Below are positions 1-64,000 of a stretch of 64,000 nt of DNA, piece after piece. Below the pieces are notes generated by a model that saw nothing but the letters and a program-made list of their open reading frames with translations, was not told where the DNA came from and made no database searches. This DNA is from Phaeosaccion multiseriatum (taxonomy: Eukaryota > Protista > Ochrophyta, other classes): positions 558,001-622,000 of the forward strand of contig OZ218960.1 in the NCBI GenBank assembly GCA_965112735.1, in the 5' to 3' direction. The position numbers were made by a program, and so were the translations under genes. Each line of letters opens with the position of its first letter. Within the stretch, counting starts at the first letter, position 1.

Positions 1-1086
1 CCGAAGTAGGAGGTGAAGAGCTTAGCTTGGAGAGTGGCGCTCATCAGCACCACCTGAGGAGGATGGCAGTGGATGGGCCAGGAGAGTGAGGAGGGGGGGG
101 GGGGTGCACACCCACGCACGCCCATGCGGGGAACGGCAGAGGAGAGGAGAGGAGAGCAGAGCAGAGCAGAGGAGAGGGGAGGAGAGGAGAGGAGAAAAGA
201 CTTCAGTCCTGTGCGCTGCTACTGACAGAGCCACAAAGACACATATAGACACAAACCCTTGTTCTTGTTCTTCCTTCGCCTCTGTCTCTGCTGGCCCCAC
301 CCAAAGCTCTTCACACCCTCACGCTAATCCCCGCCCCTGCCACTGCGCCTTTGCCTGTGTGTGCCTGTGTGTACCTCTGTATACCTCGGTATGCCTCTGT
401 ATACCTCGGCATGCCTCTATATGCCTCTATATGCCTCTATATGCCTCTGTCTGCCTCGGCATTCCTCTATATGCCTCTGTGTGCCTCTGTCTGCCTCTGT
501 CTGCCTCTGTATGTCTCGGCATGCTTGTAAATGCCTCTATATGCCTCTATATGCCTCTGTGTGCCTCTGTCTGCCTCTGTATGTCTCGACATGCTTGTAA
601 ATGCCTCTATATGCCTCTGTATGCCTTTATATACCTCTGTATACCTCGGCATGCCTCCATATGCCTCTGTCTGCCTCGGTATGCCTCTATATGCCTCTGT
701 GTGCCTCTGTCTGCCTCGGTATGCCTCCATATGCCTCTATATGCCTGACCTTGAGCTCTGGCCTGCTGGGTAGGAGGTCCCTAAGCAGCACAAGGAGAAA
801 GTCCGTGTCCAGCCCACGCTCGTGCACCTGAGACGGGGGTGGATGGCAGTGGATGGGGCAAGAGGGGGTTAGGGCAATAGAAGGGGATCCATTCACTCAC
901 CTCACCCACGCTGCCACTGACCCCATCTACTGCCATCCCCCTTACCCCATCCACTGCCATCCCCCTTCCCCCTTTTCTCCTCCATCCCCATTTACTGCCA
1001 TCCCCCTTACCTCGTCCACAATGACGTGCGATACGCCGTCCAGAAGGGGGTCTGTGGACAGCCTCCGCAGGAGAATACCTGACACA

Positions 1087-1138
<52 letters not shown>

Positions 1139-4100
1139 AGACAATGCTGGATTTTTACGTGCGTGTGACTGAAACGTCTGAAACGCCTTCTTGCCTGTGG
1201 TCATGAAGGTGAGCCTGGTGGCCCTACTGACGCGACTCTCCAGGCGGATCTGATACCCCACAGTCTGCCCCACGGCCTCGCAGCGCTCCTGAGACACGCG
1301 CTCGGCCTGACAGCAGGTAGGGGTGGATGAGGAGGTATATAGGGAGGGAAGGGCGATCAAACTCAAACTAAAACAAGAAAACGTCCCTTCAAGGGCAGTG
1401 CGTAGAGGTTAGAGTTGGAGGGTGGGGTAGGGAGGTAGATGGGTGGGTAGGTAGGCACCCCCCTCCCACCCTCCATTCTGCTTTCCCCTCCTGAACTCGC
1501 TCACTTACTCACCACCCCGACCGCAGAGATCCTCCTCGGCTGTGTGCAGAGGATGCTCATCTGCCCCCCCCTGCCTTGCTCAATAGCCTCATCAAGTAGT
1601 AGCTGGGGTACCTGTTGAGAATAGTGAAGAGAGACACACTGTTGCTCAGCTGTTGCTTAGCTGTTGCACAGCGCTCTTGTTTCGACTGAACTGATACCTC
1701 TCCAAGTACATGCAGTCGTAAGAGTCTTTACGCACCACACACCTACCTGCGTGGTCTTGCCGCACCCGGTCTCTCCTGTATTGTGCCAAGCCATCGACAC
1801 ATCGACAAGAGAGAAGGAGCAGAGCAGGTGGTGATACAGCAGAGCGGTTGGTAATCCATAGTAGACCAGAACCCCCATCCATTGCTCCCCTCCCTCTCCT
1901 CTCCTCCCCTCCTCGCTCCTCCCCTCTCCCTCCCCCCCGCCACCCCCTTCCCCTCTCCCTCCCCTCCCCTTCCTCTCCCCCCTCCTTCACCTGAGAGTAC
2001 CACCACTTGATTGTCCCTGACCAGTGTCAGCAGCTCCTCCCTCTGCCCGAGCATTGGCAGAGAGCGGCGCTGTTGCTGCATCTGAGCGAACCTCTCCCCT
2101 CCGCCGCCCCTCCGTTGGCGCTCGTGAGCTGCCAATAGCTCTGCACTAACCGCGGCCACCTGCCAGCCACGCGGTTTCCAGTTTCAGCTCATATTAAAGA
2201 TCGTATCGTACAGCCATACCATTCAGTGTCTAGGGCATCGACATCGGTGTCGAATGGAGTAAGTGCAGTTTGACAGAGAGACAAAAGAGACAGGGGGGCG
2301 ACAGTTTCAGAAAAGCAACGATGGGAGGATAGGTCATCGACGTACCTGCTCCGGCGTTTGCTGCCGTCGGCCCCTCCCTTGGGCCCTCTGTTTATAGCCT
2401 TGTCGGATCCGCTCCAGCACCCGCAGGGCAGCAGCTTCCTCCTCCTTCCCCTCGTCCTCCTCGTCCTCGTCCTCCTCGTCCTCGTCCTCCTCTTCCCCCT
2501 CCTCCCCCTGCCCCCCCCCCTCCACCTCCTCCTCTTCCTCATCCCCCTCCCCCTCTCCCTCCCCCTCCACCTCCTCCTCCGTCGCGGGTGGTGGTGGGGG
2601 ACGTGCGGATAAGGATAAGGCCTGGAGTGCATCTGTCGCCCCGTTCTCCTCCTCCTGTTGCTCCTCCTCCTCCTGTTGCTCCTCCTGCTGCTCCTCCTCC
2701 TCCCCCTCCTCCTCCCCCTCCTCTTGCTCCTTGTCCACCACTCCTACTGCCGCTACTGCTGCCGCCGCCGCCGCCGCCGCTGCCGCTGCTCCTGCCTCCT
2801 TACGTGCTAACAGCTTGTTCGCCTTCCTCTCCTCCCTGACCCAAGGGGGCTCCTCTTCCACAATGCACAGCACATCACCGTCAGCCACCCTCCCTAGCGA
2901 CGCTACAAAGGCCCCGCACTCACCCGCCTCCTTGTCCACGAGCCTTGACACAAGCAACAGAGGATGGCAGTGGATGGAGGTAGGGGGGAAGGGGTTGGGC
3001 GGCTTAACTGACTGACTGACTGACTGACTGATTGACTGACTGACGAACTGACTGACTGACTGACTGACTGACCCACTCACTGACTCACTGCCTGACTGAC
3101 TCACTGAGTGACTGACGTGAATAACTGACTGACTGGCGGGCTGACTCACTGAATCACTAACTGACGGAATGACTGACTGGCTGACTGGTTGACTGACGTA
3201 CTGACTGACTGATTCTCTCACTGACTGGCTGACTGACTGACTGACTGACTGACTGACTGGCTGACTGACTGACTGACTCACCTCATCCCCCCGGCCTTCT
3301 TCTTGACCCTGAGCTTCGCCCTGACCATGTCAAGCAGCTCTTCCATCGGTAGACCCCTCTCTAACACGAGCAGTTTCCGCTCCCCCATGTTGGGGCGTTG
3401 GTGCTCCTTCTTGCTCTTCTTAGCTGCACACACCTCCACTCGCACCTTCAGCATTGGGATGGTTTTGTTCAGTGGGAGGAGGGAGGAGGAGGGAGGAGGA
3501 GGAGGAGGAGGGGGAGGGAGGAGGAGGAGGAGGGGGAGGGAGGAGGAGGAGAAGGAGGAGGAGGGAGGAGGAGGGGGGAGGAGGAGGAGGAGGAGGAGGA
3601 GGAGGAGGAGGAGGAGGAGGAGGAGGAGGAGGAGGAGGAGGAGGTATATGGGCGGGACGGGGGGGGATGGATGAGGGCACGGCACAGACGAATGCTTAGC
3701 CCACACAATGTAGGATGGCCTTGAGCTTGACACACAGCGTGTGGTAGTGCGATAGGACAGATAATGTGGTAATGTGGTGGTGCGGTGTCCACACAGAGGC
3801 TTCGACATTCATGTCGTGTCCATTTATGGTGTTCGACATTCTTTTTTCTGAAACTGAAAACTGGTGTCCGCGCTCCCTTTTCTGTGACAAACCCCTCTTA
3901 CTAGCAAGCATACGTAGTGACACCCGCACCCCCCCCCCCCCCCAAGTATTTATACATACACACACACACATACACACACACACACACACACGCACACACA
4001 CACACACAAACATCCAAACACACGCACACACACACAAACATCCAAATACACACACACGCACACACGCACACACAAACATCCAAATACACAAACATCCAAA

Positions 4101-5875
4101 CACACACACACTCGCACGCACACACACACACTCGCACGCACACACACACACGCACGCACGCACACACACTCACACACACACCCACACACACACACACACA
4201 CGCACACACATGCACACACACATCCAAACACATACACGCACACACACACACACCCACTCTCACACACACACATACCTTCTCCGTCCAGTCCGGCTCCATA
4301 AATTCCTCCACCCCTGGGTTGTGGCGGTGGCTGTGGCTGGAGCCGTCTTTGTCTTTCTTCCACGCCTTACCCCCACCGCTGCTGCCCCTCTCCCCCCCTC
4401 CTTTCCCTACTGCTGCTGCTGTATCACCAACTGCTGTGGCTTTTGTAGCCCGCTCCTCCTTGCTCTTGTCGCTGTTGGCCTTAACCTCTCTCCTGTCCTG
4501 CTTGAGAAGAGCGTTCATGAGTTCTTTCTTCAACCCTTTCTCCTGTTTACGAGACAGCCCCCCTCCCTCCCCTCCCTCGCCCCCCTTCGCGTCTTGACCT
4601 TGGCCTTGGTCGTCCTCTTGCTCTTGGTCGGATTCACCTTCTTCATCGCCCTCGTTACCCTCCTACGAGTTCGTATGATGGTTTGATCGTTAGATCGTTA
4701 GGTGAGGTGAGGTGAGGTGAGGCAAGGGTTAGGGTACACATATTAAGGACTAAGGACAGGACACACATGCACCGCGCGTGGAGGAGGCCAACAGGAGTGA
4801 CGAGTTGAGATAAGGCATGTCATGTGTCGACATGTAGAGCCACCAACGTCAGGCTTTTTCTACCTTTTCTTGTTCTCTCTGTCTCATACACACGCTGTCT
4901 CTCTCTCTCTCTTACACACATTCTCTCTCTCTCCCTCTCTCTGACTCTGGCTCTCGCTCATCACCGCCAGTAAGCGAGTGTGGCCGACCCGACCCCATCT
5001 CCGGACCCTCGTCTCTGATCCACAACCTCTTGACCCGCAAGCCTCCGGAGGGGACCCAGAACGGCCTTAGATGTATCGTTCATTCCATCAAATCAAACCC
5101 TTCCCTCCTGACCTTGTTGAGAGCAAGGTGAAGGTCCATGAGGATGTCTTCGAGGAGCTTCTTGCCCTGCTTCTTGAGGCCGATCTGTGATGTCGCATAG
5201 AGGGAGGGAAGAGCAGGGCAGGTAGGAAATAGAGGGGTGAGAGAAGGGGAGAGGAAGGGGCGAGCCCGGGTCAGCGCAGCGACAACACAGAGTTGTGCAA
5301 GAAACGAGGCCGAGGAGATGATGAGCGGGCGAAGCGTCCACTACTCTGATCCGTGCGGTCCAAATCGATGGAGCTGCGTGTATTATAGGCAGTAGTAGAT
5401 GTCCCTAAAGGGTGCATAGATGAAGTCTTTCTCACCTTGGTGACAGGGGGGCGGTGTCGAATCGCATTCCCCGCATCACCGGCAGCTCCACGTCCTTTCT
5501 GAGCGACTCGAGCGGGGGGAGGTGCGGCGTCAGGAAGGAAGGACAACGAGCCCCTCATACGCTGAGAAGTGAGACATCTTCCAACGAAAGGCAGGCCCCA
5601 TTTCGCTTCCTTTCCCTGTTCAACATAAGGCTAGACGAGACTCAAAAAGGAAAGATGCGCAGCTAAAGACGGAAGCCAAGGATTGAAACGACCTCTTCCC
5701 TGTTCTGTGCTGTTCTCTGCTGCTCTCTGGGCCTCACCTTGCCTCCCTTGCCCCTCTCTTCGTCTCCCTCCCCGCCTCCGCCTCCCCCCCACTTTCTCAG
5801 CTTCTTGCTGATCTTCTTCTGCTGAGCGGCGCCTTTGTTGCTACCCTTGCGAGCACCCTTGCTTCCCTTCGCCAT
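1..5875 (-). CDS. DEAH-box RNA helicase, DHX57/DHX36/DHX29-like (multi-exon, 3' end runs off the window)
   Basis: Spliced exons give [25 protein letters not shown]|ETGCGKTTQ (motif I), TQPRRISA (Ia), [11 protein letters not shown]|ILLRRL, HVIVDE|VHER (II), VVLMSAT (III). Approximate exons: 5738-5875, 5437-5560, 5113-5184, 4276-4662, 3282-3445, ~2345-2943, 1991-2159, 1746-1775, 1511-1611, 1195-1306, 1011-1078, 750-827, 1-53. The N-terminal exons are less certain. Confidence 0.9.
355..745. repeat. ~10-bp intronic minisatellite (ATGCCTCTAT/GTGCCTCTGT variants)
   Basis: Degenerate tandem array directly visible, inside helicase intron 54-749. Confidence 0.9.
3005..3278. repeat. (CTGA)n intronic microsatellite
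   Basis: Directly visible; starts at the minus-strand donor GTGAGTCAGTCAG. Confidence 0.95.
3955..4272. repeat. (CA)n-derived intronic microsatellite
   Basis: Directly visible. Confidence 0.9.
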
Positions 5876-6007
5876 CGCGAGTGCCCTTTGCCCACGAGGA
5901 GCGCAGGAGAGAGATTGAAGAGAAGGGGGAGCTCTCAAGATCGGTCGTCGCCAAAATGCGTACCACCACTTCTCATACATCGTCTCGCCTCTTCTTCTCT
6001 TCTTGCT

Positions 6008-6038
<31 letters not shown>

Positions 6039-6141
6039 CTCTCTCTGTTTCTTTCTCTCTCTCTCTCGTTCTCTCTCTCTGCGTGTACCTCATATTATTT
6101 TAGTGGCTTGCTAAGAGTAGGGATTAAAAACTCTTCTACAC

Positions 6142-8415
6142 ATGGCGGCGGTCATTGGGACCAGGAGCGAGGTCGGCAAAAGGAAGGCGCGGAAGCAAGT
6201 CGCCCGGCTCTTTGACGACACCGATGATGGGGGAAGGGGGGCGAATATATGGTGGGGCAATAAAAAGCGCCGCCGAGGAAAGGATCCAGCCAAGACTCGC
6301 TGCGACCCCGCCAAGGATTCAGGTAGGCAGGGGACGATTGTGTGAAGAAGAGCGCAACAAGTGGAAAGATGTCGTGAGAGTTTCTCTAGTGCATATCGCA
6401 TTCACCACCACTCTGAGCTCCTCTCCTCTCCTCCCTCACCCCACCCTTCCACGCAGGAACCACTCGAGGCAGTGAGTGCCGAGTGAGGCAATTTTGTCTA
6501 TTCTTCTCACGTGGGGCGTGCAACAAAGGCATGGATTGCCACAAACTGCACCTGATACCGGATGAGGTAAGTGTAAGAGAGTATTTGTTTTCAGGCGGCG
6601 ACGCCTCTTGTTGGGTCGGCGCTCCACCAGGTGCTCCGGGTTCTGCCCTCCTGGATCGGTTCGATGTTTCTATTTGTCGTCACTCTCTCTTGTGGTACCT
6701 GCCCTCTCTGTGGCTATGACTGCTACTGTGCATGGATCACCACTATCATCAGGACGACGATCTGCATTTGACCAACGATGTAGACTGCTTTGGGAGGGAG
6801 CGGACCACTGTGCCGGCGAACTCCGCGAACGGTGAGGACGACGGGGTTGGCTGCCTTTTCACGGAGAATCGCACTCTATGGGTAGGGGGGATACCCTTCG
6901 CTCTCAAAGAGGGAGAGGCTAGAGAGAGGTGCGTGCGGGCGGGCATGGGGAGGGACGGAGGGAGGGACATGATGGAGAGAGGGAGGAAGGGAGGGAGGGA
7001 GGGAGGGACATGATGGAGAGAGGGAGGAAGGGAGGGAGGGAGGGAGGGAGGGCGCACTGTACTGATTGCATTGGTGTGACACACAAGGCTGCGTGCTGTG
7101 CCCCTCTGTCCCTCCCCTCTCTCTCGTTGGCCCCTCCCTCTCTCTGCCTCTCCAACGCCCCCCCCCCCCCTCCCTCTCTCTCTCTCCACAACACTTACTT
7201 ACAAGACTGCGGCAAGAATTCTCTGCGTGGGGCGAGGTGGTGTCCGTGCGCATGGTCAGTGGAAAGGGTTGCGCCTTTGTCCAGTTCCGGTACAGGGCCA
7301 ACGCAGAGTTTGCAAGAGAAGCCATGGCCAATCAGAGCCTGGGGGCAGGGGGGGCAGTTGGTGATACAGGGGCAGGGACAGGGGCTGCCAGGGCGAGGGC
7401 TTCTCTCGATAAAAGCAGCAAGAAGGCGAAGACAGGGGCGGGGTCAAAGGCAGGGGCATCATCACAGATGGCGGGGATCTCTTCCGAATGCGGTGGTGTC
7501 GCGCCCCTGTGGGTAAAGTGGGCGTCGGAAGACCCAAACCCTCGAGCCGTGCAGAGGGAGACGCAGCGCAAAGCTCAAACGCTCTTGGCGGCACAGGTAG
7601 GTGACTTGAGGGGAAGCGTCGAATGCGTCTCAATTCTTTTCAGTTTGCTTTCAGTTCCTCTTCCTTCCCCCCCTCTTCATTCTCCTCCTCCTCCTTCTTC
7701 TCCACCTCTCTCTCTTGTCGTTCGTACTCCTCCTCCGGTTGTTATGTGGTTGTCATCACAGATGGCGAAGGGAGAGGTATCTTTGAACGCCATGGCCCTG
7801 CCGAAGAGAGACAGAGCCCTCCTCAAGCGGCTCAAGATAGATCAACCAACGCAGCAGCAGCAGTTGGTGATACAGCAGCAGCAGCAGCAGATGGTGATAC
7901 AGGAGCAGTGGGCGGTAGGGGGCGGGCAATATCCCAACACCGACGGACAGTATGCCACGGGGCAGCAGGAGGGGTATCAGCACCAGCAGGAGCACCAGTA
8001 TGCGCAGCAGGAGTGGCAGTATCAGCAGCAGCAGGAATGGCCCCAGCATCAGCAGCAGCAGTTGGTGATACAGCATCAGCAGCAGCAGGAGTGGCAGGCG
8101 TATCCGCAGCAAGGGTATCCGCAGCAGCAGCAGCAGTTGGTGATACAGCAGCAACAGGAGTGGCAGGGAAACCCCCTCCCCCCTCCTCCTCCTTCCGGGA
8201 GTGGCGCGGATGCTGCTGTTGGAGGAGGAGGACATGGGCCGGACCAGACTCTGCTCTCTGCAGGGGCGGCGGCAGCAGTAACAGGGGCAAGAAGCGAGGA
8301 GGGAGGAGGAGGAGGAGGAGGGCATCTAGCAGCAGTTACAGCACCAGTACAGGAACAGAAATCGGCACTGTCGTCGATAGCGGCAGGCTATGGTTCAAGC
8401 TCGGACTCTGATTGA
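6142..8415 (+). CDS. CWC2: Pre-mRNA splicing factor Cwc2 (Torus/CCCH zinc finger + RRM), 5 exons
   Basis: NIWW...TRCDPAKDSG, FCLFFSRGAC-NKGMDCHKLH (CCCH), DCFGRE...DDGVGCLF.ENRTLWVGGI, RNP1 KGCAFVQF, NAEFAREAMANQSL and VKWASEDPNP match the Cwc2 family. Approximate exons: 6142-6322, 6457-6566, 6753-6928, 7206-7597, 7762-8415. Confidence 0.92.
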
Positions 8416-8582
8416 AGGAAGAGTGAAGAGTTAATAAATGAATCTACTTTTTTTCGTCTGCCGTATTAGCATGCACGATTCACACTGCTTGCTTTGCCTC
8501 TCATCCACCCCGCCCCCCCGCCCCCCCTCCCTCCCTCATCTCCCTGCCTCCCTCCCTCCCTCTCCCCCCTCCCCTCTCCTCC

Positions 8583-11500
8583 TCACCCATCCGCCTCTCC
8601 CTCCTTCCAGTTCAAGGCACGGAGGAGATCCCCCACCACCATGAGACTGCCTGTGGCAAGCACCTGCATCTTGCCTCTTGGCGACGGCTGTACTCCTCTT
8701 TCTCCTCCTCCTCCTCCTCCTCCTCCTCCTCCTCCTCCTCCTCCTCCTCCTTCTCCTCCCCCCTCTTGCACTGTCCCCACGCCCTCCAACCTCCTCCGCT
8801 TCTTCTTGCTCCTGCTCTCAACACCTTCTTCGCTGGTGGCACAATCCTCCTTTGTCGCTGCCTTCACCTTCGCCGCCCCTGTTGCGAAGGCGCTCAGTCG
8901 GTGCACCAGCTCCAGCGCGGCCGCCCCCGCCCCTCCCCCCCCCGGCTGCTGCTGTTGCTGCTGCTGCTGCCCTGATCCTTTAGTGCCATCCGCCCCCTGT
9001 TTCCCTGATCCTCCACTGCCATCCTCTCCTCCCCTCCCCTCCCCCCCTCCTCCTCCCACCACCTCCACCACACTCCTGCGCACCCCTGCGTTATCCTGCA
9101 GGGCCGTCCACACTTGCCCGCACGTCTGTTGCCATTCCGTCCCCGCCCCGCACGTCTGTTGCCATCCCACTCCTGCCCCACCTATCCCGGCACTATCCCC
9201 CTCCCCCTCCAATCCCAACGGAGGCGGTACTGGTGCTGGCAAGGGTATGCCACTGCCTGCCAACAGCTCTGCGGCACTGGGCAGACTGAATCGAGACGGT
9301 CTCCCCGACGCTTTGAAAAACAGCACCACGTCGAACAGCGGAGCAGAGAGGACTTTAGGCTCCTTCTTATCCTTCCCTTCCCCGGCGGGGGGGAGCTCCA
9401 CGCCGCCTACACCACCACCACCACCACCTCGCCCTCCCCGCCTGGCCCCTGCCAGGGTGGAGAGCAGCGCTACAACGCCTCTCTCGTGGCTGCAGTTGAA
9501 CACCAGTGCGCGCAACGGGCCGTCGCCGGAGTCGGTATCGGAATTGGAATCGGAATCGGAATCTCCCCCCGACGGTGGAGAGGCTGCGAGGAACCACTCG
9601 AGGCAAGCACGCATGCTCTCTTGAGTGTGCGCTCCATCCAGAAACATGTCCATGCCGGGCCGGGAGAGGGTCTGTGGGGTGGGGTGTGGTGTGGTGTGGT
9701 GCGAGGAAAGGATGTGAGGGGGGATGGCAGTGGATGGGTAGAGGGGGGGCGGAATGGGGTGGGATAGCAGTGGGTGGATGGAAGGGGAGACGGAGAAGGA
9801 GGAGGAGGAGAAGGAGGAGGAGGAGGAGGAGGAGGAGGAGGAGGAGGAGGAGGAGGAGGAGGAGGAGGAGGAGGAGGAGGAGGAGGAGAAGGAGGAGGAG
9901 GAGGAGAAGGAGGAGGAGAAGGGGGAGAAGGAGAGTCATGCCACAGTCAGGCCACAGTCAGGCCACATGTCAACAAGGAAGTCTTACGACACGCTGCTGG
10001 GAATCACTCACAAGGCCGCTCAGGGACCGCTCAGGGACCGATCCACGAGAGCGTTGGACGGACAAACACACCCACTCACCCACTCACCCACACACCCATG
10101 CACCCACGCACCCACGCACCCACCCACGTACACTCACCCACCACCCACCCACCCACCCACCCTCCAAACCACCCACCTACCCACCCACTCACTCACGCAC
10201 CCACGCACCTGGCACCTGCCCGGCCAGCGGCACCGTGCCAGGCCCTCTCTAACAGCGGCGCTGTCACAAAAGGCCTCCCAGCTCTCTGTCCCCCCCTCTG
10301 TCGCCGTCTCTGTCTCTGTCTCTGTCTCCATATCATCCGCCGCCTTCTTTGTCGCTGTGTCTGCTGTGCTGCCGTCCCCGTCCCCACCCTCATCCGCGCT
10401 GCTGTCGCTCTTCCTACCCCCCACCCCTCCGGTGGATTCTCCTTTCTCTTCTCTACTCCTCCTCCTCCTCCTCCTCCCATCCACTGCCATCCTCCCAGGG
10501 GTGAAAGTGGTGGGTGTATCTAAGGTGGTGGGCACGCCATCGGGATGGTGTTGTGTTTCTGTTCCGACACGCACCCCAAGCTCCTCTGCGCAAAGGGCGA
10601 TGGCGAGACCTGCATTGACGCGCTGGTGCTCGCCCGCGAGTCCGACCATCAGTACATCCTCTTCGCCATCCACTGCCATTCCATCCCCGCCACCCCCCTC
10701 CCTGCCCCCTGCCCCCGCCCCCCCCCCTCCCTCCTCGTCGTCTTCCTCCTTCCCGTCTTCATCGTCCTCCGATCGTCCTCGCGCTTCTGCTTGCTGCGGA
10801 TCCACCCTCACTCGCCGCCGCCGTCTCCTCCTCAGCGTGGGCGCGAGGGTGAGGGAGGTGTGAGCATCCTTCCCGCACTGCCTTAGGACTGACAGGCCAT
10901 TTGAGTCGCTGGGCTGCTGCACGGAGTAGGCGGGGCTGTGTTGCTTCAAGATACCACCCTTCTCCCACGCTATCTTCTCGATAGTGTTGCCTAGCACCTG
11001 ACAGAGAGAAGGGGGGGAGGGGAGGTGTAGTAGTAGGAAGTGGAGGTGGTGACGGTGGTGGTGGTGGTGGTGGTAGTGGTAGTGGTGGTGGTGGAGGAGG
11101 AGGAGGTGGTCGTGAGGTGAGTGGTGAATGAGAGCAGAGCGGTAGAGCCGAGTGAGTGAGTGAGTGAGTGAGTGAGTGAGGTGAGGTGAGTGAGAGAGAG
11201 AGTGAGGGAGGTGAGGTGAGTGAGTGATGTAAGGTGAGGTGTGGGTACACCTCCCGTGGGGGGGGGGGTGCCCATGTGCGCGAGGAGGGAGTGTGTGTTG
11301 CATGCTATCGATCATAGATAGATCGATAGATAGATGTACAGATAGAGAGATAGAGGTGAGCACGCGCCCACGCATAGCATGCACCCACACACGCACGGAC
11401 GTACGCACGCATCACACATGCCCCCCCATGCTCTAGTACCATCTAGTGCCATTTAGTCATACCTGAGTGTGGTCGAGGTCCAGCAGCGTTACTCCGCAGC

Positions 11501-13246
11501 ACACGGGGGCAGGGATGACATTGGTGGCGTCGTATCGCCCGCCCATGCCCACCTGCTCTCTCGACATATATATACAAGGACGAGAAGTCGAGGAGGTCGA
11601 TATACGTTAGACATTGAGCGTGTGACTGGGAGTGTGTGTCTGTTTGGAAAGGACACCAAGCACTAAGCACATAGGCCCCATGTCCCGTACCATTCTTAAC
11701 ATTGTTGACATCGACATCGATACTTGATGTAGACATTCTCTCTCGATAGTCAACCCCTCTTCCCCTGACTCCTCACTCACCTCCAAGACCAGCACGTCGA
11801 CATTCTCATGCACAAAGACCCAGAGGCCCACCAGCGTCAGCAGGCGGAAGTAGTTGGGCATCGGTGGGGGGGGGCGCGGTGGTGCCTCAGAGTTCCCTGA
11901 CTCCTCCCCCTCCTTCCCCTGGTCCTTCTTGTCCTCCGCCCCTCTCTCCTCCTCCTCCTCCTCCTCCTCCTCCTCCTCCTCCTCCTCCTGTTGATCTTTG
12001 GTGGCCTGCAGCTTGTCCCATACTTGGAAGAAGTAGCTGCAGCAGCACGACCGCCGGACACATCGATCGGAGCAACAAAAGAGACGTGGGGGGCGCGGGC
12101 CAACGGGTGAGAAGAGTTTAGGGGGGGGGGTGCAAGGAAGGACAGGACAGAAGGACGAACGGACAGAAGGACGAACGGACGGACGGTCACGACAGAAGGT
12201 GAGGAGGAGCACTGCTATCACCATGATGCTATCACCGCACAGGAGGGCGGATAGACAGAGCATGCCGCGAAGAAGCACCAGGGAAAGGCGAAGATTTCAC
12301 AGATACCACGCCCTGCCCTGGCCTACCCATCCATTGCCATCTCCTGCCCATCCCCTCCCCCCCCCCCCCCTCCCCTCTCTCACCGTGCGAAGAGGGCCTC
12401 GCTGATTGGCTTGCCGCCTATCCGCAGCCTCTCTCGCACAGTGACGAGGTGCGGTGACGAGAAGAGACCGGTGCGCCGACCCCTGTGCCTCAGAATGGCC
12501 TCTGTCATGCATGCGGTGCTGCCCTTACCCTTGGTGCCTGCGGGGCCACGGGCGACGCAGAGAGGCAGAGAGCAACACACCGGTTTAAAGAGGTCCCGTT
12601 GGTTGGTTGATTCCCTACTCGGCGTCTACGCGATAGGATTGATTCCTTGGTTCTGTACAGGAGGAATGAGAGAAGTTCTGTTCTGCGCCTCTGGCGAACG
12701 AAGAAGACAAGGCCAGAGCTTCCTTCGGAAGGGGCGGATGTTTACGGAGACCCCTCCTGTCTCCTCTTTTGCTCGTCTCACAGAGGACACTCTCACATCT
12801 CTTCCTCCCGGCACTCTTCCTCCCGGCAGGAGCCCCCACACCACAAATTGTGTCTGTAGGTCCCGTTCCAAAAGAGACATCAAGCACCGGAGCCCCAAGT
12901 GCATCCAAGTACCCTGGTTATCCCCTCCCTCCTCCACTCCCCACTCACCTGTGATGTGAATGACCCGAAGGCGGGAGATGTCTAGGCCCAGGCGCCGCAG
13001 GTAGTGTTGCATCGCAGGGACGGTATGTTTTCGTTGCTGGGCCGCCTTGTCCAGTGCAGCCCCACTGGAAATTGTGCCGAACAGCAGCGCCTCCGCCGCG
13101 GAGAAGGAGCGACTATTGCTGCTTCTGCTGCTGGTGCTGTTGCTGCTGCTACTGGCGACGGTGCTATTGACGGTGCTGCTGGGGCTGTTTGTAGTGACAC
13201 CATCGGCTGCTCCGTTCATCACCTTGTTGGAGCCGACGCCGTGCAT
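8583..13246 (-). CDS. FPGS: Folylpolyglutamate synthase, ~6 exons
   Basis: IHIT|GTKGKGST (P-loop), [28 protein letters not shown]|[19 protein letters not shown]|[43 protein letters not shown]. Confidence 0.95.
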
Positions 13247-13681
13247 AGCTTACTAAACAATCCTCTCCGCCCCAAGTTTATTAGTACTGAGGCACCGGAG
13301 TAAAAGGGACGAAGGAAGGAGGGGGGGGCCTTGGGTGAGGTGAGAATATAAATGCCCTCGGAGTGGAGAAAATGAAATAGGCATGGTGGTGATACGAATG
13401 CCATTTGGAGCCCGAAAACTCGAGGTCGATAACTCGCTCTCCCATCTCTTTCTTCCTTAAGAAGGACACTTAATCTCTTAGAGCACAGCACGGCGCTATA
13501 TTGGACCTGAGACTGTGGGGAAGCTCTTTAGTAACTTTTTCCCCTTCTCTGGGACCCCTGCGCCTCCTGTGGTCACGCACAGACACGGGGAAGGGAGCAC
13601 CACAAAGGCAACGCTTTGCTTTCCATTCCTCTCTCTTCACGGTAACTGCACCTGATATTGTGAAGCAGCTTCGGCGGAGTG

Positions 13682-15989
13682 ATGAGACGCCCCTGGACGC
13701 TGGCCTTTCTGGGGCCTGCCGCCTTACCAAGCCTACAGGGAGGCGATGCCTTCGCTTTCGGACCGCCTCAGGCGCCACACACCTCCACTGCCACGCGCTG
13801 GTGCCGACCGCGTGGTTCACCCCAGCGCCCCATAGAGTCACACAACGCACGGAGGAGCAAAAATCAAGCCCTCAACAGTCAGAGCAAGCCGGCCGTGGTG
13901 GGAGCGGTGCTGCGGGGGGCGTGGGAGGACGCCCAGGAGGAGTACGAGGTGGTGGAGCTGTCGACGGAGCAAAGGGACAAGATGCGCAAGTGGGAAAAAG
14001 CAGATTTGTCGGAGGTGAGTGAGTGAGGGAGGTGCAAGAGGGAGGGGAGCCAGTGCAACCCGAAGCCTATTTGCTCTACTCCTACCTCTTTTGCCTTCGC
14101 GCTTCATGACAGTGTCTGCCCGCCCTTTATGTGTGTCGTCTTAGTAGTCTCCTTCCACCACCTCGGCATGATGCTTTGCTTGTTCTCTCTATCTCTTGCC
14201 TTCTCTCATTCGTTCTTTCCTCGTTCGTTGGCTATGGCTGGGCGACCGCGAGTGTAGGCAGAAAAGGTGAAGGCGATGCTGCAGGAGGAGGAGCGCCAGC
14301 AGAAGCACCAAGAATACATGAAGCTAGTCAAGCAGAACAGAAAAGACGCCGCCAAGAGGCAAGCGAGGAACATGAAGAAGTTCTTCCGTCGAAAGGCTAT
14401 GGTGGATGTGGCGAGAGCGTCTGAGAAGAAGAGGGGCCTTGCGTACGCGCAGTCCGTTCAGTGGGAGAGGAACTACACACAGTCTGTGGAGGATCTACAG
14501 GTGAGCAGCTAGTGTAGCAGAACAGGTAGTGCTGAGCAGACAGAGTAGCAGCACTCAGCAAGTTGCAGAGCAGCAGTAGCAGAGCACGCAGGGAAAGGGA
14601 GGAGCGGTGGGTGACGGGGTAAGTGAGGGGGACTGGACTGGTGCGTGGCGGCCGACAGTGTGGTGCGACATTCAATCATTCAATCAATCAATCAATCCAG
14701 AGCAGACTACACCACAGCCAGTCTAGTGTGTGACGCGTAGGCTTTTGCAGGCCTTTGTATTACGACCCCGATGTATGTCTACCTCCGCCCCTTACGTACT
14801 TCCCTTCCCCTCCCCCTCCCCAAAGGTGGGGCAGTGGCTTTCGGGGAGAGTACGTAACGTACGCCCCCACGGTGCATGGGTGGACGTCGGCTGCGGCACC
14901 GACGGACTGCTTCACGTCAGAGACATGTCGGAGGGTTTCACCCCCAGTGTGCAGGACCGTGTCAAGACCGGTGACAACGTCAATGTAACCGTCAAGTTCG
15001 TTGACCTAGACTCGGACACGCCCAGGTGGGTGGGGTACCTTGGGTGGGTACCTGCCTATGCGTCGTGTCTCAACCACCGACAACCGCACACCCCTGTCTG
15101 CCTGCCTGCCCATGTACCAGCTGCCCATCTGCCTGCCTGCTGGCCTGCCTGTCTGCCCACCTGGGACATCTTGCACCGTCCACTGCCTTCGACGCGACTT
15201 CCTTCCTCCAACAACGTCCCCCCTCTGCGCTCTGCTGCCTGCCTCTGATGTGCTGCGTCGCCTGACCGCTGCTGCTGTATACCAACATCTGCGGCTGCTG
15301 CTCCTCGTGCGGCCGTCTCCTGCCATCTATCTCATCCCTGCATTCTGCTGCCGTTTATCAACATGTACAGGTTCGGCCTGAGCCTGGTGCCTGTGGCGGT
15401 GCCCGAGGTGCTGCAGGAGGCCCAGCGCGCTCTGAGCAGGGCCATGGGCTCCGACCGGCCGTGGTGGTTGTTCACGGAGGGGGAGGAAGTGTGGGGCTAC
15501 GTCACCAAGGTGGGTGGGTCGATTGACTTAGTGACTAAATGGATGAGAGGGAGGAGGACGGGAAAGAGAGAACGACGAGGCATTTTCTTACTCTCACTGC
15601 GTGCGTGGGAGAAAGCGGCAAGCAAGGAGCCTGCCTCCCTCCCTCCCCTTTCCACGGAGGGCGTCAACCAACTAGAACTCCATCCTCTCCCCGTGCGACT
15701 GTGCCCCCATCCACTGCCATCCATCCATCCATCCATCCATCCATCCATCCACTGCCATCCATTCAGGTGACGAACTTCGGCTTCTACGTTGAGGTGGGGG
15801 CCGACATTGAGGCCTTCCTCAACCTTGTTCACTACGACCGACGCGACAAGACGAGAGGGGCCCGGCAGCACCCCTCGGAGCTGTTGGCTGTTGGGCAGCG
15901 CATCAGAGCTTACGTGTTGGACGTGGACGGGGAGGCCGACAATGGCAGGTGCGTGTGTGCGTGTGTGTGTGTGCGTGCATGTGTGTGTG

Positions 15990-16039
<50 letters not shown>

Positions 16040-16811
16040 TGTGTGTGTGGGTGTGCGTTTGTGCGTGTGTGTGTACGTGTGTGTGTGTGTGGGGGTGAGT
16101 GTGTATGTGCGCGCGTGTGTGCGTGTGTGTATGGGTGAGTGTGCGTGTATGTGCGCGTGTGTGTTTGGGTGTGTGTGGGGTTGGGGGCAAGCCATCCCTC
16201 TCTGTCTCTGTGGTGATTTGCCGATCTACCGCCTTACCTCCCTCCGTCCCTTCCTCCCTTCCTCCCTCCCTCCCTCCCTTCTCCTCTCTCTCTGTGTTGT
16301 GTGTGTTTTGCGTGGATATCGAGCAGGATCAAGCTGACGACGGAGCGGCCCGACTTCCTGCCTCGAGTGGGCGACTTTGGCCTTGAATACACGTACACCG
16401 ACCTAGTCGAGGAGCGGCGCCAAGAGAGAGAGGCAGAGTATGACGTCATGGGCAGGCCTTCCTTTGAAGATGAGTACAGGGACGCCTATGAGGAGGAGAT
16501 CTGCAGGAGCGGCAGGGGCCGGTGGGGAGGAGGAGGGGGAGGAGGGGAGGAGGGGGAGGAGGGGGAGGAGGAGGGGGAGGAGGGAGAGGGAGAGGAAGGA
16601 GAAGACTGGCAAGCGCTCATGGCGGCGAGTGGGATGGGGGGGAGGGAGAGGAGGGGTGGTGGCGACGATGACTTCACTTTGCTGGGGTCTCAGGCGCAAG
16701 CGGCAGGGGCAGCGGCGGGAGGGGAGGAGGATAATAAGGACTTGGACCGCTTCCTGGCAAGTATCATGGATGAAGAGGACGAGGACGACTACCTGTTCGA
16801 TGAAGAGGACG

Positions 16812-16846
<35 letters not shown>

Positions 16847-16912
16847 GGTGATGATGATAGCGAGGAGGAGGGGGAGGTGGAGTATGAGGTGCTGGAAGCC
16901 CCCGCAAGGTGA
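13682..16912 (+). CDS. S1 RNA-binding domain protein (2 S1 domains, acidic tail), possibly plastid-targeted
   Basis: VGQWLSGRVRNVRPHGAWVDVGCGTDGLLHVRDMS and GEEVWGYVTK|VTNFGFYVEVGADIEAFL are S1 folds. Approximate exons: 13682-14014, 14259-14500, 14826-15025, 15371-15509, 15767-15948, 16327-16912. Confidence 0.82.
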
Positions 16913-17949
16913 GGGGAAGGCAGGAGACGCGTCAGGCGATGTTCTATCCTTCAAAAGGGGCGAGTAGGAGGGAGAGCGCAGCGCAACTGAACTTTACTTC
17001 TGTCTCGGGCCTCCTCTTGGCTTGTGCCAGAGAGCCGGTGCCATCGTACTGGCGTCTGCAGCAGCAGCAGCAGCGCAGGCTTCGAGGCGGCACCCCCGGT
17101 TCTTCGCTTGAGAAGGTTTATATTCTGCATTCTGTCTATTAGTACTTGGAACTTTCGCAATCAACACCGATTGTGACCACTATTCACTCTTCGTGCTCCT
17201 CAACCTCCAATTCTCCAAACCTTGTACCGTACCGAGTAGGCGCGTAGGCAAGAGCAAAAGGGGGTAGAGACCAAGGGAATTTGGGTAATTTGGGTACGTA
17301 GGCAGATATTCTCAGGGGTAGCTACATGGTTGGTGATGAGTTAGCTGGTGCACGGTCATAAGCCAATGAACGGCTTCGCTGGAGCAACACCTCCCGGTCC
17401 ACCTCTTCTCCCATTCGCCCTTTCCTTGAACCCCGGAGGATAGGGGGGTGTATAGTATCAGGGTGCTACCCCTCGGTTCGGGTTGCTCCGCGCTTCGGTC
17501 ATGCCCACGACGCCCGAAGAAATGCTCCGCCCTTCGGCCTTTCCTACATTCCAGCTATTTTCTCTTGCTTTCTTGTCTGGATTGTGAGCGTTTCGAGGTG
17601 GTGAGTCACCGCCCCTTCTGTGAAATCGGGATCCTTTCAGACCTTCGGAGATACATGACACTATTCGGAAAGTCGGCTTCGGACAACTTCGGATCTTGAA
17701 AAGTTTCAGTAAAGTGGGTCTTCGAGGTCCCGAAGAAGAGAGAGTAGCCTGAGACTTTCTATAGCCTAGGCCTCTTGGACAGGCCATCACTTCATCATAG
17801 GGGCCGCTGCTGCTTCTGCTGTGTGTTGCACTTAGAGAGCAGCGCCGGAGGTGCGAGTTGCGTAAATAGGGACTGTGTAGTGGCACCCATCGGCCTTGGG
17901 ATTTGGGAGAGGAAGAAGAAGGAATTTGGCGGCGCCACAGAGCCTGGCA

Positions 17950-20900
17950 ATGTTCTCAGCACAGGCAGGCCTGGTTGCTGTGCTGGGCATCATCGGCGGG
18001 GTTACTGCCCATCCTCAATGTCTGGACTCTTCCACGCCCTCGACGGGGAGGAGCCTTTCCTACTGCTCCATTGTCAACTCTGAGGTGCGTCAGTGTGGTG
18101 GAGGGAGGGAGAATTGGGCTGCTGTCGCTGCTACTGGTTCTTATGCTATGGGCGGCACGTTCTCTCTCGTCCCTGCTTCCCCGCGGTCCTGCCTGCCTCC
18201 TGTCTCCCTTACGTGCCTCTTTTCTATACCGTGCTCTCCAGGCACCTGTCTCAAGCCATCACTTTAAACACGCCCACCCCCCGCGTTCCCCACTCCAATC
18301 CTCTCCTCTCTACCCCCTCACCCCTCTGTCATGTCATTCCCCAGCCGAGTGGCTCATGCTGCAGCTACTCGGAGGATGACTCAATCCGCCAGCAGGGGGT
18401 GACGGGCCTCTCCAGCTCTTGCGAGGCATACAGACGGCAGCAGGAGTGTGCTCCCTGCCACCCCTGGTCCCTGCACTTGTTTGAGGACAGAAACATCTTT
18501 AAGATGAAGCGCGCCTTTTGCAATGATTACATGGCTGCGTGTGACAACAGCGACAGAGACAAGTTGGGCATTAGCAGCAGCACCGACTTTTGCAACCTGC
18601 ACACTTCCGGCACCGACCCGTACTATAGCTACCCCTTAGATACCTCGAACTCCGACACCGTATCCGACACCTACAAGGACGTCTACCCCAACCTGGACTG
18701 GCCGGGTCGCGTGGTGGATGCAGTGTACCATCCGTCCCGCAATGTGTGGTGGTTTGTGTCCCAGAGTGGCACGATTTACGAGGTCTCTGACCAGTCCTCG
18801 GTCAGCAGCAAGACGCTCATTCTGGACCTTTCGGGACAGCCCAACTTTCAGTTCGAGGGCGAGCAGGGCATGCTGGGCTTGGCCTTTGCGCCGGACTTTG
18901 ACCAGACGGGAATGTTCTTTGTGGCGTACTCGTCCTTCGACGCGTCCCTCCCCATCAGCGGCAAGTACCAGCTGCAGAGGAACACGTACGTGTCTCGCTT
19001 CCGCCAGGGCAGCAGCGCCACGGACACGCGTAGCTCAGAGCGTATCGTGCTGATGGTGCCCCAGCACTTGTCCAACCACAACGGAGGCAGTCTTCACTTC
19101 AAGCCGGATCGGACTCTGGGCGGATCGGACAACGCCTACGACCTGTATATTAGCAGTGGAGACGGAGGAGGAGGCAACGACAATGAGAACAACGGGCAAG
19201 ATAGGCAGTCGCTCAACGGTGCCATCCTGCGTATTCGCGTCTCCACGGGCAACGATGTGTCTGACTCTGGACTATACTCCATCCCCCCCTCCAACCCGTT
19301 CTCGGGTGGAGGTGGGGCCCCGGAGATTTGGGCTTACGGTCTACGCAACCCTTGGAGGTGCAGTTTCGATCGCGTGACTGGCGACTACGTATGTGGAGAC
19401 GTTGGACAAGGGGCGGTGGAGATGGTGCAGGTGGTGAGGCAGGGCGCCAACTACGGCTGGCCCGTGTTCGAGGGCACACGCTGCAACTCGGAGAAGGCGA
19501 GTCAGGGGCAGTGCGACGGACTGCGCTCCAGCGTTACCTTCCCCAAGGCGCAGTACTGCCACGAGGGAAAGAATCAGTACTGCGGAGGATCTTCCTCGGA
19601 CGACAGGCAGGACGCGCTGCTGGGCTTTAGCATCATTGGAGGCTACGTTTACCGCGGAAAGGAGTACGCGGACGTGTACGACGGTGTCTACTTCTTCGCC
19701 GACTGGGGAGGAGGCAACAAGCTGGGGAGTGTCGATGCCACCACCGGCAACACGTGGGAACTCCAAGAAAGGTGGCAGGACTCCGTCCCCTTTGTGGCCA
19801 CCTTCGCCGAGGACCGGGAGGGCGAAGTGTACATTGTGGGCTTCAACGGAGGCATGTTTAAGCTGCCCTGCCCCTACGCGAATTGCGATGGATCATCGGG
19901 AGGCGGAGGAGGAGGAGGAGGAGGAGGGCCTTCACCGGCGGCAGAAGCACCACCACCCACCCCCCAACCCACCCCCCAACCAACGCCTCAGCCAACGCCT
20001 CAGCCAACGCCTCAGCCAACGCCTCAGCCAACGCCTCAGCCAACGCCTCAGCCAACGCCTCAGCCTACGCCTCAGCCAACGCCTCAGCCTACGCCTCAGC
20101 CTACGCCCCAACCAACGCCCCAACCAACGCCCCAACCAACTCGCCAACCAACCCCCCCACCCTCCCCTGGACCCACACCCCCACCCACACCCCAGCCAAC
20201 GCCTCAGCCTACGCCTCAGCCCACCCCTCAGCCAACGCCCCAACCAACTCCCCAACCAACGCCTCAACCAACTCGCCAACCAACCCCCCCACCCTCCCCT
20301 GGACCCACACCCCCACCCACACCCCAGCCCACCCCTCAGCCCACCCGCCAACCCACTCGCGCTCCTACTCCTGCACCAGTCCCCGGGGCCTCTCCTCCAC
20401 CCCCCACCGCGGCTCCCACACCGCCCCCGACAAGCGCCCCCGTTGCGGTACGTATATATATATATATATATATATTATGTGTGTGTGTGTGCATGTGCGT
20501 GCGCGTTGGCTTTGTTGTGTGTGTGTGTGTGTTTGTGTCAAGCACACCCTTACGTTCCTTCCTACGCGTTTTGTTTTTCACCTACCCCACCCATCATCAG
20601 TCAAGTCTACCCTCTTGTGGAACGTTCCTGCTCCTCCTATCCCTGCTGCTTGCTGTCTGTCCTCGCTCACTCCCTCCCTCACTCACTCACTCACTCACTC
20701 ACTCACTCACAGTCCATCTCCCTGCATGTAGACCGCATCGATCGCATGCTCACCTCTCACAACTGGCTTGCTCTGCCCCTCTCTCTCTCTCCTCCCCCCC
20801 CCCTTCTCTCTCTCTCCCTCGACCCCCCCACCCCTCCCCCACCCACCCACACAGGCTTCCCCCACCCAGCAACCAGTGGAGGAGGCTCCCGCAGAGGACT

Positions 20901-22075
20901 TGGGCACCCCAGTGACGGAGGCGTTCGACTGTCCTGCCTCAGTGGACAGCTCCAACAACCCCTCAAGCAACAACCCGAACCTCTTCAGCAACCCTGACTT
21001 CAAGAACCGACTTGCCTGCTGGAGCACGTACGTCCATATGCCCAACATTGACAACCTTCAGCCCATGCGAGAGGAGATCATGTTCAGATTGGACAGCAGC
21101 ACCGGAGAGACGTGGTACTCTCAACTGTTCCAGAGCCCGGAGGTGGAGCAGGACCAGGCGTATCACATGACCTTCCATGCCCGACCGAGGAGCCGCGGCC
21201 TCTCAAACCGACCCGTTCGCATCTACTGCACCGCCGAGAGAGCGCCCTACACCGTCTTCGCCGAGGAGGTGTGCGACCTTGTCTACGACGTAGAGAACCC
21301 CATGACTACGACGGCGTGCAAGCTCTCCGCTACTGTGGGGGACACTTCCCGAGGAGTCAAGTGGGTGATTGAGGGAGGAGGTAACCCGTGGGACTTTGCC
21401 GTCACCAACGCCACTCTTGTCAAGTCCATGCTGGAGAACCGCAACTTTGAAGAGGGACTCATCGGATGGACGTCGTACGTGGCCAAGGACCAAGTTGACG
21501 ATGCGAGCTTCGACGTGGTCAATCAGCTTCCCGCCGACGGGGACCGCGGAATCGCCTCGGAGCGCGGAGGAACCATCTTCACCATCGGCGCTTCCGCGGG
21601 CACAGAGTCTTGGCATGTAAGCCGTTATGGAAGTGATCGGATGCATGGATTGCCATCTCGTTGAGACCTGATTGCCTTGCTGCTGGCTGCATGAACATCC
21701 TTGTTTTTTTCTCCCCTTCTGCTTGGTTGGTTGCCTTCTCACCCCGCGCATCACTCTCCTTTCTTCTTTTTCTCTCAGATGCAACTGTTCCAGACGTTCG
21801 ACAACCTTCAATCGGGGCAGGCTTACGAGTTTTCCTGTAACGTCCGAGCCATGGAAGGCGCTCCTCGAGAAGTGGAGCTGTACATGAAGCAGATTGACGG
21901 GGATTGGAGTCTACTTGGGTCTGAAATTTGCGACGTGCAGTACGACAGCACCACTCGATGCTCGGTCGTGGGCACGGTCCAGACAGGAGAGTACTCGGTC
22001 AAGGTCGGAGTGCAAGGCGGCAACGACGCCAACGACTTTTTGGTGAATGATTGCATGTTCTTCCCTGTTCTTTAA
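17950..22075 (+). CDS. Secreted HHIP-like/HIPL1-type protein: Cys-rich N-domain + PQQ-type glucose/sorbosone dehydrogenase beta-propeller + PTPQ linker + two CBM4-like modules
   Basis: Signal peptide followed by HPQCLD; ECAPCHPWS; [86 protein letters not shown]-terminal N-x-F...W...QLFQ repeats. Approximate exons: 17950-18084, 18344-20447, 20854-21615, 21779-22075. Confidence 0.88.
19955..20355 (+). repeat. Coding 12-bp tandem repeat encoding (PTPQ)n linker
   Basis: (CAGCCAACGCCT)n, with a larger duplicated block containing [17 protein letters not shown]. Confidence 0.95.
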
Positions 22076-23227
22076 TCAAGTTCAAGAGTAACTAGCTTTT
22101 TAATTTTTTTTATGAGTTGAGCTGTTCTAGGTAGGTCAAGGTAGGTAGGAAGATAGGTATAGGTGGGTAGGTCGGTGGGTGCTGAAGAGGGAGGGGGAGG
22201 GACGGAGAGAGAGAAGTGCTTCTCTCTCTCTTGCCAGAAGGCCTACGCGTATAGGTTGGGAAGGAAGGAAGAGAGGGAGCGAGTGGTATTGAGGTACCAC
22301 AGTTTTGAAGGAAGGTGCCGGTTGGGGCTATGGCGCCACTAAGTAGGCAGCAAGTGAGCCGGACAGCCGCCCGAGCTAGGGGGAGGAGGAGGAGGAGGAG
22401 GAGGAGGAGGAGGAGGGACGGAGTGTGGCAGGCAAATTGGTCAATGAATTGGCCTCAGACTGATGAATTTTCTCTAGTCTGACAAGTCTGGCAAGATTTG
22501 GGGAAAGGGGCAGGAGACTAGGCATTTAGGGAGTCCTATTTTTAATTACGTAACTACGATAATTTTACTTTTTGGTGAAAACAGCCAGCGCAATAGACGA
22601 ACACCATTTAACCTTCCATGGGACATGGGACCAGAGACAAGGCCTTTGGGGGGGGGGGGGGGGGGGGGCTGGACAGGCCCCATCGACCAGCAGATGGCAC
22701 GAAAAAAGGACCACAACCCAGCCCCTGCAGCTCAGCTACGTCATCTTGTCATAGCAATGAGGTTTGTCATTGTTAATATTGTTGCAAAAAAGCAATTGGC
22801 AATAGTGTATGTACAGCCCTTCCTGTGAACCAAGCAAGTTCCCGGCCGTGTGGAGCGGAGAAAGACGGCGGCGGAAGGAAGCCAGAAGGCAGTAGACGGG
22901 AGGCCGGCCAGCTAGGCACCCCATCAACATCATCGCAGCCACTGCCCCGAACCCCTCCCCTCCGGTCCCTTCGGCACTCACCCACCCACCCACTCCGAGT
23001 CCCCTCCTCCGATCCTCCGAGGCAGATTCATCTCCCAAGGAATGCCTTTGCGGTACATGAGCCTGACTGGCGCCCTTGTGATGCCTCTCCTTGCCTCACA
23101 CGGCCTCCCTCCCTCCCTCCCTCCCCCCCTCCCGCCCGCCTGACCCATAGCAGACCAGAGACCACCACAAAGGCGATGCGTGCCATTTGATGCCATCTGT
23201 AAGCGTGAAGAGTGACGTCACGTCACG

Positions 23228-23921
23228 TCACGCCATCCGCGGGCGCTTGCTATGGGGAGTGTCGTCGCTCATCTGAGGGGACAGTGAGCGCGTGCGCCGC
23301 AGCCCCCCGGAGACTCTGCTGTTCGCCGGAGAGGTCGCCACGACTCCTGCCGCTGCTGCTGCCGCTGCTGCTGCTGCTGCTGCTGCCCTTGACCCAGGCA
23401 ATGAGCCCCCCCCTCGTCCTCCGCCTCCTCCGTGCTGCTGTATCACCAACTGCTCCTGCTGGAGCTGGTGGTGGTGCTGATACCCCTGCTGCTGGTGCTG
23501 CTGCTGGTGCTGCTGATACTGCTGCCCCTGCCCCTGCCCTCGTCCACTGCCGTCGGAGGCCACCACTGCCGTGCTACTCCCCACCACTCCACCACCATGT
23601 CCACCATTGCCTGGGGCAGGGCCTTGGTGCTGCCCCTGGACGCCCCAATGGCGACCCACAACATGCGCGTGTTGGTCATCCGCAACGCCTGGTCTTGTCC
23701 GCCGCTGTGGGGGGGTATGCGGCCGGTGGTGGCGCTTGACGCTGTGGTGGTACGGATAGTGGTTGAGGTGGTGGTGGTGTCTGCTGTGCGCCAACTGCTG
23801 GCCCGGGGAAATGACCATGGCCCCGTAACTATGTCCTCCCTTGGTCTTGACGAGCAGGGAGCTGTGTGGGCCTGCATTCACAAATCCGGACTCCGGGTGC
23901 TGCTGCTGGTGCTGCTGGTGC

Positions 23922-23997
<76 letters not shown>

Positions 23998-25327
23998 CTT
24001 GAAAATCGTGGTGGTGGTCGTGGTGGTGGTGGTGGTGCTGCTGCTGCTGCCGTCCAACCTCGCTCTCCATAGGCCCACCCCGGCTGCCGGGTGCCGCTAC
24101 TGTATCACCAACTGCTGCATCGTCCAGTCGGAGGCGCTTGGCCACAGGGTAGGTCGGACCCTCCTCCACATCCATGCCCTCCGTGCCATTATCCACCCCG
24201 GGAGCCACTCCCTCAGCCCATCCCCCGGGGGGGGAAGGCGCTTGCCGCTGACATCGGGCGGACGCGGACAGCGGGCGCTTCCTTCGGCTCCCCCCGCCCG
24301 GCCTCCTGCTCCTTCTGCTGCTGCTGCTGCTGCTGCTGCTGGTGGTGGTGCTACCAAGAGAACTGGTGCTCTCCTCCTCTTCCTCCTCCTGCTGCTGCTC
24401 CTCCTCCTCCTGCTGCTGCTCCTGCTGCTGCTGCTCCTGCGGCAGAACTGCTGCTGGTGTTCCCTCTCCTTCACCCCCTGCCGCCGAAGTCGACGGTTGC
24501 GCGTCCTTCTCCACCTCCTCCGCCTTCACCTTCTCCTCTTCCCCCTCCTCCTTGCTCCGCTGCTGCTCTATTCCCCTCTCTTCCTCTGCCCTTGCTGCTA
24601 CTCTCCCCCCCCCTGCTGCTGCTGCTGCTGCTGCTGCTCCTGCTGCTGCCACTTCCCCTCCCCCACCCCCGAGACGGCGAGTGAGGCTAACAATAGCCTC
24701 CACCGCAGTGAGACCCTGCCCCTGCAGAACGCGCATGGCAGCGGCCACAAGAAGGGCCCGACGAGCATCTTGCGAGGAGCAGCTGTAACGAACTACCATG
24801 TCGGAAATCTCTCTCTCCTCGGGCTCTGCGGGTTGGAGGGTTGGGGGGGAATAGACAGGCAGGAAGTAGGAAGTAGATGTAAGTGGTGAGAAAGGGGCAG
24901 TATCGACGGGCTCACAGCAGTACAAACATCCGCATAAACATAGCTTGATCTGTTGTAAGGTGTAATTCACTGCCCAACCCCCGGGCGCTGAGTACGCTCT
25001 CTCACCTGGAGTGTCCAGGCCCTTGACCCTCGCCAGCAAGGTATTGACAGCGTCGAAGTGGCTGACGCCCCCCTGCCCGGTTAGCAGCTCCATCTGCCTC
25101 TCCACCGCCTCTCGGAACTCGCCCTCTGCCGCTTCCGCTGTCAGCACTCTTCCGCCACCCCCCCCCCCTCGTCCTCCTCCTCCTCCTCCTCCTCCTCCTC
25201 CTCCTCCTCCTCCTCCGTCACTGGTCATGCTGCTATCGCTGGTAGGGCTGTCACGGCCGCTCCCGACGCCCCTTCTTCTCCGACGAGTAGGGGTGCTGGG
25301 GCCTTCCCCACTCCTTTCCCTTCCCAT
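23228..25327 (-). CDS. Hypothetical protein (short helical core, long low-complexity Q/H/A/G tail), probably 2 exons
   Basis: Long open frame with an amphipathic core (EFREAVERQMELL...SHFDAVNTLLARV|...DARRALLVAAAMRVLQGQGLTAVEAIVSLTRRL). Probable GT-AG intron at ~24830-25005. Start uncertain. Confidence 0.6.
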
Positions 25328-26608
25328 CGTCTCTGAGCAGTGTACGATAGTTCCTGTAATCGCGCCCCCCGAGCTTGCGCTCAAGTGTGGCACTCAGATC
25401 CACTCCTAAAGACCCTCTATTCCCTGCCGTGCAGACGGAGTGCCTGCTAATGCTTCCTCTTCTTCTCTTCTCACTCCTCCTCACTCGCTCTTCCCCCCTC
25501 TGCCCCGCTTCCCCTCCCCCAGAGTCCTGCTCCGCCGCCGCTGCTAATGGCGCAGCCCTAGGTGACAGCACACTTTTCGGACTAGGAACCCCCTCACACA
25601 GCTTTACCTGCGCGGAAGAGCACTCGTTTTATTCCTCCCCCCCTCCTTTCCCTCCCCTTGTCCAACCTCGCCCCACCCTCTCCTTCTTTCGTCTCAAAAG
25701 AGCGTAGTAGGCAGACAGAGCGACCCGAAGAAACAAACAAGCCTTCCACTGCAAAGGCTCCTCCTAATAATGTGGTCCCTGTGTGTGGGGGGTCTCTATC
25801 ACAAGAGACGGTCCGCCCTGTTGGGGGCGGGCGTCGAGCAGCATTCCCGAGGGGGAGGCCTGACCTAAGAGTAAAATGGAAAGGATCTCGAGCCTTTACG
25901 TTATATAGGGAGAGAGAAGAGAGAGAAAAAAGAAAAGGGGATGGATGCATTAAAGATGACCCCGGTGCTAAGAGACTGCGCGTCTATATTTATCTTTATT
26001 TGTCTCCCTAGTAGGCTGGTAGGGGAGCGATTGGGACTACCGCGATGGATGGCACCCGATGGTAGTGCTACGTAGAGGCGCTTCTCGGCTGAGCCAAGGC
26101 CTTGTTGGCGCTTGGCACAGCTTTGGGCAGAGCGGTGGCACAGCTTCAGCACTTCAAACCTGATACCTGATACCTGGCACGCACACACCTGCATCATACG
26201 GACCAAGGGCCCCCTCTCGCCCCCCTCAAATGGCCTCGGTAAGTAACGTACTTGAAGAACTACTCCTCGCACCACCCTCAAATCACTCTTCACAGCACTC
26301 TTCAAGCTCTCTCATAGACCCCTTCCAGGCCCCTCAGCTGCCCCTGTCCACAGCTCTGCGCTGTGGCGCGAGTGTCGATTCGGTAGTCGACAGTCGGCAA
26401 GTCGGCGCATCCATGGCTTTGTCTTGTCGGGGGGCAGAGTTACCACTCCCTCCCACTCAGGACCCCACTACCTCTCCCGCCTGACATCCCCAGCCATCAC
26501 TGATGCCTTATGCCAGAAGACTGCCTTCTTCGAGAGTCTCTTCGAGAGAAAGAGTAGGCACAGACTGCTGCTCTGCTGTATCACCAACTGCAGCAGCTGC
26601 TCCTGCGG

Positions 26609-29531
26609 CTATGCCTCGCTTCGGCCTGCCAGAAACCCAGCCACAGCAGCAGTAATCTGTGCGTTGACCCCTCCTCCTCCTCCTCCTCCTCCTCCTCCTC
26701 CTCCCTTCCCGCTCTCCTCCTCGGGAAAGACAAATGTTTCCCCTGTGATCATCTCGTAGAGCATAATGTAACGCCTCGACAGCTCCGTGATCAGCTCGGG
26801 AGGCGCGGAGGGAAGCACCTCGTCTTTGTAGGGGTCACAATTCTGAAGGGGGGGAGGGAGGGAGAGGATGGGAGGAGGGAGGGAGGGAGGGGCGCGCACA
26901 GCAAGGAAACGCCGGGGACCAATGTGAGCCGTCTTTGGAGCTGTTGTGTGGTGTGGGAGAGTACTTTGTCCAGTGCCGTGCCTGGTGAAGTGCTGGGCTG
27001 TGCTGTGTCAGTCCATCAATCGCTCGCACACTCCTCTGAGGGCGTCAACGTCAATCAACCACCAATCCAACCAAAAGTCAACCAATCATCCACACTCCTT
27101 GTCTTGATGTTCTCCGACTCCTGCCCTTCCCCAACACTCCCCTCCCCTCCTCTCCACTCCTCTCCACTCCCACCCACTCCGATACCTTCGCACACCGCAC
27201 GTACCGCCGCGAACCACTTCCTCAGAAACTCCTTGTCAATGTTCTCCGGCTCCTTCCCCTCCGCCAGCCTCGCCTCGTATCCCTCCCTCACCCAATAGCG
27301 GCTGCTGTCCGGCGTGTGAATCTCGTCCACCAACACCACCTGGAGTGAGGTGTATTCGAAAGTCAATGAATGGTTTGTTACAGCCGCTGACGATATCAAC
27401 ATCAACATCAACATCAACACAGCTTGACACAGTGGCGAAAGCGGGTGGGGTCACAGTTTGGCATACAAAAGCCGTACCATACCACCACCAACTCATCAAT
27501 CATTGACGTACTGCTGATTGTGCAACAATACGTGACATACATCGATTCCACTCCAAATATCCTCTCAAAAACTGAAAAACTGAACGAAATGGAAAATATA
27601 CGTGATGCGTATACGTATAATAACATCAACAAAACACGCCCACCTCCTTCCCTTTCCCTTCACACCTACCTTGCCCGTGGATTGGTCCTTGCCCAGCTCG
27701 TACTTGGTGTCTACAAGAATCAGCCCTCTCTTGGCCGCTTCCTCCTGTCCGAAGGCGAAGAGCTCGTGCGATATCCTCGCGCACTCGTCCCAGTCCGCCT
27801 GGCTCATGCGACCGCTTGATACCACCTGTGCCCACCAGGGTCAGTCCGGTCGGGTTGGGTGGTGGGTTCATATCATATCACCAACGGCCGAGCATCGGTG
27901 AGGATGGAGGGGCCACAAGAGGAATGAAAGAGCAGAGAAAGAGAAGAGAGGAGGAGAAAGTCAGTCAAATAGATATACAATATCAAACTCCAATATCGAT
28001 CTGTCCTACCTACAATATCGAACTCCAATATCGACCTGTCCTATCTACAATATCGAACTCCAATATCGACCTGTCCTACCTACCTCTCTCGCACTGATGA
28101 GCTCGTCGTGTACTGCGTCCTTGGTAGTTGGTGTCAGGATGTTGCCCATAGGCAGCTTAGCGCTCTTCGTCAGCCCCTCCGGCAGGGAGTGCCCGCAGTA
28201 CTGGGTGTCGAGGGAGGAGGGTGGTCCAGGGGGGCAGGGGGGGGGGGGGGGGTTGAGTTTGTGAGTTTGAGTTTGAGGTCGAGGTCCATCAGTGGGGATG
28301 GAAGGAAGGGCGGAGATGAATGAATTGCTTCGGTAAACTGCTCTCACCTCCCTCACGCCCTTCAACTCCGTCACTCGATACACTCCTCTGACACCACATT
28401 CTCAGCTCCCTTACCCGCTTCGACCTGACACTCGGTACTGCTCTCACTCACCTCCCTCACACCCCTCTCCTTCCTTCTACTCTGACACCAGGTACGCACT
28501 GCTTTGCCCTCTCCCCCCCCCCCCCCTCTACGCCCTACTCACCTCCCGGACGCCCTTCTCATAGTTCTTCCAGATGGACGTGTCTGTGGAGCCCGTCATG
28601 TACCCACGCATCACAAACTCGACGGGGAACACCTGGCGGCGGATGGCAGTGGATGGGTGGGGGGATAGGCAGGGGGCAGGGGTGAGGGGAAAGAGGCCGG
28701 GGATGGCAGTGGATGGGTGGGGGGGGGGGGTGGGTAGTGAGTGGGGGTCAGGGGAGGGTGGGGGGCAAGGAGGCTGAGAGAGAGGGAGACATGCATGTGA
28801 TGGGAAGATGATTGGAGCAGACGTGCTGTGCTATGGCTTGCTGTTGCTCACCGATGCCGAAAGAGGGGCAAGCGCAGAGAGGAGAAGAGATACAAGAGAG
28901 GAGAGGAGAGGAGAGGCGAGACGAGAAGAGAAGAGGAAGCGTTCACGTTCTGTTACCTCGCACTTCTTGCCGACGGTTACATTAGGGTGTGGCACGCTGA
29001 GCACATGGTTGGCGATGATGTGTTGAGTTTTGGAGAACCACCACGCCGAGGTGAGGTTGAGCACGCTGCCCTTAAAGGGGATGGAGGCCAGCTGTCGGTC
29101 GAAAGCGCTCTGGCGGTCGGTGCTCACCAGCACCAGGCAGTCTTGGCACGTGTACGTGTCGCGCACCTGCGCAGAACCGGGCGGGAGGATGGGTGGGAGA
29201 ATGGGGGATGGGGAGGGGGCTTCGAGCAGGGACGGACGACCACAGGGAGGGACAGAGACACACAGAGAGAGAGAGGGAGGGAGAGAGATATAGAAGGAGT
29301 TCAGTACACACTCCTCACCTTGCCCACGTATCGCTCGTCGTATTTGATGGTGTCTTTGTCGAGCTCGGTCAAGGCTATGCATTGTGTGTGTCTTGCTGCG
29401 TCGATGCGAGGGAGATAGCCTTGCGTGCGGGCCTTCGCTTCTTGTACGATCGCTGCGCCGCTCGTCAGCTCCACGCCACTGGCATGAGAAGCAGCAGGAG
29501 TGGACTGCTTCTTCGCGAGGACAGCCGCCAT
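26609..29531 (-). CDS. ADE1: Phosphoribosylaminoimidazole-succinocarboxamide (SAICAR) synthase, 7 exons
   Basis: YVGK|VRDTY, STDRQSAFD, IPFKGSVLN, PVEFVMRGYMTGST.TSIW, ILTPTTK, HDELIS, GLILVDTKYELG, LVDEIHTPDSSRYW, NIDKEFLRKWF. Confidence 0.96.
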
Positions 29532-29711
29532 TATTGCCTGTCGAAAGCACCTCTCTCTTCCTCCCTCCTCACTAAAAGATTTTCTTTTTTACTTCGCTTT
29601 TCCCTCTTCACGACAATGATCAAAAGTCAATAGATTTAGAGGCATATAGAAAGACGGCCTGCCTTCCAAACAACGATCCAACCTCCTCTCCTTTTCATGT
29701 AATTGCCTACG

Positions 29712-30777
29712 ATGGTAGCTCTGCCAGAAGCTCCACAAGCAGGTACGGGCCCTAGAGCGCAGGAATTATTGCCACCATCAGCACCATCAGCGGTGCACGG
29801 GGAAGGGAGGGAGGAGGGGAATGGGGAGAGCGACGACAAGGGCCAGGAACGAGCAACGCTGCGACTGGAGCGGCAGGGAAGCTGCCACTATGATGACGCG
29901 TACCCGACCCAGCTTGAGGGGGTGATGGGGCGCGAGCAGTGGGACGAGGCCCTCGGAATGATAAATGAAGCCCTGCGGATGCGAATGCCCTGCGGTAAGA
30001 CGTGCACACCTTGGGGTTGCTATGGGATGAGGATTTCTGCTCTGCTCTACTCTGCTCGGCTCTGCTCGACTCTGCTCGCTCTGGTGTGGTCTTCCCTTTT
30101 CTCTGCTCTGCTTTGCTCTGCTCTGCTCCTTTCCCTCTCTTCTCCTCATGTTGCTCTGCTCTGATTGCTCTGCCCTGCCCTTATCTTACGTCTCTGCTTT
30201 GCTCTCCCTCTCCAGGCCCTGCCCGATGGTCTGCCTACTTGTGCTGCCCCTGCTCCTGCGGCGTTTCGCTCTTTAGCTACATCTCGCAGCTACGGGAGGC
30301 GAACGTGAGTGAGTAGTGAGCATTTGCCGCCTCTTGCTACCGCCTCTACTGCCTCTACCCTGTCTCCCCTCCTTTCCCCTTCTCTACACCCTCTCTACCC
30401 GTTCTACCGCCTGTATCGTCTCTGCTACCACGCCTTTACGTTACCATTGTGGGGAGTCTTTGTGAGGCTGATGACCGCTTGCGTCAGTGATTCGTTCACC
30501 CATTTCACGCTCCAAACCCTCCTCTCCCTCCTCCACCTCCTCCCTCCCTCCTCCTCCTCCCTCCCTCCCCCGGCGCCACCAGAGAGGCGCCTCCGAAGTG
30601 ATTGGCTTCGTGAACACGCGACTCCGGACCCGAGGGGTGGAAGTAGAGTACTGCTTACGGCAGGGCTCTGGGCTCCTCGCAGCGGCGCCTACCTGTATGG
30701 AGGTGCGGTACCTGCCTCCTCGGTCGCCACCCGGGGGGGTTGTTCCAGGGGGGGAGGTAATTAGCACTGAGAGATAG
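29712..30777 (+). CDS. Erf4/golgin A7-like protein (palmitoyltransferase accessory subunit family), 3 exons
   Basis: YDDAYPTQLEGVMGREQWDEALGMINEAL, a Cys cluster (YLCCPCSCG), then N.RLRTRGVEVEY fit the Erf4 layout. Approximate exons: 29712-29993, 30216-30305, 30582-30777. Confidence 0.6.
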
Positions 30778-31340
30778 CATTTGGAGATGGTGATGCAATT
30801 GCAAGCCTTAGGAGCTACAGGGCCAACATCAGGAGGGTAGGAGCGCAAGTGTTGGTGTGTTAGCAGTTGCACCAGGGGCGTTGTGAGGTGTAGACGAGGC
30901 GCTGAGCTGGGCAAGACAAGCGCCGAACAGCGATGGGTGTGGGGGTGTAAGTAAGTAAGTAGGGCGCGAGGGAGGCGCAAGGCGAAAGTGTGGAAGGATG
31001 ACAAGGAGGAAACTCTCTCGGTCGGCTCACATTGTAGATAGATAGACCATGAGGGATTGTTGATTCGAGTGTGCAAACCAACTGTAACCCACGAGCAAAG
31101 ACGAGGACTGGGACCCCTCGAAGTGATCTGTATATACATTACATAACATTACATGACATTACATGGTGCGGCCGAATGAGTATGATTGAGGATCCTATCC
31201 TCTCTCTCTGTGTGTGTGTGTGCGTGTGCCTCCTCTCATCCTTTTTCCCCTACCCTCCCACCCTTTCCTCGTGCGCTTCTCGCTCTCTCCCTATACCTTG
31301 TCTACCTTCTCTCCCTTCTATACCTTCCTCCCCTACCTCC

Positions 31341-34093
31341 CTAGTTCCCCCCTCCCGCCTTCCCCTTCCCCCTCCCCCTTCCCCTCCCCCTCCCCCTCCC
31401 CCTTCCCCTCCCCCTCCCCCTCCCCCTCCCTCCCCCCTTCCCCTCCTCCTTGCCCCACACCAGCATCGTACCAGGCTTGGCCAAGTCCCTCACAGATGCC
31501 GGTACAGCGAACACGTCTACATCCAACACCTCCTTGTAGTCCTTCCACTTCTTGTCAAAGAAACCCAGCGTCAGTCTGACCATGCGCCGAGCAACCGACG
31601 GAGGACTCGTCGAAGGCACCTCCTCAGCCTTTGCAATCCAGCAATGATAGTACGTATTGTCTTCAGGCCTGTCACTTCCACGTAACTCGCACTCCATGTT
31701 GGCAAGTAGACGTTTGGGGTAGCGCAGCCACCCCTGGGCATCCCACGGCCCCGGCTCCTGCTGCTCCGCCGAGGACAAGGCCGAGGTGGAGGCCGGTGTA
31801 GAGACAGGGGTGGAGGTTCGCGCGGAGGCCGCCTCTTCCCTCGACAGGCTCAGGCTGAGTGGCCTTGGCGCGGGCCTTGCTGACCCTCCCTCGGTCGCTG
31901 CGGCATCAGGAGAGGCCTCCGAAACCTCCTTGCTCAGCTGCGGCTTGCTCTTCTTCTTGGGTGCCATCGGAGCTTGGCTCTTCTTGGCTTGTCCTTCGAG
32001 ACGAACCCCCTGGGCCTGCCGCCTCTCCCCCTCCCCTTCCCTCTTCCTCTTCCTCCCCTTCGCCATGGGAGCTTCCTCCTCCTGCTCCTCCTCCTCCTCC
32101 TCCTCCTCCTGCTCCTCCTGCTCCTCCTCCTTCTTCTTTTTCTTCTTCTTCTTCTCCTCCTCCTCCTCCTTCTCCTCCCCCTCCTCCTCCTCCTCCTCCT
32201 CCTCCTCCTCCTCCTGCTGCTCCTCCTCCTCCTGCTCCTCCTCCTCCTCCTCCTCCTCCTCCTCCTCCTCCTCCTCCATCGCGACAGCCCCCGCTCCGCT
32301 TTGGAGGACCTGCGCCCTTTGCACATTGTCCGTAGTAATGAGGGTCTGAGTGATGCTGAATGTGAACTCTCTCCACTTGTCCAGCTCCTCCCGGCTCACG
32401 TCTTCATAGTCTCCGTCGTCATATGTGATGGTGAACATGTCATCTGCTCCTCCTCCCCTCTCTCCCTCTGAAGACACCCTCCCCTCCCCTCCCCCTTCCC
32501 CACCTTCTCTCACTGGCGCTGGTGGCAGCCCCTCCGGGAGGAACGCCGTGACGGTGCCGGCATACGCCCTTCCGTTGCCGAAGACTTTCGCGATTCGGGT
32601 ACCCACCAGCTGCCGCGACTGCTGTATCACCAACTGCTGCTGTCGCCGCTGCTGCCATTGCTGCTGGCTGGCTGCCTCGCCCGCCAGTGACGACGGTGTC
32701 GCTCTGGAAGGCGTCGCCAGAGACGGCGTCTTCGCCGTATCACCAACATCTGTCTCTGCCACTGTCCCAGCAGCTGCCCCTGCCGTCTCCTCTCCCTGCG
32801 GGCCGTGAGGTAGAGGTGGAGACCCCCTCTGACCGCTCTCTGGCTCTTTCAGCACTCCTGCTCCTTCTCCTCCTTCTCCTCCTCCTCCTCCTCCTCCTCC
32901 TCCTCCTCCTCCTCCTCCTCCTCCTCCTCCTCCTTCTTCTTTTCCTCCTCCCTCTACTCCCTGATTCCCTTCTCCCCCCCCTCCGTCGCTAGCATGGGCC
33001 TCGGCCTCTCCTCGCTGCTGCTGTTGCTGCTGGGGCTGCGAGGAGGAGGAAGAGGACCTCCCCCCCGGGGTTGGGGTGGCCCCCGGGGTCGCCACGTGTC
33101 CATCTTGGAGGCCTCCCCCTTGGAGCACTTCGCTCAGAGCGCTAGACAGAGAGAGAGAGGGGGTGAGAGAGAGCGAGTGAGCGAGTGAGTGAGTGAGACG
33201 GGGTGAGTGAGAGAGAGAGTCGGATATGGAGAGAGGGAGCGAGAAAGATCTGGGGCAGGCAGGTGGGAGCGCCGGCATACCTTCCTTCTCCTTCTTGTTC
33301 TTGTTGTTGTTGACCACCACCCGCCGGACCCTTCCCGAGCCGTTCCTTCTCCCCCGACTCCACCCTGCGCCCCGAGTCTGGCGGGGATGTTGTCCCACCT
33401 ACTGCTGCTGCTGTATCACGAGCTGCTGCTGTATCACCAACTGCTACTGCTGCTGTAACTGCCGCCGTGAGGGGCGACGAGAGCGGCAAAGGCGAAGACA
33501 AAGACTCAGGCTCATCACCGGGCAAAGTGGAGGCGCTCCTTCCTTCCCTTCCGTCTGCGGTAGGACCCTTCTCGACCCTCTCCCCCTCCCTCCCCCCTCC
33601 CCTGCGGCTACCGCTGCCACCACTGCTGCTACTACTACCGGTCTTCGCCACTGGCAGGACCTTCCCCCCCACTGGAGTCGGAGGCCTTTCATCCTCCACC
33701 CCGTCAGCTGCCATCGCCATCGCCTCGGCCGTCGGTACTGTCAGGCGAGAGGCAGACGCAGCAGGTAAACAAGAGGAAGGAGAAGAAGAAGAAGAAGAAG
33801 AAGAAGAAGAAGAAGAAGGAGGAGGAGGAGGAGGAGGAGCCTGATGTATGCGATCCGAAGGCTCCGGAGCACCACCTTCGGAGGCCGCCCCCGCCCCCCC
33901 TGGAGCATGCTGTGGGGGCGTGACATCGGTACGGCCCCGTCCCCCACCCCCGCCGCGGAGGCTGAGGCTGGAATTGAGGCTGGAAGTGCTGGCCGGGCGT
34001 TTGGCATCATCGGGTGTGGTAACACTGTCCATCATTTCCCCCGGCTCGGAGGCCCGACTTCTCCCCCGTCCACTTCCACTGCCATCCTTCGCC

Positions 34094-34143
<50 letters not shown>

Positions 34144-34515
34144 CGCCGCTGCCAAGTTCCGGCCCAGGACGATGCACTCACACACCTCCTTAAAGGTTAC
34201 CTCTTCACGATCTCCGTCGTCGTAGTTGACTAAGTAGAGGTCCACCCCTTCCTCTGTCTCGCGAGCAGCAACGTAGCGGGAGATGGTTCCGAAATACGCC
34301 TTTTGGCCGTCGCCGTCAGCGAAGAGCTTGGCCACTCGTTTCTGCAGTAGCGACAGGCCTGGGACCAGCGGGGGGGGACGCGAAGTAGCTGCAGAAGTTG
34401 TAGCGATCCTGTTGTCGCTCGACTCCACCCCTTGTCCTCCACCACCTTGAGCGGCAGTGCTTGGATGGGCCTCAACCATCCGCCCCGCCGTATCCTTGGC
34501 AGGAAGCAGCACGGG
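31341..34515 (-). CDS. Large low-complexity protein with two PTM/DIR17-type Tudor-like domains and a possible third Tudor/Agenet-like domain
   Basis: LLQKRVAKLF...YFGTISRY...YLVNYDDGDREEV and LVGTRIAKVFG.GRAYAGTVTAF...FTITYDDGDYEDV. A phase-2 intron at ~33143-33280 joins the two long ORFs. Both ends are uncertain. Confidence 0.7.
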
Positions 34516-35969
34516 CTACTCAGGCGCTGCTGCCGTGCTATCCTGCTCGTGTCCGTGACTCAGATCCTCGCCGCAGTCTCGCGGCGCAGAGGGTTATTGG
34601 GGTGAGTCGACAGTAGATCGACTCGAGATGGTCGACACGCCTTTTTGGAGAGGAGAAGCAGGGGAGGGTTCAGTCCCTTGCTGCTTTCGTCCTTCTCTTC
34701 CAGGGAACTCTTGCGATCATCCATACCATCGCTCCCGATACTGGGCTGTCTTCAGAAGCCGCCCCTTCTCTTTGCCGCGAACGACTTGTGGCCGTTCCAA
34801 ATTTGACAGGAACAAAAAGGTCCCCGCCTACCCCCCCCTGCGCACCGACGCCAGAAGGGCAGCCTCCTACCACGCCCCTCTATCCGGTGCTAGAAAAGGC
34901 CTGGAATAGCGCGAGGTTGCGCGGGGATAAAGTTATTTGGGGGGAAGAAGATATTTTATTGACTTAATGTAAACCTGTAAACCTGATCCAAATTCATTGC
35001 CTTTTTACACGGCTTTTCCGGGGAACCTGGAACCTATTACACGCTTTCCCCCAGAACCTGGAACCCAGAACCTTGTCAGGGGTCGAGCGGAGTGCGGAGA
35101 GCTTTCAGTGAAGAGCGCAGTCCAAAGCATCTCATAAGTTACCAACACCCAATGAAGTCTCAACTTGCCCCCCTCGCCCCTTCAAAAGAGTCGAGCAAGC
35201 ACTCTCCAGCACTCGCCTTGTAAGCATCAGGTACGAATCATCGGGGGCGATGCCATTCACTCGACTGAGCCGCGCTGGGCTTCGGGCTGCTGCCTCGACC
35301 TCTTTCAGAGAGACAGAGAGAGAGCGAGGGCGCCCAATCGCCGCATCAGTGACCACACGCTCAACTCTCGTGAGAGACTGCCTGGCGCGGCGCTGCAGCA
35401 GCTCGAAGGGCACAGTGATGCCGATGGACTGTAGCTGGACCGTACCTAGTGGGGCCAACACGTCCTCTCCTGCCGCTGTAGCACCAACTGCCCCCCTTGC
35501 CGGACCACACGTGACTCTGCAGGGCCGTGCGGAGGGAAACAAAAGACGGTTACGTGGTGTGTGCTCGGCAGCAGCAGGGACAGACTGGTGCAGTTGTGGT
35601 GCCGGAGGTCGCGCTGGGAGGGGGAGATATCGTCAGTGACGATGCAAGTCCCTCCCCAAGTCCCTCCTCTCCTCCTCCTGCTCCGAAGTGGTGGCTGCTG
35701 AGTGGAACGCAGGAGAGAGACAAGAGCCAGTAACATACATTCGCTCGCTCTCTGTTCCCCTTCCACTCGTGCTTCTTCCCCCTGCTGTGCTGCTGCTTAC
35801 CCTAACCTCAAAGTCGTTTCATCCTCCCCATGCTATCTGCCTCCCCTCACAAGTGTTCCGCCCCACCCTGTCTCTGTCATTCGCCCGCCTCTCAGTGGCT
35901 GGTGCTCAGGAAGAGCCCCCCACACCCCCCTCCTCGCTCGCTTCGGGGCCATGATTGTTCTCCCCCTTT

Positions 35970-37476
35970 TCAATGCGTTTCTTGCTTCGCCCACCTGGAG
36001 TCGTCGTCGGCTCCACGCATGCCTGCGGCCACTTCCAGCACGGTCTCGGAACAGACGCCTCTCTCCTGCGGCGGTAGGCCCCTCTCCTTACCGAAGGTCG
36101 AGTCGCACGTCCACATAATGTCCGCAGGGCTTTGCGAGTCAAAGTACCGCTTGTCTTCCATCAGAAGACGATCCTGCACCCTTTTCAGGACACCATACTC
36201 TCGAGCACCAGTCAGAGCCTTGCCCACAGACGCCCCTGCGCAGAGAAGCTCGTGCATCGCCCCTCCACGATTGTGGTATGCTGCGAAAAGGAGGGGAGTT
36301 CTTCCCAAGCTTTCCTTGATATCCACCTCAGCCCCGGCCTTGAGCACGATGTGCAGGACATGCACATGTCCGGCGCAAGCAGCGTAGTGCAGAGCAGTAT
36401 TCCCCTCCGGGCCATGTCGATCAAGGTCTACCTCTGCCGATACGAGCTCACGTAGCACCTCAGCGTGTCCGTTACCCGCTGCCTTCATGAGAGCAGTCGT
36501 CCCCCTATCAGTGGCTGCATCCACCTCAGCCCCGGCCGTGAGCAGGATGTGCACGGCATGCCCATGTCCGGCGTTAGCAGCGTAGTGCAGAGCAGTATCC
36601 CCGTTCGGGTCATGTCGATCAACGTCTGCCCCTGCCGATACGAGCTCACGCAGCACCTCAGCGTGTCCGTAATCCGCTGCCATCATGAGAGCAGTAGTCC
36701 CCTTATCATTGGCTGCATCCACCTCCGCGCCAGCTGCCAAAAGCCTCCTCACTATGCAAGCATGGCCCTTGTCACCGGCCATATGAAGTGGCGACCTTCC
36801 ATCCTTCCGCAGTTGGTTCACATTCGCATTGGCCGCAAGGAGCAGCCTCACAATCCCCTCATAATTCTCTCGTGAAGCTAAGCTCAGAGGTGTAGCTCCG
36901 TTGTTGTCGCCCTTGTCCACATTGGCGCCCCTCGCGATTAAAGCTCTGACGACTTCTGTGCGCCCACAGAGTGAAGCTGCACTCAAGGCCGTCCCCTTGT
37001 CAACTGCTTGATCCAAATCAGCACCGGCCTCCATCAGTATCTGCACAACGTTCAGATGGCCATGTATGCAAGCCCCCATCAATGGTGTGATAATGCCAGG
37101 GTGATTTGGAGATGCCCCTTCATCCAGTAGAAGCTCCAAGATGTCTGCTCTACCCGCCGTCGCCGCTACAGTCATTGGAGGGTGCCCGACAGCACAAATC
37201 GCGGCGTCGAGGCAAACCTTCCTTCCCCCCTCTTTAGCGACGAGGGCGCTGATGGCTCGCTCGACGTTCTTGATTGTCTCCCCCCCGCGGATCGCGTCGT
37301 AGAGGCGGGTGGCCTGTCACGCAGTCGGAAGAGAGCCGAGGAGCGAGAGAGGCGTAAGCGAGGGAGGAGGCAAGGCCACCCGCTAGGTTGACCTTTGGCC
37401 AGACGAGGATCGAGGGGGAAAAATAACGTACCTCTCCGCTCACTCGCGGGGGTCCCCCACTCCTCTGGGACGCCAT
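35970..37476 (-). CDS. Ankyrin repeat protein (~10 repeats)
   Basis: Repeated G.T(A/P)L..A...G...V...L...GA.VD. Short first exon 37432-37476 splices in frame to 37313. A donor near 36091 may lead to further exons toward 35132. Confidence 0.88.
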
Positions 37477-37822
37477 ACTAGATCCTTCTCTGCTCTCACA
37501 CGAACTGGGATCACCTAAGAAAGTGGAGGAGCCAGTACGGCCCCTGCGGGTGACGACGTTCTCGGCGAGTGCGTGTAGGAGCGATTGCGCCTGTGCGCCG
37601 AGTCGTAGTCCGTGGATCGTGGGTCTCGGTATAAACTGAAACTGGAAGTGGCGGGCGGGAAAAACCCTATTAAATAAATCGATGTCGACACTGGATATCG
37701 ATCTCTATATCGCCGTTACATATCCGATCACTCCTATGCTAACATGGTGTTCCCACAACCCGTGCAAGTACGACGCTAGTCTCCAGAGAGGGAGATATCC
37801 CAACACGACAATCTCAACAAAC

Positions 37823-38052
37823 CCTTCCTTCCTTCCTTCCTTCCTTCCTTCCTTCCTTCCTTCCTTCCTTCCTTCCTTCCTTCCTTCCTTCCTTCCTTCC
37901 TTCCTTCCTGCCTGCCGTCCTTCCTTCCTTGCTTCCTTCTTTACTTCCTTGCTTCCTTGCTTGCTTGCTTGCTTCCTTCCTTCCTTCCTTCCTTCCTTCC
38001 TTCCTTCCTTCCTTCCTTCCTTCCTTCCTTCCTTCCTTCCTTCCTTCCTTCT
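37823..38052. repeat. (CCTT)n microsatellite
   Basis: Directly visible, intergenic. Confidence 0.95.
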
Positions 38053-38430
38053 TCATTACCCCTCCATCCAAGCCATCTATCCATGTGCATCACGCCTCCA
38101 CAGCCATCTCTCCTAGCGAGCGATGGCAGTCCATGGACAGCTCAAAGGACATGATGGAGGATGGCAGTCCATGGACAGATGAAAGAGCAGTCCCAGCCAA
38201 GAAGGAGCTTCGTTCTTGCCGCACAAGCTAACGGCTTGACGCCCCCCTGGGACTCAGTGCTCCTCCTTCTGCTCCGCCGTATACACGAGCTCCGGGCTCT
38301 ATCTCTCCATAGCTCAATAGCTTCATTGCTTCATAGCTGAATAGATCCATAGCTCCATTCGATACCTCTTTACATGGCTGCTTGCTCCCATCCACCGCTC
38401 CTCGATCACCCCTCCCTGGGCAGACAGCAG

Positions 38431-38465
<35 letters not shown>

Positions 38466-39053
38466 ACAGGCAGACAGGTAGGCAGGCTGGTAGGCAGGTA
38501 GGCAGCGCCATGGGATCCAGTCCGTTGCATGGGCCAGGGCCATGGAATGCACCGAGAACATGAGGCAGATGGCACCCTAAGGTTGGGCAGAGCGTTGGTT
38601 TCATGGCACCCTGAGATTGGGCAGGGCTCGCCCAGTACATGGTACCCAAACACCCTAAGGTGAGCATGTGAGGCAGAGCTCACCGACCGGCAGCGAGCGA
38701 GAGATGGCTCGCCAGGGGAGCAGAGCACACGCAAGAAAGCTGTGGCTGACTGTGCGTGAGTGCGACTGACTGCAGCTGACGCTGATGGTGGGCTGATGGT
38801 GAGCTGATGGTGGCCGAGGCATGGTTGAATCATGGCTGGGGAGTGGCTAGGGCGCACTCTCCTTGCTGGGCGACGACGTGGAGCACCACATCCCGTACCG
38901 AAGAGCAGTCGCAGCCGATGCCCTCACTCCTTCGTTGCTTGCCCCCCCCCTGACACATTAGGGCCCAATATTAGGACCCAACTCGCCCAACTTGCCCTAC
39001 TTGGGGCTGGCCCCTCCCTACTGCGAGGCCCAAATAGGCCCAACTAGGCCCAA

Positions 39054-39409
39054 CTAGGCATTGCTGCTCTCGCTCGAGAGGAGGGCCCCTTGCAGGAGCT
39101 CTGCGCGGCTTATCTTGCCTTTGTCTGGGGAGAGGGGAGGAGGAGGAGGAGGAGGAGGAGGAGGAGGAGGAGGAGGAGGAGGCGGAGGAGGAGGAGGAGG
39201 AGGAGGAGGAGGAGGCGGAGGAGGAGGAGGAGGAGGAGGAGGAGGAGGAGGAGGAGGTGGAGGAGGAGGAGGAGGAGGAGGAGGAGGAGGAGGAGGAGGA
39301 GGAGGCGGAGAACGGGGGGGGGGGGAGGGGAAGGTGATATCCATGTGAGTGTGTGCGTTTGCCGTCCCATCCTGTGATAGTTAGGATAGAGGACTGAGAG
39401 AGAGAGGGA

Positions 39410-39452
<43 letters not shown>

Positions 39453-40883
39453 CCAGGAGGCACAGAAGAAAGAAGTGTGGCGCGGAAAAGAGAACAGGAG
39501 GCGAAAGGAAGAGTCGCTACGGGCGAAACATCGACCACACCACTCCACCACAGCGGTGAAGCAGGAGGCAGTCACTAAGGAAGCTGTACTGACGCACTGA
39601 TTTACTGTCAGTCACTGACTTAGTGCCACTGACTTAGTGTCACTGACTTAGTGTCAGTCACTGACTTAGTGCCACTGACTTACTGTCTGTATCCAGCCTC
39701 CAGAACTCCTGCTCGATGAGGTCCAAGAGTGGCTTGTCGAGCCTGCCGAGAGTCATGAGCTGGGGAGAGGAGGGGATGGAGGAGGAGGAGGAGGAGGAGG
39801 AAGGGGAGGAGGAAGGGGAGGAGGGAGAGGAGGAGGAGGAGGAGGAGGGGGAGGAGGAGGGGGAGGAGGAGGGGGAAGCGGAAGGGGAGGAGGAGCGGGA
39901 GGAGGGAGAGGAGGAGGGGGAGGAGGAGGGGGAGGAGGAGGAGGAGGATGAGGAGGAGGAGGAGGACCAGGGAGAGAAGGAGGAGGGGGAGGAGAGAACG
40001 GGGGGGGAAGGAGGAGGAGGAGGAGGAGGAGGAGGAGGAGGAGGAGGAGGAGGGGTGAGGAAAGGACAGGAACGGAACTGTCTCAGGCATACTTCTTTGT
40101 ACTCCAGCTCAAGTTCGTTGGGCATGCCTCTTTACGGCCCGCAGCTAGGCTCTACTTCGATTGAGTGGGTGGCTCTGAGTGGGTCTAATTGGGTCTCTAC
40201 TTGGGGCACATCCCTATAAACGATATCCCGCCTCGTGACATACCTTGAGGCAGAGAAATTCGAACTTGTCGACATCCCCCTCCTTGGCCTCGAGGCGCTG
40301 CACCACCTCCACATCCATCGCATCCACCTGTGAGTGAGTGAGGAGGGGGAAGAAGAGGAGTTGGAGGAATGGAAGGAGGAGGAGGAGGAGGAGGAGGAGG
40401 TGGAGGAGGTGGAGGAGGAGGAGGAGGTGGAGGAGGTGGTGGTGGTGGTGGTGGTGGTGGTGGAGGAGGAGGAGGAGGAGTAGGTGGTGGTGGTGGTGGT
40501 GGTCGAGGAGGCGGAGGAGGGGGTAGTTGTGGTGGTGGTGGTGGTGGTGGAGGAGGAGGAGGAGGAGGAGGAGGAGGGGAGAAGGAGGAGGAAGAGGAGG
40601 AAGAGGAAGAGGAAGAGGAGGAGGAGGAGGAGGAGGAGGAGGAGGAGGAGGAGGCGGAGGAGGCGGAGGAGGCGGAGGAGGCGGAGGAGGAGGAGGAGGA
40701 GGAGGTGGTGGTGGTGGTGGTGGAGGAGGAGGAGGAGGAGGAGGAGGAGGAGGAGGAGGAGGAGGAGGAGGAGGAGGAGGAGGAGGAGGAGGAGGAGGAG
40801 GAGGAGGAGGAGGAGGAGGAGGAGGATGAGGATCAGCGAGGGGCAGCGAGGCGAGGTCAAACAGGCGAGGCAGGCAAGTAGGC

Positions 40884-40932
<49 letters not shown>

Positions 40933-43429
40933 GGCAGACAGGCAGGTAGATAGACAGGCCAGCTCTCCATCCAGTGCCATCTTCATCCCCATCCATTGCC
41001 ATCACCACCCCCTCATCCACTGCCATCCACTGCCATCCGCTGCAATCCTCTGCCATTCCAAGACCTTACCTTCCCTCCGATGAGATCCCTGAGCCTCGCA
41101 TCGTGGTATCTGTCCACGATAGCGGAAGCAACCTGCCCAAGGGCCATCGCGAACACTGGGTTGAGGGAAGGGGGGAGGGAGGGAGAGGTCGAGGGTTACC
41201 TTACGTTGCTTACATTACGTTAGGGGGGGGGGGCTCTCTTCAGCGAGGAAGTGGCCCCTCTCGTGCGGAGGGAAGGGCGGAGGGTTACCTTACGTTATTA
41301 GCCTATGTCAGGGGGAGAGTCACTTCAACTTCAACGAGGGAGGCAGTCCACGCACCCACGCACGCATGTACTCACGCACCCCTCCAAAGAGACCCCAGAC
41401 AGGGTAGGAGTTACAGTTCATTCCATATGCCTCACAACCTTCATTGGCTTATTACCTGGAATGCCGGTGATGAGGAAGACGCTGACGAACCACATGGAAA
41501 GGGCTCCTTCAGATGGCGACTGCAGCCCCGCCGTGGAGAGCGCGGTCACAGCGAAGTACACGCTCTGAAGAGAGAGAGAGGCGAAGTAGATGAAACGACA
41601 GGGATCGAGAGAGAGACAAAGAGAGAGATTGAGAGAGAGACAAAGAGAGAGAAATCGAGAGAGAGAGATCGAGAGAGAGAGAGATCGAGAGAGAGAAAGA
41701 GAGAGATACAGAGCAAGACAGAGAGAGGGAAAGAGAAAGAGGGAGGGAGAGAGAGGGAGGGAGAGAGAGAGAAAGAGAGAGAGAGAGGAAGAGAGAGAGA
41801 GAGAGGGAGAGAGAGGGAGAGAAAGAGAGGGAGAGAGAGGGAGAGACAAAGAGGGAGAGACAAAGAGGGAGAGACAAAGAGAGAGACAAAGAGGGAGAGA
41901 CAAAGAGGGAGAGACAAAGAGGGAGAGACAAAGAGGGCGAGACAAAGAGGGAGAGACAAAGAGGGAGAGACAAAGAGGGAGAGACAAAGAGGGAGAGACA
42001 AAGAGGGAGAGACAAAGAGGGCGAGACAAAGAGGGAGAGACAAAGAGGGAGAGACAAAGAGGGAGAGACAAAGAGGGAGAGACAAAGAGGTGCTGTGGTA
42101 AGAAGGGGGCCAATCTCCCTCTCTCTCTCATCATGGGGAGAGGAGGCGTGGTGTTCGTGGCTTTGTGTGTGCGTGCGTGTGCAGAGGGGGGTGGACAGGG
42201 TGGATGGCTTGGGTGGTGCTTATGCGAGCGAGGTGTGGGATGAGCTGGGGACCCACCCCATAACCCATTGCAATAGGGCTGAGAACGATCGGGGACTGGG
42301 CGTGGGCAGGGGAATGCACGGCAGAGTGATCGCCTGGGGAAAGGGTACAATCGCAATACTGATCGACCGACGAATGTCTCTCTGTCCCTCTCTCCCTCCC
42401 TCCCTCCCTCGCTCGCACCCTCCCTCCCTCCCGCCCTCCCTCCCTCCCTCCCTCCGTCCCTCCGTCCCTCCCTCCCTCCCTCCCTCCCTCTCTCCCTCCC
42501 TCCCTCCCTCCCTCCCTCCCTCCCGTCATGGTCGTCCCTACGGTCCTCACCCTTGCTGCGCTCCATCCTTCGCCATACACTCCGTAGACAGTACCCATTG
42601 CTATCCACGTAAGGAGTGCACCAAGTACTCGCAGCCTGTCCGTGTTGCACATCCACCACAGCTGCTCACAGATGGGGAATCGTCGACATTTGTCATCAGG
42701 TTGGTATAGGGTGTAGGAAGGGAGGGGGGGGGGAGTATGGCAAAGCGGAATAGGCAGAGCGGGAAAAGGAGGAGGAGAGAATGACGGGGGGGGGGGGGAG
42801 GCAGTGGGAGTGAGCTGAGCAGGCTTGAAGCGGCAGTTTCAGCTTCAGTTTCTATTTTCAAGGGAGGTATACTGGCCTGCTTGGGAGGGAGCAACATCAT
42901 ATAGCCATATCCACACAAGCATATGGGTGTAGGGGAAGGAGTCGGCCTAACTACACTGAAACTGAAACTGAAACTGAAAGTGAAAAATGGGACTGATACT
43001 AAGACTGAAACTGACCTTGAGCCTTGTGGCCCGGCTCGTGCGTGCGTCCTCCAAGAATCGGCGGAAGTCATTCATCTCCAGGCTACCTGAGAGGGGGGGA
43101 GACGAGGGAGGGAGGGGAGGGGAGGGAGGGAGGGGGGGGAGTGGAAGGAGGGAGGGGAGGGAGGGGAGGGAGGAGAGGGAGGGAGGGAGGGAGGGAGGGA
43201 GGGAGGGAGGGGAGGGGAGGGGAGGGGAGGGGAGGGGAGGGGAGGGGAGGGGAGGGGAGGGGAGAGAGGAGGGAGGGAGGGAGGGAGGGAGGGAGGGAGG
43301 GAGAGAGAGAGAGAAGGGCGAGAGAGAGAAGGGCGAGAGAGAGAAGGGCGAGAGAGAGAAGGGCGAGAGGGGCGGGTGAGAGGGACGACAGGGCGAGAGA
43401 GAAAGAGAGCGAGGTAGAGACAAAGAAAA

Positions 43430-43461
<32 letters not shown>

Positions 43462-45101
43462 GGATAGGCAGACAGTCAGTGTCAGTGTGCTGTCTCTGTG
43501 CAATCCCGACTCACGTCTATGACCACCGCGCACCCACACACCCACACACCTACACACCCACACACCCACACACCCACACGCCCAAGCACCCACGTACCGA
43601 TTCCTTTCTTATCTAGCGAGCGGAAGAGGCGCGGAATGTCCCTTCTGTGAAAGCCCCACTCTCTGTGCTCGCACACGCATGGAGAGAGCAGAGGCGTTGG
43701 GTGATGCAACGGTTGGTCATACAGCAGACAGACGGGCAGACAGGCAGGGTGAGTGAGTGGGCGCAAGGCATGTTTCAATCTGATGTCACTGAGTGTCTTA
43801 AAGGCACAGCAGAGGGTGTGCGGTCAGGGCGGGCGTGCGTGTGAGGGTGCGCGCCTGCCCCTCTCTGTCTTGTCCGCACACAAATTACATGACGTTACAT
43901 AAAGTTACGTGAGGTACGCACCTGTTTGATAGCACGTGCTTCTCAAAGCACGGGTAGTCCATCTGTGAGAGGGTGAGTGGGTGAGTGGGTGAGAGAGTGA
44001 GGGAAGGAGTGAGGGGGTGCATGAGTGAGTGAATGTGTGAGTGAGTGAGTGAGTGAGTGAGTGAGAGGAGGAGAGGACAACAGATGGAGTGGGGGCGAAG
44101 CGAGGGGAGGGAGCTGAGTGCTGGAGAAAAGGGAGGTAGGCACACCCTGCATCACCAAAAGTCCAGATCACATCCACCCACACCCACACAGAACTCACCC
44201 ATCCATCCATCCACCCACACACACCCACCCATCCATCCACCCACACACACCCATCCATCCACACACACACACACCCATCCATCCATCCACCCACACACAC
44301 ACACCCATCCATCCACCCACACACACCCATCCATCCATCCACCCACACACACACCCACACCCACCCACCCATCCATCCACCCACACACACCCATCCATCC
44401 ATCCACCCACACACACCCACCCATCCATCCACCCACACACACCCATCCATCCATCCACCCACACACACACACCCATCCATCCATCCACACACACACACAC
44501 CCATCCATCCACCCACACACACACACCCATCCATCCACACACACACACACCCATCCATCCATCCACACACACACACACACCCATCCATCCACACACACAC
44601 ACACACCCATCCATCCATCCACACACACACCCATCCATCCACACACACACACACCCATCCATCCATCCACACACACACACACCCATCCATCCACACACAC
44701 ACACACCCATCCATCCATCCACACACACACACACCCATCCATCCACCCACACACACACACCCATCCATCCATCCACACACACACACACACCCATCCATCC
44801 ATCCATCCACACACACACACCCATCCATCCACCCACACACACCCACCCACCCATCCATCCACACACACACACACCCATCCATCCACCCACACCCACCCAC
44901 CCATCCATCCACACACACACACACCCATCCATCCATCCACACACACACACCCATCCATCCATCCACCCACACCCACCCACCCATCCATCCACACACACAC
45001 ACACCCATCCATCCATCCACACACACACACACACCCATCCATCCACCCACACACACACACCCATCCGTCCACCCACACACACACACACGAACCACACACT
45101 C

Positions 45102-45173
<72 letters not shown>

Positions 45174-46933
45174 ACACACACACGCCCACACGCGCACACG
45201 CCCGCACACACCCACCCGTCCGTCTCCTTCGAGGTCGTTGTCGGCTAAGGCGTCAAGAGAAGCAGCCACAACCTCGTTGTACGCATCCTGAGGGGGGGTG
45301 GATGGCAGTGGGTGGCAGTGCGTGGGTGTGGGTGGGTGAGTGGGTGGGTGGGACGAAGGAAGGCCCTGACTGTGCCCCTACCTACCCCTTTCCTTCCTTC
45401 CTTCCCACCCACCTACCTACCTACCTACCCACCTACCTACCTACCTACCCACCTACCTACCTGCCTCCCTACCTACCTACCTACCTACCTACCTACCTTC
45501 CCACCAACCTACCTACCTATCTACCTACGGACCTACGGACCTACGGACCTACCTGATCGTTGAGCACCCCCTCAACGAAGAGCGCCAAACAGGCAGAGAA
45601 TAAGACGGCTCCGATGAGAACAAATCCCACTACAAAGAGCATCGTCTGCTCCCCCTCGATGCTGAACATGTCGAAACCCACACTGGGGCAGTTGGTGACA
45701 CAGTTGATGTAACAGTTGCGATGAAGTTGGAGATAGAGTTGATGACATGGTGGAGCAGTGCCAGCGGGAGGCGGGGGAGGAGGGGGGAGCGGGGAGTGAG
45801 AGGAACGAATTGGCAGCAGCGGCAGAAGCAAGCAGCAGTTCGTGACACAACAGCACGAGGGAGGTAAGAGCCTGATAGGCCATCCGAGAGTGAGCTGGGC
45901 ATGCAAGAAGGAGCAGCAAGGCCAACCGTTCACGAGCTGCCATCTAGGCGCCACCTACACAGCTAAGCTAAGCACAGGCTCGGCTCGAGGGCAGCCGCCT
46001 CGGCCTTCACGCTGTCCGTGCTCGGAATCTCGAACACCAATACAACTCGAGGTCAAAGTCGAGGTCAAAGTCGAGGTCACATCCTTTACCTCAGGCCAGC
46101 CTGCACGGTGAAGCAGAGAGCTTGGCTGGCGTCGAGGCCGGAGTAGAGGCGGAAGAAGAGAAAGCCGGTAAGGGCCCAGAGCAGCGTGACACCGGCAAAG
46201 GTGAGCCTGAAGCGGCCCAGCAGCGTCACTCCCTGCCCTCCTTCGCGGCACCCCAGCAGCGACCACAGAGTTGACAGTGACCACCACCGCCCTTGCTCTC
46301 CTGCTCAGACAGGGACAAGGACAGAGAAGGGACAAGGACGTGGAAGGCCAGACGAGGCCCACCGCGGCGGTAGGAGCAGCAGAAGAAGGACAATTGAAGG
46401 AGCAGCAGCAGAAGGAGGATTGAGCGCCGAGGACGGGGATCAGGTAGAGCGTGAGTCGCTCGCGGCCTTTTATCCGGAGACAGAGAGAGAGAGAGAAGAA
46501 AGAACCCATCATGTCCTTCCCCACACTGGACACTCTAATCGGCTCTTTATCATGGGGGAGAGAAGGAGAGGAACTGAGCGAAATCCAGCATCAAGCTCTC
46601 TTTTCACCCTCACTCACCACTCGTCCGATCCTTCTCGCCGCGTGCTCCATCGGTGCACGCTTCAGTTCTCATAAAAGCACTCGACGAGCAGCGCTTTAAG
46701 TTTGCCAATAGTAGGGCGTGGCTCCCGACGGAGGGTCTACGCTGCAGAGTTGCAGGAGCTGCCCCTCCCTCTCCCTTTTGGGCAAACAACGTTGGGGAGC
46801 CAGGCTGAGCCTCCTTCTGCTGTGGAACCTTGCTGAGTGAGCTCCCTTGTGAAGAGCTGCTGGCGCTGCTCCCATCACCCGACCCGTCTGCCAGCAGGGG
46901 CATCGGAAGACTCTTCTCCTCATCATGCTGCAT
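39054..46933 (-). CDS. TPK/KCO-like two-pore-domain (4TM/2P) cation channel with EF-hands, ~13 exons
   Basis: Spliced: TM1 ([16 protein letters not shown]), pore 1 ([12 protein letters not shown]|VGFD), TM2, EF-hand-like DNDLEGDGR|MD and DKKGIG|SLEMNDF, TM3 ([15 protein letters not shown]), pore 2 ([15 protein letters not shown]), TM4, and a TPK-type tail [12 protein letters not shown]|LMTLGRL...[17 protein letters not shown]. All junctions are GT-AG and in phase. Confidence 0.8.
41600..42090. repeat. GA-rich microsatellite grading into a 14-bp minisatellite (GAGGGAGAGACAAA)n
   Basis: Directly visible, intronic. Confidence 0.9.
44195..45215. repeat. Compound (CCAT)n/(CA)n intronic satellite, ~1 kb
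   Basis: Directly visible. Confidence 0.95.
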
Positions 46934-47410
46934 TTTCTCTACGGCCTTCTGTGGTCCCAGTCAGGCTTGAGTAACGGAAAATTTCAGCTCATCGCTTTCT
47001 TTCTTTTTTTGTGTAGTCAGTGTAGGACGTTGACAAACTCTTCTGAAACGTTAAAAGAGAGAGCGTGGAGGCAAGGCATGGAGGAGAGCGAGCCTGAGTC
47101 TAGAGGCCTGTCACGAGTCGCCAATGATAAGACCAGCGGCGGTACAGGAAGCCAATTACAGAGCCGCTGGAGAGCCATCAAAGACGAGATTATCTCCAGA
47201 GCCACCACTCGATTTTTTTTTTTGAATACTCATCCTCTGACTGGCAACAGGTCGACTACTGTCGGGCTACAGGTTGAGCACGCCACTGTCTCACTACTGT
47301 ACTTAACCTGCACCTGAAAACCAACACCAGACACCCCACGGTCGGACCACTGCCGAACAGCAGTCTGACCCCTATCCAACTACCGTCTGACCGCAGGCTC
47401 TCCACAGCGG

Positions 47411-49295
47411 CTACTGGCTGGGGCGGCTGCTGCCCGCACCGGCGAGGGCCTCACACACTTGAACAAAGCGTTTGACAGAGGCTTCTCTCCTGTCCCCCAT
47501 GGAGGGCCCCAGGGAGTTGCACACTGAAGCTGAGAGGTACCACACCTCACGCAGCGACCGGCGATCATCACATCTGTCGGGTGGAGAGGGAGGGGAGGGG
47601 AGGGGAGGGAGGGGGGGAAGAGAGAGGGGGGAGGCAGGAGGGCAGGAGGGGAGAGGAGGAGGTGAGGGGGGAGACAGAACCGGGGAAGAGATAGAGGGTG
47701 CTGCTGCGGGGGGGTGGAGGAAGAGGGAGAAATGGTCACTCGATAACAGAGGCACTTGATTAACGTTGGCGGGCAAGGACACAGAGAAGGGAAAGGAGGG
47801 GAGAGAAGGGAAGGGAGGGAGGGGAGAGAAGGGAAAGGAGGGAAAAGAAGGGAAGGAAGGGAGGGGAGATACATGCATGGAGGGAAGAGAGGAAAGGAGG
47901 GAGGGGAGGAAAGGAGGGAGGGGAGGAAAGGGAGGAATGGAAGGAAGGAGGGGGAAGGAAGGAGAGAGACAGAGAGTGGGGCTGTTCGATGGCAGCGGAT
48001 GGACAGAGAAACAGACAAGACGGAGGGAGGGAGGGAGGGAGGGAGGGAAGGAGGGTGTCCTGTCTAACCCCACGCCTGCTGCCCCTTGGCGGCTCGTACC
48101 CCCCCAAACAAACCCAACCACCTAACCACCCCACCATCCATCCACCGACCCACCCGCCCACCCACCTATCGAAGGCCTCTGCGGCTTCCTCGAGGGCATC
48201 CAGTGCCTTCCGCAGCCTCCTCTCCCTCCTCCTCCTCCTCCGCCGCTGCTGCGCCTCTCCTCCCCCCTCGCCCCCCTTGAGACTGACCCCTACAGAGCTT
48301 CCACTGGCACTACGAGTGAGCGTACTTCCCTCCTCCGCCAACAGGCTTTTGGCCAGCGCGAGCCACACCAGCCCCTTCTCCTCTAAGGGGGAGTGCTCGA
48401 CGATGTGCGGTAAGCAGGCTTGCACGAGGGACTTAGCCCTAGGGGTGGAGAGGAGGGAGGGAGGGAGGGAGGGAGTAGGAGAGAGAGGGAGAGAGATAAG
48501 AGTCAGGCACACACACACACACACACACAGAGGGAGAGAGAGAGAGCGGAAGGGTATATTTGATGACTTGGAGGAGTCACCTAAGAAACTGAAAGTGTGT
48601 GTGTGTGTGCGTGCGTGTGTGACAGGGAGGTAGAAAAGAAAGCAAAAGGGTGTCTGCCGCACTTAAAAAGACTCGCGCGTGGCAGAGAGCGTTGCAATGG
48701 GTCCGCAGTCCGCGGGCACCCCGCAGTTCCTTGCCATGCACTACCATCCCCACCCACCCACCCCCAAGACCACTCACTTGGAGGCCTGTCCGAGTGCGAG
48801 TCGCACCATCGCGAGAGTGAGTAACGCCTCCTTGTGGAGCGTGTGTAGAGAGAAGGCCTCGCTCACCGCCAGGCAGCGCAGCAGGGGAGGCAGCGCGAGG
48901 ACTCCGCGGTTGGGGTGTCCACTGCTTAGCTCGGCCCGCGCTTGCTGTGTGGGTATGGGCAGGTAGGCACGTAGGAAGGTAGGGAGGGAGGGAGGGGAGG
49001 GAGGGGAGAAGGAGACAGGGAGAGGAAGGGAGGTAGGCATACAGCGAGGCATGCGGGCAGACAGGCCGTCGGCCGGGGTCAAGTTCACAGCGCAAACTCA
49101 GAGAGGAAGGGGATGGCAGTGGATGGCAGTCCAGTCCAGGGAGAGAGGAGCGGGAGCGCGGGGGAGGACGGGCGGCAAGAGAGACAAGATAGGCATATGG
49201 GCAGCAGGCATATGGGGCGTATGGGTGAAAGGGCAAGCAAGTATATTGGCACACGCGCACACACACACACACACACACACACGCGCGCGCACAGA

Positions 49296-49338
<43 letters not shown>

Positions 49339-49821
49339 GTACACACGCACCAGCTGTAGCAGCGCCGCATGCCCCGGTGCGATCCCTCTCTCATCCGTCA
49401 CTCTCTGGGCCGCCTCCAACAACGCTCTTGCCCTCCCCCACTGCCCCTGCGCACAGCGCAAGCGCACTCTGTGCAGACTCGCTTCTGTCTGCAGCTGCGG
49501 CCGTCGCTCCTGATTCAGACATATGCCGTGTCCGATGACTGCAAGCTCCGCGTCGAGGCGAGCCGCCTTGCCGAGCTCTCCCCTGGCGAGGGCGCGGTTG
49601 AGGCGGAGACAGCAGTCGAGGTGGGGCAGCAGCACGCCGGAGGGGTGGCGGTACACTTCCTTTAGACGCGCCATCACCTCCAGCGCCGTGTCGTACGAGC
49701 AGGACCTCTGCGGCTGCTGTATCACCAACTGCTCAAGGCGGCCCTGAGCCTGGGCCTGAGCCTGCCCCTGAGCCTCATCCTGGTCTTGCTGCATGGGCGT
49801 GCGCGCGCGTCCGGCAGCAAC

Positions 49822-49869
<48 letters not shown>

Positions 49870-52800
49870 GTCCTTTCCCTTCCCCTTCGCCCCCGCCTTC
49901 CCCTTCCGCCCCCTCGTCTTCTCCTCCTCCTCGTCCTCCTCCTTCCCTTTCCCGTCCATCTCCTTCTCCCCCTCCCGCTCCATCTCCCCTGCGCCGGTCC
50001 TCCTCTTCCTCCTTCTGCCCCATGAAATGCCATACGCCTCTAGATCCGCTCCCGCCAGAATGGCTTTGATGACATGTGCAACAGCGAGCTGTACCTCCTC
50101 TGCCCCGGCCTCTCTCCCATATACCTGCAGCACGGTACGGGCACCCAACAACGCCTGGAAGGGGTACCCAAAGTCCTGAGGGATGGCAGTGGATGGGGAT
50201 AAGAGGTGGATGAGGATGAAAAGGCAGTGGATGGGGATGACAGTGGCATGGCCGTGGATGGAAGCGGGTAGTGCAGGGCGCGTTAGGTGTGTGTGTGCGT
50301 AGGGAGGAAGTGAGTGAGTGAGTGAGTGAGTGAGTGAGTGAGTGTGTGTGTGGGGGGGGGGAGCTCTCGAGCTCGCACACACGTACTCAGAAAATACAGA
50401 AGGGGGTAGGAAAGACATATTCCTTTTGTTCGGAACATTCCTTTGGTTCAAAAGGAGGAAGACAAGGCAAAAGAAACGAAACCACTGAGAATCGATATTC
50501 CCACCCCACCCCTCCACCCCTCCACTCCTCCACCCAACCACCCCACCCACCCACGCACGCACCCACCAACAACCCACGCACCCACGCACGCACCTGCATA
50601 GCCGCAGCCTCAACGAGCAATCTTTTTGTGGCAATTTGCGCCGCCAGGGCCGCCCGCCGCACCTCCTTCCCCCCTACACCCCCCCCGCCTCTTCCCCCCA
50701 CTCCCCCAGGCCCAGCCCCAAGCACTCCAGTGAGGCCCGCGGTGATGCCTGTATTGAGGTCGAGGTGCAGCCCGAGTGCGGTGGCGTCGCCTCCCTCGGC
50801 CATTGCGAGAAGACCGTAGAGGTGCCGCTCGCCGCTGCTGCTGCTGGCGCCTGTGGGATGGGGTGGGATGGGATGGCAGTGGATGGATAGCAGGGGATGA
50901 TGGATGCCGGGGGGGGGGGGGGGGAGAGTTGCGTGAGTGTGTGTGAGTTCGCCCGTGTGAGTGTGCATGTATGTATGTATGTATGTATGTATGTATGTAT
51001 GTATGTATGTATGTAGGTATGTATGTATGTATGTGTGTATGTATGTGTGTATGTATGTATGTATGTATGTATGTATGTATGTATGTATGTGTATGTATGT
51101 ATGTATGTATGTATGTATGTATGTATGTATGTATGTATGTATATGTATGTATGTATGTGTGTATGTATGTGTGTATGTATGTATGTATGTATGTATGTAT
51201 GTATGTATGTATGTATATATGTATGTATGTATGATGTATCATGCATGTGCATGTATATGTGTGTGTGTTCCGTACCTATTCTGCTTGTGGCGGAGGCGTG
51301 CGCGAGGGACAGTGTGGCGCATGCAGCGACGGAGCTGAGGCCGAGCTCGTCGGCACGCGTGATGCTCCGCCGCAGGACCTCACCCGCCTACAGCAAGGAG
51401 TGAGAAGAAGAGAGGAGGGGGGGATGGTGGGGTAGACAGGGAGTGGGGAGAAGGGGAAGGGGAGATGGCGGATACAGCGGGAGGGTGGACGGGAAGGTGG
51501 GGGGGGTAGAGAGGGAGGGAGGGAGAAAGGGAGGGAGCGGAGGGAGGGAGGGGAAGGGAGGGAGGGGAGGGGAGAGGGAGGGAGGGAGCGGAGGGAGCGG
51601 AGGGAGGGAGGGGAGAGGGAGGGGAGAGGGAGGGGAGAGGGAGGGAGGGGGGGGTATGGCGTGGCGGGTAGGAGGCGGTAAGAGATCAGCAGCAGCAACA
51701 GTAGGGCAAACGACGAGGAGAAGGAAAAGTGAAAGAAAGGGGGGTCCACAACACTTTTGACTCCCTTCCAACTCATGCACGACACCAGCTGCTGCTGCTG
51801 TACCACCAACTGCCCCACCTGCGAGTGCGGAGAAGCCGCCTCAGCCACTGCCGAGTCTCCGTGAACGTGCTGCAGCCACGCGAGGGAGAGAGCCACACAC
51901 ACATGGTCGTTGTGCTGATATGCCACAAGGGGGAGGAGGGGGGGAGGGGAGGCAGGGAGGGAGGTAGAAAGGACAGGAGGAGCAGAGAAAGGCGACAAGG
52001 GCGCAGAGAGTGAGAGGCTACAGAAGGAAGAGAGAATGAGCGAGAGAGAGGAATGGCAGTGAAAAAGTGTGTGTGTGTGTGTGCTTGCTCATGCCGGAGA
52101 GGGCAGCGCAAGCCTCGAACACGTGTGTGCGTGTGTGCACCGTCGCGTCGCACCATCCCGTCGTGACGTGTCACGAGCGGAGAGCACATGCCCCAGAGAC
52201 CCCACCGATACACCTCCAGCATGCCCCCACTTCCACCCCCATCCCCCCCCCCCCCCATCCACTGCCATCCCCCTCTCACCTGCTGCGCCACCCTCATAGC
52301 CTCGTCAAAGGCGTCGATGGCCAAGCGGCGGTGCCCCATGCGGTAGTGAAGCGCCGCCAGAGACAGCACCGCACTGGGGAGGACGTCCTGGGATGGCAGT
52401 GGATGGGAGGGGGGTTGGAAGGCAGTGGATGGGGGTAAGGGGGGAGAGTGGCAGTGGATGAGGATGTGTGTGTGTGCGTGTGAGTGCGTGCGTGAGCGCG
52501 TGTCACACGGCTAAGCAAAGGCCCTCTTTCGATACAGACGGAGAAGAGAGGAGGAGGCACACAGACACGCACTGCCCTTCGAATAAAGTGATAGAGAGAG
52601 AGGAGGGGGGCGAGGGAGAGAGGGATGGAGGGGGGGAGGGAGGACGCTTTGACTGTTTGGCATAGTGTGACACACAAAAACACCCCCCATCCTCCGCCCC
52701 CCTCCCCCCTCCAACCCCTCCTCCTCCTCCTCCCCCTCCTCCTCCTCCTCTTCCTCCTCCTCCTCCTCCTCTCCCTCCTCCTCCTCCTCCTCCTCCCCCT

Positions 52801-55761
52801 CCTCCTCCTCCTCTCCCTCCTCCTCCTCCTCCTCCTCCTCCTCCTCCTCCTCCTCCTCCTCCTCCTCCCCCTCCTCCTCCTCCTCCTCCTCCTCCTCCTC
52901 CTCCTCCTCCTCCTCCTCCTCCTCCTCCTCCTCTCCTCCTCCTCCTCGTCGTCCCTCACCATGCATGACGCGGCCATTCCCGGGTTCGGTCCTCCCCTCC
53001 TCAGGGGATAGTCAAAGTAGCGATGGAGGGCATCCAGTGCGCCCTGCTGCTCTCCATGCCCGAGGCAGTTGAGGAAGCGCAGGTAGTGAGCCCTAGGGAA
53101 GAGTAACAGTTACAGAAGGGGAAGGATTCAGTGTCAGTTTCAGTTTCAGGCTAATAGACGAGATATTGTACACATGGAGATCGAAGGCTTCATTCCTGTG
53201 GCCACTTCGAACGAGTCCCATCTGTGTGCGCGCGTGTGTGTACGTTTGTGCGTATCTCTCTCTCTCTCTCAACTCTCTCTGTGTGTGCATTTGTACATCA
53301 GTGATTTTGCGTGCCTCTTCCCTTCTGTATGTCAGTGTGTGTGTGTGGTCCAGCGACGGGCGTGTACACACATGCGTGCCTCTCTCTCTCTATCTCTCTC
53401 TCTCTCTCTGTGCGTGTGCGTGCGTGTGTGCTGTGCGCTGTGTGTGTATGTGTGTGCCTGTATATATCTGTGTGTGTGCATGTGGTCTGTACCTGGGCAG
53501 GTCCGGGTGTATCTCGAGCATGTCTTGAATGTCGCTCTCAAGCGCCTCGAAGGGCCGCAGGCTCTGCACACCCCTCTCCATGCCATGCACCTGGCATGGA
53601 CAAGGGGGGGGGGGGGTGTTGAAGTTGAGGTTGAAGTTGAGGTTGAAGTTGAAGCTCAAAAGGAGCACATAGCAAGGGAAGGGTTGATGGGTTGAGTGGA
53701 CGAAGGGGAGATACAAGAGCCCATACCCATGTACCTGTTGCTGCAGATGAAGCTGTAACTGCCGTGCCGAGAGCACGCTGGCATCGAGTCTGCTGCCCCC
53801 CGGGCCCAGGTGGGGCCCAATGTGCGTGGTATCCACCCCCCCTGCTGCCCGGATGGGTGTCGAGATGACTGGGGTTCCACCCCCACCCCCATACCGCGTG
53901 GGCAGGCCTGACAATGACGACTGATGTGAGTGCGCAGAGAGAGTGGTGCTGTTGAAGCCTCCTCCTCCTCCTCCTCCTCCTCCTCCTCCTCCTCCGAACC
54001 CTATTCTAACAGGGCTGGGACCCGCGCCGAGGTACGAGGAGGAGAAGGAGGAGGAGAAGGAGGAGCGGAATAATGGGGAAGCTCCTGTCGCCGCCTTGCC
54101 CCCCTTCCCGGCCTTTGCCGCCTCCGCCGCAGCGACACCTCCTGAGCCCCCTCGCCCTCCCCCTCCACCCCTCCCCCCCCTCCCGTAAGGACTGCTGCTG
54201 GTGCTGCTGCTGCTGCTGGTGTTCGCCGCCGTCGCCGCCACCGCCCCTGGGCGTGTCCCCACCGCAGGGCCCCCATCCGAGGGAGTGTGGTGGCTCCGCC
54301 TCCTCCTTCTTGCTCCACCACTGCTCCCACCTCCGCTGCCTAACCCTAACCCCAACCCTAACCCTAAGCCGCTGCCGCCACCGCCGCCACCGCCGCCGCC
54401 GCCGCCGCCACTGCTTCCCAGGCCTAAGCCTAGGCCCATACCGGTGCTGGTGCCACGTGTGGCCGACAAGAGACCCACACGCCCCCCTCCTCCTCCGCCG
54501 CCCATCCGCACGCCGCCCATCACCCCCAGGATGAGGTTGCTGCTGGTTTCTGCCTCGTCGTCGCCAAAGCTGGTGTCCGTACGACCAACACGGCCACCTG
54601 CATTGCCGCTGGTGTCAAGCCCGCCCACGCTGGTGTCTGCGCTGGTGTCGATATCCATGTCGAGGTCGATATCATTGTCGAGACTCATGTCCACACTCAT
54701 GTCCATGTCCAAACTTGTACTCACACTTGCGTCGAGAAGGCCCACACTGTTGCGTCGACCGCCGCCACTACTACTTCTGCCCCCCCCCCCCCCTCCTCCT
54801 CCTCCTCCTCCTCCTCCTTCTCCTCCTCCTCCCCTTCCTCCTACTATGCGACCGAACGCTGCTGTGGCTTCTCTTACTTGTGCTCCTGCCACAGTACGAG
54901 GCAGGGGCCCGTCGAGGGCGGCGGCAGCAGCGCGAAGAGCAGCACTAACACCAGCTGTAGCAGTAGCAGAAGAAGCAGCAGAAGGAGTGGAAGTGACACC
55001 ACCACCTCCACCACCACCACCACCACCACCAGCAGCAGCAGCACGAGGCAGGGGCCCGTCGAGGGCGGCAGCAGCAGCGGAAAGAGCAGCACTAACACCA
55101 GCTGTAGCAGTAGCAGAAGAAGCAGCAGAAGGAGTGGAAGTGGCTCCACCACCACCATCACCACCACCACCACCACCACCACCAACACCACCACCACCAC
55201 CACCACCAGCAGCAGCAGCAGCAGCCGCGGCGGCGCTCCGAGTCCGGCTGCGAGTGGTCCTGGGGGTGCTGCGCCTGGCACTCGTGACTCCGTCCCTCTC
55301 ACGAGAAGGAGTCTCTGCCTCTGCCTCTGCCTTTTCAGCGGACGAACAAGAGGCCCTGCCCTTGGCCTTTCCCCTCGTACCCCTTGCACTGCCACCCTTA
55401 CTGCGCACCCCGCTGTCGCTCTCCCCGATGGAAAAACGAATGAGACCGGAACCTCTGCTGTCTCTTCTTGCCCGCCCTCCACCCCCGCTCAGCGGTGAGG
55501 AGGGTCGCTGCCATCCACTACCATCATCCCCGCCCTGTCCACCTGTTCGGTTCCGCTTGCCTCTGCTGCCTTTCAAAGCGCTGACAAGGACCTCCTCCTC
55601 CTCCTCCTCCTCCTCCTGCTGTGTATCACCAACTGCTGAAGCACCTCGCACACCCTCGCCAATGGCCCTCATGTGCACCAGCCGCCTCACCGCAGCTGCA
55701 GTACTCACCGCCTCCCCACCGCCACCACCATTGGCTGCCATCCCACCACCACCGCCACCTC

Positions 55762-55807
<46 letters not shown>

Positions 55808-56277
55808 GCCTTCTTGTAGCCACACCAGGAACTGATCGTAGAGGCCAGAGAGGCGGGAAAAGCCCATGGCCTCGCAGTCCAGCAGTACCCTCCGTACGAA
55901 GATCCCCCACAGACTGTCCTTCTCAATGTGGGTGGGCCCTACCAGGCTGCGTGCCGCCTCCAGGGTGGGCGGGGGCTGCAGGCTGGCCTTGAGGCGCTGC
56001 AAAACCTCCATGAGGTCGTCGAGAGAGTCCACACGCCCGAGGATGCGCATCCAGCGCCGCAGGACAACGCCGCCAGCCCTGGGGTGCAGGAAGGGATGCC
56101 TGAGCACCACAGCCACGAACTCGGAGAAGGACCGCTCCCCCGCGGCGTCTACATGCTCAATCTCTCCCAAGATGAGGTCGGCAAGGCGGTGGAATTCCCC
56201 TGTCACGAAGGGCAGGGGGGTGTGATCGGGGAGAAGTCTCCTGCCGCCGCCACGCAGCAGCTCCGGTGGCGGGTGCG

Positions 56278-56317
<40 letters not shown>

Positions 56318-56617
56318 ACCCCCCCTTGCCTTCATCATCATCTTCTTCTTCTCCTTCTTGCCACTCCCGGTGCCGCCCCCCACGCCGATTCCTCCTCCTC
56401 CTTCTCCTCCTCTAACCGCTGCTGCGTCCGCTGCGGCGGCTACTGCTTCCTCCTCCTCGAGCCTCTCTTGCTCGTCGTCCTCCAACTGTTGGTCATCCTC
56501 CATCTCCAGCAACTGCTCCTGAGTCATGTGCTGCAGCAGCTGATCGGGACGCCCAACAAAGAGCGTGATGAGCACACATACCGCGAGCTTGTGCGGCGAG
56601 GCGCGCTCTAGAGACAT
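47411..56617 (-). CDS. APC5: Anaphase-promoting complex subunit 5, ~11 exons
   Basis: SPHKLAVCVLI (N-terminus), DSLWGIFVRRVLL...FSRLSGLY, AHYLRFLNCL...ALDALHRYFDY, AVLSLAALHYRMGH...AFDEAMRVAQQ|HNDHVCVALSLAWL, and C-terminal LREVWYLSASVCNSLG...REASVKRF all follow the APC5 layout. Confidence 0.9.
50967..51232. repeat. (TATG)n intronic microsatellite
   Basis: Directly visible. Confidence 0.95.
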
Positions 56618-57054
56618 CTTCTCTTCTCTACAGTGCAAATTTTTTTCTCTTTTAAACCCTCATTCTATCTTGCTTATTTCCCATTCTTTCTTGCCTCGCA
56701 GCAGCGGCAGCACCTGAGGAAGTTCCACCCTATTCGATGGAGCTCCACTTGTCGTCCGGGGGAGGGGAAAGGGAAAACAATGGGGGGAGGGAAATGTAAA
56801 CAAAGACCCGGCAGTAGTAAGTCAACGATATCCTTCGATCCATCCTTCCCTTGCCGTTTGGGGTGAAGGTGTCGGTGTCGGGCGGCGTCTCACGATCGTC
56901 TCTCCTCCCGATCCTTTGGCGCCTCCTCGTCATCCTCTGTGTGTCTTCGTCTGGAGCCGAAGGGAGGGTAGAGCCCTTGCGTCTATTTACCCTGAAGGTG
57001 GTAACTTCGGAGGAAAAGCATCCATCCCTCCTTCCAGGAAGACCTTCTGATGTT

Positions 57055-59283
57055 ATGGACGTAGGGCTATCCAATGTCGTGCTTCCTTTACCACCAGGCC
57101 TGCCCTCTTCTTCCCTGGAGGAGGACGAGGAATCTGCAGTAGAGGAGGAGAAGGGAGAGGGGAAGGAAGAGAGGACTCAAGCTGATAGAGAACAAGGGAG
57201 TGCCTCACCAAAGGGGGAGACGAATGGCGATCAGCGAGATCTGCAGAAGGAGACGGAGGAGGAAAAGGGAGAGGAGACGCTCGACACAGTAGTGGGAGGA
57301 GGAAAGGAAGAGGCCGTTCCGGAGAAGGGCCAAGAGCAGGTGGAGGAGGGGGCGAATCGGGACGGAGAGGAGGGAGAGAAGAGAGTTGAAAAAAAAGCGG
57401 TGGCAGGAGGAGGAGGAGGAGGAGGCCTTGAGGAGGCCTTTGCGGAGAAGAACCAGGAGAAGGTGGAGCAGGAGAAGGTGGAGCAGGAGCCGAACAGGTC
57501 TGACGAGTTGGGGTCGAATGCATGGCGCTTCGCGGCTTCACCTTTGGGGGCCCTCCAGCTCTTCATGGCGGCACCAGACCGTGCAGCTGTGGCCAAGGCC
57601 TTCGCACTCGTCTTCGCCTGCAGGTACCGTACGGCGATGCAGGTGGATGGCAGTGGATGGTTGATGTAGGTGGATGACAGTGGATTGGTGTGTCGTACCA
57701 GCGAGGCGAGCGAAGCCCAGAGGTACCCACTGGGTGGGAACTGTGTACCCGCTGCGGCTTGCTTTGCTGGCAAAAGGAGACGTTGTGTATGTGAATGGTG
57801 TTTCTCCTTGTACGTGCGGAATGGGTCATCGCTCTCTCTCTCTCCATGCTCTGTGGCCTTTGTTGCCCTCCCTCACTGGAGCCATTTGCGCCTCCACCCT
57901 CCAAGCCCCCTCCCACCCCGCCGCCGCATGTGGTGATCGAGCCACCTCCCCCCCTCCGCTGGCCCCCTCTTGCTTATCCCTTTCCCTATCCTATCGGGCC
58001 TAATCGGTGCTTTGGCTTTTTGTCCCCGGCCTCTCTAGGGTGCCTGATCCTTTTTTCGCCCCCCCCCCCCCCCCCCATCCACTGCCATCCCCGGAGCAGA
58101 CAGGAAGAGGTGGTACCTGCGTCTCTGTTGGAGTGGATGAACGATAAGCTCGGTCTCGATCGGGACGCGGGGGAAGCAGAGGCATTGGTAGGGGCCACTC
58201 GAACAGCCATCGCTGAGGCCGTGTACTGTGGCAAGGTGGAGGTAAGGGAGAAGGAGGAGAGGGAGAGAGGGGGACAGGGAGAAGAAGGGAGGGAGGGAGG
58301 AAGGGAGCGAGGAGGGAGAGAGACTGAGAGAGAGGGGGAGGGGGGGGGGACAGACGGAGAGAGTAGAGAGAGAAGAGAGAGGTTCTGATTCGTTCCTTCC
58401 CTTCTTCAAAGTCCCAGTGTGTCATGCAAAGCTCTTGATTGAAAGGCATTGACTTACTGGACTGGGAGTAAGGTCTTGCCTCACCTCCGACGACGTACCC
58501 CACGTGTTGTTCTCCACGCCACCACTCTCCCGTGCCTCTCCCCCCCCTCCCTCCCTCCCTCCCTCCTTTGTCCCCTCCCCTCCACCTCCCCCACCCCTCC
58601 TCCCCGCCCCCTTGGCTATACAGGACCTACACCTCGCCTTAGAGGAAGACGGTGTCGAATTAGACCCCCGCCTGCTTCGGCTCCTGACCGAGCTCGTGAC
58701 TGCTGAGCTTCCCAACTGGCGACAGGCGGCAGAAGCACAGCAAGTCAGAGGGGTGGACGGTGTGGCTCGGCTTGTTGGGGTGGAGTGGCAGGTGGGGGCG
58801 ATCACGAGTAGCGCAGCAGCACGGCATTTGGCGGCACCGCTCGTGGCAGTACGGCTGAGAACGACGGCCCCTGCTGCTGCTGTATCACCAACTGCTGCCT
58901 CTGCTGCTGTGACCCCTTTGCAACGACAACGAGAACAACAACAGCAACAACAACAAGAAGAAGAAGGCGGAGGAGGAGGAGGAGGAGGAGGAGGAGGAGG
59001 AGGAGGAGGAGGAGGAGGAGAAGGAGACGGAGGAGGAGGAGGATCCTTGGCAGCGAGCTCGAGCTCTGCGGCGGGTGTGTTGTCACTGTGTCGGCAGCAA
59101 GAGGGGAGAGGGGCGGGAATTTCCTTCGAGGTGGCGGAGGAGGGCCTGGCAGAGCTGATTCGCATGTGTGAGAGTGTAGTGGAGTCGTTTCAAAGGGAAG
59201 GAGAGGGAGGGGGGGAAGGGGGGGGGGGCGTGGAGTGTGGCGTAGTGAATAGTGTTGATGGCGTAGGGGAGAGGGTGAGATGA
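57055..59283 (+). CDS. COMM-domain protein, COMMD9-like, 3 exons
   Basis: LDPRLLRLLTELVTAELPNWRQAA...ARLVGVEWQVGAITSSAAARHLAAPLVAVRL...ISFEVAEEGLAELI is a COMM domain. Approximate exons: 57055-57642, 58104-58241, 58624-59283. Confidence 0.75.
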
Positions 59284-59497
59284 CTCACTTATGTTGTACA
59301 TGGGTTGCTCTCCCCTACTGCTCCTCCTCCTCCTCCTCCTGCTCCTCCTCCTCCTCCTCCTCCTCCTCCTCCTCCTCCTCCTCCTCCTCCTCCTCCTCCT
59401 CCTCCTCTGCCCTCGTGGACGAACACGCACTCAGCGTGCGATTGCATCAGTGTGATAGCTAGAGGGAGGTGGTAGAAAGGAAGAGAAGAAAGGGTAA

Positions 59498-59605
59498 AGA
59501 GGGAGGTGGTGGGATGGAAGAGAAGGAAGGCCATAGAGGGAGGTGGTGGGATGGAAGAGAAGGAAGGCCATAGAGGGAGGTGGTGGGATGGAAGAGAAGG
59601 AAGGC
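59498..59605. repeat. 37-bp tandem repeat, ~3 copies (GAGGGAGGTGGTGGGATGGAAGAGAAGGAAGGCCATA)
   Basis: Directly visible; a degenerate copy precedes it. Confidence 0.85.
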
Positions 59606-60202
59606 CCGGCTCAAGGCTGGTGCCAGGCGCCGTATATGGGCGGTTTCGTGCTCGTCCACCGCCGTGGGAGACAAGCTCCGACGACGTCGGTGACGACGTG
59701 GGGGAGGGAGGAGGAGGGACGGGGAGGAGGACTTTGTCGAGACCCGTTAACTCCAGGCTCGCGGTGAGTGAGTGGGTGGGTGGGTGGATGCGTGGATAGG
59801 TGGGTGAGTGAGTGAGTGTGTGAATCAGTGAGTGAGTGGATGGGTGGGTGGGTGAGAGTGAGTGAGTAAGGGAGTGAGTGAATCAGTGAATGTGAGTGGG
59901 TGTTTGGGTGAAAGTGAGTGAGTGACTGAGTTGAAGTCCATCAGTCACTACAGGGGGAGAAGTAGAAGGGGACAGGTAGAAAGAAGAAAGAAGGGAGGAG
60001 AGCAGGACCAGGGGCAGGCAGCAGCGAGAACAACATGATTATGTCGTTTCGTAAGCCTCATGGCTTTGTGGTCGATCGCCCCATCACCCACCCCCATTCA
60101 CTTTCCCTCCCTTCCCTTCCTCCCTCCCTCCCTCGCCCCCCTAACCACCCACCCGCCCACCCATCTTCCCCTCCTTCTTAACTTTCGTCCTCACCCTGAC
60201 AG

Positions 60203-61439
60203 AGATGTGCAGCGACGGTAAGCACGACAACTGCGACGGCTGCATAGACTGTGAGGATCGCACTTGCGTGGATGGAGCCAACTGTGATGCGGATGAGGAT
60301 GGCATCGCCAATGAGCATGCCGACGACTGCAAGCCCAGCAATCGCTCCATCTTCCAAGCCCAACAATGCCCAACAATGGCTCCATCTTCCAAGCCCAACA
60401 ATGCCCAACAATGGCTCCATCTTCCCGGGGGGGCGCAGGAGGTGCGAGGGCAGACCAAAGCCGTGTCGTGTTAGCGGGGCTTTATTACTCGTGGGGGAGG
60501 AAAGCGGAAGACAGGCTTGCTCACGCCTTGCTGCCTTCTCTCTCTCTCTCTTCCTTCCCTTCTCGGCCTTCCCCCCCCCTCCCTCGCTGTCTTTCTGAAG
60601 GCTTTTACTCTTCTCTCTCCTCCTCGCCTATGTGCGCTGCTGCCCTGCTACCTTCCGCTCGCCTTCTCTCTCTCTGCCTTCGTCCTCTGTCCTCAACAGA
60701 TGTGTGCAACAACTGGCGACGGAGCGTGATCGACTGCGAAGATGCCACTTGCCTGCAGGAAGCACACCCCTGTAAATGATGCGAACGGTGACCGGCGCCG
60801 CAAATGTCGACGACCTCTGCCCGGCCAGCTCACCGGATGACGACATTGTCAAGCTCAGCTCGGCCCCACCGGCAGGAGAGTCAATTGAGATGCACGCGAC
60901 CGGCGGCAAGGGCAAGGGAAGGGCAAGAGGCGTGGAGTCAAGGGGACCCAAGGGCGAGCACGAGCACGACGGCAGTACCTTCCTCTTGGTTCTTCTCGTT
61001 CTTCTTCCAGGAGCGCAGCCACACCATCACCGATACCCACGGCTGCACCTGCGCTCAGGTCGAGGAGGCCCTGCAGCCTGTGGAAGAAGATGACCTCAGC
61101 AAGGCCAAGGCCTCGTCCGGCTGCTCCAGGGGCGGCATGGGACGCGTGGATCGACCGGTCTCTTCGGTGTGGGGGGGCAGGGCGTCGGCCTCTGCGCGGA
61201 CTCGGCACCCCTCTGACAGGCAGGAGATGGAGCACCCCTCTGACAGGCAGGAGATGGAGCACCCCTCCGATAGGCAGGAGGTGGAGCACCCCTCCGGCAA
61301 GAAGGCGATGACTGAAGCCTCTCTCCGACACCCAAGCAGGAGAAGCTGCCCTCCGATAAGAAGGCGAAGGAAGGAGAAGAAGGCATCTCCTTCGACAAGA
61401 AGGCGGAAGAACGCAAAGGCCCACTCCCTTAAGCCTTAA
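60203..61439 (+). pseudogene. Probable decayed gene for a Cys/Asp-rich repeat protein (CxDGxxDxCDGxIDC and thrombospondin type-3-like DxDxDG repeats)
   Basis: CSDGKHDNCDGCIDCEDRTC and DADEDGIANEHADDC are intact. A second unit (60700-60850) is legible only by switching frames and contains an in-frame TGA. Confidence 0.55.
61205..61300. repeat. 27-bp tandem repeat, ~3.5 copies (GCACCCCTCTGACAGGCAGGAGATGGA)
   Basis: Directly visible; reads HPSDRQEME on the + strand. Confidence 0.85.
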
Positions 61440-61851
61440 GCCCTCCCTCCCGCCACTTCTCCTTTTCGGACTGGGGCTCACCCATACACTCGCTTATTAC
61501 CGCAATATACCATACGCGTCCTAAGGTTTTACACACGTCGCCCTGTAAACACACTTTCACCCTCATGCATCCTCTGAGGTACTATCTGTGGCAGTCGTAA
61601 ACTACGCACTCAAAGACACTCACGCACTCACGCACTCACGCCGCCACGCCGCCCTCACTCACACCTCACTCCTGGTAACGAGACCCGGCCCACTGACTCG
61701 CTCACTGAGTCACGCACGCCCGGCCACACGCACTCACACGCACCCACACGCACCCACGCGCACCCAACCCACACACCCCAGGCCCGTTTGGGCTGTTCCC
61801 TCGATGTTCCCCGGTTCCCGCGCTTAGCGCCGCCCGGAAATGCACCCCCCG

Positions 61852-62002
61852 GGTGAACTGATAAGCCAGCTCCTCTCTTCCCGCGTATCGGTGAACTGAT
61901 AAGCCAGCTCCTCTCGTCCCGGGTATCGGTGAACTGATAAGCCAGCTCCTCTCTTCCCGCGTATAAGTGAACTGGTAAGCCAGCTCCTCTCGTCCCGGGT
62001 AT
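61852..62002. repeat. 38-bp tandem repeat, 4 copies in A-B-A-B order
   Basis: GGTGAACTGATAAGCCAGCTCCTCTC[TTCCCGCG/GTCCCGGG]TATC; no spacers. Confidence 0.9.
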
Positions 62003-62899
62003 GGATTTTGTCAAAAGTCAACGAAGTTTAAGTTACATGCATTGGTTACAGGTGGCGACCGTGGGTATTCGACTTCTCTAACGTTTCGATTCGAGTGGAA
62101 GTAATCCAGAAAGCAAAGAGGCAGAGACAGGTAAAGAAGAGGAGCAACTGAGGCATATGTGTTGAGGATTTGTTTGCTCAACGGATGCCCTGGGAGACTG
62201 TCGGGCGAGTCTTGCTCTGGGATTAGATTTTGGCCACTTTTTAGCTTTGAGATATTCTTGTCCAGTGTTCTTGGATGGAGCACGCCATTCCTCCCTCCTA
62301 GCTACCCTTCTTGCTTACTTACAGCTACTGCTGCTCTTCTGTCTTGGATTTAATGTGCTGTGGGCGGGAGGACCTCTGTGGCGGAAGACACAGAGAGAGA
62401 GATGATGGTTACTTGATTTTCGTCTCTTTCCTAAAAAATGATCACCTTGCCTAAATAACAAGCCTTTGTGCCCGCTATGATAGAAGATTGAGATGACCAC
62501 TTCACGCCATCTCCTTATGCGGCATTACTCACGATCCCCGCCTCCTCCTGCTCATCTTTGTGCTGCTGCTGCTGCTCGGACTGATGATCTTAATGTACGA
62601 ATCGCCAAGACACGGAATTTTCTCGCGAAGAGGGAGACCACACGTGCAGTGGGGGTAAAGAGGACAGATGGATTTGTGCTGAGAGATCGCTCAGACAGCG
62701 CTGTCAGGCGCAGTGAGAAGCCTGTGACTGGAGAAGAAGAAGAAGGGAGAGGCCCATACGTAGGTAGCGTCTCGAAGGCCCGGTGATGGCAGGTGAAGAC
62801 CAGAGAGTAGGGCAGATGTGAAAGGCGTAACGCTCTGTGCGTTACTGCCTCACTGCCTCACCGCCTCACCGCCTCACTGCATCACCTTCATAGCTCAAG

Positions 62900-63433
62900 A
62901 TGGCGCTGGAGCTGCGGGATAGGCTCGAGGTCCGAGTGTTCGAGGCCAGGGACCTCACCCCCGTGGAGGGTGAGTCCCAGGAGGAGATGAAGGGAAGGAG
63001 AGGAGGGGAGGGAGAGAGGAGAGATAAGGGAGGGGGCATGGGAGGGGGGAGTGGAGGGGACGGGAGGGGAGGGGAGGGGAGGGAAGGGGAGGGAAGGGGA
63101 GGGGCCTTGACGTTGACGTTGACTGTTACCCGATTACCCCGCCACTCACCAAATCAGCACCCACCAACTCATCTATACACGCATACACTCACTCTCCTGC
63201 CTCATGCGCTCTCATATCCGACAAATCCACCTACCCACTACTCCACTATCCCACCCTCTCCCTCCCTCCCTCCATCCATCACCTGCCTCCCTGCCCCTCT
63301 TAGGTGGCTCTGTGAATGCCTACGTGCAGGCGCAGATCGGCGGGGAGAAGCGGCTCACCAAAGTCGTCAACAATTCCGCCAACCCTGCGTGGGGAGACTC
63401 CGATATGATGCTCTTCCAGGACATCGCCTCCAG
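62900..63433 (+). CDS. C2-domain protein, first exons only (continues beyond the window)
   Basis: RLEVRVFEARDL|GGSVNAYVQAQIGGEKRLTKVVNNSANPAW is the C2 beta1-beta4 signature. Intron at ~62970-63303. Confidence 0.75.
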
Positions 63434-63439
63434 GTACAG

Positions 63440-63865
63440 GAGCAGGCGTATGGGCAGGCATATGGGCAGGCATATGGGCAGGCATACGGGCAGGCATATG
63501 AGCAGGCCTATGAGCGGGCTATGGGCAGGTACCAGGGCCGGCTTATGGGCAGGCATGTGGGCAGGCATATGGGCAGGCTTATGAGCAGGCATATGGGCAG
63601 GCTTATGAGGTTACAGGCATATGGGCAGGCATATGAGCAGGCATATGGGCAGGTATATGAGCAGGCATATGGGTAGGCATATGGGCAGGCCTATGAGCAG
63701 GCATATGGGCAGGTATATGAGCAGGCATATGGGTAGGCATATGGGCAGGCCTATGAGCAGGCATATGGGCAGGCATATGAGCAGGCATACGGGCAGGCAT
63801 ATGGAGAAGCATGGGGGCAGGAGGCGGGCATATGGGAAGGCAGATGGGCAGGCATATGGGCAGGG
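63440..63865. repeat. 12-bp intronic minisatellite (GGCAGGCATATG)n
   Basis: Directly visible. Confidence 0.95.
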
Positions 63866-64000
63866 GGCGGGGCACGATGTGACCTCGGGAGGGTGCAGGA
63901 CGAGATGTCGCTCTCTCGCACCCAATTGCCCTTCCCCTCGATTGTCGTCCTCGCGAGCGTGACTTTCACGGGTGGCCCCCTCGCCCTCTCCTCTCGCCTC

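What the first reader, a model, noticed from the sequence alone, without database searches (positions are those of the whole stretch)
61..58090. Motif B: a 16-mer marking intron ends with polarity (GGATGGCAGTGGATGG near donors, CCATCCACTGCCATCC near acceptors)
Seen: 18 exact copies, at 61, 841, 947, 2962, 9722, 10477, 15707, 15745, 28641, 28701, 41023, 49111, 50181, 50871, 52255, 52391, 57645 and 58075, plus many 1-2 mismatch copies (e.g. 923, 12327, 45299, 57671). Seventeen are intronic, in 7 genes on both strands. On the pre-mRNA, 13 are the C-form in the 3' part of the intron, often only 3-20 nt before the exon (…GCCATCC-CAG|, -CTCAG|, -ATTCAG|, -TCCTCAG|, -GCCGCCAG|). Four are the G-form in the 5' part of the intron, usually close to the donor. 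No intronic copy has the opposite polarity. The single exonic copy (FPGS, RMAVDG) is G-form. Inference: this could be a lineage-specific splicing element, self-complementary ends that pair to loop out repeat-filled introns, or terminal inverted repeats of an introner-like intron-generating element.
Basis: partly seen in the sequence, partly recalled or inferred. Interest (0 to 1): 0.82.

Follow-up and report, generated by a model that had tools for sequence, protein, structure and literature searches.

The report
Polar 16-letter word at intron ends
In this alga one exact 16-letter DNA word lies just before the end of about a third of the modelled introns and its mirror copy lies just after some intron starts; it is real and confined to introns, follows a G-to-C polarity that nearly all its introns share, and is probably part of the splice signals, not a jumping element's ends.

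Summary
There are 18 exact copies at the stated coordinates (0 expected) and 37 copies at up to 2 mismatches (0.1 expected), in seven genes on both strands.

I modelled 30 introns, using protein homology checked exon by exon.
- 17 of 18 C-form copies lie in the 3' half of an intron, and 10 lie within 20 nt of the exon.
- All 11 G-form copies lie in the first 40% of an intron.
- No G-form lies in any 3' half.

This polarity is not special to the word. GC skew falls from +0.62 to about -0.6 along the introns: 24/30 are G-rich at the 5' end and 29/30 C-rich at the 3' end.

The word itself is specific to introns. It is 15 times denser in introns than in other G/C-rich tracts.

The pairing and inverted-repeat (TIR) readings fail their tests.
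- The two forms share an intron at chance level (2 observed, 2.2 expected).
- Arm complementarity is compositional.
- Flanks are not conserved.
- There are no target-site duplications (TSDs).
- Intron-to-intron similarity covers only 17-38 nt apart from one gapped 77-nt match.

Best reading: a short dispersed word kept only where its orientation fits. The C-form serves as a pyrimidine-tract element and the G-form as a G-run element. How it is copied is unknown.

The scan found this before on other DNA of the same genome (s1-357252, s1-343304).

The parts
54..749 (-). DEAH helicase intron (..RPELK | VVLMSATL..); exact C-form at 61-76, 7 nt before the exon
   Evidence: motif III (SAT) continuity read from the sequence
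828..1010 (-). DEAH helicase intron that splits the DEV|HER box. G-forms at 988-1003 (2 mismatches), 947-962 (exact) and 923-938 (1 mismatch) follow the donor GTAAGG. Exact C-form at 841-856 lies 13 nt before CAG|
   Evidence: the exon starts at HER.., aligned to DHX9 HERDINTDFLL; the exact G-form pairs with the C-form in the MFE fold
2944..3281 (-). Helicase intron filled with (CAGT)n; exact C-form at 2962-2977, 18 nt before the exon
9672..10208 (-). FPGS intron; C-forms at 9722-9737 (exact, 50 nt before the exon [16 protein letters not shown]) and 9762-9777 (2 mismatches)
9009..10681 (-). Three sense-strand G-form copies inside long FPGS reading frames: 10477-10492 (exact, RMAVDG), 10666-10681 (1 mismatch, GMAVDG) and 9009-9024 (2 mismatches). 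Each is either in an exonic low-complexity insert or in an in-frame intron; undecided
12037..12383 (-). FPGS intron; G-form at 12327-12342 (2 mismatches), 41 nt after the donor GTGAGA
   Evidence: (the upstream exon aligns to FolC 62-106)
15510..15766 (+). S1-domain gene intron; exact C-forms at 15707-15722 and 15745-15760 flank (ATCC)n; the last is 6 nt before the exon VTNFGFYVEVG
   Evidence: (S1 profile 16-65 starts at the exon start)
28633..28956 (-). SAICAR synthase intron; exact C-forms at 28701-28716 and 28641-28656, the latter 8 nt before the exon VFPVEFVMRGY
   Evidence: (SAICAR_synt profile 81-101)
40328..41069 (-). Two-pore-channel gene intron; degenerate 10-nt-period G-form array at 40967-41058 (exact copy 41023-41038), 11-100 nt after the donor GTAAGG
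45288..45552 (-). Two-pore-channel gene intron; C-form at 45300-45315 (1 mismatch), 12 nt before the exon DAYNEVV
47704..48145 (-). APC5 intron with a low-confidence acceptor; C-form at 47987-48002 (2 mismatches) about 143 nt after the donor. This is the only copy against the rule
48439..48777 (-). APC5 intron; G-form at 48734-48749 (2 mismatches), 28 nt after the donor GTGAGT
48945..49338 (-). APC5 intron (acceptor of medium confidence); exact C-form at 49111-49126 at mid-intron (54%), 166 nt before the exon
50176..50593 (-). APC5 intron; C-forms at 50181-50196 (exact, 5 nt before the exon DFGYPF), 50219-50234 (3 mismatches) and 50246-50261 (2 mismatches)
50851..51275 (-). APC5 intron; exact C-form at 50871-50886, 20 nt before the exon
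51915..52279 (-). APC5 intron; exact G-form at 52255-52270, 9 nt after the donor GTGAGAGGG, followed by G12
   Evidence: (the upstream exon matches ANAPC5)
52388..52959 (-). APC5 intron with (GGA)n in its 5' arm and a C-rich 3' arm holding C-forms at 52446-52461 (3 mismatches), 52417-52432 (1) and 52391-52406 (exact, 3 nt before the exon)
57624..58099 (+). COMM-domain gene intron; G-forms at 57645-57660 (exact) and 57672-57687 (2 mismatches) follow the donor; exact C-form at 58075-58090 lies 9 nt before the exon, preceded by C16
   Evidence: (weak COMM_domain match in the next exon but one)
34072..34087 (-). Unplaced 2-mismatch copy next to (CAA)n inside a long minus-strand ORF
38159..38174 (+). 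Unplaced 2-mismatch variant (GGATGGCAGTCCATGG), locally duplicated (a second, 3-mismatch copy at 38121), in unannotated DNA upstream of the ankyrin gene
55511..55526 (-). Unplaced 2-mismatch copy inside the 1089-codon orphan ORF

Best explanation
Motif B is a short (16-18 nt) dispersed DNA word, GGATGG-CAGT-GGATGG. It occurs in both orientations at the DNA level. It is kept almost only inside introns, and only where its orientation matches a polarity that nearly all introns of this alga share: a G-rich arm after the 5' splice site and a C-rich, AG-free arm before the 3' splice site.

The C-form lies in the pyrimidine-tract position, downstream of branch-site-like CTNAC motifs and 3-20 nt from the acceptor. 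It most likely works as part of the pyrimidine tract or 3' splice-site signal. The G-form lies 7-90 nt after the donor, like a G-run intronic enhancer. The two ends act independently; they are not partners of each other.

Shown here: the copies, their polarity, their closeness to splice sites, their intron specificity, the independence of the two forms, and the absence of transposon hallmarks.

Inferred: that the word contributes to splicing, and that it spreads by some DNA-level copying (templated repair, gene conversion or slippage) followed by an orientation filter.
For: - Enrichment: 18 exact and 37 near copies against 0 and 0.1 expected.
- Polarity and position: 17 of 18 C-forms lie in 3' halves and 11 of 11 G-forms lie in the first 40% of the intron. 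In 10 of the 12 introns with a C-form in their 3' half, the nearest copy lies within 20 nt of the exon (0 of 20000 uniform placements reach this). In all 6 introns that have a G-form, the first lies within 41 nt of the donor (p=0.002).
- Decay: mismatches rise with distance from the 3' splice site (rho 0.57, p=0.007), and 11 of 14 acceptor-nearest copies are exact against 2 of 7 distal ones.
- Intron specificity: 17 of 23 loci fall in curated introns, which hold 26% of the G/C-rich tract (p=2e-6; 5.4 against 0.36 copies per kb).
- General gradient: GC skew runs from +0.62 to about -0.6 along the introns, and 24/30 and 29/30 introns follow it.
- Long AG-free zones, with CTNAC candidates upstream of the proximal C-form in seven of the introns whose C-form lies near the acceptor.
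- The word is specific. Between adjacent GGATGG hexamers the spacer is CAGT 18 times. Apart from (GGAT)n and GT-repeat arrays, every other spacer occurs once.
- It is the top complex repeat of the window.
- The mirror-image use of one word at both ends fits DNA-level copying in either orientation.
- Splice sites are supported exon by exon.
Against: - Splice sites, branch points and any effect on splicing are inferred.
- Eighteen of the 30 introns have no C-form in their 3' half and use generic C-rich tracts, so the word is not required.
- The gap to the AG varies (3-50 nt), so there is no fixed register.
- The same polarity would arise for any G-rich word given the gradient, so polarity alone says nothing about function.
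- The 30 introns come from the seven motif-bearing genes, which may inflate the share of introns that carry the word.
- The copying mechanism is unknown.
Confidence: 0.5

Rival explanations
1. A neutral micro-repeat with an orientation filter. The word is a by-product of how simple G-rich/C-rich sequence evolves or is repaired in this genome. It has no function of its own. Selection on intron strand composition (G-runs at the 5' end, an AG-free C-tract at the 3' end) removes copies in the wrong orientation.
For: - The polarity equals the general gradient.
- The flanks are only G-rich.
- The word sits beside (GGAT)n, poly-G and other simple repeats.
- G-form copies also lie in purine-rich low-complexity coding stretches of FPGS.
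- Most introns do without it.
- Other short words pervade this genome.
Against: - The word is 15 times denser in introns than in other G/C-rich tracts.
- Copies crowd within 20 nt of acceptors, far beyond uniform placement in the C-rich half.
- Acceptor-nearest copies are the exact ones, and mismatches rise with distance.
Confidence: 0.25
2. Intron bridging. The G-rich 5' arms, including the G-form, pair with the C-rich 3' arms, including the C-form. This brings the splice sites together and loops out the repeat-filled interior, as in teleost (AC)m-(GT)n introns.
For: - 5' arm to 3' arm duplexes average -47.5 kcal/mol, against -29.8 (5' with 5') and -14.4 (3' with 3').
- 20 of 30 introns show at least 10 bridging pairs in the MFE fold.
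- In the two introns that hold both forms, the exact copies pair over all 16 nt.
- There is precedent in PMC4691745.
Against: - Same-intron duplexes (-47.5) equal cross-intron ones (-47.4) and are no better than arm-shuffled ones (-51.5).
- Bridging pairs number 22.6 in real introns against 26.0 in block-shuffled ones, and the MFE is equal.
- G- and C-forms co-occur at chance, and GGG and CCC counts are uncorrelated.
- The same complementarity exists across exons, where pairing would favour exon skipping.
- In the fish case, stability exceeded what composition gives.
Confidence: 0.12
3. Introner or MITE remnant. The G-form and C-form are the inverted-repeat ends of an intron-generating transposon whose interior has decayed or been replaced by microsatellites.
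For: - Two introns (828-1010 and 57624-58099) carry the word as a perfect inverted pair near their ends.
- Introners are known in other algae, including stramenopiles.
- Other readers of this scan flagged introns with inverted-repeat ends in this genome (unchecked).
Against: - The similarity criterion of Gozashti et al. (similarity starting within 10 intronic bases at both ends) is not met.
- blastn finds only 17-38 nt round the word, apart from one gapped 77-nt match at 79% identity that covers neighbouring word copies.
- The distance to the splice sites varies.
- There are no TSDs.
- 13 of 15 word-bearing introns have one form only. Seven of them have a perfectly intact C-form with no G-form even at 3 mismatches, which decay cannot explain.
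Confidence: 0.05

Closest known systems
G-triplet / C-triplet intronic elements of GC-rich human introns: the (GGG)m-(CCC)n arrangement of Lin et al. [quoted passage not shown] 2008 (PMC2481429)
   Same: There are G-rich elements just after the 5' splice site and C-rich elements before the 3' splice site. In the human LCAT case the two act additively without needing to pair. Here too the arms are independent.
   Different: Here the arrangement is nearly universal (24/30 and 29/30 introns) and forms a monotonic gradient over the whole intron. Its most frequent complex constituent is one exact 16-mer and its reverse complement, not degenerate triplets. The organism is a stramenopile alga. No factor or splicing effect has been tested.
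Teleost (AC)m-(GT)n intron-bridging repeats (Lin et al. 2016, PMC4691745)
   Same: Complementary simple sequences lie at opposite intron boundaries, and the hairpins they are predicted to form join the two ends.
   Different: In fish the repeats co-occur across the same intron more than chance, and stability exceeds what composition gives. Here co-occurrence is at chance and stability is compositional.
Introners: intron-generating transposons of Micromonas, Aureococcus and many others (Gozashti et al. 2022, PMC9860276)
   Same: One sequence recurs in many introns of unrelated genes in an aquatic alga, and in two introns it lies as an inverted pair near the ends.
   Different: There is no similarity that reaches both boundaries, no family of near-identical introns, no TSD, and no fixed register to the splice sites.
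Canonical polypyrimidine tract with an AG exclusion zone
   Same: The C-form is 75% pyrimidine (12 of 16 bases), has no AG, and lies between branch-like CTNAC motifs and the acceptor.
   Different: A pyrimidine tract is normally a degenerate composition signal, U-rich in most eukaryotes. Here one exact C-rich 16-mer fills that place in 10 of 30 introns.
Other ultra-short dispersed words noted by this scan in the same genome (for example CAGTTGGTGATACAG in CAG repeats)
   Same: An exact short word with sharp borders recurs, tied to a type of simple repeat. It has no TE hallmarks and no known copying mechanism.
   Different: That word lies mostly in exons, in sense orientation. Motif B is intronic and polar with respect to splice sites.

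Membership tests
Introner (intron-generating transposon) | Groups of introns in unrelated genes whose similarity reaches to within about 10 intronic bases of both splice boundaries (Gozashti et al. 2022) | tested here: not met
   An all-against-all blastn of 30 introns gives only 17-38 nt matches centred on the word, plus one gapped 77-nt match at 79% identity that covers neighbouring word copies. Six 3' ends share the word within 10 nt of the acceptor, but none also shares a 5' end. The criterion is quoted.
Introner (intron-generating transposon) | TSD and/or TIR signatures of a DNA transposon | tested here: not met
   No TSD of 3-6 nt flanks the word beyond the cross-copy control rate. An inverted pair is present in only 2 of 15 word-bearing introns, as expected by chance.
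Intron-bridging complementary repeats (teleost AC-GT type) | Complementary repeats co-occur across the same intron more often than chance | tested here: not met
   Both forms occur together in 2 introns against 2.2 expected (Fisher p=1). The Spearman correlation of GGG and CCC counts is 0.12, p=0.54.
Intron-bridging complementary repeats (teleost AC-GT type) | Predicted structure is more stable, or bridges more, than composition-preserving controls | tested here: not met
   Duplex energy is -47.5 (same intron), -47.4 (cross-intron) and -51.5 (shuffled arms). Bridging pairs number 22.6 against 26.0, and MFE is -104.7 against -107.7, for real against block-shuffled introns.
Intron-bridging complementary repeats (teleost AC-GT type) | Splicing depends on the pairing (compensatory mutations, independence from U2AF2) | not testable with these tools
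   Needs minigenes or structure probing.
Intronic splicing signals (G-run enhancer; polypyrimidine tract) | Position: G-runs within about 100 nt downstream of the 5' splice site; an AG-free pyrimidine tract between branch point and 3' splice site | tested here: met
   G-form offsets are 7-87 nt. The proximal C-form gap is 3-20 nt in 10 of the 12 introns with a C-form in their 3' half. AG-free zones are long, and CTNAC motifs lie upstream of the proximal copy in seven introns. The splice sites are homology-based, not RNA-based.
Intronic splicing signals (G-run enhancer; polypyrimidine tract) | Bound by splicing factors, and mutation alters splicing | not testable with these tools
   No RNA or binding data.
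Minisatellite / tandem repeat | Head-to-tail arrays of the unit | tested here: inconclusive
   The word is 1.6 units of a 10-nt unit. Short degenerate arrays exist at 40967-41058 (periods 10 and 22) and 920-972 (period 24). But 14 dispersed loci carry just the single 16-mer with unrelated flanks.

The most novel reading that the evidence does not exclude
The word may be an actively propagated, ultra-short 'splice-signal cassette'. A DNA-level copying process (templated repair or gene conversion between introns) would install and homogenise one exact 16-mer next to acceptors, and its mirror next to donors. A lineage-specific sequence-specific factor, protein or small RNA, would read CCAUCC-ACUG-CCAUCC. 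That would make it a mobile or concerted-evolving splicing signal far smaller than any known introner.
Probability: 0.18. Interest if true: 0.8.

Novelty: new variant of a known kind. Interest (0 to 1): 0.58.

Why it matters
Splice-site-proximal signals are normally degenerate. Here one exact 16-mer lies within 20 nt of the acceptor in 10 of the 30 modelled introns, in an intron-rich alga. That would give a sharply defined, testable handle on how 3' splice sites are recognised outside animals, fungi and plants.

It also bears on how short sequences can spread and stay identical across thousands of unrelated introns without a recognisable transposon. And the near-universal G-to-C gradient along the introns is itself a strong, simple feature that gene predictors for this lineage could exploit.

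Tried and rejected
- Fetching the genome's own gene models. The search for homologous proteins with the 1089-codon ORF found nothing. The look-up of encoding contigs with the ankyrin ORF found nothing.
- Self-trained codon model. It drifted to purine-rich low complexity. The GC3 filter was uninformative.
- Anchor-guided DP gene finder. It gave usable boundaries but also false exons in (GGA)n and other repeats and doubtful GC donors, so 30 introns were curated by hand. The SAICAR gene gave no DP path and was curated by eye.
- Search policy. Spliced models were searched exon by exon, by reference.
- Metagenome scan for the 18-mer. It found 28 loci with one copy each, which is chance level, and no relative.
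- Literature. No paper holds the word; the only hits to its 12-mers are unrelated papers, evidently chance matches. I found no description of a G-to-C intron gradient in algae. A search on E. huxleyi intron repeats gave nothing usable.
- Rfam. Nothing in the window.
- G-quadruplex reading of GG-AT-GG-CAGT-GG-AT-GG. ViennaRNA with G-quadruplexes enabled predicts none.
- TSD search. Negative.
- Branch point inside the C-form. None of its three A residues has U at position -2. This was rejected by inspection only.
- A TA[CT] (branch-like) motif just upstream of the C-form. It is present in about half of the copies, a weak and unformalised enrichment that I did not rely on.
Full report
**Observation.** The 16-mer GGATGGCAGTGGATGG occurs 18 times exactly, at precisely the coordinates given. 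None is expected in dinucleotide-preserving shuffles. At up to 2 mismatches there are 37 copies against 0.10 expected.

The word is 1.6 units of a 10-nt unit, GGATGGCAGT. Tandem Repeats Finder sees short degenerate arrays of it at 40967-41058 and 920-972. Most copies, however, are single 16-mers with unrelated flanks.

Among complex (non-microsatellite) words it is the most widely dispersed in the window, at 14 loci. The next is the unrelated CAGTTGGTGATACAG family. When two GGATGG hexamers lie close together, the spacer is CAGT 18 times. Apart from (GGAT)n and GT-repeat arrays, every other spacer occurs once. So this is one specific word, not a loose G-rich pattern.

I identified the genes and their strands from three-frame ORF pieces and conserved motifs. 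I then located frame-consistent GT/GC-AG introns with an anchor-guided dynamic programme. I corrected 30 introns by hand where conserved motifs fix the junction.

Exons were checked one at a time, by reference.
- The helicase exon after the 828-1010 intron starts at [11 protein letters not shown]. It aligns to DHX9 HERDINTDFLL, so the intron splits the DEVH box.
- The preceding helicase exon aligns to a Drosophila DExH-type helicase (PDB 5n8r, CG9323) and to MLE.
- The FPGS exon before the 12383 donor aligns to FolC residues 62-106.
- The exons just after the C-form acceptors at 15767 and 28632 match S1 (profile 16-65) and SAICAR_synt (profile 81-101).
- The exon 52280-52387, which lies between a C-form acceptor and a G-form donor, matches ANAPC5.

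**Polarity.** I counted non-overlapping copies at up to 2 mismatches in the 30 introns.
- 17 of 18 C-forms lie in the 3' half, and 10 end within 20 nt of the exon.
- All 11 G-forms lie in the first 40% of the intron.
- No G-form lies in any 3' half.
- The only copy against the rule is a 2-mismatch C-form (47987), about 143 nt into an intron whose acceptor is uncertain.

The copies also hug the splice sites. In 10 of the 12 introns with a C-form in their 3' half, the nearest copy is within 20 nt of the exon; 0 of 20000 uniform placements in the 3' half reach this. In all 6 introns with a G-form, the first is within 41 nt of the donor (p=0.002).

Mismatches rise with distance from the 3' splice site (rho 0.57, p=0.007). 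Acceptor-nearest copies are exact in 11 of 14 introns, against 2 of 7 distal copies.

Three sense-strand G-form copies (10477, 10666, 9009) lie in long FPGS reading frames. They are either exonic low-complexity inserts or in-frame introns. Three weak copies (34072, 38159, 55511) lie in DNA I could not model.

**The polarity is general.** GC skew of the 30 introns falls steadily from +0.62 in the first tenth to about -0.6 in the ninth. G exceeds C in the first 60 nt in 24 of 30 introns, and C exceeds G in the last 60 nt in 29 of 30. Introns without the word follow the same rule. AG-free zones before the acceptor are very long, often over 100 nt.

Given G 48% against C 11% at the 5' end, any word with nine G and one C would be polar. 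So the polarity of Motif B is an instance of this architecture, not a separate property. An earlier follow-up in this scan reached the same conclusion on another piece of the genome (s1-343304). I had seen the skew before reading that note, and I tested it here.

One point follows directly from the geometry: the rule is symmetric at the DNA level. On either side of an exon, the C-rich strand reads 5' to 3' towards the exon.

**The word is nevertheless intron-specific.** Per kb of G/C-rich tract it is 15 times denser in the curated introns than elsewhere (5.4 against 0.36). Seventeen of 23 loci fall in introns, which hold 26% of such tract (p=2e-6). The test is conservative, because unannotated introns count as outside.

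**Pairing and inverted-repeat (TIR) readings.**
- G- and C-forms occur in the same intron twice (828-1010 and 57624-58099) against 2.2 expected (Fisher p=1).
- In those two introns the exact copies do pair over all 16 nt in the minimum-free-energy fold.
- Generally, 5'-arm to 3'-arm duplexes are strong, about -47.5 kcal/mol for arms of up to 80 nt. But they are no better within an intron than between introns (-47.4) or after shuffling each arm (-51.5).
- Predicted bridging pairs and MFE equal those of block-shuffled introns (22.6 against 26.0 pairs).
- This differs from the teleost (AC)m-(GT)n introns. There, co-occurrence across the intron and stability beyond composition were shown.

Transposon hallmarks are absent.
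- Flanks are only G-rich, with no conserved extension.
- Intron-to-intron blastn matches are 17-38 nt round the word, apart from one gapped 77-nt match (79% identity) that covers neighbouring word copies.
- There is no TSD.
- The register to the splice sites varies.
- Seven introns have a perfect C-form and no G-form even at 3 mismatches.
- The introner criterion of similarity reaching both boundaries is not met.

**Interpretation.** One word is used as its own reverse complement at the two ends, without the two ends needing each other. That points to DNA-level copying in either orientation followed by an orientation filter. It does not point to two independently evolved protein sites, nor to pairing.

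Three features suggest the proximal C-form is functional: closeness to the acceptor, the decay gradient, and intron specificity. It is probably part of the pyrimidine tract, downstream of CTNAC branch-like motifs. The G-form sits where G-run enhancers act.

These functions and the copying mechanism are inferred, not shown.

**Distribution and literature.** A scan of metagenome contigs for the 18-mer gave 28 loci with one copy each, which is chance level. No paper in the library holds the word. Rfam finds nothing in the window.

The same motif was noted by this scan on another piece of the genome (s1-357252). The general polarity was followed up there (s1-343304).

**Verdict.** This is a new variant of known polar G-rich/C-rich intron signals, unusual in being carried by one exact dispersed 16-mer.

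Noticed in passing
window 7355-8148, 23438, 24100, 26576, 32622, 33429, 49717, 58880 and others: A second dispersed word, CAGTTGGTGATACAG, has 18 copies at up to 1 mismatch. It lies mostly in CAG-repeat coding stretches in sense orientation (reading QLVIQ), so it behaves differently from Motif B. Other windows of this scan have noted it.
   Followed up: partly
window 1079-1194 (-): The helicase junction ..FMTTG | ILLRRL.. needs a GC-AG intron (donor CAG|GCAAGAAG) to keep the conserved frame.
   Followed up: partly
window 53393-56659 (-): A 1089-codon stop-free ORF has no Pfam family and no relative in the word-indexed protein search. It is either an orphan or a low-complexity gene.
   Followed up: partly
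window 44171-45168: A roughly 1-kb array of a 26-nt unit (CATCCATCCACACACACACACACACACC, about 37 copies) lies inside a two-pore-channel gene intron. It reads G-rich on the sense strand and lies in the 5' and middle part of the intron.
   Followed up: no
window 58059-58074, 52243-52254, 28717-28730, 12350-12365: Homopolymer G/C runs of 12-16 nt often abut the word. G3 (51915-52279) and H1 (57624-58099) share a perfect 30-nt stretch made of the word plus poly-G, in opposite orientations.
   Followed up: partly
window 36321-36725: There is a 198-bp tandem duplication (2 copies, 89% identity) inside the ankyrin-repeat gene.
   Followed up: no
all 30 curated introns: AG-free zones upstream of acceptors are very long, often 100-600 nt. 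This fits a genome-wide avoidance of AG in the C-rich 3' arms.
   Followed up: partly
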